Source of the DNA: Hypanus sabinus
Taxonomy: Eukaryota
Direction of reading: 5' to 3'
NCBI RefSeq assembly: GCF_030144855.1
Contig: NC_082722.1
Span: 27,590,001-27,654,000 of the forward strand
Length of the DNA stretch: 64,000 bases
Under the pieces are notes generated by a model that was not told where the DNA came from, made no database searches, and saw only the letters and a list, made by a program, of their open reading frames with translations. The translations under genes and the position numbers were made by a program. How positions within the stretch are numbered: the first letter of the stretch is position 1; each line of letters begins with the position of its first letter. Shown here piece by piece: positions 1 through 64,000 of this stretch.

Positions 1-639
1 CCGGAAGCTGGGCTGCATCCAATTCGATTCATATCATCTAACAGTACATATGACCATGTGCACAGATGCATCGACATCTGTTGAATCAGACCAAGTCCTT
101 TTCCGTAGAACTGCAACCTCGCACTCCGGAAGCAGCTCCGCCTTTAAGGTTCAAAGGTCCACTTTAATGTCAGAGTAATGTATACAATCTACATTCTGAA
201 ATGCTTTTTCTTCACAAAACATCCACGTAAACAGAGCAGTTCCCAAAAGAATGAAAGACAGTAAAACGGAGAACCCCAAAGTCCCCCAACAGTCCCTCCC
301 TCGCGTAAGCTACAGCGAGCAAAGATCCCCCCTCTCCACCCATCAAGAAAAGTGCACCTTCTGCCGAGCCCAATTGTGGGCTTGCCGATAGCAAAGTCAC
401 AGCCCTTGCAGTTACCCCAAAGACTATCGCATTTAATCAAGCATTCGAGAAACCACAGGTTCACTCGCTCCCTAGTAAAGAAGAGGGAGGTGTCCCCGAT
501 TTTCACGTTACTGCCGCACTTTTACTGCAATTATATCATCATTGCTATGTCCATTATACGCGTTAGAAAAAAAATACCCACGAGTCATGGACTCTGTTTC
601 AGGGGCTGTTCATCTTACGTTCTCGATAGTTATTGTGTA

Positions 640-1390
640 TTAGTATTATTGTTATTATTAGTATAATGATTGTATTTTTTCCCCAGCTCAAGCTGGTCAA
701 ACTTCAGGTACTGGCATAACTAAGCACACCTATTTCTCAACTTCTATGAACTTTCGGACTATTCTAGTGGTGTTCAGCTTTCTGAAGAGTTACATAATCT
801 GAAGAGTTACCTAAATATTGCTATGTAGACATAATTATTTAATGCTATTTTGTAATGACTTTGGGATGACACGTGCTGTGGATATCCTGCGGTGTATACC
901 CTATTCATATTCCATATGCTTTTAATTTCTTTTAATTCAGCGTTATTTCTGATATTGAATTCTGTATGTTGTGTGTGCGTCCCGAATGGTTATATCTATT
1001 CAGTAAGTTGTTCTTGCTTATTTATTGTAGGCAGTTAATATGAATTGTCCGGCCTGTAATAATAGATTGGTCGTAATGTAATTTGTGGAATTCTGACTGT
1101 AAAACTGGATCATTCTTGTATTTATAGTAAGGTATGGAGCCTTTTATGAATTTGTATTTTAAATCAAGATTTTGTGGAATGTTGTTTGCAACTTTATTGT
1201 GCTTGGGAGAGTAAACAGATTGATTTAAACTGCTACAAGATTGAGTAATCTGTTGGATATTTCTGGTTTCTCTTGGCATTTTCTACTTTTATCGTCGTCA
1301 ATGTGTTGGTATTGTAAACAGTATTGTTTATATTAAACAGCTATTTCATTGCCACAAGGAAACTATCTGTTTCCAACTATTATCATTATT
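640..1390 (-). mobile_element. R4/Dong-like non-LTR retrotransposon, 3' fragment (restriction-like endonuclease region) with degenerate TAA-rich tail
   Basis: ORF 1022-1279(-) reads ...QITQSCSSL...HNKVANNIPQNLDLKYKFIKGSIPYYKY...YDQSIITGRTIH, typical of the CCHC/RLE C-terminus. Its 3' end matches the copies at 40.9-41.6 kb and 54.3-54.7 kb. Confidence 0.7.
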
Positions 1391-1739
1391 TTTATTATCT
1401 GTCAAACGCCTGCTCGGCAGCAGGAGACTGAGTTTGGAAAGTCCCCTGGACAGTGAGTCGTATAGCTGCATAGACTTGGAGAACAGGTGAGGAGCTGGGC
1501 TTGGGTTTCAAGGAGAAGACATCCACCGATGTAACATCAGCCGCATCCCTTTCCCACTCCCCGTCCTGAAAATAAGCCCAGACACATCTGTACCCAAATT
1601 GGGCGTTTCTCTGATCAGCATTTGTTCTCCATGTTAGTTGCAGCTGAAACTAAAATCTGGCTGGAGATTAAAAAAAAACATCTAACTCCTTCCACTTTCG
1701 AAATCGAAAGATGTCTACGGAACACCTAAGTCATATCCA

Positions 1740-2130
1740 TATTCACTCACCGTCCTTATATCCAGGTGCCTATTCAAACATTTATTAAAAGCCCCTGTTG
1801 TACTTGCTGCTACCACCATACCAGGCAGGGCATTACAGGCATCCACGACTCTCCGAGTAAACGTGCTTACCTCTCACAGCCCCCTTGAACCTAACTCCTC
1901 CCAGGTTTAATTTCATTTCACGTTTCAAACGTGGGCAACCGATACTCTCTAAACACTATCTTGCCTTTGATATTCTTTTAAATCTCTCTCAGATCTCCCC
2001 TCAGTCTCCGACGCCCCAAAGGAAATTACCCAAATTTATCCAGCCTCTCGTGATAGCATAAACGTTCCAACTATATTTTCGTTATTATTTTGGTGAAATA
2101 ACAGAGAGTTGTGTTGGACGTAGTCCAATT
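1740..2130 (-). mobile_element. CR1 LINE 3' fragment, degraded
   Basis: Resembles the reverse complement of the CR1 3' ends at 24.4-24.6 kb and 63.5-63.7 kb. Confidence 0.5.
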
Positions 2131-3039
2131 GCAAATTCAATGCGACGTTTGGTACCATTGGCAGAAGTGACAGGAATCTCTCAGGACCTTCGGTTCCATG
2201 GGCTGAGAAAAATCGTGTTAACACTTCAAGTTGATAATTTTTTCACTCCGCCATGAACAGCAATATTTCGTATTTTCCCCTCTTTGGGGAGTGTTCCAAA
2301 AGGGTGGAAAAAAAGCCAAGGCTTCCTCATGTTTTCCGCTTAATTTCGGCTCACAAACATATTATATGCTGTTCTCCATTAATTACCCAGCTTTCCATTT
2401 ACGACCTAACTTGATATGCGATAAACACATGGAGGCATGATCCTGCCTCCCCTTTCATTTGTCTTTAAATGCATCGAGAAAATATTTTACAAAGAAGACA
2501 ACTCTTGACATTGTCTCATCATGCCAGTTTTCGACCGATTCCTTACCCCATTATCACTGCTTTTAGTATAACATGGTTACGTACAGCACAGGAATAGGAC
2601 CTTGTCAGAGCTGCCTGTCGCGGACACGATGTCAAACTAAACTCAAATTTTGCGAGCTCAATATGCTCTATATCCCATAGTTCACTGCATATTTGATTGC
2701 CCATTTAAAAGTACGTCCTTCTGATTTCATCGTCTTTAATGTATAAGGATTTCTGTTCAGTTCCTACCAGTAAGGCACGTCTAGTTCCCTGGACTCCTGC
2801 ATTTTATGCGAATTATTTTTTTACAACTGTTTTGTAACGTGTTTCTGCGAGTTCATAGGAAAAAAATACACCGTTTAAGTGAAAGGGCAGGGCTTTCAAC
2901 TAATTCTGAAATGTATTTTATAACTAGTTGTAGTCTGGAACACATTAAATTCATCAGATGACTATCTAGTCCTCAACGAACCGAAGCTGATATTATTTCA
3001 TGTAATCAACGAATTCTAATATGATTTGCACCATTTAGA

Positions 3040-3620
3040 AAATTACACGGTTCCCAGGAAAGAGCTCAATAATGAAATTAGGAGAGCAGGTAGGAGCCAT
3101 GAGAATCCTTGGCGAGCAGCATTAAGGAAGATTGCAAGGCATTCTACAAGCATATGAAGAGCAGGAGGTTGAGCAGTGAGAGAATGGGTCCAATTAGGAA
3201 TGAGAGTGAAACGGAGGAGGTAGCGGAGGTGCTTCAAAATTCACCAGTGAAAAGGATCTTGGCAAATATGGGGATGAGTTACAGCGGACTGAAACGTTTG
3301 AGTGTATAGACATTAAGGGAGAGTACGTGCTGGAGCTTTTGAAAGGTATTATCATAGAGTCGGTAGAATTACCGGAGGATTGGAAGGTTGCAAATGTTGT
3401 TTTCTTCCACGAGAAAGGGAGCAAAGATAACCCAGGAAATTATACAATGAATCTGACTTCGGGAGTGGGCCAGTTGTTGGAGAAGATACTGAAAGGCAGC
3501 ACTTGTAAGCATTTGGAAAGATGTAGTCTGATTATGGTTAGTCAGCATGGCTTTGTCAAGGGTAGGTCATTCCCTACGAACCTGATTGAATTCTTTGGCG
3601 ATGTAACATTGATGAAGGTA
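3040..3620 (+). mobile_element. CR1 LINE ORF2 fragment (linker and RT start)
   Basis: KEDCKAFYKHMKSRR and KGSKDNPGNY..LTSGVGQLLEKIL..SQHGFVKGRSFPTNLIEFF, split by frameshifts. Confidence 0.85.
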
Positions 3621-3989
3621 GAATTGATTTTAATTGAATTGTATTGAATATTTAAATACATGCTCGTCTCAATCTAAAGGTGAAATGCGCAAATTATAGT
3701 AACGTATAATAAGTAGGATGTACAACAGGATAGTCAATAAAACATAGATCATATAACATGTCAGCATGAGTTAATTAGTTTGATGTCGTGGCGGAAGAAG
3801 CTGAACTGGAGCCTGTTGGTCCTGGCTTTTATGCTGCGATACATTTTCTCCGGTGGTCGCAGCTGCAAGAGTATTTTTGCCAAAAGCTTTCTTTCCGACC
3901 CTATCTACTGCGACGCCACTTTCAGCTCATTATGCAGCTTTATTCCCAGATCATTTTGTTCTATCACACTCCTCAATACCCTGTCATTC

Positions 3990-4600
3990 ACCCTGTAAGA
4001 CCTACCCTGTTTGGTCCCACTGAAATGCAACATCTCTTACTTGTCTACATTAAATTCCATCTGCCATTTTCAGCCTATTTTTTTTTCCTGCTGATCCAGA
4101 TCACTCTGCTGCCAGGAAAGCCTTCCTCGCTGTTCACTACACCCATAATGTTGGTGCAATCCCCAAGATTGCTTATCTAGTCATCCACATTATCATCTAG
4201 ATCGGTAATATAGATGACAGACAGGATTGGACCCTGCACATATACCTGTAGCATGCCACTAGTCCTCCAATCAGAGAGGCAACCATACAATTGATTTGTT
4301 TGGCTTCTCCCACAAAGTCTATGGCTAATCTAATTTATCCCCTCTCAGTGAATACTAAGCGACTGAACCTTCTTGAGCAACCTCCCATGTCGGCCTTGTC
4401 AAATGACTTAATAAAGTCGATGTAGGCAACATGCACCGTATTCCTTTCAACCACTTTCTTGGCTCGGAAAACTCTATAAGATTGCTTCGATATGAACTAT
4501 CATGCACAAAGCCATGCTGACGCTTCTTAATCAGTCCATGTCTATCCAAATACTTCTATATCCAGTCCCTTAGAATAGCTTCCAATAACTTTCCCAGTAC
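3990..4600 (-). mobile_element. CR1 LINE RT fragment
   Basis: LDRHGLIKKRQHGFVHDSSYRSNLIEF in ORF 4355-4549(-). Confidence 0.8.
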
Positions 4601-4602
4601 TG

Positions 4603-6845
4603 TTCTAAAGCTCGTTGTTGTTCAGTCGTTAAGTCGAGTCAGACTCTTCGTGACCCCATGGACTACTACACATCAAGTCTTCTTGTTGGAAACTGTCTCT
4701 GAGATCCCCCAAAGTCATATGCATTGCCTGAGTAATATTATTTTTCCATTGTAGACTCTTTCTCCCTCTCCTTCTCTTATCTTCTGCTTTTTTCCCAGGA
4801 ATCCTGCCTTCTCATGATGTGACCAAAATATTTCAACTTTTGTCTCATAATTAAGTCTCTTAATGCGCAATGTAGCTGTATTTCACCAAGTATTGTTGTG
4901 TTGGATCTTCCTGCTGTCCGACGAACTTTTAACACTTTCCTCCAGCAGCCAAGTCAAGGTTGTCAATTCTATTGTATTCAGCCTTACTAATAGTCCAGCT
5001 CTCACAGCTATTCATCACAACTGAAATACCGTAGACTTGACTTCGTAGACAATGTTATATCTCTGCTCTTCAGTATTTTATCTAAATTTCCCGTTACTGA
5101 GTCGACGTAGTAGTACTGCCATTGCTGACCTCTGAGAAGTAGGGGCTGTTTAATTTCATGGCTGCAGTTATCATCAATAGAAATCTTAGTAAGGAGAAAA
5201 ACAAAATCCGTCACTGCTTCCAATTGTTTTCCATTTATCACCACGGAATTAATAAGGCTGGTCGACATAATCTTGGCTTTATTCGTATTGAGCGAAAACA
5301 CTTCCTTCTTTCACTTTGATTAGAAGCTTGGAGAGGTATCATCTGCATATCTAAGGTCGTTAATATTTAGTCCGACAATCTTGATTCCAACATTTGAGTC
5401 CTCTAGATCAGCATTCCTCATGCCGTCTTCAGCATACACTGTAAATTAAACAAGTACGGTGACAGTATACAGCCTTGTCGTACTCTCTCCAATGCTGAAC
5501 AAGTTTTTTTTTTGTTCCATGTTCAGTCTTAGCTATTGCTTCTTGATCTTCATATAAGTTTCTCATAAGGCTGATCAGCTGTCCACGTATCCCGATTTCT
5601 TTAAAGATTTGCCATAGTTTATTATGGCACACACTGTCGAAGGCTTTAGAGTAGTCAATAAAACATAGATAAACACATTTCTGGAGTCCACTCGATTTCT
5701 CCATTTTCCAGCGTAGGTTAGTAATTTGGTGCCTGGTGCCCCTGTTTATTCTAAAACCAGCATGTACATCTGGCTGATCTCATTCCATATAATGCTGGAG
5801 TTTTGCTTGCATGACCTATAGAATTACCTTGCTTGCATGTGAAATTTCGTGAAACTATCCGGCAATTTGAACATTACATTTCCCTTCCTGGGAATTGGGA
5901 TATGAACTGATCTTTCCCTGTCTAAAGACCATTACTAGATTTTACAGATCTGCTGGAAAATTGTATGCAACACCTTTACGCAGCATCATCTTTTAAAGTT
6001 TTAAACAATTCAACCGGAATCCTGTCAGATCCTGCGGTCTTCTTAGTGGCAATGTTTTCTATCGTCAATTCAGAATCACTTTCCGGAACGTCTGGCTCTA
6101 GATCGATCAGAGATTCATTGCAAGCGTTTCAGCTATCGGGATCTTCCTGTTCAGGTCTTCCTGTCATCTCTTTATGATTGAATGGCGGACCAGATTCAAT
6201 GGGCCGAGCTGGGCTTTTCAGCTCCTATATGCTATGGTCTTATGGTCTCTTTTTGAAATCTTCTGCTCTGTAAGGTCGTTTTTTATTTGACTTGCACTGT
6301 ACTAATTTTTGAATGAAATGTACCTTTGATTTCTCTAATCTTCTCGAATATATCTCTTGTTTTCCCAATTCTGTTGGCTTCTTCAGCTTCTTTTCATCGC
6401 TCCTTTAAGTATTTTGCTTATACTTCATTGCTAACATCTTGAACATTATGTTCAATTGGAGGAATTTGTTCCAATCTCCGTTGACATTCACATCTCTTCG
6501 CTGCTCAACTACCTGTAGAACTTACACAGAAAGCCATTTTGCTTTCCTGGTTTACGTATTGTTTGCAATATTTTTGTTGCCACCTGTTGTACATTGTTCA
6601 TTACTTCTAACCATAGTTCTTCTGGCTTAATGTCTGGCAAGTTTAATCCATTAAACAAGTTCTTCACCTTTACGGCATATTCTTGAGGGATACTATCAAC
6701 ATCAAACGTTGGTTTTCCCAAAGTCGTCAGTTTCATTCTGAATATTGCAACAAGCAGCTTCGCCACACTTCTGTTCACTGTCTGTCCATCTCCTGAGTAA
6801 ATACAGATAAGATGTCCTCCATCTCTTTTGGCTCCATACATGGAA
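4603..6845 (-). mobile_element. RTE-clade LINE, BovB-like, degenerate
   Basis: EKSSGLQKCVYLCFIDYSKAFDSVCHNKLWQIFKEIGI..LMRNLYEDQEA (RT). KLLVAIFRMKL..IPQEYAVKVKNLFNGLNL..PEELWLEV (post-endonuclease). 3' end gttgttgttcagtcgttaagtcgagtcagactcttcgtgaccccatggac at about 4614-4665. Confidence 0.85.
6178..6250 (+). mobile_element. CR1 3' tail inserted into the BovB-like element
   Basis: gaatggcggaccagattcaatgggccg...ctatggtcttatggtct, a CR1-type terminus with a short tandem tail. Confidence 0.6.
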
Positions 6846-6849
6846 GACC

Positions 6850-7450
6850 ATGCTAATTTTCCAGAAGACCCATTTTGTCCCTTGCAATTCCTTTATTCTT
6901 AATATATCTGTAGAAACCTTTAAGATTGCCCGTTACCTTCTCTGCTATGCCAACTTGTGCCTTCTTTCAGTCTTTTAGTCCTCGTAATTTCTTTCTTAAT
7001 TATCCTCTTGCATTTGAATACTCCTTAAGCATCCCATTTTTTCCTGCATGCTCATACGTGCTATACAGCTTTAGTTTTCATAAACAGGGCCTCAATGTCT
7101 CTTGAAAACGAAAGTTGGACAACAACTATCGTTACCTTTTTTTCAGACAGGCATTTCCAACCTTTGCACTCTCAAAATTTCACTTTTGAAGGCCTTGCTT
7201 TTCCAAAGTACACTTTTACAAGAATTTCCTGTCCTAATCCACACTTGCCACATACTTTCTGATACCATCAAAAATGACATGTCCGCAATTTGAATATCAA
7301 CTCCCGGGCTTGAGCTCTAATTTTTCATGTTTATTTTTAAACTAATGGAATTGTGATCACTGCATACAAAGTCTCCTCTGCTGCGAACTTCTCTGACATG
7401 TCCCGTTTCAATACTAATACCAGATCAAGTATCGTTGGGACGTCCGGTAA
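6850..7450 (-). mobile_element. CR1 LINE ORF2 fragment (end of APE domain and linker)
   Basis: The minus strand gives PTILDLVL.. and a KKEI...ENxKGFYRYIKNK-like linker with stops. Confidence 0.65.
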
Positions 7451-8099
7451 TGATTATGACGATGGCATTCGTCTGTCTCCAATGTCAATGGATTTGTGGC
7501 AGTGGAGTGACCTCTCCAAGATACAAGCCTGGGCGGAATGTATGGGGACCTTCACCTCGTGACGATCTTCTGCTCTGCCTCACGGGGCTCACCGGTGCAG
7601 GAGCCGCCGGAAGGATGCTTAGTGACGTCCACTCCCCTTGGGTACTCCAGTCTGGATTTTCTGCCTCTGTTTAATCCCGTAGGTTTTGTTCCTACCAAGG
7701 CTGCCCACAAGGCTAAGTATCTATTTGCCCATAGGTGGGGATCTGGTTCTCGAGCACCAGGAGATGTCCCTATCCTCTGCAGTTTCGCATGCGGCCGAAC
7801 CGCGTTCAGTTTGCGTATGTCATTAGGGAGGTGGCACTACATGACGCTTGCTGTAGAAAGACTATGCTCTGGCAGGGGATGACTTATGCTTTCAGCTCTA
7901 CTTGACTAGAATCGTCAGCTCTCTTTCTTTAATTCCTCCCGCTCTGTCCCGTCGACAACAACTGACCCCGGTATATTGAGTTGTCAGGCCTGCACCTCCT
8001 GCAACCAAGTCTCAATAATGGCTGCAATAGCATAATTCCGGGCGTTGTTCCATGCCCTGAGCTCACCGCACTTTCCTACTACAGGTGTTATATTGACAT

Positions 8100-8800
8100 T
8101 TTGCTGATCGGTCATTAATCACGCCATGCTCAGCCTTCTGGTTCCTGACTTCGTCTGAGGTCATAACAACATCTTTTTCCACAACCTCTCCACGAACTGT
8201 TCCAGAAATGTGATTCCCTGAAAGACAGCCCAATGATCCAAAGATCTATCGCCTTCCTTCGCACACCAACTCCTCAGCCAGGTATTAAACTGTGTAATGT
8301 TTTTAATCTAGCCTCACTAGTACGTGGCACAGTCAACAATCCTGAGATCACAACCCTGGAGGTCCAGCAGTTCAATTTAGCACCGAACTCCCTGAACCCA
8401 CTTTGCAGAACGATGTCACTCTTCCTACATATGTCATTGGTAGATACATGGACGACAGCCTCTGACTATTCACTCTCCTACTTAAGAATTCCAAGGATTC
8501 AATCCGAGATGCCCTAGACCCTCGCGCCCATGAGGCAACATCACCGGAGAATCTCGTTCTCGACCACAGAAACTCATTTCTGCTCTCCTAACGAATCCCC
8601 TACATCAACAGCTCGCCTCTTCTCCCCTCCCCCTAGCCGCCCACCCCCATTTCCCTTCTGAGTCGCAGAGTCAGGCTCAAGGCTAAAGACCCGACCGTTG
8701 TGACTTGATAGGTCATTCTCTCCAACAGTATCCAAAGTGGTATACCTGCTGTTGAGGGGAATCGCCACAGGGTACTCTCCACTGGCTGTTTAGATCCTCC
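8100..8800 (-). mobile_element. CR1 ORF1 fragment (SGNH/esterase region)
   Basis: PLNSRYTTLDTVGENDL...RRAVDVGDSL, the GDS motif region of CR1 ORF1. Confidence 0.75.
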
Positions 8801-8879
8801 CGCTTCCTGCTTGTCATTCAAATATAAATTGCAAATAAACATTCTGCGAGAACAATAATATTACTTGAATATAACAATG

Positions 8880-9300
8880 AATTATCCAACTTCCGGTAAT
8901 TCCCTCCCCTCCCTTCCCCCAACCCAGTTTCACTACGCCTTCTTCTCCAGCTGCCTATCACCTCCCTCATGGTTCCGCCTCCTTCTTCTAGCCATAGTGC
9001 TTTCCCCATACATTCGTTCTTCACCTTTCCTGCCTATCCGCTTCCTGCATCCCTTCCCCCACGCCTTGATCTTTCCCCTTATTGGTTTTTCACCTAGCAC
9101 CTACCAGCCTTCTCCTTCCTACCTTCCCCCTACGTTCTTTATAGAGTTCCTGCCCTCTCCCTCTTCAGTCTCGACGCAGGGTCTCGGCCCGAAATCTTCA
9201 CTGCTCTTTTCCACGGATGCTGCCCGATCTGCTAATTTCCACCAGTGTGCTGTGCGTGTTGCTTCGACCGCAGCATCTGCAGAGTATTTTGTGTTCATAA
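8880..9300 (+). mobile_element. Penelope-like element terminal (pLTR) fragment
   Basis: Pyrimidine-rich tract ending ...cagggtctcggcccgaaa...gatgctgcccgatctgct...gtgttgct...gcatctgcag, the same family as the ends of the element at 56.2-58.0 kb. Confidence 0.65.
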
Positions 9301-9379
9301 TATTACTTGATTCGTGCTTTCAATGAGAACAACGCAATGACAGACCCACCTACATCACTACACAAATATACTTGCGTTT

Positions 9380-10249
9380 TGGTCCAGTCCGGAGCCCACA
9401 TTGCGGGTCTTGAACCGGTCCGCGGACTCCGGACTCCGGGTCTTGTAGCCGACCCTCCTTTCACCCTGAAGCCCAAGTAGGATCATCTTGGTTTAAGGAG
9501 GCGCTCCTGATGCCTATCGGTTGGCAGGTGTATATAAGGGGCTCTAGGACTGAGTATAGTTAGGGGGGGGGGGGGAGTGGTGGAAGTGGTCCCGCTCGTC
9601 CCGCTCGTCCCGCTCGTCCCGCTCGTCCGTCCCGCTCGTCCCGCTCGTCCTTCTATCTCGTTTCGACCTGGTCGTCCTGTTTCCGGAGGTCGCCCTGTTT
9701 AACCTGTTCCGAGCCGTGCGTCAGGTTTGTCTTGCTTGCGCTTTTCGCCCGGTTTCTTTCTATTCGTCCTGGCTTGGAATATCCACCGTTAATCAATTAG
9801 TTCTGTAAATCCGTTCTCGGAGTCACCCTGGACCGAACTCCCTTCCTATCCCTTGCCTCCGTCGGGTAAGCAGGCCGGACTGCCGTTGCCCTTTCCTACC
9901 CCTCGCTTCCGACGGGTTGTGCCCTGCATCCTGCTCAGGTGCCCGCGATCTGCCCAGGCCCCTGTGTTCCTGCTCGGGAGGCCGGGCTCTGCCCAGGAGT
10001 AATGCGCCCCGTCTAGGGGGCTATCCTCCAAGCATTCCTTACCCCATAAACCCATCCTCTAGCCTAGCCAGGATCCTGCCTTGCCATGAACTAACTCTGA
10101 ACCCCAGGATCACCTTTGATTGCCACGTCCATCACGCACGCCACGGTTTCCCCATCTTGTTCTACCCTTTAGTTGTTTCCTATCCTGTCCCTAATACTTC
10201 AATGCCTGCGTCCTGCATTTGGGTCCAAACTCCACGACCCCTTGTGACA
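9380..10249. mobile_element. Probable solo LTR
   Basis: GC-rich, with TATATAA near 9531, an internal tandem repeat and an end at ...cccttgtgaca. No internal gag/pol seen and the 5' TG end is unclear. Confidence 0.45.
9591..9648 (+). repeat. 9-bp tandem repeat (cccgctcgt)4-ccgt-(cccgctcgt)2
   Basis: Read directly from the sequence. Confidence 0.95.
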
Positions 10250-12576
10250 ACTTGACTTGTAAAGCAACAAGGCTGTCCTGGTGCACAAGACATGAATGAC
10301 AAGTCCATTCACCATGTTCAGGAAAGCCTGAGATGAAAACTCGGTGGATATTCTGGTGAGAATGCACAACTGAAATATTCAAGGAAACAAGTGACAGAGC
10401 CTAACGATCTAAGCGCAGGTATTGTACATTAATGAGGAATTTGTGTATTTAACAAAAATTCTCGTTTTATGCAAAAATGAACATTATTATTTTAAAATAA
10501 CACAATCTAAACCTGTTATTTAAACATATAAACGTAAAGCTTTAAAGTAAAATATACTAAATTACGATGGAATTACTAATTAACTTCATTGTTCCTCGGA
10601 ATATTTACAGGCATCTTTGAAAATGTCAAATAATAATTGAAATATATGGAAATTACTCGACGAATTCGGTGGGCCAAGCAATGCCGGTGAATCTATGTGA
10701 GTATTTAATGTTTTGAGCAGGAGATTCAGGATTTAGTTTGTAGAGGGAAGATGCGCAATATATAAATGTGAAAAGGAGGTGTGTGACTGGTGATAGATGG
10801 AACCAAGATCGTTGGTGTCACAACCATAGATTCGGCAACACTGTAGATATGGCAATTATGTTTGTGAATATTATTATCTAATCGTGATAGTATTTGATTC
10901 CATAATTGTTGTTGCAGTGTTTGTCGGGAATTGGACAGAGTACAGCAATGCTTCGTTGCCTGTTTGCATTCGATCTTCCTTAAGGAATTGGACTACCGAG
11001 TCATCCAATTCTGAAGACTAGCGGTCTTTGTTCAATATCTACATATTCTTTTCAGCCACAGTGTTGGCTTTGTTTCCCGTTTGAGAGTTTTAGTTAACGG
11101 CCCTGTTTGGCCTAGCGTTTATTGTTTTGTTTGCCTTTTAACACTGTTCGCATTAAAGTTTTGTGAACTATTAACCCACTTCCGTGTCTCTCACTCTGCA
11201 CCTGAGCCATATCCGAACCTGGTGACAGTGGGATGGAGTGATGGGGTGTATGGAAGCGTAGCGAGAAAGGTTTAATCCAATTTGATCATTGTAGATTCCT
11301 ACAAAGACATATAATAACGGTCGAGTCAAACATGGCTTATTAAGATGGATTAAAGGATATATATTAAACAGTTAATGGGAGAAATCGCCATCATCTAAGA
11401 AAACGAAAACATGGAAGTAATGCTGATCTCTCGGCAGTGCAAAACGACCTTTATTTAAGATGCTTAATGAAACGCATTTTGCGTGTTATGCATCCTCGGT
11501 GATTCCCCGAAGCATTTCAACAGAGACTTCGTCCTCTAATTCTGACTTGAAACAAAGTGAGAAGCAAAGTTTCAAAATCACGTTCAGCGAATAGGTTTAT
11601 CGTTTATTGTATTGTTTGTTCCTAGTGAAGTGTTTCGAAATAGATTGTAACAGCACAAAGCGATAGAATTGAGGGAGGTATTGTCACAACAGCGTAGCTA
11701 TCAGAGATGTCGCACTCTCTGAGGCCATCTCTGTAACCGAATTCAAGAAATTAATAAGAAAGATAAGAGTACAACGATATGCTAACTACGAACAAGATAT
11801 AACTGTGCAGTTTTACTTGAAAGTAAATATCATAACAATATTTAAAAGTGGAGAAATCGATTAGATTTAAAATGTGAAGTGAGCTAGGGGAAGGAAGTGA
11901 ATGAAGGATTCTCATAGGGAACTCTATTCCAGCCAGCATATACAGCAGGACAGGTCTGAGCGGACCATTCTGGTTTCCAAGAGTGCACGTTTCTATTATT
12001 TTTGCGAATTTCTCTGGATTACCGAAACTGTTTCAGGAATAGATTGTTGTTTTCCTTGTCAGACAGAGGATTTATTTCTCTGCCGGTGTTCTCTGTACCT
12101 ACTCCCCACCTTCCTCAGCCCCTCAGCTTATCCACCAACTACGTTGACCTGATGAGCAACGATAATGTATTATAACAGGATGCTCACCCTGTTCTGTCAC
12201 ACATATATCTACTTGAACCGGAATTTGTACGTCGATTTACTGACTACTGGCCAAATAAATGCTGGGCATATTTCAGACGTATTTTGATCTATTGGGCAGT
12301 TATTAATCGCTGAGGTGCTCTGAGCAAAGCGCCATATTCTTTAAGAGTACATCTCTAAACACGTGATTCCACTAAATCTACTTTCCAACGTCCACGTTTT
12401 TCAGTCAAATGTTGTGATTTGTCTAAATCTAACTTCCTTTAATGTGACCACGTGCGTATCTCCTCTACTTCAATGTGGGCTGCGACAGATACACAGGTTA
12501 CAATGCATTTCTCTTGCCTTTTGGGTGCGCTGGGATATCTGTTCCTACCATGTGATAGTGCAGTTGTACTTTACAG

Positions 12577-12626
12577 CTAAACCAGAGCAGCAAGCTGTGA
12601 ATATATATGAAACAGAAGAGTACTGA
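12577..12626 (+). CDS. Candidate terminal exon, (A)KPEQQAVNIYETEEY*
   Basis: Acceptor gttgtactttacag, phase 1, and a tyrosine-motif-like tail in non-repeat sequence. No upstream extracellular exon found. Confidence 0.25.
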
Positions 12627-14099
12627 TTTTTTTTTCTTATCATACGACAATTACTGATCAATATTGATGCACAGAGGCGTTATTGCAAAAATTACGTTGC
12701 AATTTTTTTCACATCTTCAAATCTATATTTTCCTCGGTTGAACGTTGAGCTAATGAGCAAGAATAACTGTTCCGCAGGAGTTTCTTTAACCTGTAAACAA
12801 ACTTTCTCTCGCTGGTGATGACAGATCTCTGATTTGTCTTCATCCTCCGAGGACTGTGGAGGGAGTATCCCGGAGATATGGTTGAACATTGGGGAGGAGA
12901 ATATGGTTGAACATATCAGATATTATCGTCTTGAATGACCAGGCAGTAGAGAGAGGTGGAATGGCTTAACTCCAATCCTATTCTTAAATGTCTTACTTTT
13001 ATTTTTTCCAGTAATTATCTCCTCAAATAAATCAAAAGAACGTCGAAGACGAAAATGATTGCTTATCTTGTCAACATATACATATTTTATCAATTAACAA
13101 TCTTTGTCTGGATGCAGGAAATGAAACGAAGCAATGCCTCGGGACTGCACTTATTGACAGTCTATAACTCTAATCTGCAGTTGGATTCTCAGCTTCATGG
13201 TTTCTTTGATGTATTTATATCTGCCGGCAATATATGTTGGTTTTGATGTATGGTCGCTGAGATGTTTTTAGAATCGGGAAGCATAAGAGCAACGAAAGTC
13301 AGTTTGTCAGCTCCATTTCTTTTAGTCTGTGAAAATATTTCAAAATTAGCGGTCAATCAAGAATACTTTGAGTTGAACAAATTGAATCAGAATTTCTAAA
13401 AAATACATTAGTGATGGACTCATAAGTTATCAATTATAGATTTCTGCCATTTTACACAAAGCTTATATCAATTTTTTTCAACATTTCCCTTTTTGATTCG
13501 TTGGGTATTTCAACTCCAAGAACCGGTGATGTCCCACAGGAAATAAATAATCGTTTATTTCCTTACTTGAAATGAATTTTATCAAAATCGAGTTGGGAGA
13601 ATAGGTAACTCAGTGAAGCAGCGGTTATAGTAAAAAATATTTCGCTAATTCAAAATACAAGCGCATTTTTGTGTTATATATGCCTGGTTGCCGCAAACTG
13701 TTTAGACTATAGATCTTAAGGGTGTTTCCTCAGTCGCACCTGCCAACTGAACTCCAAATGCACACAGACTCTGCCAACAGTGGATACCACACAAATGACA
13801 GAATGAATGTTGGCACTATGTTCATTCATGCCGAATGGTTACTGTTTTGTCACAGTTCGGTATTTTCATGAATAACCCCAATGTTCAGTTGGTTCATTTT
13901 TCCTCTGTTATTATCAGATATTCGTTTTCATTATAAAGCTGATATTGGACGTTGGAAAAGATGGCTATTCCCATTTTTATGCTTTTTAGTGTTTCCTCGT
14001 TTGGGAATAACATATGCAATTAAATTCGTAAAAGCACGGGAAAAAGATAGCCACGAGGGATTTTGTAGATGGTGGAAATCTTGAGAAATTCAATAAAAA

Positions 14100-14470
14100 A
14101 TGCGGATGTAATTCATCAGGTAAGGCAGCATGTATCAAGGCAAATAAACTGTCGACGTTTCTGTCCGAAGTGCTTTATCAGGACAGAAAACGAAAGGGTC
14201 AGAAGCTAGAATAAGAATGTGGGGAAAGAGTACAGGATGGCAGGTGATAGGAGACACCAGCTGGGTAAGAAGGCGTGTGGATGATGGGGGATGGAATGAC
14301 GTACACTTTAGAAGGTGTTGGTGAAGAAGGAAAACGGTGCAAGAAGGAATCTGATAGGAGGAGACAGTGGACTCTGGCTGAAAATGAAGGGGGAGGGGCA
14401 CCAGTGGAGGTGATGGGCAGATGTGGAGAAGAGTTGAAAGTGAGCCAGAATTGGGAATAGAGAAAAAAGA
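14100..14470 (-). mobile_element. Penelope-like terminal fragment
   Basis: Reverse orientation of the family at 8.9-9.3 kb (ggcagcat...gtcgacgtttc...tcaggac followed by a purine-rich tract). Confidence 0.6.
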
Positions 14471-16554
14471 GAATGAGAATGATGAAATATTTCAAAAGTT
14501 AGAGAGATCAATTTTCATGCCTTCATGTTGGAGTCCACCTGGACTGAAGAAAAAGGTGATGATATTTCGAGGACGTTCAGTTATAAATGCTAACAGTTTC
14601 ATTTTCGGTGAAAGGGGGAGAGCTCTGGCGCAGTCTCCATTTTGTTACAATGCCAAAGGTCTGCTCAGGTTTGTAAACTGATCTTCATTTGGGATAATGT
14701 TGGTCTTATTTACTGATTTCCTCCCGCATTCCAAAGACAACGTTGAGAGTGCTAATTGGTTAGGTGGGTGTAATTCGGCGGTACAAAATAGTTGAGCCGG
14801 GCGGCTTTGATACAATGCTAGATCTCAAAAGCAAGTTCATATTCACGCGGATCTGACTGCTTTACCTGAGATTAGATAATGCGTACTTCTTGTTGTCGAT
14901 TTTTGCGAAATCCTGTGCTCTCTGTCATACTTAGTGAATCATAGGCAGTGGCGTGCTCAACCACTGCTTGTTCAGCCTGCTAGAAAGAAAAAAAACATGT
15001 TTAATACTGCTTACTGATATTAAGAAATGGGATTAATATGGAATCTATAGATTTAGATATGGATTTAGATTTAATCTAAATGTGAAGTTCGAGCCTCTTT
15101 AGCGGGATCCATCGATTCCACCAACCATGCACCTCCTTCGCTGTCTTTAGCAGTCCTTGCAGGTGGTTAGGACTAAAGACACACGCCTCCTGCTTGCCAT
15201 CGAGTTGTACAGAAGCGACGTTTTTACATTCAGCCTCTGCTGCTTGTGGTGCTCTGAACAATTCAACACTTCCAACATTTTCAGTGTTTCTCTTTTCATT
15301 TCCTTGGTAGGGTCCGACGAGGTCCACCGTTGTGAACGGGAAAGGTGCAGCAGGTTCAATTCATTCGGGCGGTAAGTCACCCATTACTTGTTAGCATGTC
15401 CTCGCTTTTGCCTTCCTGCAGAGAATGCAGGCATCGACAACGTTTTGGGCAATTTTCCTTCCCCTTATGACCCATTCCTTTCTTCTCATCTGGAGCAAGG
15501 TTCCGACCACTCCGTCATGGCTTTCAGTGACCATGAACTAAGTTTGTTTCGGAATATGTAACGATAGAAAAGGATTTAAAATAGTTGAAATAATTTTCTG
15601 ACTGTGCACAAAAATATTGTCCGTATATCATACAGGACTGGGATACCAAATCCATTTCAGGCTTAAAATCGTTATGTTCACTTTAGTTTTCCAAACGACC
15701 AGTTAAAAATTCCTATCAATCGCCGAGTTTCTCGGTTCTGGCAATCTATTTTGTTTCATTTATTTTGTCATATCCCTTACGTTCCTCCAAATTCTGTGCA
15801 TGGGCTTTATCCGATCCGTTTCCCTCACGCAGCCCGTCAAATAATTTTAATGAGCAGATATCCTCCCCCCGGTGCTGTTAGAACCTGTGACCCTTAAAAC
15901 TGGCATTGTTTAGGTTAGGAGCTTAGAACAAATGGCAAGAACTGATGTATTTACGGAAAGAAGGCAGCAAATACGGGAGAGGCCTCTTACCCGCTGTTGA
16001 GCTGATTGGTTTTCTTGGTGAATCCACTAAATTACGATCGAATTAAGTAAAGCAGTTGGACATGCCCTTTACAGTAGATCGTTAAAATAGCATTTTCTTT
16101 GGCTGAAACAATGACATAGCATTCCAGAGCAATTAAGCAGCAGTAAAAATTGTATCTTCAATCTTCCAGCTTCAACTTGTATATTACTCGCATAAGCAGT
16201 CCTTCACGGAAGTATTTACGGAGTTCTACTATAATGAAGCCAGTATTATATATGGAACTAGGTTTTGGTGATGTGAAACGTTGCTGCAGCTGCTATCGTT
16301 ACCTAAAAGTAAAACTATGCGCTAAAATTGGAAAGGTGATTATTGGAACACAAGAAGACGCTTCCAGTTGTAGACTAGATGAGTATACAACCGATGAAGA
16401 TTTAATATATGCTAACAGGAGAATCTAGGTGCCCCAAATTTAATAACATTGAACTACTGGAAATCTGAAGGAAAACGGACAAATTAAGCACACGGTAGAT
16501 CTGGAAACTCGAGAGCAAAGAGTTAAAAGGTTAAAAGAGAGCAAAGGTTAACCT

Positions 16555-16878
16555 TTACGTTGCTTTCTGGGGGGGCGGGTGTTCAATCTGAAGGGACAAC
16601 CGTTTCTCCCTCCAAAGATGTCGTTTGAGGTTTTTAATATCTGGTTTGAATCCAAAATGAGAGATGGCAGAATTCTTATGTCTCAGGCACTTCCTTTGAA
16701 ATTGAGGATGACCGTCATTCAGCAGAGGCTTGTAGATTAGAAGGTGTCTTGTGGAGTTTCGTTTGGTTATCATTGTGCACCAGATACTACAAGGTCTTCT
16801 TCTATATTCGATTACATTGCAGGTTATAACCGACGGTGTGGGACTTTGCTGGGAATCGGGGTTAGAAACTGCACTTGA
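16555..16878 (-). CDS. VJ-C1 receptor, candidate last (cytoplasmic) exon containing ITIM-like LIYKPL
   Basis: Phase-0 acceptor cttgttttggaaag|TCA, then 108 codons open to TAA (SSAVSNPDSQQSPTPS...HLLIYKPLL...QKAT*). An alternative in-frame acceptor ttcccag|CAA lies 30 nt downstream. AATAAA on the minus strand at 15759-15764. Confidence 0.45.
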   Translation of the reverse strand, partial: SSAVSNPDSQQSPTPSVITCNVIEYRRRPCSIWCTMITKRNSTRHLLIYKPLLNDGHPQFQRKCLRHKNSAISHFGFKPDIKNLKRHLWREKRLSLQIEHPPPQKAT

Positions 16879-17347
16879 CTTTCCAAAACAAGATATCGTT
16901 GAAATTTTAATCCTGCTTACTGTGCGTTCAAATGAAATGTAACATATATTGCGAAATGAGTCGTGCGTGTACTGTATTTTCTAATTGGCACTACACCGCG
17001 ATTCTCGTAAACCGACATTTCACATCTAAAACGTCACAGTCTTAGATTTGTATTAGTTATTCGTCACACGAACTATGAGTAACAGCTTAAATTCCATTAG
17101 TTAATATCACCGTGCACCTTGATATAACTGTAATGAACTGGTGTGGAATTTCTAATGACGATATGAAACATATTCAACAGGAATATTCAAATACATCCTG
17201 GATGTATACATCAAAATAAAGAGTTGTCAGACAGAATCGTTTCATTCTTCCCGACTGCATTCCAAAATATTATGGAGCAAAATAAATTGATAATATCTCT
17301 ACTATTCGCATACGCTTCTCTGAAAGAAGACGAGCCAATTCACCTAC

Positions 17348-17379
17348 CGGCTCTTCATCCTGAGATCCCTCCAAAGAAC
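17348..17379 (-). CDS. VJ-C1 receptor, candidate short cytoplasmic exon (G)SLEGSQDEEP
   Basis: cag|GT...CCG|gtaggt, 32 nt, phase 1 to 0, in frame between the TM exon and the last exon. Confidence 0.5.
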
Positions 17380-17916
17380 CTGTGTTAATCCCTTAAGAAA
17401 GATAAAATAAATTATTTGTTTTGTAAAAATTGGACATTATTCGTTTGATACCGATCGAATTCATTGTGTAAGAGGAACTGTTTAAGACACGGATATTTAG
17501 ACTTAGACTAAAAAGCTAAGTCTTAACGAAGCTTAAACAGTCTTTGACTGCTAACGAAGCTGTAAAGTGATAGTAGCATATCAGTGGCCGTACTACATTT
17601 AAATACTGTCGCTGAAATGGAAGTTAAGATCAATGTTCTTTGCGCTTCAAAATATGGATCTGCCATTGTGTTTCAAACAGTTGAAGAACTCCAAAGTGAT
17701 TGAAAAGCATTTGTGAATGAGATGTGTAATACTTCGTGTGGACTGGTGAAACGGTTGAATTTAAGACCTATCTTCTATTGTAACCGAATATTATCTGAAA
17801 TCTGGCTTCGAAAATCGCGATCCATGTCAAATTATTTTCTGTTTTGAAGTTAAATGTCATTTACGCGTCCGTTTGAACTAATAGAGGTGATGTTTCTCAG
17901 AGATCAGCGTTCTTAC

Positions 17917-18027
17917 CATGCGATCTCTTTAAGTTGACTTTCATAATAATTATTATCAGTGCTAAAATTGCCAATCCGTCCACTGTGTATGCGAGAATCA
18001 ATTTAAGATCAGCGCCTTGTGGATGAA
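17917..18027 (-). CDS. VJ-C1 receptor transmembrane exon (V)HPQGADLKLILAYTVDGLAILALIIIIMKVNLKRSH
   Basis: Strong acceptor tttcttgttttcccacag and donor G|gtaaga, 111 nt, phase 1/1. About 20 hydrophobic residues followed by a basic stop-transfer segment. Confidence 0.8.
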
Positions 18028-18614
18028 CTGTGGGAAAACAAGAAACTGTGAAGCATTTATTCAGCTAAAAACAAATGCACACATGAGAATCAACAATGCA
18101 AAATAGGTTATATGCTCGTTACCAATCTCACTGCCAACGATCGGAAAATATATCGTAAGATATGGAAATGTATATTCGCACATTTGTTATATCACTATGT
18201 GTTTTATAGTTTACGTTTAGCTTTGTCATATTTTTAGCAAATGTCCAGACGTTTGGTACCGTACAATTACAGCACGTATTCAATTTCGTAATTCGTCCTA
18301 CACGATTTACACCGACGGGAATAACACATTAACTACTAAACACCTTTCACGTCTAATATTCCCTGTCAATTACTAATCTTCAAAATTAGTGTTTGCGTAG
18401 CTGTTCAGTTACTGTTCTTAACAAGCTTACATTGACCTCACCATTATGACTTGTAAGCACTTCCGTCTTACATTGAGCGCAAAAGATTCTGAACATGCTG
18501 AACTCCAGAGTAACACAAAAAATCCTGGAAGAACTCAGTTATTCAGGCAAATCTAAAGTGTCGACGTTTACGGCCCAGATCCAATATCATGACTTCATCA
18601 AGACTACATCTTAC

Positions 18615-18908
18615 CTTGCTCCTGTGTGTAGCTGAAAACGGCAGGCACCGTCAAGGAGACATGCAACACCAGACAAGTGTAAATATCTTTTCCCCAAGTA
18701 GACTGCGTGACTTCTAATAAACTAGTAGCTTCGTACAAGCCATCCACGTTTTGCATTGTCGTATTTTCTATTCCAGTGTGAATTTGTTTGTTATTTCTTT
18801 GCCAAACGATTTCTAATTTCTCTGGGAAGAAGGCAGCCGTTTTACAAAGGAGCTTTCGAGGAGACGAAAACCCTCCAATCGGAACAATTGCTAATGGAGT
18901 TGGAAGAG
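18615..18908 (-). CDS. Ig C1-set domain exon of the VJ-C1 receptor
   Basis: LLCKTAAFFPEKLEIVW...QNVDGLYEATSLLEV...YTCLVLHVSL (C, FxP, W, N.DG.Y, YxCxVxH). Acceptor tttgtttttactcaag, donor G|gtaaga, 294 nt, phase 1/1. Confidence 0.92.
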
Positions 18909-20364
18909 CTTGAGTAAAAACAAAGTTATATTGGGTATTTTCGATCCATTTCAATGCAGGTAAATTAATTTATCTCCCCACCAACTAGCATGACATTCCA
19001 ACTATCAAATTAGTTACCCGCCAGTACTAACCAGTATTTAATAAATTCTTTCAATTTCATGTTCTGTTTATTGTTACTCAACCATATACACACACCGCTA
19101 AGCGAACCATTGTTCTTTTGGGTCAAAGTTGCAAAATACAATACAGTATATGTAGTCACATACAACACGTATAGCTACCGTCCAGCACAGATAGTCACAA
19201 AATAAGCAAAATACAAACGTTTGTAAAACAGTCACCTTGGGAGCTGGATGAAAGGAAGAGTTCAGAGAATACAGTGACGAAGAGTTCCCGAGTGAGGAAG
19301 ACATTCTATTTTCAATGGTATTTGAGCTTTGTTACACAGTTGGGCTTGCGGCGACCGTTAACTTTATAAAGCTGGCTACAATTGGATTTTGATTTTCGTA
19401 TCAAGACTGAGCTACAAAACCCAAAATATCACAAATTTCTATAGTACAAATGCACATGGAGTTTAATATTCTGGTTGTTCAACTGCTTAGGAAGTGTTCC
19501 AGGTCTTGGGATGAGCTTCCCAGTAATAAACATTCAGTAATGCAGCTTTCCCCGGAATGTGAACCATTCCCGCAACAGTTTCTCAGTATTGAATGTGGCA
19601 GATGATATCCTCCGTGAAACAACCAAAAACGCAAATACAAATTGATATTAAGCGGCTTGATTCCATAGTTCCATACTTTCTAAACCCTGAATTCCTGCAG
19701 CAAAATTGTCGACAGTGTCTTGGTGCTGCTATAGGATCGTTTGTGGAAATTGCGAGTTAAATTTTAAGGTTTTGTAAACGTGGACTGCTTCCACTACCGT
19801 TGTGGTCGGTGTCTAACATGGGAGATTAAATAGTTAGATAGCTTTATCCGCCTCTCACAGCAGTTAGGATTTCACTTTGTCTACAATAGCCATCCGGAGC
19901 TCACGGTTGCCTGACTCCACTCCCCACGCCCATACCGACGTCAACGTTCTTGGACTTCTCAAATTCTTTTTAAGGACAATTCTAAGGAGAAGAAAAATCG
20001 AAGGGCTTCTGCAGATACACTAAGAACAAAGGGATAGCGACAGATAAAATTGATCCATTTGAAGATCAACAGGTTCAACAATGCATGGAGCCGAAAGAGA
20101 TGGGGCGGGAGAGCGGAATATCTTATCCATTTCCATTTGTATTTTTCACGGGAGACTTACACATCGACTGTACAACTAAAGCAAACCAGAAGCAATGTCG
20201 TGGCCCATATACAGATTACAGGATGAGGCAAATTAGGGCCCAGGACATGGCAAGGTGTCCCATCGGACCTCGTTGGAAGCTAAAGCAGAATATGAAAGGG
20301 CCCCTATAGAGGTACTCGTGGGTGTGGTGTCGGAAAACTACGGTATAACTAATGTTTTAAGACC

Positions 20365-21420
20365 ATATGACTATTGGATATAGGAGCCGAATTAGGCCAG
20401 TTGGTCCAACAATTTTGCTCTGCCATTTCATCACAGTTAATATTTTCCTTTCAGCCCAAATCTGCTTCCTTCTCCCCGTAGCTGTTCATGTCCTAACCAA
20501 TCAAGTATCTATTACCTCTGTTTTAAATATCCATAATGACTTGGTCTCCATAGCAGCCTGTGGCAAAAAAAAGTATCTGCTTCATCTCATTTTAAAAGGA
20601 TACCACTCTATTCTGTGGCAGAGTCCTCTGGTATTATATTCTCCCACCGTCGGAGACATCCTCTCCACATCCACACTATCAAGTACCTTCATGTTTCAAA
20701 AGATTTCAATGCGGACGCCACTATTATTTTCTGAATTCTAGTTAAAATAGGCCCAGAGCCGTGAAACGATCTCATATGACTAGCTATTTATCAATGACAT
20801 ATAACCTTAAAAGAATTGGTCACAACCCAGACCCCTGTGGAACACCAGTAGTCACGGACAGCCAACTAGATTCCCATTCTTTGTCTCTTACCAATCAGTT
20901 ACGGCTTTATCCACCCTAGAATCTTTCCTGCAATACTTTGTGCTCGTATCTGGTTAAACAGCTTGGGCATGGTACCTTGTCAGAGGCCTTCTGAAAATCC
21001 AAGTACACAACAACTGATTCTACGTATCTTTATCTATCCTGCTTTTCCATCCTTCAAATAATTTAATCAGATTTGCCTGGCAAGAGTTTCCCTTCAGGAT
21101 ATCATACTAAATATGGACTGTGTTATTATGTGCCTCCGAGTAACTTAAAACCTGTTCCTTAATAACGCACTCCAACACTTTGTCAGCCAATGAGGAAGAC
21201 TGACCGGCCTACAGTTTCGCTTTTCTGCCTCTCTGCCTTCTTGAGGAGTGGAGTGACATTTGCAATTTTCCGGTCTATCAGAACCATTCTAGAAGCTAGT
21301 AATTCTCTACAATCTCACCAGCACCTTTTATCAGAATCCTGAGATGCACATCATCAGGTCCAGATGAATTACCTATCTTCAGACCTTTCAGTTTCCCAAG
21401 AACTTGCTCTGCAATTATGT
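20365..21420 (-). mobile_element. CR1 LINE fragments (3' end and RT), degraded
   Basis: Reverse CR1 tail (accata..taggagccgaattaggcc) followed by reverse RT sequence (..gaggccttctgaaaatccaagta..). Confidence 0.65.
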
Positions 21421-21439
21421 TTCTAGTTTAGCTGCTGTT

Positions 21440-21900
21440 CAAGATATACTCTCGGAATAAGCCGGGATAATATAGACTTGTTGGTATTTTAGAAATGTGG
21501 GCAATTTATTGGAAGATGTTCTAAAGAATAGGATATATAAATATTTGGTTAGACTGGGCTTTACTGGGAATTGACCCCATTGTTTTCTGCAAGGTAGGTT
21601 GTGCCTAACCAATCTTAATGAGCTTATCGAGCGGGTTACCATTGATGTTGATGAAGGATACCAGTGGATATGGTCAACATGAATTTTAGCAAGGTCTTTG
21701 GAAAGATTCTGCAATGGGGTGGTGGTCTGATCAGGCACGTTCGCTTGGCATTCGGGATGAAGAAGTAAGTTGTATCTAACGTTTGCTCCGCCGGAGAAGC
21801 CAGAGTATGGTAGCAGATAGTTGTTCTTTGACTAGTGCTATGTCACATGAGTATCATAGCTCGAAGCGGGTTACGGACCAGGTGGGCTGAAAATGGCAGA
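21440..21900 (+). mobile_element. CR1 LINE RT fragment, degraded
   Basis: ggcaatttattggaagatgttcta...ggtaggttgtgcctaaccaatctt...gaattttagcaagg, corresponding to GxLLE..GRxCLTNL..DFSK. Confidence 0.65.
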
Positions 21901-22539
21901 TATAATTTAATGAAGGTAATTGCAAGCTGTTGTGCAACGCTATCAAAATTCACCCTGATGCTGAGAGGTCTTTATTTCTCCCCATTTCGTATGGTGAATG
22001 AAATATAGATTTTGCTAATCCTGCATGACAAAAGGTGGAATGACAATTTGCAGTGCATGCGACAAATTGTTAGTGATGCTGGAATTAACTCGTTTAAAGC
22101 TGGGTATTATTCCTCTCTACTTTTGATGCCGATATGGAGCATTGTGCTGCTGCATACAGACATTTTGATATGGATTATATAAGTTTTCATATTTTGCTGC
22201 TCTATGATGACGAATCGAGTTATCCAACTCCAGCCATTCACATTAGTATGAATATTATTTCGACTTCTTTCTTACACAGCAATTCTAGCCTTGCTTGAAA
22301 AGTATTCCGTTGCATTCAGAATTAACTCTATTATGCGCTTTAAAGGTGCTACGTAAAATGTGATTAATTCTTCTAATCTTTGTAATTATGAACTTAGAAC
22401 ATCTGGACTTGGGTGTATTGAAAAGAGGGAAACAAATGTACTCTCGCCGTTTGTTTTAACAAATTGAAACATCTTATCCTCATCACTAAGTTTGATGTAA
22501 AATGCACAGAGCTGAAAATCTCCAAACAGCCACACTCAC

Positions 22540-22845
22540 CGAACACAGAGAGCCTGGTGCCATTTCCTCTCCCGAGATATCGTTCTTGATACCTTGCTAC
22601 ACAGTAATACATTCCGGAGTCGGCGACTTTGACATTCCAGAGTACAAGTGAACCCCTTCCCCTTTCGAGAGTAAATTGTCTTCTGTCGTCCTTTACTAAC
22701 AATGTCTTCTCGCTGTCCTTCCACCAACGGACGTCAACAGTATCTTGCAATAGTGGAAATTTGCAGAACATGGTAACATTCGCACCTCGCAGGACGTTCA
22801 GGTCCCTAGGGAATTGAGATACTTCGCTCGCAGTTACTTTGACGG
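22540..22845 (-). CDS. Ig V-set exon with germline-fused J-like strand (VJ domain, NKp30-like)
   Basis: EVSQFPRDLNVLRGANVTMFCKF..VRWWKD..SLVLWNVKVADSGMYYC..GRGNGTRLSVF shows canonical C, W, L, D.G.YYC and G-x-G-T-x-L-x-V. Acceptor cttatttttccggcag, donor G|gtgagt, 306 nt, phase 1/1, joining C1 in frame. Confidence 0.93.
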
Positions 22846-23998
22846 CTGCCGGAAAAATAAGCAAGAGTGTTAGTAACAGTTAAACACAATGAATTAACAA
22901 AAAATACTAAAGACGTTAGTCCCTGGACATCGAAGAGCGAAAGACGAACGAATAGTTGAAACACTGTAACCAGATATGCTGCGGGCACCCAGGATTAAAT
23001 ATTCAAAAATAGAATATTCAGTTCGGAAGTGGCAGTTATAAATCAGCATACTTAGCCAAGTAATAGCCAGAAATGCCATGTACGAAACCCTCAATTTCAC
23101 CGACATCTTGCAGAATCCTAATGGACCAACTCCTGCAATGCAAGTGGTGTTTTAAAGAATTTGCTGGAGGAAAAGGTCTCCTTGAGGAAATGCATTAAAC
23201 ATGTAAACATGACGTAGGATGACGCCCCCGTAATGCAGAATAATGTGGTTCAGAGTTAAAATCTGCCTGGGCTGGGAGGAAAATAAGGACTCTAACAGTT
23301 CTAATTTTTTTGCATGGCCTACCTAGTACTTTCGTGATAATGCTGGAAATTTTGCCCTCTTGCCAAATTCAGGAATTATCCAAATGTTTATTGAGATATA
23401 AACTCAAATCCGTACTCTGCGCATTTTGATGGTAAAGATGGAAATCCGCTTAGGAGTTGAAGAATGTCTAATAAGATAGGCGGGCAAACTAATAACAACA
23501 TTTCTTCATTCTAATTTATCTTTGCAGTTTTCTCCATTTCAATGAGATACCTTCAGTGAAATAGCTCATTGCTGGTTTCTCCAGTAAAGCAGTTGCGCTT
23601 TTACGACCAGAAGGTTTTAAGCCGCGAAGGGTAGGGACGGAATTACATAAATGAAAATATTTCTTTCTCTTGATAATTTCCTTAAGGTTTTGGTTATAAC
23701 AGTTCGACTAATGAACTACTGATTAACGTCCAGATTGCAAACCAAAAAGGAAATGATGAACGAGACTGAATTGAATAGCAAGTACATTCCCTCGGACGTC
23801 GTCAAGTACACACATCTCCGGCACAATGTTTGTTTTGGATTCTGAGAATTGATGACTATTTTTTCAGCAATTTTCGTGTAATTTAAATGCTGAAGTTTCA
23901 GGAAACAAAAACATTTAATGTGAAAACGTCACGAATTAATTCCAGTGACAGATTTCAGGGTTTTTTTTTCAAAGTAGGCCCCATAATGAGGGCCCATA

Positions 23999-24678
23999 AT
24001 GGAGTTTCATGTAGATAGGGTGGTGAAGAGGGCTTTTGGAACGCTGGCCTTTATAAATCAAAACATTGAGTACAGAATTTGGGATGTAATGCTAAAGTTG
24101 TACAAGGCATTGGTAAGGCCAAATTTGGAATATTGTGTGCAGTTCTGGTCACCGAATTATAGGAAAGATATCAATAAATTAGAGAGAGTGCAGAGACGAT
24201 TTACTAGGATGTTACCTGGGTTTCAGCAATTAAGTTACAGAGAAAGGTTGAACAAGTTAGGTCTCTATTCATTGGAGCGTAGAAGGTTGAGGGGGGATTT
24301 GATCGAGGTATTTAAAATTTTGAGAGGGATAGATAGAGTTGACGTGAACAGACTGTTTCCTTTGAGAGTAGGGGAGATTCAAACTAGAGGACATGATTTG
24401 AGAGTTAGGGGGCAGAAGTTTAAGGGAAACACGAGGGGGTATTTCTTTATTCAAAGAGTGATAGCTGTGTGGAATGAGCTTCCTGTAGAAGTAGTAGAGG
24501 CCAGTTCAGTTGTGTCATTTAAGGTAAAATTGGATAGGTATATGGACAGGAAAGGAGTGGAGGGTTATGGGCTGAGTGCGGGTAGGTGGGACTAGGTGAG
24601 ATTAAGGGTTCGGCACGGACTAGGAGGGCCAAGATGGCCTGTTTCCGTGCTGTGATTGTTATATGGTTATATGGTTAT
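23999..24678 (+). mobile_element. Young 5'-truncated CR1 LINE (RT C-terminus and 3' UTR)
   Basis: Uninterrupted 198-aa ORF (LYKALVRPNLEYCVQFWSP..LERVQRRFTRMLPG..RGDLIEVFKIL) ending in a (tatggtta)n-type tail. Confidence 0.93.
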
Positions 24679-24686
24679 AATAATCA

Positions 24687-24970
24687 GGCAACACACACAA
24701 AATGCTGGTGGGACAGAGCAGGCCAGGCAGAGAAGTACAGTCGACGTTTCGGGCCGAGACCCTTCGTCAGGACTAACTGAAAAAAGAGATAGTCATAGAT
24801 TATAAAGGGGCAGAGGGAGGGGGAGCTCCGAACCGATAGGAGAAGACAGGAGGGGGAGGGATTAAGCTAAGAGCTGGAAAGTTGATTGGCAAAAGTGATA
24901 CACAGCCGGAGAGGGAGAAAATCATGATCCTGACGATGTGTTGCTTGAATTTCCAACATCTGCAGATTTC
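24687..24970 (-). mobile_element. Penelope-like terminal fragment
   Basis: gcaacacacacaaaatgctgg...gtcgacgtttcgggccgagacccttcgtcaggac. Confidence 0.7.
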
Positions 24971-25005
24971 CCTGTGTTTCCACCCATCATATTCAGGTTC
25001 CTTAC

Positions 25006-25058
25006 TCGCTGCTGTGGCCAGCTCGCATGAAGAAATCAGCGAAAAGCAGCAACAAATG
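25006..25058 (-). CDS. Candidate leader exon of the VJ-C1 receptor, (C)ICCCFSLISSCELATAA
   Basis: Donor GA|gtaagg is phase 1 and fits the V exon. The tandem acceptor tctgtcacagacag means an upstream ATG-bearing phase-2 exon is needed. Confidence 0.35.
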
Positions 25059-26624
25059 CTGTCTGTGACAGAAATAGATTCAGGTTTAGGACGTTGATCA
25101 CATAAAGAGAAAGCTTAGAGCTCAAACAGCAAGTTATTCCGTTTTTATAATGGCAGAGTTTCAAGAGGTACTGCGATAAATTCTATAAAGGGCGCATCGA
25201 GGAAGCCTCAAATGATTGATTGCAGTTCCGAGGATCCATTTTAAATCCAATCAGCACGAGCAGTTGCGATGCGGAATATGCTGCTCTTTGAAATATCTCC
25301 TACATTTCCACAAAGTAAACGGCAGAAAATAGGCTAGTCCATCGAGCGATGAAGAACCTGGCAGGGCATAAATTGTTATTCTTTTAGAAAAAAGACAATG
25401 CTATATACTCAAACCCATTTTGGTTGGCGATGAAACAATACTGAGCTTCCACGTGCTTCCTACGAACAGAGTTAAGATTTGTTTACAACGTCAAACGCCT
25501 CGGTATTTTGAGCAGTTACGTTTCCGAATTTCCACGAAGCGATTGGGATGTTATGCTGTTTTCATAGGAGCTTTGTCACCATTATTAAATTGTATCTCCT
25601 GCCCTCTCAGATTTGAAATTATGTAGCTGCTTAGGACCTAAAGCTGTTCATAGGTAACACATATTTTGTATATTGGATCCCACAGGACGCAATTGAGGTC
25701 TGTTTGGTGAGGAATTTAGCCGGGGGAGGATATGGACATTGCGAACGTTATTTTGTTGTGGATCTGGAGACTATTCTAATGAGAGACAGCTTAGTTTTAC
25801 GTTACAGGCAATTTGTGATGTCGAATACCCATTCCACGCTCTCATCACTCTCTGTGTAAGAAACTTACCTCTGACATCTGCTCTGTAGCTACTTCCAAAC
25901 ACCGTAAAACTGTGCCCTCTCGTGCGAGCCATTTCAGCCATTTAAGCATTTAATTTATTGTTTATTTATTTCAAATACTTGAATAAATGACAATCTCAGA
26001 AAAAAATCAAGTTGTTTTTGAATGTTAAGCAGAACTCTGTTTAGGCCAAATGATTGACAGTAAACTTAAATTTCTAATTTATGAGAGTTTAGCCGGGAGA
26101 GGATATGGACATTATTTTGCAGTGGATCTGGAGACTATTCTAATGAGAGACAGCTTAGTTTTACGTTACATGCAATTTGTGATGCCGAATACAAACATCT
26201 GCCTGCGGCAGAAAACACAATTTCCAGAAGGTAAGTTTTCTGTCGAGATTTCTGAACTGATCTTCAGATATTCCTTTTTTCTCTACACATAAATCGTAAA
26301 GATGAGAGCACATTGATTAGTTCCCCATTAACCGCTCTCTGTTCTCCATTCGTCCATTCCTCACGATGTGTAAGAATGGAGCAGTAACTTGGACCGATTA
26401 CTAAGCACTTAAAAACCGGTTGTCTGATAAAAATTGGCCTCGTTTTAGAATGGTTGGGATTGTCGTGATAGCTCTTAGGTAACAATTGAATAAGACTGCC
26501 AATACACTTTTAGTTTGAAATGCATTAGAGATAAGCCCTACATCACCAAATTTTCAGCAGCAGAAATTTGTTCAGTGTTAGTGGGACGGAAAAGCACAGG
26601 AAAGCATAAGATACTTTAGAAACA

Positions 26625-26920
26625 AAGAAAACTTACAGCATAATGTACGTCCTTCGCCCAACAAAGCTATGCCGAACATGTCCTTACCTTAGAAATTACC
26701 TAGGGTTACCCATAGCGCTCTATTTTTTTAAGCTTCATGTACCCATCCAGGAGTCTCTTAAAAGATCCTATTGTAACTGTCTGCACCACCGTCGCCGGCT
26801 GCCCAATCTCGCACCCATCACTGGCTGTGCAAAAAGAAATTACCTCTGACATCTCCTCTGCAGCTACTTTCCAAATACCGTAAAAATGTGCCCTCTCGTG
26901 CGAGCTATTTCCGGCTTGGC
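26625..26920 (-). mobile_element. CR1 3' end shared by both arms (mirror at 63455-63770)
   Basis: Same insertion point and flanks in both arms, so it predates the duplication. Confidence 0.8.
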
Positions 26921-27798
26921 AGAAAGCCTTCCGTTCTTTTTTAAAACATTTAATTTATTGTTTATTTATTTCAAATGCTTGAATACATGACAATCGCAGA
27001 ACAAAATCAAGATGTTTTTAAATGTGAAGCAGAGCTCTGGTTAGGCCAAAGGATTGACTGTAAATCGAAATTTCTAATTTATGAGACAATTTTATACCCC
27101 GGATGAGATAATCCTTTATAAGATCGCGCCTTTAAATGCCTCTGTCTTCATTACAAACATATTCCGAAATGATTTCAGCAAAGTTCTGTTAGGATAAACG
27201 TTTCTACTGAATGTTCATTATTCTTTAATGGATAATACGGAGCTGAACTGGAGTTAGTTGACTGTAAAATTGAAGCTACTATCTGCTGCTTCTGAGTGGA
27301 TGACATAGGAAACACTGAGCAAGTCACACAGCTTCTGCCGAGAGAAATAGTGTGAACATTTCAAGTCGATAATTTTTCCCGAGGTCATGAAGAGAAATGA
27401 TTTGTATTTTCCCCCTTTTAAAGAAGGTTCCCGATGTTTTCTGCTTAATTGCCGATTGCACACATCTGCAATGCTGTTTTTGCATTAATTACTCTCCTTT
27501 CCAATTAACGATCTCACGATATTAGCCGAACACAAAGTGACATGACTTTACTTCCCATTTCATTCGAGTCTTTATAAGTATCGTTGAAAGCCTCAGATAA
27601 AACGGCAGCTCTCGACATTGCAACTTCATGTAATGTTGTCTACCTGTTCCTTGTTCCCTAAGAATCGCGCGTGCAATTCTATTCTCAGGTAGCGTATTAG
27701 TTCCCATAAACACAAGGTGGAAATGCGTTCTTGGTAAACTGACAGATGAATTAAAATTCTATTCCGAACATTTTTACAGAAAACTTGCAGAAGCGCGC

Positions 27799-27836
27799 AT
27801 GCAAATATTCCTATTGGTGAATTATAGACAGGAAGT
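27799..27836 (-). promoter_or_regulatory. ETS, CCAAT and octamer module (left arm)
   Basis: On the + strand: ATGCAAAT 27799-27806, ATTGG 27813-27817, GGAAGT 27831-27836. All three are conserved in the mirror at 62294-62331. Confidence 0.45.
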
Positions 27837-28134
27837 GAATATATATATATATATATATCTGTCTTGAGAGGATATGAAACTTCATCGGACCTGAACAAGA
27901 TCAGCTGGCCTGTCAAATGGGCAGATAAAGTAGGAAAGGAAAACACAAGAATGCACTCACTTCTTTCGATGATAATTTAATTTCTTGGATTCATAATTCA
28001 CGAATGTGTGCTTAGAAGTCCAGAAACACAATTCTGAGAAAAGAAGGAAAATTGAAGTATTAATTCTATTGATCTGTCTGTACATGTTGACCCGATTTGC
28101 TGGATATTCCGTGCATTCCATATTTAATAGTCAG

Positions 28135-28275
28135 CACACTTTCTCTGCAGTGTACCTGTGCTGATAGAGAGTGTGGAGGAGATGTTTTTGCAATCCGAAT
28201 GAACCTTAATGCTGGCGTATACAATGAAGAAATTTAGAATCTAATTGCGCAAGGCCGTATTGAGGGCCAGTTTTT
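28135..28275 (-). mobile_element. Rex1-like LINE stub truncated by a deletion
   Basis: Mirrors the first ~140 bp of the Rex1 copy at 48820-48960, then jumps to sequence mirroring 62010 onward. Confidence 0.7.
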
Positions 28276-29519
28276 TGCAGTTTACTGTTTGGTTTTCCGG
28301 GGTAGATGGCGTTAACTGCCGTGCTATAATACATACTTCTCCGGAAAATGAATATAAAGGAGGGAGATAAGTCCGCAGATGCATAGACCCGAGGCATTAC
28401 GTCTGGTGGTCTGAGCGCAGTATCAGTGTTCTATTTCACAGTTTTGCTCTCTTCTCGCTGCTGCCATCAGGAAGGAAATGCAGCAGCTTTAGGTCCCAGA
28501 CCACCAGGTTTAGAAACAATTATTACCTTCAAACATCAGGCTTCTGAACCAATGTCGATAATTCACTCTTCTTGATACTGAACTGATTGAATAAACGATG
28601 GACTTGCTTTCAGTTATCTTACATTTCAGCTTCTTAGTATATTTCCTAACCCAATTATTTATGATTATTACAATTTTCTCTATTTGCTCAGATTGTCTTC
28701 CTTTGCACATTGGTTGTTCGTCAGTCTTTGCAGTTTTTCACTGAATATATGGCATTCCTTTGTTGCGCTGCGAGTGCCTGCAAGAAAATAAGTCTCGGGG
28801 TAATAAATGGCGACAAATACGTACTTTGATGCTACGTTATCTCTGAACGCTGAACTTCAATTTGAGGAATGCTGCAAATACATTGGAAACAGTTCTGCGT
28901 GGTGGTGTATAAGAATGATCCGTAGATGGGCGTGTGATCAGTTAAGGCGTGTTGGCCTGGCTACATTTGGATCCGCTGAAGTTTAGAAAAGGAAAAGTGG
29001 TATCGATTGATATGTATTTGATCTTGGGGTCTCTAAAAGAGGCAGTTATGAAAGGCTTATATGCCCTCGTGAGGAAAAATAAATTACTCCATGTGGTTGG
29101 TGTCTTTGAATGTCTCTTCCTGACATAAAACATTGAAACCTATATTTTTGTGTGATTTTAATGTTGACAATAAAATCTGCTCAAGAAGCAGCAAGTCGAA
29201 CGTTACTGTGATGGGCGGGGTAGGAATTTGATGTTACCGTCAGATCAGTCACAATTTTGTTGAATGGCCAAACATGTCGAGTTGCCAAGTGCCCTACTTC
29301 AGCTATGTTGTTTTCCCAGAAGTCTGCAGACTTTTAAAACTCCAGATATGTCTTTGAAATCTCCGTCTTATTAGAATGTAAACTCCCTCCTGTTTTGAGT
29401 AACCTCCAACAACTCACTGCAGCCAGACACATTGAATAGCCCCGAATTTTGCCTCAATGGCAAAACTGCATGGTATTCTATTGCCGGCATTGTTCGAATA
29501 ATGAGAGGTCTATACAGAC

Positions 29520-29960
29520 ATGGCCAAAAAGTATAGTTGTTGCTCGAACCAAACATCAGAATGTGGAAGAAATGCGAGCTAAGTGACTTTGACCGGGAAA
29601 TGATTGTTGGTGCCTGACTGGGTGATTAGTTAACTAAGAAACTGTTGATTGGCTGCGGACTACATGTACAACAGTCTCTACAGTTTAAATTGAATGGGGC
29701 GAAAAACAATACATGAAAAAACATCAAGTGCGTGACAATTCTTTGAGCGAAAGCACATAGTTAATGACAGAGACCAGAGGAGACTGGCTAGACTGGTTCA
29801 CGATGACAGGAAGGCGACAGTAAACACATGTTACTGTAATGGTGCAGAGAGGAGCATCTCTAAAAGCACAAAACGTCGAACCTTGTAGCAGATGGGCTGC
29901 AACAGCAAAAGATCACGAACATACAGAAATACACTCAGTAGCCACTTTATTGGATACTTC
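29520..29960 (+). mobile_element. Tc1/mariner non-autonomous derivative (left copy, one end deleted)
   Basis: Degenerate LSDFDRGMIVGA...GQRRLARLV..DRKAT-type transposase N-terminus. End motif cactcagtagccactttatt. Confidence 0.75.
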
Positions 29961-31019
29961 ATGTAGTTACTACATTTATCACTGCGATTATCGTGTCCAT
30001 AGATGCGAATTCATTTTCTCTTCTGATGCAGTTCATCTAAATGTTAGACAGACTTCACTGAGGGAATGCATTTCCTTTGCATTCTACTGAGTTACTCATT
30101 GGTCAGCTGGTACCTAAAGGCAATTTTTTCAACAATGATGGATACGAGAAAGTTACCTTCACTTTCCATTCCTAGAATAGGATTCGTGGTCCTTGATTTT
30201 ATTTTCAGAACACGTGTACAATGTATTTTACTAATAGAACCAGGGATGCAACTTGAATTTTCCTGCTCCATTAGAGCATATGTCGGCTATTCAATGACAG
30301 TGCATGTTTCCAACAGTTTGGTTATCTTGATTTTCTCTTTAGTTTGTGCTATAGCAGTGCAGTTCGTAGCTAAACTGCACTAACGGCGACTCCTTTGCTT
30401 GCATCTCTCGGATAAAATGCTAGTTCCATCCGTAATATCTCGTCTTTCCTTTTCAAGGTTCCTTTGAAGACCCTGACTTGGAGTTCCACGCGGACTTCGG
30501 TTCTCTGCGGAAACGGACCCGCTCTCCGGGCCGCACGTGCGGCCGCTTTTAGATATGCCGAGAACGCGGCCTGGAAAACCAGCGCGCCATCAGGAAATGT
30601 ATTTTCGTGGCTGTCGACACCAGCTAATTCGAGGGCGTCGCCTGATGTGTGGTGGGAGTACACGGAAGGTCGAAAGCAGCGTGCTGGCCGCTGGCTGTGT
30701 GCCTAAAGACCCCAGGTCTTCGGGCACAGAGCTCGGAAAAAGCATGGCAACAGACTTTTAACACCATGAATCACCGAGATGTTTTGTTAAGGCTCCCCTC
30801 TCGCTGTGAAACGTGTACATCCTTTTTCCCTTATGAAAGACAGAGAGAGCCCGTGGTATGTGGATAAAAGGGTGGACGAGTAGTCCTTGGGGTACTGCAA
30901 GTCTGAGTCTTTTTTTTTGAAGATTTGCTTCACGCTTGAGTGTTCGGTTGAGGATGCAGATGCTTTTTGTTGGAGTGGGAGGGGGCGGTCGTTAAGTAGC
31001 CTTCTATTTTACTAAGCTG

Positions 31020-32320
31020 CATGTACCTTTCTAAAAGCCTCTTACAAGACCCTATCGTATCAAGCTCTACTACCGTTACTGGCAGCACATTCCACGCACT
31101 CACCGCTCTCCAGATAAAAAAAACTTACCCCTGACATCTGTTCTGTACCTACTCTCCAGCACCTTAAACCTGTGTTCTCTTGTGGCAACCAACTCAGCCC
31201 TGGGAATTCAGCCCTCAGTAGCTTGTACAGCTCTGTCAGGTCACCTCGCATCCTCCTTCGCTGCAAGGTCACTCAGCCTATTCTCATAAGGCATGCACCC
31301 CAAACCAGGCAACATCTTTGTAAATCTCCTCTGCACACTTTCTATGCCTTTCACATCGTACCTGTAGTGAGTCGACCAGAAATGAGCACAGTACTCCAGG
31401 TGGGGTCTGACTAGGGTCCTACATAGCTGCAACATTACCTCTCGTCTCCTAAATTCAATTCCACGATTGATGAAGGCCAATTAACCATACGCCCTCTTAA
31501 CCACAGAGTCAACCTGTGCAGCTGCATTGAGCGTCCTATGGACTCGGACCCCGAGATCCCTCTGATTCTCCACACTGCCAAGAGTCTTCCCATTAACTCT
31601 ATATGCTGCCATCATATTTGACCTACCAAAATGATCCACTTCATACTTATTTGGTTTGAACACCATCTACCGCTTCTCAGCCCAGTTTCGCATCCTATCA
31701 ATGTCCCGCTGTAACCTCTGACAACCCTCCATAATATCCAGAACACCTCCAACCGCTGTGTCATCAACAAAAGTACTAACCCATCCCTCCACTTCCTTCA
31801 TCAATGTGTTTAGCCACATCCTCAAAAAATTCAAACAGTCTCGTCAGGCTCGACCTGCCCTTGACAAAGCCATGCTGACTACTCCTACTAATATTATACC
31901 TCTCCAAATGTTCATAAATTCTGCCTCTCAGGATCCCCTCCATCAGCTTACCCGGTAAAGATATTGACCCCTTACTCTTCCGAACCTCCAGCCACAGAGA
32001 CTCCGCAGACAATCGCTGTATGGCGTCCACCTTTTCTGCAGTTGTGATACAATCTCTGCTCAAGAGTGTCACGCCCCCACCTATTTTGCCTCCCTCCGTG
32101 TCCTTTCTGAAACATCTAAAACCGGCATTAGAAGTAACCGGTCCTGACCCTGGGCCCTCTAACTCTCTGTAATGGCCACCATATCATATCTCAAAGTACT
32201 GATCCACGCTCTAAGCTTATCCGCTTTATTCACAACACTCCTTGCATTAATGTAGACACATCTCAAGCCTTCGGTTTGAGCGCATCCCTTCTATCCTCCT
32301 TCAGCACTGGCCATAAGAAT
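31020..32320 (-). mobile_element. CR1 LINE fragments (RT and endonuclease), left arm only
   Basis: MAFINRGIEF..LVRPHLEYCAHFWS, SQHGFVKGRSSLTRLFEFF and LSAESLWLEVRKSKG. Confidence 0.85.
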
Positions 32321-35300
32321 TCTCTATTTGTGAGCTAACCGCCTCTTCCCCAGTGTCTTCAGTTCGGTTCCCACTTTTGTTCCCATTTTTATTCGCACTT
32401 TCATCACTAAAAGCAGTTGTTTATTCGTTAGTCGGAGGCACTTCCACCCAACGGTCGGCTCAAGGAAGGAGTAAAGGACACTTCGAAATTCACCACTGTC
32501 TCCCCTGAACCTAACAAATCAAACTAGCAATATTTTGGTCCTATGTTTAGTCATAGCTCTCGTTGCGGAAGTTTGCTTCGACTTTCAGCTTTTCGTCTTC
32601 TTTAAAACATGTACATGCGTGCGTTGCAAGTTCCTGTTTCTGACTCAATGCAAGTGCAATTTTGATACTGAGAAGATGCAGAGAGGTCGAGGCGAACTTG
32701 TTAATCTCGTAACTTGTGACCTGTGAAAGTCAATCATTTTGACTGTTAGTTCATCATCCTGCGGCTGCAGAGCCGCCCGAGTCTGAAAGAAACCGGTCAC
32801 ATGTGTAACTGTATCTCACTGATTATCAGCGACAGGCTGTAACCGCAATGTAAACTTCTTTATCCGATTTTCCATTCGGGCTGAAATCTTGTGCGACAGC
32901 CCATCTCTTGCGCACAGAGCAATGCGATACTAATGTTGCAAATGATCATTTTAAGGTAGCCGATGTTCAAATTCACCTGCTGTTTCTGTTGGTTGTAGAT
33001 ACTGGCTTTTTGAATAATTGTAAAAAAAATGGGTAATAAAGTCCGATCAAAAAGCTGACGCCTCATACCTAACAGATTGAGAGGTCGCCATTCTTACCTG
33101 GTTCTCAGTGTCTTCCTGCTTTGCAGTAACTTCGGTCATTTTGGGAATAACCTGAAGGCGAGGGACTCTTGCAACTTTCAAGGCATTATCTGGCTATATA
33201 AAAATTGAGACACTATTATGGAGTTCAGAAAATTTAGATTTTCCCCGTTTCTTTCTTTTTTTAATTTAAAATTTAGCTTCAGTGAAATCATCATCCATCG
33301 TCTAACACAGGCCCTGAACGTAAAGCAACGGTAATTATGGTCGTGCAAAAGGGAAAAGATGGGTGATCAGGTGAAACCTGTTTATATTTCTAGACATGTA
33401 CATTCGTAAGCTTTCTAATTAGTGAAATGTTGTAAAATATCATAGGAGATACATTGTCGAACCGGGTTAAAATGTTTGTTTTCACGATGTCAAGTATTTT
33501 TGAAATCACATATTCCTAGCAATATACGAATATTTGGGAAAAAATCCCACATTAGTATCCACGCTCCACATTTTTGCACAGTCACTTCAAACTGAGGAGC
33601 CATTTGTATTCTGCCAAATGTTGAAAGCAGATTCCGGTGGGAAGTTAAAAAGATCATTGTAAGTACTTTGCAAATAAACATGTAATGTAGCCAGAATGGC
33701 TTCTTTCTGTTTAGCAAAGTTCTAAGATTTATAGAATTAACATGTTATTTGCTTCGCTTACTGCAGTAATTCTGCTCCAAATTCAACAATTTTAGAAACT
33801 AAAGAAAGCGTTTCATCTCACCAAATTGGTTTGATTCTCACCTCCTATCAAGGAAATATGCTTGCATTTAAAGGAAGGAGTTGGGGCTGGGGGTGGAATC
33901 CCTGAGCCTCCGATGAACATTTATTCTTGATGCAAAATCGATTTTGTTACCCAAAGTAAGATCGCCTGAAGAAACTTTCTGAAATGTGTGTAGCAGTACC
34001 CGTTAATCTAATATTGTGTTTTGTGTATTACATTCACCTTCATCATTTGTGAATCTTATCCCCTCTCATCTAAAGTATGCTTCCTTCTTTCCAGTCTGAG
34101 TTACATTGTGCTTTCAGCTACTTCAGAAGCAATTGTTACAAAATCAACCTCAATCCATTTACTAACTATTTCCTCTGAACTCGATTCTGAAGATAACCAT
34201 ACGACTCAGTACCATGGTGCTACCTCCAGCACAGTAACAGTGAAGGAATTCCTTCACACATGAGTAGATATAATGCGTGTAGCTATATCGGGTACCTGAA
34301 TGACAGTGACATTCAATTCGGAATTGATTTACTTTGCTTCTGTACGCGATAATGAAGCACTAAATGCCTAACGAGCATCTACTCTGAGGAAAATATTTCC
34401 TTCACATTGACGTGACTTCTCAAGAGCGATCATTGAAAATTGTATTTTGTTAATTTCAATTCCGATTCACAATATTATGAAAGGTATGCATTTATTCATA
34501 CGGTATTTACACATGATGTGGATCACAACACATTTCGATATTTGCTGTTTATATTGGGTTAGGTGCCAGATAATCCGATGAAAGGTGAAACTTTGAAATA
34601 GAAATATCGTATCATTTAAATCAAAGTTAATTCTGTGACTTATTTTGGATGACCCAACACAAAGGTACGTGTGGCTTCGAATCAACAAATGCATTACAAA
34701 TATAGCCACCTTATGCTTGAACGTTTCTGTAGAATTCCATTGCTCAACATGTATGCCTCACAGTTTTGTTTGAAGTAAAGCCCAATATAGTTCAGTTCTA
34801 CGACTCACTCACTTCATGTAATCGCTAAAGGAACATCAGGCTGATATTTGAAGACAGCTTAAACAGTGGAATGTTTTCTTGAACCTATTTTTTCTCATTT
34901 GTCTCCACCTTCATTTTCACATTGTTCTAATCACTTTTTTTTCCCTTTTTCTCTCTCTGTTTTTCAGTTACTTGTGAAAAAAATTCTGTTCTATTTGCTT
35001 CTCTTCTGTCCACATGTGAACTCTGGTAACCTCGAGGATAATGTGAGGATCCATGGTGATATTTCCTGTTGTCAATTTATTTCTGCCTCATATCTCCAAA
35101 GAAGCAATGCTTCTGAATAAAAAGTACGGGCATTTAATACAGCATTTACTATCATTAACCCTCCGTATCAGAGAACTGAAAATCATTTTTCTTCATCAAT
35201 GATCAGAAAACTATCCAGTTATTGCTTTTGATATTTGCGAAAAGACGAAGAATTTGGAACTTCAGCTCAATGTGAATGGTCAAAAATTGAAGGAATATAG

Positions 35301-36226
35301 AAAATATGTAACTAACCTCGTGACTTTCTGTATTGGAACAGCGATTGATTTTATTTGTGAATTATTAACCCTTCGAAATGTTTGTTAAAAATCTGCAGTT
35401 TTGAAATAATAAGAACAACATTTGAATTCCCGCGAACATTAAGATAATTTGATAACTTCAACTAATGGGGGTTAGCTGAAAACAAAACTTATTCATATTA
35501 TTTCACAACTGCAGATTTTTAACAAACATTTCAAAGGTTAGCAAATTCTTCATATTCTATTACCATATCGGCCTGTACGCAAGCATTTAAAGCATTTCTG
35601 TAAATGGCAGGATACTTCTTTCCAAGAACTACTTATTAGACAATAACATGGAGACAAACGACTTCCGACCCTGGAACATGGAGCAACACAATAAGCGCTG
35701 GCGGAACTCAGCGTGCCAGGCAGCACCATGGGAAGGAAATCGACAGTCGACGGCTGGGTCTGAAGCTCTTCATCTGCACTTCATTGTCTAGCGAGGAAAT
35801 TAGATATTGTGGAACATCGAAATTACACCTTCTAATCTTCATCCCTGGCCTTCTGCTTTTCGTTTTTGTAACGTCTGAAAGATCGAATTTTTAAAAGATT
35901 TTATTTTTTTATTATTTAAATCATTCAGATTTGCATACGAAACTTTATAAATGATTTAAACACTTCAAGAAGAAATGTTTTGTCAATATAGTTATAATCG
36001 GATATTGTCTGTCAAGTTAGTTCTCCGATTTATATGTGCGGGTAATTTGTGCACACACAACTGCCGAGATACCAACTTTAATGGTAAACTCTTATAATGT
36101 ACATGGCCTCGTCCTGTAGACCTTCCCAAATATTTCTATCATCTCGAATGCGGAGAGTTGCTGCAGATAATATTGTTCTGATATCTCCCCAAGATTACTA
36201 ATGTGTTCTGCTGGGTTAGGACTCAC

Positions 36227-36308
36227 CACATAAATAACACAAATCGAACAAAACGGAAGAAAAGTAAATGGAGACGGTTTTGGAAATAGCCGATTAGTTT
36301 GGCACCTT
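36227..36308 (-). other. Candidate 82-nt exon ending ATGTG|gtgagt (left arm)
   Basis: Acceptor gtttctcttcacag and the donor are both conserved, at identical length, in the mirror at 44038-44119(+). Confidence 0.5.
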
Positions 36309-39300
36309 CTGTGAAGAGAAACGTAGGCTGGAGAGTTTTCACCACGTAATAAACGCGGGAAAAAAGCTTAATCTGGCATTTTTCACAATTGCTTCCTGAG
36401 TTGGTGTGGACTCTAAATTTGCAGCATCCAAGACATTTGCTTCTATCCACACTCAACTCACGGACACCAAAAATGCTTTATTTCTTTGCCTGTGTCATTT
36501 ATTAATATAATGAAACTTCATGATCCTATAACAAACTCCAAATGCCAGCCAATTAGTCCATTATACAATATGAGTATTTTTCCTGCATCGCATCTCTCGA
36601 GCCATCACGCTCAAACGATTTCAAAATTCAACTCAGAACAATTTCGTAAATTCCCATTATGCTAATCGACACTGCTGTGGAACATTTCTGATATGCTTTG
36701 ACAATGTGGTATTAAATAAATGTACCGTGATAAAGTGGCAGTGTCCACAATATCAATATTAGCATTGTTTTCATTGGGATTGCGAAATTTTCTTCCGTAT
36801 TTAAATTGAAATATTTCAATACTTTCATCCACGTTCCAGATCTCTGCTCTTATTACTACACACATGACAACACGGTAAAGCACACTTAATTCGCCATTCG
36901 GCATTCAGAGAAATTAAACGTACAGAAAATACTATGTATATAAACGATATTTGTATAGATTTTTTAAAGATTTGCGCTTACATTCATACAAGGCAATTTG
37001 TTCTCAGTATTTTATTTTAACCTTAGGTGATATCGCCTACATTCTGAGAGGCGACTGCTTTAGCTGAAAATAATCGACAATTTTTCCAACTGGACATTTT
37101 CACGATACATTTGTTCGTCGAATTAATAGTGAGTTTCTCTCCTGGCATTGACTATTCCAGTTCTGAAGAATGGTCTCGGTCTGAAATTTCAACTATTTAT
37201 TCAATTCCAAAGATGCTCATAAAGTGCTGAGTTGCTTCAGCATTTGGTGTACTTTGGCTCCGGATTTTCCACATCAGCAGAAGATTTTGTGTTTATAAGT
37301 TTTATCCAGCGAAGGATTACAAATTGAAATTATTTGCTGTTCTTAGAAAAATATTCGAATATTTAAAACAGGTGTTTAATTGATATAAAAGTGGTGGATA
37401 TCCATTTATTGAATTACATATCGTGAGTACAGAAAATCATTGTTTTCAGAAATAGGTTTACACGTAATTAAATTAACATTCTTACTTTTCAGTTAAGCGT
37501 TAAACACGATAGCGTGGTCACTTGCAACTTACTTGCCTGAGGCGGTGAAACTTCTGACCGCATGGAGATTCCATGATGTCACGAGCTAATTCTGAGTGCA
37601 GTTACATTGCATCGTGTGCTGTCTCGTTTAGCAAATACTGGATGCATCTTGACATTGCAAAGATAGAAAAGTTTGGACTTATGGATTAAAATCGCTTTTT
37701 CACGTGCAGAATATGTGCCTCTTTCGACAAATGATTTAATTTCCAGCAAGTCGAAACAAATGAAAACACAACTAAACACACACACACACAATATTGCACA
37801 ATAGGTTCCACACATGCGGCATGAACATTTATTTAGATACCGTTTTAAAATCGTTACCACATCTTGACGGAGAACACCAAAAGAAATAATTTTAAACACG
37901 TTCTGATTCTGAGCCCTTCAGATAATATGACTCGAGAGTGAGCCATTAAAAACACCAAAAAAAAGTTATATTATGGAAAGGAGTTCAAAAGAGAAGAGAA
38001 ACACTAAATTCCAGAGTTAAGGTTCGACATTGTTCGCCGTGGAAACGCGACGATCATTGGGGAATGGGAGATGGGGTACACAGCAAATCAGCTGAGCTAT
38101 ACTTCTAGCTCTGGGGTTGGAACTCAGAGAGGGGATAGAATCTGGAGGAATAAGAGCACAGAGACATTTGAAAGGATGAATGACAATCATAAAATCCGTG
38201 TTTTATGGTGTTTTGTTTCACCAAGTGACAGAGATAATCGGTGGATCTCAAACGGATCGCGAACACAAATCATAACCAGTCACACAGTGATGTAGACCAT
38301 TTCTTATAGTTAGACATCCACGTTGGCATGCATAAATAGTCCCACAGTAATGTCCTCTCGCCCAGGAATGTACAAAGAAGCACAAAAGTAGACATTCCCT
38401 CTGCATCTACTCGGACTGCAATATTCTGTTTGAAATTGTATAATCCGATTGCTTTCCCAGCACAATAGCCAGGAAAGTCGACCGATCATCGCGCATTTTC
38501 AGTGACAGTGACCCGAAATTTTTTGAATTATAAAGACACTTTACTTGCTAAAACACAGCATGTTCCCACATCTAGATTTCTGTAACAGAACCCTTTTCTT
38601 AATAATGCACTTATTGTTGACTGCACACCTTTAAGTCATATTGCATTAACTTAAGTTCCTACAAAACAATTTGGTGTGTTACGGGGCACGTCCGCCAGAC
38701 CCATCATCCAGTGCTCAAGACCTACATTTATTCAGTTAACCATCTGGTCCTCTATGCCACGAAGAACCATAGTGTTCTGAGAAGAGGTCTCCAACTCCGA
38801 GCCAGGCGTTCAACGCTTCCTTGATGTCATCAATTCTGCCCAGATCCTGGGGATGTCTCCAAGGACTGTCATATTCTTTCATTGGTTATGTCATTTTTCC
38901 TCCAGAGCGATAATTTGTTATTTTTACTGGTCGGTGCTTTAATATCAGTTTAGTGGTTTGTTGTTCTTATCTGAATTGCACGTGCTCGCCTGAAATACTG
39001 AATCCTGTTTTCATTGATGAAAGTATATCATTAAAAGTTTTATTTGACCGATGTACAGAATTTATTTATGCATGTTGTTCTTCTTTTCCCTTTTGTCCTA
39101 GGCAGTGTTAAACTAAGCGCGTTCGAATGTACATTGTGTTTTCTAAAATTTATAATTTTAATTCTTACTTTTCCTGGTAAATTTTCCAGATTGGCTTCGA
39201 CCCAAGATATTATGCCAGAAGAATATGTTAATGAGATACATATATTATTAATATTATCAGTATTATATAAGTACCATAATTGACAATGCATGCGAGTAGC

Positions 39301-39535
39301 CAGATATCCTGCGCCGAATGATCAGAGCTGGTTCCTTTGAACAATTAACGTTGCCATTGCCGTGCTCCGCGGCCTTTCGACTGCCGGTTCAATGTTATTC
39401 CCCGTTAGCATCCGATCTTTATGGATAAGTGATTGTAATCGTTGATTGAACATCGCAGGGAAGCTTACATGAGCTTACCGTTGTTGGTACTGCTTTTCCT
39501 AACATGGTGTCAGGTAATTTTGCACACCTATCTAC

Positions 39536-39658
39536 TTATAAGTTAAGCACTCCCTTTCAAATAGTCCAGTTAAACGATGATAGTTTGTCTTGATATTTTT
39601 CCGTTCTAGATGTATCTTTTAAACAAACTCCCGCCCTTGAAGTGTTCCTCCTGATTGG
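39536..39658 (-). promoter_or_regulatory. Candidate outward promoter and non-coding first exon (left arm)
   Basis: On the minus strand: CCAATCAG (39658-39651), GGGCGGGAG (39636-39628), TTTAAAAG (39623-39616), and donor-like TAA|gtagat at 39536. Confidence 0.35.
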
Positions 39659-40370
39659 ATCTGAGGAGCAGCACTTTCGGTAGCTGCAATATTAAGCTAG
39701 AATTCACAACGGTAAGCATAGTACTCCTCAAAACGTGAATTAAAATCTTACAAAGAATATTTAAAATTAAAAGTAACTGTGCAATGGTTATTAACAATTA
39801 CACGGTAGTCCACATTAACAATGACCAGTACTTTTGCATCAACAATTAGACAAAGACATAAATCATCTGAAGTTTAGTTTAAGGTGTAAAATCCTGAAAA
39901 AATGTCTTCATACGAGTGAAACTGTTTATAGAAGACTCAGCCAGTTAGATAATATGAAAATTAAAACAATGTGCAGTGGAATAACATCAGCGAGATTGTT
40001 CCGAGATTGGCAATTTACATGCTTATACTTTTTTTTTTGTATTGCTTATTATGAAGTGTGGATTACACAACAATTCTCTTTTCAACGTTTTATTTGTACC
40101 CTCTCCCCAATGTGTAGGATTGATTTGTAAATATTAGCCATATCGTTGGCGTAAATCATTTAACAGCCTATTTTCTCAGTAAATATCTATTGACCCATTA
40201 TAAAGGTAAAAGACGGATATACTGAGCAGGCAGCATTGTTTAACTTTGTTCTGTATTCTTCCAGCAAATAAATTCAATACAGAATTTAATTCACGTTTTG
40301 TGGAATACTATTCTTACTGCTGTGAATTCTAGCTTAATATTGCAGCTACCGAAAGTGCTGTTCCTCAGAT

Positions 40371-40500
40371 CCAATCAGGAGGAACACTTCAAGAACAGGA
40401 GTTTGGTTAAAAGATGCATCTAGAACGTAAAAGATATCAAGGCAAACTATCATCGTGTAAATAAACTATTTGAAGAGGAGTGCTTAACTTACAAGTAGGT
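40371..40500 (+). promoter_or_regulatory. Candidate outward promoter and non-coding first exon (right arm)
   Basis: CCAATCAG 40371-40378, GTTAAAA about 40406-40412, donor CAA|gtaggt at 40495. Confidence 0.35.
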
Positions 40501-40879
40501 GGGTGTGCAAAAATTACATGATACATGGTTAGAAAAACCTGCGTAAATAAATTCTGTACAACTTTTGGATTAAACTTTAAAGGATATAATTTCATCAATG
40601 AAAACAGGTTTCAGCATTTCAGGCGAGCACATGCAATTCTGATAAGAGAACATGCCAGTAAACTGATATTAAGGCACAGACCAGAAAAATAAACAAATTA
40701 TCACTCCAGAGAAAGAAAAAATATTAACCAATGGAAGAATATGACTGTCCTTGGAGACATCCCCAGGATCTGGGCAGATTAGATGTCGTTAAGGAAGCAT
40801 TGAAGCCTGGCTCGGAGTTGGGGACCTCTTCTGAGAACAATGTGGTTCTTCGTGGCATAGTCGACCTGATGGTCAGCAG

Positions 40880-41542
40880 AAAAAATATCAAAAACACAGA
40901 ATAAGAAAACCAACAATGGGAAGATGATTCATGCAGAAAATGCCAAGAGACACCAGAAGCAAACAAACAGATAACAGGATCTTGCAGTAGTTGAAGTCAA
41001 TCAGATTACTTACACAGGGGCAATCAAGTGGCAAACGTCGTTTACCAAAATCTTGTTTTAAGTTTCCAACTCAGAAGTGGAATCATACCTTACATCAATC
41101 CGTGTCTGGTTCAGTTTGAGAGTCAGAGTCTCACAATGTATATTACCCCTCATCCATTATTACAAATGGGACCATTTATAATAACGGTCCGCATATAAAT
41201 ATTACAGGATAAAGAAGCAAAAACTATTTACCTAATATATGTAGCTTGGCCAAGTACGCACAATATACAGAAATCAATTATTGAAAGTCACATGAAATTG
41301 AAAGAGAAAATTGAAAGACTATGGAACATGAACAGGGTCTTCCATGTCACAATCGTGATATCTACAACTGATATTATCCCGAAGTCATTACATAAAAGCA
41401 TTGAACCATTAGGTCTCCACTGTAATATTTATTGAAAAATCTCCAGAAAGCCACAATGCTAAACACCACTCTGAATTTTGCAATCAATTGAGAAATTAAC
41501 TTGCTTGGCTACGCTCGCACTTCAGACTTTACCAGCACGAAA

Positions 41543-41599
<57 letters not shown>

Positions 41600-41609
41600 C
41601 AACAACAAC
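40880..41609 (+). mobile_element. R4/Dong-like retrotransposon 3' fragment with (AAT)17(AAC)5 tail, right arm only
   Basis: Degenerate CRKCQETPE..ITGSC...EKIERLWNMNRV..IVISTT.IIPKSLH RLE domain. Microsatellite at 41544-41609. Confidence 0.75.
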
Positions 41610-44037
41610 TTGCAGGAGCTTAGCGATTGTAAACTTGAAGCACAGGAGCACCTATATAAACGTAGGCCCTGAGCCCTGGATGATAGGTCACGAGGACATA
41701 GCCCTTGATGCACCACATAGCTTTGTAGGAACGTCACTTCATGCAAAATGAGAGAAAAGGTGTGCAGTGAACAATGGGTGCATTATTATGAAGATGGTAC
41801 TGTTACAGTAATCTAGATGTGGGAACATGCCGTGTCCTAGCAAGTAAAGTGTCTTTATAATTCAGAAAATTTCGGGTCACTCTCACCGAGAACGTGAGAT
41901 AATTGGTCGACTTTCCTGCTATTGTGCTGGGAAAACAATCGGAATTGCAGTCCGATTGGATGCAGAGAAAATGTCTGCCTTTGTGCTTCTTTGTGCACTC
42001 CTGGGCGATAGGACATCACTGTGGGACTATATATGCGTGCCAATGTAGGTGTCTAGTTCTTAGCATGGTCTACATCACCGCGTGACTGGTTATGATTTGT
42101 GTGTGCGACCCATTTATCTGAGATCTACGCGCTCACCGATCCACTCTGCCACTTAGTGAGACAAAACGCGGATTTTATAATTGTCTTTTATCCTTTCAAA
42201 TCTCTCTGTGCTTTTGTTCTTTCAGGTCCACCCCCAGAGCTAAAAGTAGACCTCGGCTGAATGGCGATGTTCCATATCTCCCAACCCCCAATGATCCTCT
42301 CTTTTCCGCGGCGAACAATGCCAAACTTTAACTCTGGAATTTAGTGATTCTCTTCGCTCTTGTACTCCTTTTCATAACCTAACTTTTTGTGTGTTCAACG
42401 GCTCACTCACGAGTCATATTATCTGAAGTACTCAGAATCAGAACGTGTTAAAAATTAGTCTTTTTGCTGTGCTCCATCAAGGTATAGCAACGATTTTAAA
42501 ACGGCATCTAAATAAATCTTCGTGCCGCATATATAGAACCTATTGTGCAATATTGTGTGTGTGTAGCTGTGTTTTCCTTTGTTTCGACTTGATGGACATT
42601 AAATCATTTGTCGAAAGAGGCACACGTTCTGCACATCAAAAGCGATTTCAATCCTCAAGTGTGAACTTTTCTACCTTTGCAATGGTAAAGTTCATCCAGT
42701 ACTTGCTAAACGAGACAGCACGCACAGCAAAGTAACTGCACTCACCATTAGCTGGTGACGTCATGGTAACTCCATGCGGTCAGAATTTTTAGCGCCTCAG
42801 GCGAGCAAGTTGCTGGTGACCACTTTATCGCGTTTAACGCTTAAGTGAAAAGTAAAACCTGTGAAGCTATTGCTGAAAAGTATGTGTTTCTGTAGTCACG
42901 ATATGCCATTCAAAAAAAAAACAAACTTATATCAACCATTTTTATATCAGTTAAACACCTGTTTTAAATATACGAAATTTTTCTAAGAACATCGAATGAT
43001 TGCAATTTGTAATCCTAGGCAGGATAAAATTGATTAACACAAGATATTCCGCTTATGTGGAAAATCCAGAACTACAGTGCACCAAATGATGAAGCAACTC
43101 AGCACTTCAGGCAGCATCTATGTAGTTGAATAAACAGTCGACATTTCAGACTGAGACCCTTCTTCAGAACTCGAATAGTCAATGCCAGGAGAGAAACTCT
43201 CCTTTAATCCGCCGAACAAATGTATTGTGAAAATATCCGGTTGGAAAGATTGTCGGTTATTTTCAGCTAAAGCAGTCGCCTCTCAGAATGTAAGCGATAT
43301 CATCTGTTAAAATAAAATACTGAGGACAAATTGCTTTGTATGAATGTAAGCACAAATCCTAAATAATTTAGTCAAGTATTGTTTATGTCTGCATAGTATT
43401 TTCTGTATTTTTAAATTCTCAGAATGCTGAATACGAATTAACTGTGTTTTAACATGTTGTCATGTGTGTAATAACAATCGCAGAGATCTGGAACGTAGAA
43501 AAGAAGTTTTGAAATATTCCAGTTTAAATATGGAAGAAATTTTCGCAATCTCTGTTAAAACAAAGACTAAATTGATATTGTTGACACTGACCTTTTATCG
43601 TGGTACATTTATTTAATACCTCATTGACAAAGCATATCAGAAATATTCCACAACAGAGTCGACTAACAAAATGAGAAGTTAAGATAATTTTTTGAGTGAA
43701 TGCTAAAAATTGTTCGTGCATGAAGGCTCGTGAGAAGCAATGCAGGAAAAAAATACTCATTTTGTCCTAATGGGTTAATTGGCGGTATTTTTAGCTTGTT
43801 CTAGGATCAAGAAGTTTCATTATATTTATAAGTGACAAATGCAAAGACACAAGGTCGTAGATAAGCTGTGTAGAGTTCGTTGTCCGTAAGTTCAGTGTGG
43901 ATGGAAGCAAATGCCTTGGATGTTACAAATTTAGAGTCCACACCAACTCAGGAAGCAATTGTGGAAAATGCCAGATTAAGCTTTTTTTCGCGTTTATTAC
44001 GTGGTGAAAGCTCTCCAGCCTACGTTTCTCTTCACAG

Positions 44038-44119
44038 AAGGTGTCAAACTAATCGGGTATTTCGAAAAACTTCTATACTTACTTTTCTTCCGTGTCGTTC
44101 GATTTGTGTTGATTATGTG
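44038..44119 (+). other. Candidate 82-nt exon ending ATGTG|gtgagc (right arm)
   Basis: Mirror of 36308-36227, with splice sites and length conserved. Confidence 0.5.
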
Positions 44120-46019
44120 GTGAGCCGTAACCCAGCAGAACCCATCTTTAATCTTGCGAAGATATCAGAACGATATTATATGTAGCAGCTCTCCGTACTC
44201 TAGATCATGGAAATATTTGGGAAGGTCTACAGAACGAGGCAATGTACATTATAAGAGTTTACCATTCTAGTTGGTATCTCGGCGGTTGTGTGTGCACAAA
44301 TTACCCACTCATATAAAACGGAGAACTAACCTGACAGACAATATCCGGTCTTTTCTAGATTGACAAAACATTAATTCTTAAAGGATTTAATCATTTATAA
44401 AGTTTCAAGTATGCAAATCTGAATGATTTAAATAATAAAAAATAAAATCTTTTAAAAATTCGATCTTTCGGAAGTTACAAAAACGAAAAGGAGAAGGCCA
44501 GGGATGAAGATTAGAAGGTGTAATTTCGATGTTCCACACTATCTATTTTCCTGGCTAGACAATGAAGTGCAGATGAAGAGCTGCAGCCCCAGCCGTCGAC
44601 TGTCGATTTCCTTCCCATGGTGCTGCCTGGCGCGCTGAGTTCCGCCAGTGCTTATTGTGTTGCTCCATGTTCCAGCGTTGGAAGTCGCTTGTGTCCATTT
44701 TATTGCCAAGTAAGTGGTTATTGGAAAGAACTGTCCTGCCATTTACAAAAATGCTTTAAATGCTTACATACAGACCGATCTGGCAATAGGATATGAAGAA
44801 TTTGCTAACCTTTGAAATGACTGTTAAAAATCTGCAGTTGTGAAATAATAAGTATAGGTTTTGTGTTCAGCCAACCCCCATTAGTTGAAGTTATCAAATT
44901 ATCTTAATGTTTGCGGGATTTCAAATGTTATTATTTCACAATGGCAGTGGATTTTTAGAACCCCAAGACCACCCCCCCAGCTCATCCCACCCCCGCATAA
45001 GCTGTGGCAACGCAACGACCGCCCCCTCCCACACCAACACACCTCCCACTCCACCGAACACTTAAGCGTGCAGCAAAGCATCAAAAAGTTTTTTTTTCAA
45101 CCCGGTTTTCGACAGACAACTCTCTGTCCGTAATTACAAAAAAAGAGATGTCCACGTTTCACAGTGAGAAGGGAGACATAACAAAACACCTCGTTGATTC
45201 ATGATGCTATAACTCTGTTGTCACGCTTATTCCGAGCTCTTTTCCCAAACAACCGGGGTCTCAGGGCACACAGCCAACAGCAAGCTCGCTGCTTTTGATC
45301 TTCCGTGGACTCCCACGACGTATCAGGCGGCGCCACCGGCACCTGCCTCGAATTAGCTCGTTTCGAGAGCCACGAAAATATGTTATCCTGACAGCACGCT
45401 GGCCTTTTAGGCCTCGTCCTTGGCAAATCTAAAAGCGGCCGCTCCTGAAATTCGGAGACCGGGTCCCATTTCCGCAGAGAGCCGTGGTCCTCGTGTAACT
45501 CCAAGTAAGGGTCTTCGAAGGAACCCTGAAAATGAACAAAACGAGATATTAAGGATGAAACTAGCGTTTTTTTTCCCGCAGTTGCAATGAAAGGAATTTT
45601 GCTACGAACTGTACTACGGCAGCACAAACAAAGGAGCAAATCAAGGCAACCAAACTGGTGACAACATGCACTGTCCTTGAATAACCGACACATGCTCTAA
45701 TGGAGCAGGAAAATTCAAGTTGCTTCCCTGGTTTTATTAGTAAAATAAATTGTCCACGTGTTCTGAAACAAAAATGAAGGACCAGGATTCCTATTCTAGG
45801 AATGGAAAGTGAAGGTAAATTGATCATATCCATCATTCTTAAAAAGAAATGCCCTTTGTGTACCACCTGACCAATGAGTAACTCAGCAGCATGCAAAGGA
45901 AATGCATTCCCCCAGTGAAGTCTACCTAACATTTAGATGAACTGAATCCGTAGAGAAAATGAATTTGCATCCATATACACGATAATCGCAGTGACAAATT
46001 TATTAATTACATGAGGTAT

Positions 46020-46481
46020 CCAATAAAGTGGCCACTGAGTGTATTTCTGTATGATTGTGATCATTTGCTGTTGCATCCCATCTGCTACGGGGTTCGACCT
46101 TTTGTGCTTTCAGAGATGCTCTTCTGCGCACCATTGCTATAACACACATTTACTGTCACCTTCCTGTCAGCGTGAACCAGTCTAGACAGTCTCCTCTGGT
46201 CTCTCTCATTAATTATGAGTTTTCGCTCAAAATTTGTCACTCATTTGATGTGTTTTCGTGTTTTATTTTCGCACCATTCTCTTTAAACTTTAGAGACTGT
46301 TGTACATGAAGATGCCAGACAGTCAACAGTTTCTGAGATAGCAAATCACCCAGTCAGGCACCAACAATTATTAGACGGTCAAAGCCACATAGCTCTCAGT
46401 TCTTCTAAATTCGGATGTTTGGTCCGAGCAACAACTATATTTTTTGCTATGTGTGTATGATTTTATGCATTGCTTTGCTGC

Positions 46482-46534
<53 letters not shown>

Positions 46535-46595
46535 GACTAGATATTTGCATTAAGGAGCAGGTATGCAGCTGTACCTAATAAAAGGGCCAATGTAT
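46020..46595 (-). mobile_element. Tc1/mariner derivative (right copy, both ends present, contains (AT)n)
   Basis: Ends caataaagtggccactgagtgta and gtacctaataaaagggccaatgta form an imperfect TIR pair. (AT)n at about 46485-46532. Confidence 0.75.
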
Positions 46596-47446
46596 AGACA
46601 TCTAATTATTCGAACAATGCCAGCAATAGAATACCATGCAATTTTGCCATTGAGACAAAATTCGGGGCTATTCAATGTGTCTGGCTGCAGCGAGTTGTTG
46701 GAGATGACTCAAAAGAAAAGGGAATTTACTATCTAATAAGACTGCGATTTCAAAGACATATCTGGAACTTTAAAAGTCTGCAGACTACTGGGACAACAAT
46801 TAGCAGAAGTAGGGCAGTTGGCACCTTGACATGTTTCGCCGTACAATAAAACTGTGTCTGATCTGACGGTAACACCAAATACCTACCCCGCCCATCACAA
46901 TAACTTTCGACCTCCTGCTTCTTGAGCAGATCTTATTGTCCACATTAAAATCACACTGAAATATAGAATTCAATGTTTTGTTTCAAGAAGAGACATCCAA
47001 AGAAACGAAACATTGAGAGTAATTTATTTCTCCTCACCTGAGCATATGAGCCTTTCATAGCTACCTCTTTTAGAGCCCTCACGATCAAATACATATCAAT
47101 CGATTCCACTTTTCCGTTTCTAAACTTCATCGGATGCGAATGTAGCCGGGCCAACATGCCTCAACTGACTGCACGCCAATCTACGGAAATGTTTCCAATG
47201 TCTTTGCTCCATACCTCAAATTGAAGTTCAGCGTTCAGTGATAACTTAACATCAAAGTACGCATGTGTCACCACTTATTACCCCGAGACTCATTTTCTTG
47301 CGGGCATTCGCAGCGCAACAATGAAATGCAATATATTCTATGAAAAACAGCAAAGACCGACGAACAACTAACGTGCAAAGGAAGACAAACTGTGCAAATA
47401 GAGAAAGTTTTAATAATCATAAATAATTAGGTTAGGAAATATGCTA

Positions 47447-48451
47447 GACTCCTTCCGTTTAAGCAAGATTGCTCATCTTGCTAAAAGAAAGGTAAAAACA
47501 AAAACCTGTAGGTTAGGAGTATTTAAAGTTATAGCTTCATTTGCAATAATACCAAACAAGGCAGTAAGGGGATTTGGGTCAATTTGGACCGTAAAAAGTT
47601 GTGAAAAGTTATGGAATACTTCCCGCCCAAACTTTTCAATTTTAGGGCAAAACCAAAACATATGAATTAAAGAAGCATCAGCAGAGTTGCATTTATTACA
47701 AAGTGAAGAAACATTCGGGTAAAACCTGGAGAGCTTCTGTTTAGAAATGTAAGCTGTCTGAACCACATTAAATTGCAGAAGAGAATGACGAGAACAAAAA
47801 GATGATTTATGAACCTGTTTAAGAATTTTACTCCATCTATCATCAGAAATCTGACAATTTAGGTCATCCTGCCAAGCCTTTTCTATTTTATCTAAAAAGA
47901 TTTGTCTAGAATTAATCAACAAGTTATAGATACCGGTAATAGAACCATGAACAAAAGAAGAGCAATCTTGCTTAAATGGAAGGAGTCCATCTTCAATGGC
48001 TACGTGATATGATGCCGTATTTAAATTTAGAAAAGATCCGCTGCTCAGTCTTTCCGAAACAATATTTTTTTAATGATATTTGGGGACATTTCCTAAATTA
48101 CTTTCCCAATTTATAAAGTTTAACAGTGCACAGACTTTTATGTATATTTTTATCTTCTCTTCTTAGGTGAATATGTTGTTTTTTCTAATAATCCATTGCC
48201 ATCCATCAGCTTTTTTCTTTGGTAGTTGGTAGGGGGTTGACTTTTTTTAATATATAAAAAATTTATTTTATGATGTATGACCTATCTTTAATTTTTTGGT
48301 TACAGAGTGGTATACCTTTATGTGTTATGCTATAACATTTTGATCATTTTTATTACAATATATGAATGTACACAAGTTATGTTGAGATGTATCTATGTGT
48401 TGCACTTTGTAAATCTTTTTTTTCTTCTGCATAAAAATATTGTAAAAAGAA
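47447..48451 (+). mobile_element. L1-clade 3' fragment with inverted 5' part (twin priming) and 13-bp TSD
   Basis: TSD aggaaatatgcta at 47434-47446 and 48452-48464. The zf-RVT ORF (LCNKCNSADASLIHMFWFCP) is on the minus strand at 47473-47922. The ORF2 end (RRAILLKWKES), 3' UTR and A-rich tail are on the plus strand. Confidence 0.88.
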
Positions 48452-48819
48452 AGGAAATATGCTAAGAACATGAGCTGTAAGGTAAATGAAAGCAAGTCCA
48501 TCGTTTATTGAATCAGTTCAGGATCGAGAACCGTGAAATGATCCACATTGGTTTAGAAACCTGATGGTTGAAGGTAATCACTGTTCCTAAACCTGGTGGT
48601 CTCGGACCTAAGGCTGCTGCTTTTCCTTCCTGATGGCAGCCGCGATAAGAGAGTAATACTGTGACTTAGCACTCTGATACTATGCTCAGACCACCAGACG
48701 TAATGTCTCGGGTCTAAGCATCGGCAGACTTATCTCCCTCCTTTATAGTTATTTTCCGGAGATTTATATTATAGCAAGGCAGTTAACACCATCTACCCCG
48801 TAAAATCAAACAGTAAACT

Positions 48820-49660
48820 AAAAACTGGCCCTCAATACGCCCTTGTGCAGATAGATCCTGGATTTCCTTACTGTGGACTCCAGCGTTAGGTTTCGTTCGG
48901 ATTGTAAAACACTTTCCTTCACAATGTCCATCGGCACAGGATCACCGCAGAGAACGTATGTAGCCCCCTCCTCCACTCGCTTTATATCTACATTTGTGCA
49001 GCTATGTACAGATCCAACACCAGATACAAATTTGATTATGACACTACATTTGTCGGCAGTATCAAAATCAGCATACAGGAGGGATATTGAAAACTTGGTT
49101 GTGTGATGTAATAACAACAGCCTCTCACTCAATGTCAATAAGACCAAGAAGCTGATTGAAGACTTCAGTAAAGGAAAACTGGAGGCCAAGAGCCAGTAAT
49201 CATCGGAGGATCAGAGCTGGATAGGGTCAGTTACTTAAACGTCCTAGGTGTCACTATCTGAGAGGACATGTCCTGGACACATTATATAAATATTATAGTG
49301 AAGAAAGCACGACAGCGCCTTTACTTGCTAAGGAGGTTCAGCATGTTATCGACAACCTTGGCAAACTTCTATAAATAAGTGTTGGAAATTATGCTGACTG
49401 GCTGTATTCCAGCCTGGTAAGGGAACAGCAATGCCTTTGAGCGGAAAATCCTGCAGAAGTAGTGGATTCGTTCCAGTACATCAAGGTTAAATCCTCCCGA
49501 CCATTGAGCACATCTACATGAAACGTTGCCAAAGTAAAGCAGAATCAATCATCAAAGATCCTCACCACCCAGGACATGTTCTTTTCTTGCTGTGGCTATC
49601 AGGATGAAGGTACAAGTGCCTCAGGACTCATACCACCAGGTTCAAGAACAGTTACTATAA
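48820..49660 (+). mobile_element. Rex1/Babar-like LINE RT fragment
   Basis: Degenerate LNTPLC.WILDFLT...STG.PQ...AYRRDIENLV.WCNNN.LSLNVNKTKKLI.DF. Confidence 0.8.
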
Positions 49661-49669
49661 ATTGGAAAC

Positions 49670-52600
49670 TGTCTATTTAAAGGAAACAATTCAATCTTAT
49701 TAAGATTTAATTTATACCCGGAAAAATGACTAAATTGAGCCAACAATGATAAAGCTACAGGAATAGATTTCTCAGGATCAGAAATAAATAATAATAAATC
49801 ATCTGTATATAATGATAACTTAAGTCCATCTGTCCCACGATAATGCCAAACATGTTCTGTGATTCTCTTATAGCATTTGCCAAGGATTCTGAAGCACTAA
49901 GAGGACAGCCTTGTCTAGTACCTCGAAATAAACGAAAAAAGGGAGATATTTGATTGTTGGTAAGCACCGAGGCTACTGGAGTATGATATATCAGTTTAAT
50001 CCAGGAATTGGTCTAAAATTAAACTTCTCAAGCACATTAAATAAGTATGGTCATTCAACTCTATCAATTGCTTACTCCGCATCTAATGAAATTACACATT
50101 CGGAAGTGCTATGTGAAGGAGTATAAACAATATTCAATAATCTCCTATCATTGAAAAAAGCATAGCGATTTTTAATAAAACCGGTTTGATTTTCCGAAAT
50201 AATTTGGGGTAAGACCTTCACAAGCCTGGATACCTGTAACTTGGAAAAGATCTTAGAATCTCCATTCAATAAAGATATTGGTCTATAGGATGCACAGTCG
50301 GTAGGGTCTTTATCTTTCTTCAATATTAAAGAAATGGAAGCTCCATAAAAAGATTGTGGCAAATTGCCCAATCTAATTCCTTCTTCATAAACGCTGCATA
50401 ACCAAGTAAAAAGAGTAGCGGAAAAACATTTTAAAATTTCTACTGTATACCCATCTGGACCTGGTGCTTTCCCAGAATTCATAGAGGAAATAACCCCTTT
50501 ATTTTCTGCATCCGTAATAGGAGTTTCTAATATTGAAAGATCATCTGATGATAATTTTGGAAAATTCAATTTCCCAAGAAAATCACACATTGGATTACGA
50601 TCAAGAGGGAATTCGGAATGATACAGGGAGGTATAAAAATCTTGAAATGATTTATTTATCTCATCATGGTTAACTGTCAGATCCCCATTCTGCTGACGGA
50701 TCTCAGTAATTTGACGTTTAACCAAAGCATGCTTCAACAGACTAGCTAACAGTTTACCCGATTTATCACTATGTATATAAAAATCAGATCTGGTTTTCAT
50801 TAATTGATTTTCAATCGAAGATGTAAGGAATAAGCTATGTTCCGTTTGAAGTTCAACCCTTTGTTTGTAAAGCTCCTTACTAGGAGTAATCGAATATTTC
50901 TTGTCAATGTCTTTAATTTTATCAACCAACAAAAGAGTTTCCTTCTTGATGCGTTTTAGCAGACCAACAGATTAGGTGATAACCTGTCCACGTATATATG
51001 CTTTAAAAGTGTCCCAAAGTGTTCCGCAAGACATATCATCCGTGGAATTAGTTAAAAAGAAGAAATCGATCGGTTCCTTCATAAATTTAATAAAATCCGG
51101 AACTTGCAGTAAAGTAGCTTCTAGCACTAGAAGCTGTATCCGTAAATTTAATAGAAAGTTTTAATGGAGCATGGTCAAAGATGGCTATAATATCATAATT
51201 ACAACCAATTACCAATGGAATAAAACAAGAGTCAATAAAATAATCAATTCTCGAGTAGGAATGATAAACATGTGACAAAAATGAAAACTCATTGTCCTTA
51301 GAATGCCGAAATCTCCAAATATCAAAAATTCCATTATCAGTCAAAAAAGAGTTAATACAATTGTCCGACTTACTAGGTAAAGTCTGAGTAGATATAGATT
51401 TGTCCACCAAAGGATTTAAACTACAATTAAAGTCACCACCCATTATTAACTTATATTCATTTAGATTAGGTAGAGAAGTAAATAAGGACTTAGAAAAATC
51501 GGGACAATCCACATTTGGAGCATAAACATTAACCATAGCAACCTTTTTGTTAAAAACTAAGTCAGTAATTAACAAAAATCTACCATTCGGATCCGAAAAG
51601 ACATCATGTTGGATAAATGGAATAGAGGAGTCAATGAAAATTGAAACTCCCTTTACTTTGGCATTTGAATTCGAATGATACTGTTGATCCCTGCAAATCC
51701 TAAAAAAGTGATAATTGACCTCGTTCCTCACAACAGTTTCTTGTGCAAAAATAATATGAGCATTAAGTCTTTGGAATACTTTGAAAATCTTTTTGCGTTT
51801 AATCGGATGGTTTAAGCCATTAGTATTCTAACAGACAAAATTAATGGTCTGAGCCATATTTCTGAAATCAACCCATGGTATATAAAGGGTTAACCAATTT
51901 ATAAACTCATGCACCCGGAAGATGAACAAAACTAAGGGGAGGACCCGGAAGTGACGACATCGCGGACGTATTGGTAGTTTAAAATCAGCCCAAATGAAAA
52001 AACTAAAAAAACTGATAAAAGAAACATAAGATTTAGAAAAAGACCTCCCACCCACCACCCAAGAGGAAAAAACAAGACTATCCCAGCAAGGGATAGGCTG
52101 GGAAAAAGAAAAGATGAAACTAAATCTACCCCCATATCAGCAGAAGACAACTCCGTATATAAAGGATAAATAAAAAGATCCACCCAAACGCTAAAGAAAT
52201 AATAATCAATATACAAAAATCAAACCACTTAATATAATTGGTAGTAAAAAAAAACAACAAGAGTATAATCACTAGTAACTTATAAATCGGGTTAAAACTC
52301 AAACAAACTAAAAAAAAATAAACTATATTAAGAGATGCATTATAGGAAGAAGACGAGAGAAAATAAAATGGGGAAATCAAAAAAAAAAGCCAAAAATGTT
52401 TTAGAGAAGAAACCTCCATCTTAGTAAAAAAAAATTCACCTTCGAATGATTAATAATAATGACGAAAGATAAAGTACAGTGGTTGAAGTAAGTAAAATAC
52501 AAAGAACAGCATGTCGAGAAAAAAAAACTTTAACTAGAGTATAAAATATAGAGTAAACCTACACGAATAGCCAGAAGCAAAATCTGGTTTTGGAAATAAA

Positions 52601-53660
52601 AAACATCTTGCACGATCAAAATCACTCATTTATGTGGAATGAGTGCCCGTAGCAGTAGGGAAGTTCTCCTCCAGAAAGCTTCTCGCATCAGATGTAGAAA
52701 GGAAAACTCGATTGGTGCATTTGGAGGCGATATTCTGAACTTCGCTGGGTATAAGAGCGCAGGTTTTAGATTTTTCTCATAACATTCAGACATCAGAGGT
52801 TTAAAAACAAGCCTTGCCTTCATTACTTCTGGACTAACGTCTTCTACTAAACGAAAATTGTGATCTTGAAATTTGACCATCCCTACATGCCGAGCCACAC
52901 GAATAAGTTGCTCTTTAACATTCACATAGTGAAATCGAACAATTACAACCGGTGGTTTAGCTAAAGCAATTGGTGATCGACGAGAATTCTGTGAGCGCGA
53001 TCGAGTAACGGAGGACTGTCTGGGAATACAGAAGGGAACGCATCCTTTCAAAGTTGAGCAAAATACTTCGGGTGGTCCCCTTGTTCAATACCTTTCCGGA
53101 AGACCAAGAATGCGTGGGTTCTGTCTTCTGGACTGATTCTCAAAGTCGTCACTCTTGGCTTTAAGTGTTTCCACCTGCTTAATCGTCGGAAGTAAGTTCT
53201 GCTCCATTTTATCAATTATCAAATCTCGCTTCAGAGCGTCTTCTTGCAGAGTTACGATTACAACTTGCTGCTGGTTAACTACAGAATCCGGCTTATCCAT
53301 ATAATCTTGAAAAGCCTTTATATCTTGTTTAAAAATTTGTCGTTGTTCTTCAAATTTTTGATTTAAAACCTCCAATAACATTTCATAAGTCAATTCAGTG
53401 CCCTTCGCATCAGTCGTCTTATTCTTCCCGTTACCGTTAAAATCCTTCCCGTGTTCTCGCCCTTTAGATCTAAGAGCCATTTCTGTATTCTTTTCTTCAA
53501 AAATTCACAATAAACTCTTAAAGATAAGTCCAATAAAGTAACAAGAATCTTTTGGAGTAGGTAAAAATAAGTTAAATAAGGGTGATCATAGGTTTTAAAA
53601 AGTAAAGGTTATGGAGCAAATCTGGAACAGTGCTCACTCCATGAGCGTCTCCTGCTGACC
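49670..53660 (-). mobile_element. L1-clade element: 5' UTR, ORF1, APE and N-terminal RT, with the 3' half missing
   Basis: ORF1 has a coiled coil plus ENQSRRQNPRILGLPE and PALLYPAK. APE: NVYAPN, IMGGDFN, SRIDYF. RT: GKAPGPDGY, SYRPISLLN, RGTRQGCPLS. Multiple frameshifts. Confidence 0.93.
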
Positions 53661-54119
53661 TCCTAATCTAGACCTTGTGTAACTTTATTGACGCAGGTTC
53701 ATAGTAGCCTTCTTCGAACCAGTCATCCAAACATCCATGTGTCTCAGCCGTGCTGTCTTCACCATTCATATTCATATAACATGCAGGACCAGTTGATTAA
53801 TCAGCAGCAATTCGCAAAAGATACTAAAAACCAACAAATTCAAGATGATGATTGTAAAACATTTCAAGAGAAAAAGAAGCAGAAACAATCAACCAGATTA
53901 CGGGATCCTGCAGCAGTTTAACTCAATCTGATCACTTGCATTGCACAATGAAATAGCAAATACTGTTCACTAAAATCTTGCTTTAAATTACAACCTGATG
54001 AAAGAAATCATACATTCCTATAAATACAAGCTTGGTCCTGTTTTATTCAGAATCACACAAATAATATTACGATTTATTTATTATTACTGAACATAGATCC
54101 TTAATTTATTCATTGTCCG

Positions 54120-54250
54120 ACGGATTCAGATGCTGCAGATGTGTGCTTGAGGAAAGAGCAAGGAGGCTTCAGGAGAAACAGAGGCTGTGTTGACAAGACC
54201 ATCACACTGTGTAACATCATAGAACAGTGCGCAGACTAGCAGAGACAAAT
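54120..54250 (+). mobile_element. RTE-clade RT fragment
   Basis: CLRKEQGGFRRNRGCVD..ITLCNIIEQC. Confidence 0.55.
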
Positions 54251-54690
54251 GTATAAGAGATAAGACAATCCATATTAACTGTGCGGATAGATTACGGGAT
54301 GAATAAGCAAGGACATCTTCCTTTAATAGATATAGCCATTCCCAGTAAACACACAAAACATATAGAAGCCAATAAGTGCAAAACAACAAGAATATGCTAG
54401 ATTCAAAAAGGAAATTGAAAGGCTATGGAACATGAACCGGATATACAGTCCAAATAGTAGTATCTACAACTGGTATCATCCCACCGTCACGACACTGTAT
54501 CAGCAAACAATTCGATGTATGCAGCAAAATTTATGCAGATCTTCAGAAACCTCTATACTAAACACCACTGGAATAGTCTGAATATTCCTAACAATTGAGA
54601 ACTCAGTGAGTTTGGCTACAGCCATACCTTAGGTTTCACCAGCTTGAGCAGAGAAAAAAAATAAAATGTAATAATAATAAAATTAATATA
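54250..54690 (+). mobile_element. R4/Dong-like 3' fragment with TAA-rich tail
   Basis: KYARFKKEIERLWNMNR...VVSTTGIIP, ending ...caccagcttgagcagagaaaa...taataataataa. Confidence 0.7.
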
Positions 54691-54789
54691 TAAGCTGTAA
54701 CAACGGAGAACATGAAACGAGGAGTCCTTGAAAGTGAGCACATAGGTTGTTGGAACAGTTCAGCTGTAAGGCATGTGCATGTAGGGCAT

Positions 54790-57700
54790 GTAGGGAGCAG
54801 TTAATCCCTCTAGATCAGGAGCCTGTTTGTTGCGGAGTGATAACTTTTCCTGAACTTGGTGGTATGAGTCCCGAGTCTGCTGTATCATTTTTTTCTGAGG
54901 ACAGTAATGAGAAGAAAGGATGAACTGGCTGGTGGGGGTCCGTGATGATGGATGCTGCTGATTATGATATCTCTGCATGTATATGTGCTCAATGATGAGG
55001 AAGATTTTGTCTGTGTTGGCCTGGTCCGCATACACTACATTTTGAAGGTATTTCCGTTCTATAGTTTAGGTGTTTCATTCCAGGCTCCACTGCACACCTA
55101 CCGCGGTTAGGCAAAGCGGTAGATGTCACGCCAGTTCTTCGCAAACTCGGAAGGAAGTAAATGTGCTGCCATGCTATCATCGTAACCAGGAAAGGTCCTC
55201 TGAAATAGTAACACTGAGTAATGAAAAGTGGCTAACCACCTCTAGCTCTGATCCCCCGATGAGAACTGGCTCACGGACTTCCGGTTTCTTCCCCTTGAAG
55301 TGCATAATCAACTCGTTCCTCTTGCTGACATTGAATAAGAGTTTGTTTTTTTGCTCTGGCACCACACGGTCAGATTTTCAATCTACCTGCTACATATGAA
55401 TCGGTCTCCTCCATTGATTCGGCCCACGACAGTGGTGTCCTCACAACTCTTAAATATGTTTTGAAGCTGTGCTTAGCCACACAGTTATAGGTGTAAACCG
55501 ATCAGAGCAGAATGATGTTCACACATCCTTGTGGGACACCTGTGCTTATGGAGCTTGTGGAGGAAATGTTGCTGCCATTCTGTAATCACTGTGGACTTCA
55601 ACTGAGGAAATCGCGGAATAAATTGTTCTAGACGGCATTGAAAGTAAAGTCTTCAAGCTTATTGATTAGTTTTGAGGAAATGATAGAGTCGATAAAGAGC
55701 TTCCTGATGTATCCAGATATCCCAGGGTAATTGAAGTACCAATGAAATAGCACGTGCTGTAGATCCGTCGTAACGGTAGGCAAGGTGGACGGATCTAAGT
55801 CGCCTGTTAGGCAGCAGTGTATATGTTACATTACCTAGCTCTCTAAGCACTTTCTCACTCTGGATGGAAGTGCTACAGGAAGGTAGCAGGTTAACACGTT
55901 CCTCTTAAGCACTGGTATAAACGCAATCTGCTTGAAGCCGAGGAGCACCTTAGATTGATCAGCACAGTTCTTTAGTTCTCGGCAACTATCCCATCTGAGC
56001 CGGATGCTTTTCATGGGTTCATTGTCCTAAAGGGAGCTGTCAAGCCGTCTCGGGGATTGGCATCACAGAATCATCGGGGTCTGTGGGAGTTTGTGATCGT
56101 TCCTTCATGCTTTTACGATCACGGCAATCATAGAAGACATTCAGCTCCTCCGGTCGCGAAGCATTATTGTTACCTTTGTCACTTGATTTCAAAGCAACAT
56201 TAACAAAATGCTGGAGGAACTCAACAAAGCAGGCAGCATCTATGAAAAAGTGTAAATAGTCGACGTTCAAGGTGGCCGGTGTTAGGTGGAACCTGGAGAC
56301 AGGGAAGTGAAGTGCCGGGATGTTGATTGTTGAAATAACTGAAGAGTTGGAGAAGGAGGCACCTGATAGGAGAGGACTGAAGAAAGGGAAGGAGGAGTAT
56401 CACCTGAAGGAGGGGATGGGCCGGTAAAGTAAGGGACTGAAATTGGAATGGGAAGTCATGCGGGTGGGCGGAAGTGGAGGAATGACCGGAAGTTGATCCG
56501 ATCAGCTTGGAGTCTAGCCAGAGGAAATATAAGGCGATTGGCTTCCAACCTGTGTGTGGCCTGTCTGTGGCAGAAGAGGATGCTGTGGTCTGACATGTCC
56601 GAATGGTAATGGGAAGAAGAATTGAAATGAGTGGCCACCAAGAAATCTTACTTTTTGTGGCCGACGGAGAGAAGGTGCTCGATGAAGCGTTCTCCCAGTC
56701 TACGTCGGGTCTCACCGAAAAACAGGATGCCACGCCGGGAGCACCGGATACAGTAGTAACCCCAATGGAATCGCAGTTGCAGTATCGTCTCGCTTTTTGT
56801 GGCTCTGAGTGGTCATAAGGGAGGAGGTGAATGGGCAGATGAGGCACTTGTTCTGCTCGAAAGACTAAGCGCCCGGAGAGTGGTCAGTTGGGTAGCACGA
56901 GGGGACAAATGATTTGCATAGGGACGCCCTGTAGAGAACAGATAGTTCGGAGGGGGGCGGGGTAGGGAAAGGTGTGCATGGTGGTCGGACCCTATAGGAA
57001 ATGGCGGCAGATACATAGAATTACATGCTGTATGCGGAGGCAGTGAGTTTGTACTTGAGGTCAAGAGGAATCTTATCCATGTGTGACAGTGGGAGGATGG
57101 CACGAAATGCAAGAGATTCTGATGAGGACAGTATTGATGGTGGAGGAAAGAATGTTATTTTCCGTAAGAAGGAGAACATCTCAATAGTACTGGAATGGAA
57201 AACCCCACCATGAGTGTGGATGTATTTTTAAAAGTGGCAGTGTAGGAAGAAGTGTAGTCCAAATAGTTATGATAGTCAATGTGTTTATAAAATATATCCC
57301 TAGTTAGCCTGTTCAGCGATTGAGACAGATATCGAGAAAGGGGAGACATATTTCATAAATTGTACAACTTGTGGCCAGCATGGACGTTGGAGGCAACGTT
57401 GATGAAATAGACGAACTTTGTATAGGTGCAGGAAGCAGCACCAAAGCAGTCGTCAATGCAATGTTGAAAGAGTTCGGCAGCCATGCTGGCGTAATATTGG
57501 GACATTGTCCGTTGCACATGGCCAATGAGAGATCAGGCATTGCTAGGACTCAAGCGGTTGCCCATCGCTGCACAGTGGGTTTGAAGGAAGTCAGAGGATC
57601 GCAAGGAGAAACTGTTGAAGATGAGTTACAGATCTGTCAGACAGAGGACGGTGTAGCTGGTTGGTTCTGCTGTCGAGGAAGAAGTTGAGAGCGTTAAGAC

Positions 57701-58960
57701 AATCCTGAAGGTGAATAGAAAAGTACAGAGACTGGACATTCATAGTAAAAATGAAACGATCTGTGTCAGGTTACCTAAGTTCATAGAGGAAATGGAGAGC
57801 GTGTAAAGTGTCACGGATGTAGTTACGAAGGTCTGAAACAAGGTTCCTCCCTTCTTTCTTATTCTGACTTCTGCCACTTTCTTTCCAGTTCTGATGAAGG
57901 ATTTTGACCCAATACGTCAACTGATTATTCTCTTACATGAATGCTGCCTGGCCTGCTGAGTAACTCCAGCATATTGTTTGTATGGTTTCAGATTTCCAGG
58001 ATCTGCAGATTTCTGATTTGATTACACCTTGATAGCATTCAAGCCCAGCCGCAACTGGTGGGCGTCCTTCGTTCATTCAAGTTTAATCTTGAATGCTCAC
58101 TTCGCCCGTGATATGTCTTTATGGACCTATTATAACTTTATTGTTCGCCTGCCTTGAAGCCTGTGATCTGACCTCCGCAGACTGCAGATGCCATGGTTCA
58201 TCCAAGACTTTTGGACTCACTTCTCTACAACTGTTTTCTTTTTTCACACGTCCGTGATAACCGTGATGTATTCTTTCAGTTTCGTAGACGAGACCTTGAA
58301 CACAGCCCAGTCCACCGACTCGAAGCAATACCGTGACCGTTCCTCTGACTCCGGCGACGGCCTTTTTGTTGTCCAAATATCTGGATCCTTGATCGTTTAC
58401 CTTTGCCTCTATGCAGGTAGGAGAAGGACAGCCAAGTGGTCAGATGTGGCTTTTCTGCCTGGACGTGTAGGCCTTTCTTATCTTTTTATACAGTAGCAGT
58501 GGACTAGTGTGCCTGATGTTCCGGTGCTACAGGTCATACGCTGAGGGTGAATGGGCAGACATTTCCTCAAACAAGCTTTATTGAATTTCCCGACTATGAT
58601 TTGAAATGCGTCGAGATGGACAGTTACATATTTAGCATTGGCATCATACAGTATCTCAGTCGAACGATGGTAGTAAGTAAACTGCGGTCAAGATCATGAA
58701 GGAGAACTCTCTTGGTAAATAGAACGGTCGACGTTTGATCGTCAGCTGATCAAGACTGGACGAACAAGATCACGAGAAAACTGCCACATCGGAGAAGCAC
58801 CGTTTATCATGAAATAGATCCCGACACCTTTCATCTTTTCCGAATCACTAGTTCGGTTCATCCTGTAGATCGAGAAGCCATCGGTCTGTTCGCTTCCTAT
58901 ATTTCCTCGGAGTCCTCTGTAAGCACTAGCCAACTTGCTAGGCCTTTAATTAAAAACTGT
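54790..58960 (-). mobile_element. Rex1-like LINE (APE 58040-58960, RT/3' end 54790-56190) interrupted by a Penelope-like element
   Basis: GFSIYRMNRT..KMKGVGIYFMIN (APE) and LFNVSKRNELIMHFKG..PVLIGGSELEVVSHF..LSVTISEDLSW (RT end), on the same strand and in the expected order. Confidence 0.75.
56190..58010 (-). mobile_element. Penelope-like element (RT C-terminus and GIY-YIG), degenerate
   Basis: LPFLDI....DIFYKHIDYHNYLDYTSS (RT thumb) and GVTYCIRCSRRGILFFGETRRRLGERFIEHL (GIY-YIG). Terminal repeats at 56190-56280 and 57840-58010 are in opposite orientation. Confidence 0.85.
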
Positions 58961-59447
58961 TATCACTCAAACATTAAATTCTCGGTTGGACTAAACGAGA
59001 ATTAGCGGGGTTATAGCTTTCTCATAATAAATTACGGATGGCAGCTATGATCTGCTGGATCTTCTCCAGTGTTCGACAGTGCTGTACCGCAGTCGTGGGC
59101 ACCATTGTTCACATGATTTGTTAATTCATTATTTGAACGCAATCTCGCACGCTGCCAGAATGAGATTTGAAGTATGATTTTCTTCACTGTTCCAGCATTT
59201 AGATTACATGGCGTAAGTCATATCAGTAGTTTGCTGGAGAATTTTAGAAGGCAACCGAATAGCGACAAAGTAAAGCTGATTTATAGCGATGTAAGTTGCA
59301 CACGAGAAGGAAAGCAGAATCAGAGTTGTTTTTTTATTGAATCAGCCATGATTGTCAGCGAGGAATTCAGTCTGATAAATTTAGTTTGTGAGTATGCAGA
59401 GGGAAGAGCATAGTGATTTAAGAGATTGATGCTAAACACTTCCTCAC

Positions 59448-59534
59448 CTGGATTACTCTCAAACTCTTGCTCCAACTTTTTCCTGACCTTTTTAGTACTG
59501 ACTATCTCGCTTCCTCCTTTGCTTCCGTCCATTC
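59448..59534 (-). CDS. Candidate exon B of an unidentified gene, (G)MDGSKGGSEIVSTKKVRKKLEQEFESNP
   Basis: Acceptor cctgactcttccgcag, donor G|gtgagg, 87 nt, phase 1/1, in frame with exon A. Confidence 0.55.
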
Positions 59535-59694
59535 CTGCGGAAGAGTCAGGACACGGAACTTCGACTGTTCACTTCTGTCCATAAATGCTGTTTGACCCAA
59601 TTTAGAGAAGCTTTACTGTACTTCCTCTAAGAAAAACATACCATTGAAAAAGATCAAAATGGTTCGCAGTTGTGGCTAAACCGAGTCATTTTAC

Positions 59695-59925
59695 CTTGCT
59701 GCAGCACGGCTTTCTTGTCATGTAACAAGTCCTTTGCAACAAAGGTTACATACCGTGGCATGTCTGTGGTTTCGTATTTAGCTTTCATAATCCACAACAC
59801 AAGATCATCGAGACCAAGTTTATCCAGTGCAGATAAACCCCAGTATACTGTGTCTCTCCCGGCCCCATCGTCTTCTGCCTCTTGGATCCAAGGCACATGC
59901 GTTCGCCACCTCCCCTCCAAGTTCA
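59695..59925 (-). CDS. Candidate exon A of an unidentified gene (77 codons)
   Basis: Acceptor ttctgtgttgtccag, donor G|gtaaaa, 231 nt, phase 1/1, open: VNLEGRWRTHVPWIQEAEDDGAGRDTVYWGLSALDKLGLDDLVLWIMKAKYETTDMPRYVTFVAKDLLHDKKAVLQQ. Confidence 0.55.
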
Positions 59926-60379
59926 CTGGACAACACAGAATTTGCATTCTGAATGCTTCGCGGTTTGTCTAATGGATTGTGTGTTACTGATCATGAAAGT
60001 CACCATGAAGTTTCCCTATCACGTACCATTTTTTAAATCGCCTATATTTGATATTTCAATTCATAATTCAAGTCAATTAAATAGTTGCCCATAAAGTAGG
60101 CTGAAAAGTTTTCTTCTTGGCGGGGCATTAGGCAGGGCGTGTGCTGCATGGCATAACAGGTTTTATAAAGATTATAAAAGCAGCACGCACACTCTGTTCG
60201 ATGCGCTGCGTTTAAGTGTACATCGGTCAGTGATCATGTTGATGTGCATGCTCGGCGGGCAAAACATATTTTGTGTATTCATTATTATCAAGTTGTTTTA
60301 TTTTCAGCATTATTTGTGAAAGCAAGATGTATGGCAAATGTTGCATCAACTGTGATGCTTTCTGTTTTACTTGTTGCGA

Positions 60380-61480
60380 GTAGAAGCTTAAATCTCAACC
60401 TCGAAGTATGGTTTTTCTTATGAAGAAACCCTATAAATTCTACTTTGAGTGAAAGATTGCCGACTGACTCAGTGTCTGGGCTCTTCACATTTGTTGCTCA
60501 ACAGGCCTTATCGATCTGAGAGTTTGGTTCAGAGATAGTCGGAAGACAATAGCTTTCGTGGCACCGATTGTATGGCGAGATTTAGTTCTATCTGACCAGT
60601 GTGTCTGGTTTTTCTGTTATAAACAAGCAAACGATTTAACACTGCAATTTCCATTCAGCATCGAGAGCTGTACCACATGATGATAATCCTGCAGTAGTGA
60701 AGCCACCAGAGACATAGAGTCTAAAGGAGGCAGAGGAAGGTGACAATGTGTGAGAGGTAGGAATGGAAAAAAACGACTCTGATACCGATCCAGATTTTGA
60801 ACTCTTAATGTCGAGAGAGCCTCTTGTGACACTCAGTCTGTGTTTAATGACTTGGTCAGAGACTTGGGTGTGTTAAAGCAGAATTGCTAGATTCAAAACT
60901 ACAAGGATGAAATCTGCTGTCTCCAGGTACAAGAATTTCCGTGGATGTTTTCGATACTTGAAAGAGATGCTTCTCAGAATAACTGATTCTAAAATTAAGG
61001 AAGGCATTTTCTGATGTTCCGCATATCAAACAGGTCATCAATGGCAGCCCATTCGAAGAACGTCTATTGAGACCGGAGAAAATCCCGTGAAGGCGTTCAA
61101 GGGTGTCGTTGGAATGCTTATCTGCAACTACAGAGTTTCAAACTACGTTCAGCTGCTTGACAACATACGTCAAGCATACAAAACAATGCAGTACAGAACG
61201 TCAGTAAAACATCATTTTCTTCATTCTCATTTAGACTTCTTCCATGCAGATATTGGTGCTGTTGGTAACGAGCATGGTGAAATTATTCACAAGGAGATGC
61301 AGATATGAGAAAATGGTGTCAAGACTGCTGGAATCTATCAATGCTGGCGGATTACTGTTGGACACTTATGCAAAAAGCCTCAGGCATTGAATAAAAACGA
61401 ACATCTTTGCAAAATCTTTTAGTTGAATTATTGCCGGGCGTCATTACCATTATACACTTAAAAGTTTTGTATTCAAAAAA
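60380..61480 (+). mobile_element. Chapaev-like (CMC superfamily) DNA transposon, internally deleted and degenerate
   Basis: FNDLVRDLG, KIKEGIF and KAFKGVVG..NYVQLLDNIRQAYKTM..HFLHSHLDFF.ADIGAVGNEHGE...SMLADYCW. The family assignment is from memory of the motif. Confidence 0.6.
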
Positions 61481-62293
61481 AGTTTATGCGTCGTTTCTCC
61501 AATTTTCTGCCTTATACAACTAACATGAAATGGCCCTTCTATTCATCTTCAAGCAGTTTATCTCATCCACATCTCAAGAAGCAACACTTTAGAAAAACGT
61601 TTCTACCCAGTGGTTCCATCCATCCACGACACATACATTTCACACAAAGCCTTCCACTTCCCCTATCTTTACCTGGCTCCATTTGCCCTTCACCTCTCCT
61701 CTAATGGCCCCAAATATCTATCTCTCTTTTATTTGTTAGATTCCAGAAATATAACCTTTGCCGTTCTGCTTATCAGCCTCCAGAATCTGTACCTAGCTTG
61801 ACCTCCCCGACCCTCCTTTCACGTCAGCTGACTCAGCAGCTGAAAGTTGTTCCAATTGGCATACGCATCTCGCCTATCATTTACACCTGAGGGGGATCAG
61901 GACCCTTACGGACTATGGTAGCATAATAAACGGAAGAATATTCCATATTCAAGGAATATTAAGTATCCTAATAGAATAGATAACAAAAAAAATAATTGTC
62001 CAATTTGCTGGACTATTGAATATGGAATGCATGGAATATCCAGCAAATCGTGTAAGCATGTACAGGCAGATCAACAGAATTAACACTTCAATTTTCCTTC
62101 ATTTCTCAGAATTGTGTTTCTGGACTTCCAAACCTACGTTCATGAATTATGATTCCAAGCAATTAAATTAACATCGTAAGAAGTGAGTGCATTCTTGTGT
62201 TTTTCTTTCCTACTTTATCTGTCCGTTTGAAAGGCTAGCTGCTCTTGTTCAAGTCCAAGGAAGTCTCACATCCTTTCAAGACAAATATTTTTC

Positions 62294-62331
62294 ACTTCCC
62301 GTTTATAATTCACCAATACGAATATTTGCAT
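62294..62331 (+). promoter_or_regulatory. ETS, CCAAT and octamer module (right arm)
   Basis: ACTTCC 62294-62299, CCAAT 62313-62317, ATTTGCAT 62324-62331. A downstream ATGAAATG|gtaagt lies at 62860-62873. Confidence 0.45.
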
Positions 62332-63454
62332 GCGAGTTTCTGCAAGTTTTCTCTAAAAAAAATACTCGGAATAGAATTCTAATTCATCTGTCAATTTAAC
62401 AAGAAATAATTTGTACCTTGTGTTTATGGGAACTAATACGCTACATGAGAATAGAATTTCACTGGCGAGACTGCTGGTGACATCATGGAAAATCTGGGGT
62501 CAAAGACTTCATCTCTCTGATACCTGATATTTATGTGTTAGTCATTCGCTGAGAGCATTGAATGGAAACCAATTAATTTGCAGATTAAAGGACACGATAA
62601 ACCGGTGTCAGGGGAAAAGCATTCTCCTCTCTGATGAATTAAATAAGGGACCGCAGCTAGTAGATGTTCAGTTTAATTTGACATCGTGTTCGCAACAGAC
62701 AACTTGGCCAAACGTCACATTCCTGTGCTGTACTCGTCCATTGTTACCTTAAACACAGTGTTAAGGGAATCAGGAACAGGCAGACGACATTACTTAAAGT
62801 TGCAATGTCGAGAGTTGTCTTTTTATCTAAAACTTTCAACGATACTTTTAAAGGCTCGAATGAAATGGTAAGTAAAGTCATGTCGCTTTGCATTCGGCTA
62901 ATATCGTTTGATCGTTAATTGGAAAACAGGGTAATTAATGCAAAAACAACATTGCAGATCTTTGTAATCCGAAATTAATCAGAAAACATCGGGAACCTTC
63001 TTTGAAAAGGGGAGAATGCAAATCATTTCTCTGCATGACCTCGTGAAAAATTGTGGCTTGCTCAGTGTTTCCTATGTCTTCCACTCAGTAGTAGCAAGCA
63101 GTAGTTTTAATTTTTCAGTCAGCTAACTCCAGTTCAGCTCCCTATTAACCACTGAAGAATAATGGACATTCAGTTGTAACGTTTATCCAAAAAGAACGTT
63201 GCTGAAAACATTTCGGAATATGATTGTAATGAAGGCAGAGGTATTTAAAAGCCGATATTATAAAGGATTACCTCGTCTGGGGTATAAAATTGTCTCATAA
63301 ATTAGAAATTTAGATTTAAGGTCAATCATTTGGCCTAAACAGAGCTCTGCTTAACATTTAAAAACATCTTGATTTTTTTTCTGAGACTGTCATGTATTCA
63401 AGCATTTGAAATAAATAAACAATAATTTAAATGCTTAAAAAAAGAACGAAAGGT

Positions 63455-63770
63455 TTTCTGCCGAGACTGAAATGGCTCGCACGAGAGGGCACAGTTTTAC
63501 GGAGTTTGGAAGTTGCTACAGAGGAGATGTCAGATGCAAGTTTTTTACACAGAGAGTGGTGAGAGCGTGGGATAGGCTGCCGGCGACAGTGGTGGAGACG
63601 GATACAATAGGGTCTTTTAAGAGACTCCTAGATAGGTACATGGAGCTTAGAAAAATAGAGGGCTATGGGTAACCCTAGGTAATTTCTAAGGTAAGGACAT
63701 GATCGGCATAGTTTTGTGGGTTGAGGGGCGCGCATTGTGCTGTAAGTTTTCTTTGTTTCTAAAGAGTCTT
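63455..63770 (+). mobile_element. CR1 3' end (mirror of 26625-26920)
   Basis: ARTRGHSF..FFTQRVVRAWDRLPATVVE..FKRLLDRYM plus tail. Confidence 0.85.
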
Positions 63771-64000
63771 ATGCTTTCCTGTGCTTGTCCGTCCAACTAA
63801 CGCTGAACAAATTTCTGCTGTTGAATATATAGAGCTGTAGGGTTTATCTCTAAAGCATTTAAAACTAAAAATGCATCGGCAGTCTTATTCAATTGCCACC
63901 TAAGAGCTACCACGACAATCCCAACCATTCTCAAACGAGGCCAGTCTTTATCAGCCAACCGGTATTTAAATGCTTAGTAATCGGTCCACGTTACTGCTCC

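Follow-up and report, generated by a model that had tools for sequence, protein, structure and literature searches.

The window, a 64,000-nt stretch of DNA from Hypanus sabinus analysed here as a whole, carries a real, intact receptor gene on the minus strand, in which a germline-joined V and J segment is followed by one C1 exon and a transmembrane (TM) exon, as the sequence-only reading had held for this cartilaginous fish. That reading took the gene for an antigen-receptor chain; the family to which it belongs instead has the layout of paired innate receptors, with ITIM/ITSM tails set against charged TM segments. We favour, as the rather probable interpretation of the sequence, that the product would serve as an adaptor-coupled counterpart of the inhibitory family members and not as an antigen-receptor ancestor. 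Non-rearranging VJ-C1 genes are sought as clues to the origin of antibodies and T cell receptors (TCRs), the current examples being UrIg, UrIg2 and NCR3, and the family would show that the oldest jawed vertebrates already used a VJ-C1 ectodomain for paired signalling of the innate type.

Gene model and predicted product

A model built from homologues consists of six exons whose spliced frame runs uninterrupted for 305 aa, from a start at 23106 to a stop ending at 14872 on the minus strand; with a relic exon, the gene spans 23106-13195. Its features are as follows:

23106-23052, minus strand: leader exon, ATG at 23106; encodes MSVKLRVSYMAFLAITWL plus 1 nt; phase 1; donor GTATGC
22845-22540, minus strand: VJ exon, 306 nt, phase 1-1; V-set domain and J-type motif
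22567-22544, minus strand: J-type motif GNGTRLSV at the end of the VJ exon
18908-18615, minus strand: C1 exon, 294 nt, phase 1-1; FFPE... and YTCLVLH
18027-17917, minus strand: stalk/TM exon, 111 nt; TM helix LKLILAYTVDGLAILALIIIIM
17980-17978, minus strand: mid-membrane Asp codon GAC, read from the sequence
17391-17348, minus strand: cytoplasmic exon 1, 44 nt, GINTGSLEGSQDEEP, phase 1 to 0
17347-17270, minus strand: possible alternative C-terminus, VGELARLLSEKRMRIVEILSIYFAP, if the exon-4 donor is read through; stop at 17272-17270
14979-14866, minus strand: cytoplasmic exon 2, QAEQAVVEHATAYDSLSMTESTGFRKNRQQEVRII, then stop
14874-14872, minus strand: TAA stop; the codon is Tyr (...IIYSQ) in ITIM-bearing relatives
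13326-13195, minus strand: relic ITIM/ITSM exon, 3' of the stop, frame still open

This span exceeds the 16555-22845 interval of the sequence-only reading because the leader, the true tail exon and the relic exon all lie outside it. Of the five minus-strand exons proposed there, V, C1 and TM stand at their exact coordinates, each with an AG acceptor, a GT donor and phase 1, and both tail exons had to be replaced. The first of these, given as 32 nt, started from an incorrect acceptor: the sequence in homologues is ...RSHGINTGSL..., which requires AAG at 17392 as acceptor and an exon length of 44 nt, with the donor unchanged and both versions in frame (the homologous counterpart of this exon is HGINTGSL or HGINTSSL). 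The second, a 324-nt 'last exon' (16878-16555, minus strand), matches 0 of 115 family proteins and no Pfam family above cut-off; we excluded it from the gene, the true next exon being 14979-14866. The leader exon and the relic last exon had been missed altogether.

The predicted product is a type I membrane protein with a signal peptide, a V domain, a C1 domain, a short stalk, a TM helix and a 54-aa tail. The leader exon shows 68% identity to the leaders of family proteins P0001 and P0002 (tblastn) and joins the V exon in frame, with the same ...WLTVKVTASEV junction as in homologues. Both ectodomain exons score above the Pfam gathering threshold (V-set, E = 1.6e-11; C1-set, E = 2.2e-14). The VJ exon terminates in GNGTRLSVF, of the J type GxGTxLxV, and the position of GNGTRLSV inside the 306-nt exon confirms that V and J share a single exon. 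The reported lack of recombination signal sequences (RSSs) nearby also held, as a search of the entire window for heptamer-spacer-nonamer combinations returned a single weak match, far off at 41013.

Cytoplasmic exon 2 is 88.6% identical to P0008 (E = 2e-15), has a tandem TAG-CAG acceptor, keeps a TxYxxL motif (TAYDSL) and ends in an intact GTAAAG donor 6 nt past the stop. The relic exon beyond it, probably 3' UTR, retains 76% identity to P0012 (tblastn, E = 1e-17) and has lost both tyrosines (LTYAAL to LTFVAL, and (A/T)LYADV to ILPADI). An apparent third Tyr-to-Phe change (IFSQ, 13338-13327) was rejected, as that stretch is the intron acceptor region and lies outside the exon. The peptide read through the donor of cytoplasmic exon 1 matches the tail of Mobula P0017 beyond that donor (tblastn, 56% identity, E = 2e-6), and P0011 and P0017 both finish in an equivalent peptide, making it a possible alternative C-terminus of the window gene. 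Elsewhere, the window consists of retroelement debris: tblastn of the 115 family proteins against it found no family gene beyond this one, no other Ig exon and no second C1-like exon was found in it, and an Rfam search returned zero matches.

A VJ-C1-TM family with a paired-receptor pattern

The family has more than 100 representatives in rays, sharks and chimaeras, including Callorhinchus. The suggestion that it might be undescribed holds in that our literature search found no paper describing or naming it, but RefSeq already contains predictions of these representatives, labelled inconsistently by automatic naming ('NCR3LG1-like', 'SIRP-alpha-like' and others). The window gene has the family's leader, VJ, C1 and TM exons together with high identity to individual members: its V is 97% identical to that of P0001, also from H. 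sabinus, and its C1 and TM/tail are 91% and 92% identical to those of P0008 from Hemitrygon (95% for the TM exon alone). In the tree it is placed with P0001 and P0008 in the starred clade. Only the small clade of the window gene has GNGTRL as its J motif, against a family consensus of GxGSxLxV.

TM charge and tail length were tabulated for the 79 members with a clear TM. Uncharged TMs were found in 54 of the 79, with a median tail of 85.5 aa and ITIM/ITSM motifs in 34 of the 54; basic TMs were found in 22 of the 79, with a median tail of 29.5 aa and any motif in only 4 (Fisher p = 8e-4, with related sequences counted as independent). The long tails carry an ITIM, LTYAAL, and an ITSM-like TEYAxL. 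As judged from these predicted proteins, an uncharged TM with a long ITIM/ITSM tail, set against an Arg TM with a short tail free of such motifs, is a paired-receptor pattern.

Origin and possible function of the charged TM form

By its sequence, the window gene is part of a myliobatiform (stingray and manta) sublineage derived from the ITIM type. The features of an activating form, a charged TM and lost ITIMs, are all present, in the Asp codon at 17980-17978, the stop at 14874-14872 and the tyrosine-free relic exon. The mid-TM residue is Asp in the window gene, P0008 and P0019, Lys in P0013 from Mobula and Gly in ITIM-bearing paralogues, and the stop lies at the same ...RII position in all four charged genes, which come from three genera.

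These four genes form one clade in the TM/tail tree (support 94/97), and the same grouping is rejected for the ectodomain (p-AU = 1.8e-42). The V of the window gene is only 48% identical to that of P0019, the other Asp-type H. sabinus gene, and a homologue search restricted to the TM/tail returned only P0008, P0013 and P0028. Read together, the trees show that the TM/tail module of the sublineage is an old lineage that came to be joined to widely differing ectodomains, the modules for signalling and for ligand binding having separate histories. The closest ectodomains, those of P0001 and of P0002/P0003 (V identity 86-87% for the latter two), have no ITIMs in their models, P0002 and P0003 having uncharged TMs and short tails in RefSeq; the nearest ITIM-bearing H. 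sabinus paralogue, P0015, reaches 70% V identity, and no near-identical ectodomain on an ITIM-bearing partner was found among family members.

In this sublineage, a Tyr codon of the former ITIM-type receptor became a stop (...EVRII-stop) and the TM Gly was replaced by Asp in stingrays and by Lys in Mobula, with the old ITIM exon surviving 3' of the stop, both of its tyrosines replaced. The mRNA would be expected to evade nonsense-mediated decay (NMD) because the stop falls only 6 nt short of the final exon junction. Recruitment of SHP phosphatases through the ITIMs would have been lost, the receptor would depend on a membrane partner docking at the TM charge, and it may have an activating or modulating role opposite inhibitory relatives that see similar ligands, with the remaining TxYxxL as a possible switch motif. 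The gene records the individual steps from an inhibitory to a charged-TM receptor: Tyr-to-stop, a fossil ITIM exon and Gly-to-Asp/Lys.

The nature of the charge speaks partly against adaptor coupling. Classical activating receptors carry Lys or Arg, not Asp, and Asp cannot pair in the usual way with the Asp pair of DAP12, FcRgamma or CD3zeta. The closest parallel is with CD16A and FcepsilonRI-alpha, which are likewise ligand-binding chains with no basic TM residue and an Asp three positions after an aromatic one; their motif, FAVDT, docks zeta/gamma dimers; the window gene has YTVDG, with no Thr after the Asp, and the likeness implies no homology. Moreover, YTVDG lies in the outer half of its helix, the FxxDT of CD16A in the inner half. 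Nonetheless, CD16A, itself without a basic TM residue, assembles with zeta-zeta or gamma-gamma dimers via FxxDT (PMC13107469); docking of signalling dimers at an acidic TM residue thus has a precedent. The alternation of Asp and Lys at one TM position is unusual and directly testable.

The stop and the Asp might alternatively be damage to a former inhibitory receptor, leaving a ligand sink at most or an incipient pseudogene. Loss of the ITIM/ITSM tyrosines fits such decay, as does the finding that no protein identical to the window gene product is annotated in the databases searched, and a partnerless Asp in a TM helix often leads to retention in the endoplasmic reticulum. We nevertheless regard this as unlikely: the six coding exons, their splice sites and the 305-aa frame are all intact, the stop sits where NMD should be avoided, the same stop and charged position have been kept across the four genes and three genera, and the Mobula charge is Lys, the classical adaptor-docking residue.

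Relation to known receptors

It is distinctly unlikely that the gene is a true cartilaginous-fish SIRP orthologue (SIRP-beta-like), that is, a known family under another name, although the resemblance is broad. SIRPs are VJ-C1 paired receptors with a germline V bearing a J-type G strand, C1-set domain(s) and both ITIM-tailed and charged-TM, short-tail forms, the window gene being of the charged-TM, tail-truncated type. SIRP-alpha (2wng) was the best non-antibody two-domain PDB match of the family profile (4.5e-32, covering V and C1), SIRP-gamma followed at 1.3e-26, SIRP-alpha-like clusters made up 22 of the 100 nearest in the ESM Atlas and several family members bear that label in RefSeq. Against orthology, SIRPs are V-C1-C1 and the window gene's family has a single C1, the TM residue here is Asp and not Lys, and many ITIM/ITSM receptors share the LxYAxL and TEYAxI tail motifs. 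In Foldseek searches of Swiss-Prot, SIRP-alpha/beta reached 22-24% identity at ~1e-12, level with PD-L1, B7-H6, butyrophilins, TAPBPR, Ig light chain and TCR-beta. SIRP has also been reported from tetrapods only, a 2026 survey dating the family to Tetrapoda (PMC13262535), and the present family would bear on the question of whether SIRP-like receptors predate them. As judged by database match rankings, SIRP, NKp30, B7 and UrIg yielded no clear orthologue.

TCR and Ig light chains share with the window gene the V(J)-C1 layout and phase-1 exons, and Foldseek against PDB ranked Ig light chains first for the modelled ectodomain (~3e-15, ~20% identity). In contrast to these chains, the window gene has V and J in one exon with no RSS near it, lacks a stalk cysteine for an interchain bond and has relatives with ITIM/ITSM tails. 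The supposed likeness to a TCR chain does not extend to the membrane, where TCR chains bind CD3 through Lys/Arg and the TM core here has an Asp and neither basic residue. Asp-bearing and Arg/Lys-bearing family chains do occur in the same genomes, and such chains could in principle pair in the membrane as a germline VJ-C1 heterodimer, TCR-like and non-rearranging; we think this very unlikely, but if true it would be a living model of a pre-RAG antigen receptor.

Among germline VJ-C1 genes, UrIg and UrIg2, reportedly described from elasmobranchs by Flajnik et al. (2023, 2025), share with the window gene a split leader, a single-exon VJ and subsequent C1-type domains in a cartilaginous fish, and the best PDB sequence matches of the C1 exon were UrIg2 (top) and IgM/IgA constant domains. 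However, UrIg is a secreted protein with three C1 domains, where the window gene has one C1 and a TM; UrIg2 has 9-11 C domains; and UrIg genes exist as single or few copies, not as a paired multigene family with ITIM and charged-TM forms.

Very unlikely, too, is membership in the shark NCR3/NKp30 family reportedly described by Kinlein et al. (2021): NKp30 resembles the window gene in its VJ-type V, its activating form with a charged TM and a J motif that we take to be the same GNGTRL in human NKp30, but it is a V domain only, without counterpart to the in-frame C1 exon, its TM residue is Arg and not Asp, the motif is restricted here to one small clade against the GxGSxLxV consensus, and NKp30 is absent from the top PDB and Swiss-Prot matches. 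The VJ of NCR3 likewise does not rearrange, and sharks have multiple copies of the gene (PMC12227049).

B7-H6, PD-L1 and butyrophilins, the source of many of the RefSeq names, share a V + C ectodomain and ranked highest in Foldseek against Swiss-Prot (4e-14 to 1e-13), at only ~21% identity; the window gene's family differs from them in its J-type motif, its Pfam C1-set C domain and its paired signalling pattern.

Exon structure of the receptor gene

The minus-strand VJ-C1-TM receptor gene is a real gene that the sequence-only reading had in part mis-modelled. The positions proposed there for the V (22845-22540), C1 (18908-18615) and TM (18027-17917) exons, all on the minus strand, are exact, with AG/GT borders and phase 1 throughout. 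V and J do share one exon, as had been claimed: the V exon terminates in GNGTRLSVF and thus contains the J-type G strand, and a search of the full 64 kb for RSSs returned nothing near it, the single weak match lying far off at 41013. Pfam identified a V-set (1.6e-11) and a C1-set domain (2.2e-14), each exceeding curated cut-offs. The two tail exons of that reading have to be replaced. Homologues read RSHGINTGSL and therefore call for an exon of 44 nt (17391-17348), not 32 nt, while the 324-nt exon at 16878-16555 is without any support. Further exons were located by tblastn with family proteins:

23106-23052, minus strand: leader exon
14979-14866, minus strand: true exon after the 44-nt exon
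13326-13195, minus strand: additional exon-like block

Splicing of the predicted coding exons gives an open frame of 305 amino acids. Cytoplasmic exon 2 has a tandem acceptor, TAG-CAG (NAGNAG; 14974-14985, minus strand), at which one Gln could be gained or lost, and homologues vary by exactly that Gln.

An unnamed family in cartilaginous fishes

When the V-containing ORF was the query of a word-indexed search, the matches were stingray and manta proteins, led by P0001 of Hypanus sabinus (up to 96% identity) and followed by those of Hemitrygon akajei and Mobula. A profile of the family extended its range to sawfish, electric ray, skate, six shark genera and the chimaera Callorhinchus. Exhaustive HMMER gave 111 representatives at E < 1e-30, some of them giant multi-Ig proteins outside the family; among 20 compact V-C1-TM matches checked for source, 18 were from cartilaginous fish and two carried no source name. 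RefSeq labels members as NCR3LG1-like, SIRP-alpha-like, tapasin-related-like, Ig lambda-like, TCR beta-like, PD-L1-like or MHC class II-like, the expected outcome of automatic naming applied to a family without a curated name. No paper describing the family was found in the literature searched, the most relevant papers being outside the reach of the search. The gene is one more copy of an unnamed, publicly predicted family across cartilaginous fishes. The model of one member, P0006 from Mobula birostris, runs from a VJ domain directly to TM and an ITIM tail without a C1 domain; either the C1 exon is skipped in it or it is a V-only form, like the NKp30/PRARP architecture.

Transmembrane charge, tail and modular history

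The TM and tail were surveyed in 79 members in which the TM helix is clear. The helix is uncharged in 54, of which 34 have ITIM/ITSM-type motifs (usually LTYAAL and TEYAxL; median tail 85.5 aa); Arg or Lys occupies the helix core in 22, only four of which have any such motif (median tail 29.5 aa). The association of TM charge with motifs (Fisher p = 8e-4) is only indicative because the sequences are related. This layout is that of a paired inhibitory/activating receptor family.

Noteworthy in the window gene are an acidic/basic TM switch, a fossil ITIM exon and a modular history. Its TM helix is LILAYTVDGLAILALIIIIM, with an Asp codon at 17980-17978 where inhibitory paralogues have Gly, and its tail ends ...EVRII at a TAA (14874-14872). 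At that codon position ITIM-bearing relatives read IIYSQ and then continue into the ITIM exon. An intact donor lies 6 nt past the stop, and the mRNA should avoid NMD if the downstream exon (13326-13195) is still spliced as 3' UTR. That exon keeps an open frame and matches Mobula P0012 at 76% identity, with both tyrosines gone (LTFVAL, ILPADI); a single TxYxxL motif, TAYDSL, is left in the translated tail. Three other genes share both the stop and the charged position: P0008 of Hemitrygon and P0019 of Hypanus, each with Asp, and P0013 of Mobula, with Lys. A Cys at the outer TM edge is conserved in most uncharged-TM members (ILSCVVGG, IAGCAGGG; for example, P0002, P0012 and P0070) and is replaced by Tyr in this Asp/Lys sublineage, which may thus have lost a site for an interchain disulphide.

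The gene product is probably an adaptor-coupled counterpart of its inhibitory relatives. The Mobula Lys suits the classical scheme of docking, in which the partner is an acidic adaptor pair; the stingray Asp falls outside that scheme, yet has a precedent in CD16A, which has no basic residue and associates with zeta-zeta or gamma-gamma via FxxDT (PMC13107469), a motif that YTVDG of the window gene resembles only loosely. With both ITIM-exon tyrosines gone, the gene might instead be a decoy or a decaying copy; given a 305-aa open frame and a stop and charged position shared with three other genes, we regard this as unlikely.

A tree of TM and tail unites the four Asp/Lys-type sequences in a single clade (support 94/97). 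In the ectodomain tree they are dispersed among other paralogues, P0001 and P0008 grouping with the window gene (support 100/99), and constraining the four to one group is 212 log-likelihood units worse (p-AU 1.8e-42). H. sabinus has one other annotated gene of the Asp type, P0019, which is 48% identical to the window gene in V and 73% in TM/tail. The signalling module is therefore older than the stingray-manta split, and paralogue exchange has joined different ligand-binding modules to it.

P0001 has the ectodomain closest to that of the window gene; its AlphaFold model is confident (pLDDT 87.9) and was used for Foldseek. Swiss-Prot matches comprised PD-L1, B7-H6, butyrophilins, CD276, SIRP-alpha/beta, TAPBPR, Ig light chains and TCR-beta (4e-14 to 2e-12, 16-25% identity) without a clear winner, and Ig light chains came first in PDB (~3e-15). 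Among PDB sequences, UrIg2 and SIRP-alpha were the best non-antibody matches of the family profile, SIRP-alpha 2wng being covered over V and C1 (4.5e-32), and SIRP-alpha-like was the commonest kind among the nearest ESM Atlas clusters. The family's build is SIRP-like and antigen-receptor-like, a likeness short of demonstrated orthology to SIRP, NKp30, B7 or UrIg, and several defining features of each of these are absent. A true SIRP orthologue, which would concern naming and not mechanism, is quite improbable, and membership of the NCR3 family is very hard to credit. By itself the gene is no evidence for the pre-RAG ancestor that the sequence-only reading had invoked.

Possible alternative C-termini, and retroelements

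Read-through of the exon-4 donor (17270-17347, minus strand) encodes a 25-aa peptide, VGELARLLSEKRMRIVEILSIYFAP, with 56% identity to the annotated C-termini of Mobula P0017 and P0011, which suggests that intron retention here may produce a conserved alternative short-tail isoform. Read-through of the C1 donor (18604-18614, minus strand) gives GKM and then a stop, exactly as the RefSeq model P0001 ends; this ending marks either a secreted V-C1 isoform or a truncated P0001 model.

Immediately upstream of the leader, a 198-aa ORF (23999-24595, plus strand) looks like the C-terminal portion of a LINE reverse transcriptase, although Pfam gave no match for it. Reverse-transcriptase-like fragments also lie within intron 2 (20800-21450, minus strand), and a broken L1-like retroelement is spread over several ORFs at 47473-53480 (minus strand), with an ORF1 RBD-like domain (7e-5), endonuclease, reverse transcriptase (2.6e-7) and zf-RVT.

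Follow-up and report, generated by a model that had tools for sequence, protein, structure and literature searches.

An old inverted duplication beside a SIRP-like VJ-C1 receptor gene in Hypanus sabinus

The receptor gene and its mirrored upstream region

We analysed a window of 64,000 nucleotides of the Hypanus sabinus genome (assembly GCF_030144855.1, contig NC_082722.1, positions 27,590,001 to 27,654,000), in which a SIRP-like VJ-C1-TM receptor gene lies on the minus strand with its ATG at 23106 (Table 1). The left arm of a large inverted duplication lies upstream of this gene. The gene has the features of the non-rearranging VJ-C1 (SIRP-like) family, namely a V-set domain, a J-like GxGTxLxV motif inside the V exon, one C1-set domain and a TM exon; both ITIM-like tyrosines are replaced. 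Related proteins come from stingrays, mantas and sharks and were automatically named SIRP-like or NCR3LG1-like at NCBI, and the identity to stingray and manta family members ranged between 62 and 91% per exon. A very close paralogue, P0165, is found on the same chromosome (it shares 98 out of 101 V residues with the window gene, and its C1 likewise reads through to end in GKM*); it may be another family gene of the chromosome rather than the mirror partner of the gene in the window.

Minus-strand self-BLAST of the window recovered eight mirror blocks, all of them collinear (26378-39748 versus 40281-64000), with E-values from 0 to 1e-86. After global re-alignment of arm against arm, 8,242 bases were aligned at 86.1% identity, in agreement with the 80-90% that an earlier note on this DNA had estimated. 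The K2P distance was 0.155 (0.136 outside CpG) and fairly even along the arms (0.126-0.180 per block), with one slower-diverging island. The longest perfect run between the arms was 47 bp, and recent arm-to-arm gene conversion was rejected, as no perfect run exceeded that length. Two long, collinear, reverse-complement stretches with 8.2 kb aligned in eight blocks make this an inverted segmental duplication in structure. Formally, a segmental duplication requires 90% identity or more over 1 kb or longer; at 86.1% the arms fall below this threshold, as an ancient duplication.

Table 1. Features of the receptor gene, the mirrored arms and their insertions (window coordinates; mirror blocks from minus-strand self-BLAST)
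Feature	Position	Strand	Description
Leader exon, receptor gene	23052..23106	-	MSVKLRVSYMAFLAITWL, phase-1 donor
V exon, receptor gene	22540..22845	-	V-set, 9e-11; built-in J-like motif GNGTRLSVF
C1 exon, receptor gene	18615..18908	-	C1-set, 3.5e-14
TM exon, receptor gene	17909-18028	-	Asp in helix
Cytoplasmic exons, receptor gene	17333-17392, 14875-14976, 13201-13338	-	
Left arm, as far as the window shows	26378..39748	.	13.4 kb including ~4.8 kb of left-only insertions; collinear mirror blocks, 86.1% identity
Spacer between the arms	39749..40280	.	Unique, AT-rich; 532 bp, 31% GC
Right arm, truncated by window end	40281..64000	.	23.7 kb including ~15 kb of right-only insertions; collinear mirror blocks
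Mirror block 1	right 40281-40537, left 39748-39494		
Mirror block 2	right 40531-40886, left 39081-38726		
Mirror block 3	right 41656-44957, left 38731-35386		
Mirror block 4	right 45120-46458, left 30847-29512		
Mirror block 5	right 46591-47446, left 29516-28635		
Mirror block 6	right 48452-48960, left 28647-28135		
Mirror block 7	right 62006-62468, left 28136-27665		
Mirror block 8	right 62764-64000, left 27659-26378		
Slower-diverging island	left 35580..36480, right 43871-44790	.	90.3% identity versus 85.6% in the rest of the arms
LINE 3' fragment (zf-RVT), right arm only	47447..48451	-	A-rich tail; PF13966 match below its cut-off; 13-bp TSD
13-kb composite insertion, right arm only	48961..62005	.	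Includes L1-like element; left arm unbroken at 28135/28136
L1-like element in 13-kb insertion	ORF1 52629-53084, EN 51090-51827, RT 49645-50971	-	Within 48961..62005
4.4-kb insertion, left arm only	31002..35385	.	Right arm has 162 bp here (44958-45119)
LINE RT fragment in 4.4-kb insertion	31779-32183	-	
412-bp insertion, left arm only	39082..39493	.	Possible 6-7 bp TSD
769-bp insertion, right arm only	40887..41655	.	Same repeat family at 597-1313 and 53827-54733

The limits of the arms differed somewhat from those first proposed. Base 64000 does mirror a position near the suggested 26350, which we place at 26378, but the duplication could not be traced as far as 25850: the sequence at 25828-26086 that matches 63293-63576 lies off the mirror diagonal, as another copy of a CR1-like tail that is itself high-copy. 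The spacer is unique in the window, as had been claimed, and shorter than the ~590 bp (39720-40310) given for it. It has no coding capacity, no other copy in the window and no internal symmetry above shuffled controls, and on these last two grounds we rejected the idea that it is a known repeat or the decayed centre of a palindrome.

Repeats of different kinds, largely TE debris, make up the arms as a mosaic. The arms are present only twice, as no third, direct copy was found within the 64-kb window, and no tandem subrepeat structure was seen. No remnant of an Ig-family exon scored better than E = 0.18 between 26 and 64 kb, and the window gave no match to Rfam RNA families. Since the arms carry no recognisable gene, any function would sit in the genes at their outer ends.

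Shared and arm-specific insertions

Seven insertions distinguish the two arms, and since each occurs in one arm only, the arms have evolved apart. The clearest case is the right-only LINE fragment, which is flanked on both sides by a perfect 13-bp TSD (AGGAAATATGCTA) that occurs only once at the empty left site (28635-28647). Together with the right-only composite insertion, with its L1-like ORF1, EN and RT, and the left-only 4.4-kb insertion, it bears out the claim that some of the insertions postdate the duplication. Between 54 and 62 kb, none of the ORFs of the composite insertion matched Pfam.

That shared TEs predate the duplication held only for a CR1-like tail common to both arms on the diagonal (26709-26954 / 63439-63669). 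Among the TE names given in the earlier note, the L1-like and CR1-like identities alone were supported, and not Tc1, Penelope, Rex1 or Dong; a search of the window for Tc1 and Penelope motifs, which is a weak test, gave no match.

Origin of the duplication and the predicted second gene

We consider it probable that the arms arose by an ancient inverted segmental duplication in a cluster of non-rearranging, SIRP-like VJ-C1-TM receptor genes that evolves by birth and death, that the copied unit was a gene with its upstream region and that the right arm leads to a plus-strand paralogue or its remnant. What the window itself shows is that a TE-rich block upstream of the minus-strand receptor gene, then at least ~9 kb long, was copied in reverse around the 532-bp single-copy spacer. 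The arms have since diverged independently, through ~0.155 substitutions per site as well as through LINE and other insertions of their own. With neutral rates typical of vertebrates, 0.5-2 x 10^-9 per site and year, this would place the duplication roughly 40-150 million years ago. Projected from the mirror, the second gene would have its ATG ~3.3 kb past base 64000, followed by a V exon at 3.5-3.8 kb and a C1 exon ~4 kb later; if the CR1-like pieces at 23990-25000 and 25828-26086 belong to the left side only, the leader and V exon would instead be expected at ~2.2-2.5 kb. The right arm would then lead, within a few kb, to a mirrored gene forming a head-to-head pair with that of the window at a distance of ~44 kb.

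Indirect evidence, most of it from related genomes, leans towards a continuation of the right arm past 64000; the same-chromosome paralogue P0165 points the same way if it is not another family gene. We aligned contigs from the runs of four relatives, and not of the source genome, to positions 22001-28000 at 80% likeness. In all four runs the non-TE bins of 22-26.4 kb exceeded the 26.4-28 kb part, which is known to be duplicated, by a factor of 1.3-1.8 in summed contig depth, where depths are sums over contigs and not copy number. Among the longest pieces listed, some of ~82-87% identity occurred across 22.5-26.4 kb, and two (records 22 and 31) crossed 26378. Judged by the ratio of summed to per-contig depth, the relatives may have roughly 6-30 copies of the entire 22-28 kb stretch, and for that reason the pieces of ~85% may come from other family units and not from the mirror arm.

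A possible, if less probable, account is that intergenic DNA alone was copied and that the arm ends shortly past 64000, or around the position that mirrors 26.1 kb, with no receptor gene facing the first. Both arms as seen here contain only TE-rich, gene-free DNA, and in one relative's contig (X7, record 31) similarity is lost at 26122, beside a local rearrangement at 25712-26192, a point that could mark the end of the arm only ~250 bp beyond what the window shows. Moreover, none of the annotated H. sabinus paralogues that we looked up had an annotated gene within 10 kb, so that the annotation does not show close head-to-head partners as a rule. Non-TE depth to the left of 26378, however, did not fall in any of the four runs, and the many family paralogues on the chromosome of the window indicate that the VJ-C1 family has evidently spread by copying gene units. 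The annotation cannot settle the presence of a partner, because for the window's own receptor gene no annotated protein was found. Short ORF calls included none that matched the mirrored V exon, and when metagenomes were scanned for DNA past base 64000, neither the V exon nor a 30-mer taken at the end of the window gave a match.

A large composite or foldback-type transposon, of which the arms would be separate insertions or the long inverted ends, is very unlikely. The arms consist largely of TE debris, and the depth sums at 26.4-28 kb in the relatives, low as they are against true TEs, suggest more than two copies; yet the non-TE depth is 4-5 orders of magnitude under that of the adjacent true high-copy repeats, and the arms occur only twice in 64 kb. 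The centre measures only 532 bp and is non-coding, the repeats in the arms are of different kinds and the shared diagonal is free of transposase and RT ORFs. The ancestral arm length of at least 9 kb is also far above that of foldback ends, all of which are, to our knowledge, far shorter. An origin in the assembly, through chimeric long reads that give a false foldback join or through mis-scaffolding, is effectively refuted: long-read assembly is known to go wrong by making inverted joins around short spacers, but spurious arms would be near-identical, whereas here, as the earlier note had argued from their divergence, the arms differ at 14% of sites and carry arm-specific TE insertions, one with a clean TSD.

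The earlier proposal of a paired activating/inhibitory or heterodimer system is pure inference. An activating/inhibitory pair would need two adjacent genes, alike in their ectodomains and opposite in signalling, of which the window contains one. We see only a slim chance for its most specific form, in which the right arm would lead to an intact divergent partner with a basic TM residue matching the Asp of the window gene, and the germline-joined VJ-C1 chains would act as a co-regulated TCR-like heterodimer without rearrangement.

Comparison with known systems and significance

Long inverted arms around a short unique spacer are also seen in the ampliconic palindromes of sex chromosomes, such as P1-P8 of the human Y, whose arms are kept more than 99.9% identical by arm-to-arm gene conversion. 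The stingray arms differ from these in being 86% identical and in having no conversion tract longer than 47 bp. A likeness is also found in receptor clusters. In the human leukocyte receptor complex, two LILR sub-clusters lie in opposite orientation. The TCR beta and delta loci include an inverted V segment behind the C exon (PMC12227049). As would be the case here, receptor units of a birth-and-death family were copied in reverse and then diverged with separate TE insertions; unlike in those clusters, only the upstream, gene-free part is visible in the window, the partner gene is a prediction, and the family is an unnamed VJ-C1 group of cartilaginous fish. The gene itself resembles the mammalian SIRP paired receptors, which comprise SIRP alpha, beta and gamma (PMC12975943), in the order of its parts, a V domain that carries a J-like motif and then a C1-set domain and TM, and in belonging to a family whose members vary in tail and TM charge. 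SIRPs, however, are V-C1-C1, whereas the window gene has a single C1; the likeness drawn here is one of architecture.

We judge the duplication to be an ordinary feature of a birth-and-death cluster. Old inverted duplications are a normal route by which immune-receptor clusters grow, and this one matters little in itself; it contributes a dated case, in which the internal markers of age are clean, to what is seen of a VJ-C1 receptor family of sharks and rays that is large and still has no name. Both kinds of TE insertion, shared and arm-specific, offer a relative clock for the expansion of this family across stingray genomes. The duplication would matter more if the right arm did lead to an intact partner: two genes placed head to head, with membrane charges that complement each other or with signalling tails of opposite kind, would then be a concrete unit in which paired or heterodimeric receptors could be tested.

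The inverted arms and their divergence

A minus-strand self-comparison of the window matched its right part to its left part in eight blocks in strict mirror order, with E-values of 0 to 1e-86 that excluded a chance match of the arms and bore out the mirror duplication described in the earlier note. Global re-alignment of the blocks gave 86.1% identity over 8,242 aligned bases (K2P = 0.155; 0.136 outside CpG), and divergence was fairly even (per-block K2P 0.126–0.180). The arms fall below the 90% identity that formally defines a segmental duplication, thus the feature is accurately called an "ancient inverted duplication". Internal symmetry of the spacer did not exceed that of shuffled controls, and the spacer occurred only once in the window.

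Block 8 is cut by the window end, with base 64000 corresponding to 26378. An arm start at 25850, as previously proposed, rests on an off-diagonal match (25828-26086 to 63293-63576) that is due to another copy of a CR1-like tail, a sequence with very high copy numbers in related genomes; the demonstrable left arm therefore begins at 26378. Just outside it we found a local rearrangement (25712-26192), where 25712-25828 was repeated at 26085-26192 (87%), either side of the CR1-like tail copy 25837-26086, which in turn resembled 26810-27086 (80%).

Mirror blocks, spacer, one-arm insertions and receptor gene exons in the window
Feature	Position	Mirror position or strand	Remarks
Mirror block 1	right 40281-40537	left 39748-39494	
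Mirror block 2	right 40531-40886	left 39081-38726	
Mirror block 3	right 41656-44957	left 38731-35386	
Mirror block 4	right 45120-46458	left 30847-29512	
Mirror block 5	right 46591-47446	left 29516-28635	
Mirror block 6	right 48452-48960	left 28647-28135	
Mirror block 7	right 62006-62468	left 28136-27665	
Mirror block 8	right 62764-64000	left 27659-26378	
Spacer between arms	39749-40280		532 bp, 31% GC
LINE 3' fragment	47447-48451		right arm only; A-rich end; flanked by perfect 13-bp target-site duplication AGGAAATATGCTA
13-kb insertion	48961-62005		right arm only; left arm otherwise continuous at 28135/28136
Insertion with LINE RT fragment	31002-35385		left arm only
Smaller one-arm insertions	39082-39493, 40887-41655, 46459-46590, 62469-62763		
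Leader	23106-23052	-	
V exon	22845-22540	-	V-set 9e-11; J-like GNGTRLSVF in same exon
C1 exon	18908-18615	-	C1-set 3.5e-14
TM exon	18028-17909	-	Asp within helix (LILAYTVDGLAIL)
Cytoplasmic exons	17392-17333, 14976-14875, 13338-13201	-	

Age, content and origin of the duplication

The gaps separating the mirror blocks corresponded to insertions present in one arm only. The 13-bp target-site duplication of the LINE 3' fragment occurred once at the left-arm empty site, the 13-kb insertion held an L1-like element (ORF1 with Transposase_22, endonuclease and RT fragments, minus strand), and some of the smaller insertions had short plausible target-site duplications. Both arms carry, on the diagonal, a CR1-like tail (26709-26954 and 63439-63669) that thus predates the copying. 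Together with the one-arm insertions, it agrees with the earlier view that shared repeats are older, and one-arm repeats younger, than the duplication. An assembly foldback, also discounted in that note, was ruled out by the 14% arm divergence and the independent insertions. No perfect run between the arms exceeded 47 bp, thus they are not being homogenised at present. Neutral rates are generally 0.5-2 x 10^-9 per site per year, a range not specific to rays, and at such assumed rates the duplication would be about 40–150 million years old. We also observed an unclassified repeat family with three diverged copies (67–73%; 597-1313, 40906-41581 and 53827-54733), the second of which is a right-arm-only insertion adjoining an (ATT)n-like microsatellite (~41530-41600).

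Searches with seven family proteins (tblastn) found no Ig-family exon in the arms: significant matches were confined to 13.2–23.1 kb on the minus strand, and the best E-value in the rest of the window was 0.18. The arms contained no protein domains beyond TE fragments, and no Rfam family matched in the window. A 0.9-kb island (left 35580-36480, right 43871-44790) was 90.3% identical (824/913), versus 85.6% in the remaining arms. It contained no long perfect run and matched nothing in Pfam or Rfam, and its paired ORFs differed at 13 of 76 residues, differences that look neutral. An old patch of gene conversion, or constraint on a non-coding element, may explain it.

The arms show that a sequence was copied once in inverted orientation, with a short unique spacer at the centre, and that the two copies then decayed independently. 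A template switch during replication may have produced the inverted copy, or tandem copying with a later inversion; the evidence is a single junction, whose spacer held no microhomology or repeat favouring either. The event would have copied the gene together with its upstream region, in line with what a birth-and-death receptor cluster would lead one to expect, and the arms themselves were probably passengers.

The neighbouring receptor gene and its paralogues

To the left of the left arm, at 13201-23106 on the minus strand, is a receptor gene that looks complete. Its closest proteins were from Hypanus sabinus, Hemitrygon akajei, Mobula and sharks, auto-named SIRP-like, NCR3LG1-like and similar. 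The TM-helix Asp was common to this gene and the H. akajei relative P0167. Both ITIM-like tyrosines were replaced in the last exon (LTFVALMLP vs LTYAALQLP in paralogues; ILPADINTS vs TLYADVNTS). The gene, with its apparently intact L-V-C1-TM-tail structure, had no annotated protein in a collection of 5.8 billion proteins, although the collection includes those of five paralogues encoded on this chromosome. Of the sampled V-exon words, 41% occurred in an RNA run (X21, organism A), thus a V exon about 3% different, belonging to a paralogue or to the orthologue of a close relative, is transcribed.

The nearest paralogue, P0165, is encoded on the same 85.9-Mb H. sabinus chromosome and shares an intron read-through ending GKM*. 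The V exon looks homogenised relative to its neighbours (98/101 identical residues, versus 15/19 in the leader and 87/101 in C1), a sequence pattern that suggests gene conversion between two family members. P0165 could be the mirror gene or another family gene.

A predicted partner gene beyond the window

The plus-strand receptor gene that the earlier note had predicted past base 64000 is a reasonable candidate. The last-block offset (x to 90378 - x) projects the mirrored ATG ~3.3 kb and the mirrored V exon ~3.5–3.8 kb past that base; should only the left side carry the CR1-like pieces 23990-25000 and 25828-26086, these distances would shrink by ~1.3 kb. We aligned contigs of four related genomes to 22001-28000 (at least 80% likeness). 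Summed depth in non-TE bins of 22–26.4 kb was 1.3–1.8x that of the known duplicated 26.4–28 kb in every run, with no step at 26378 in any of the four contig sets. Pieces 82–87% identical occurred all along 22.5–26.4 kb, and two spanned 26378 (record 22 of contig set X20 and record 31 of X7). Contig depth does not equal copy number. The sums point to several copies of the entire 22–28 kb stretch in relatives, so the 82–87% pieces may derive from other family units. In one relative's contig, similarity was lost at 26122, beside the local rearrangement. Overall, we consider a mirrored gene or gene remnant past the window somewhat probable, and an intact one somewhat less likely than not.

The arrangement is similar to the inverted duplications of other immune-receptor clusters. 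Unlike conversion-maintained palindromes, it has arms that have drifted apart. A paired-receptor or heterodimer system is speculation, and the duplication would be of low significance unless the partner gene proves intact and complementary.
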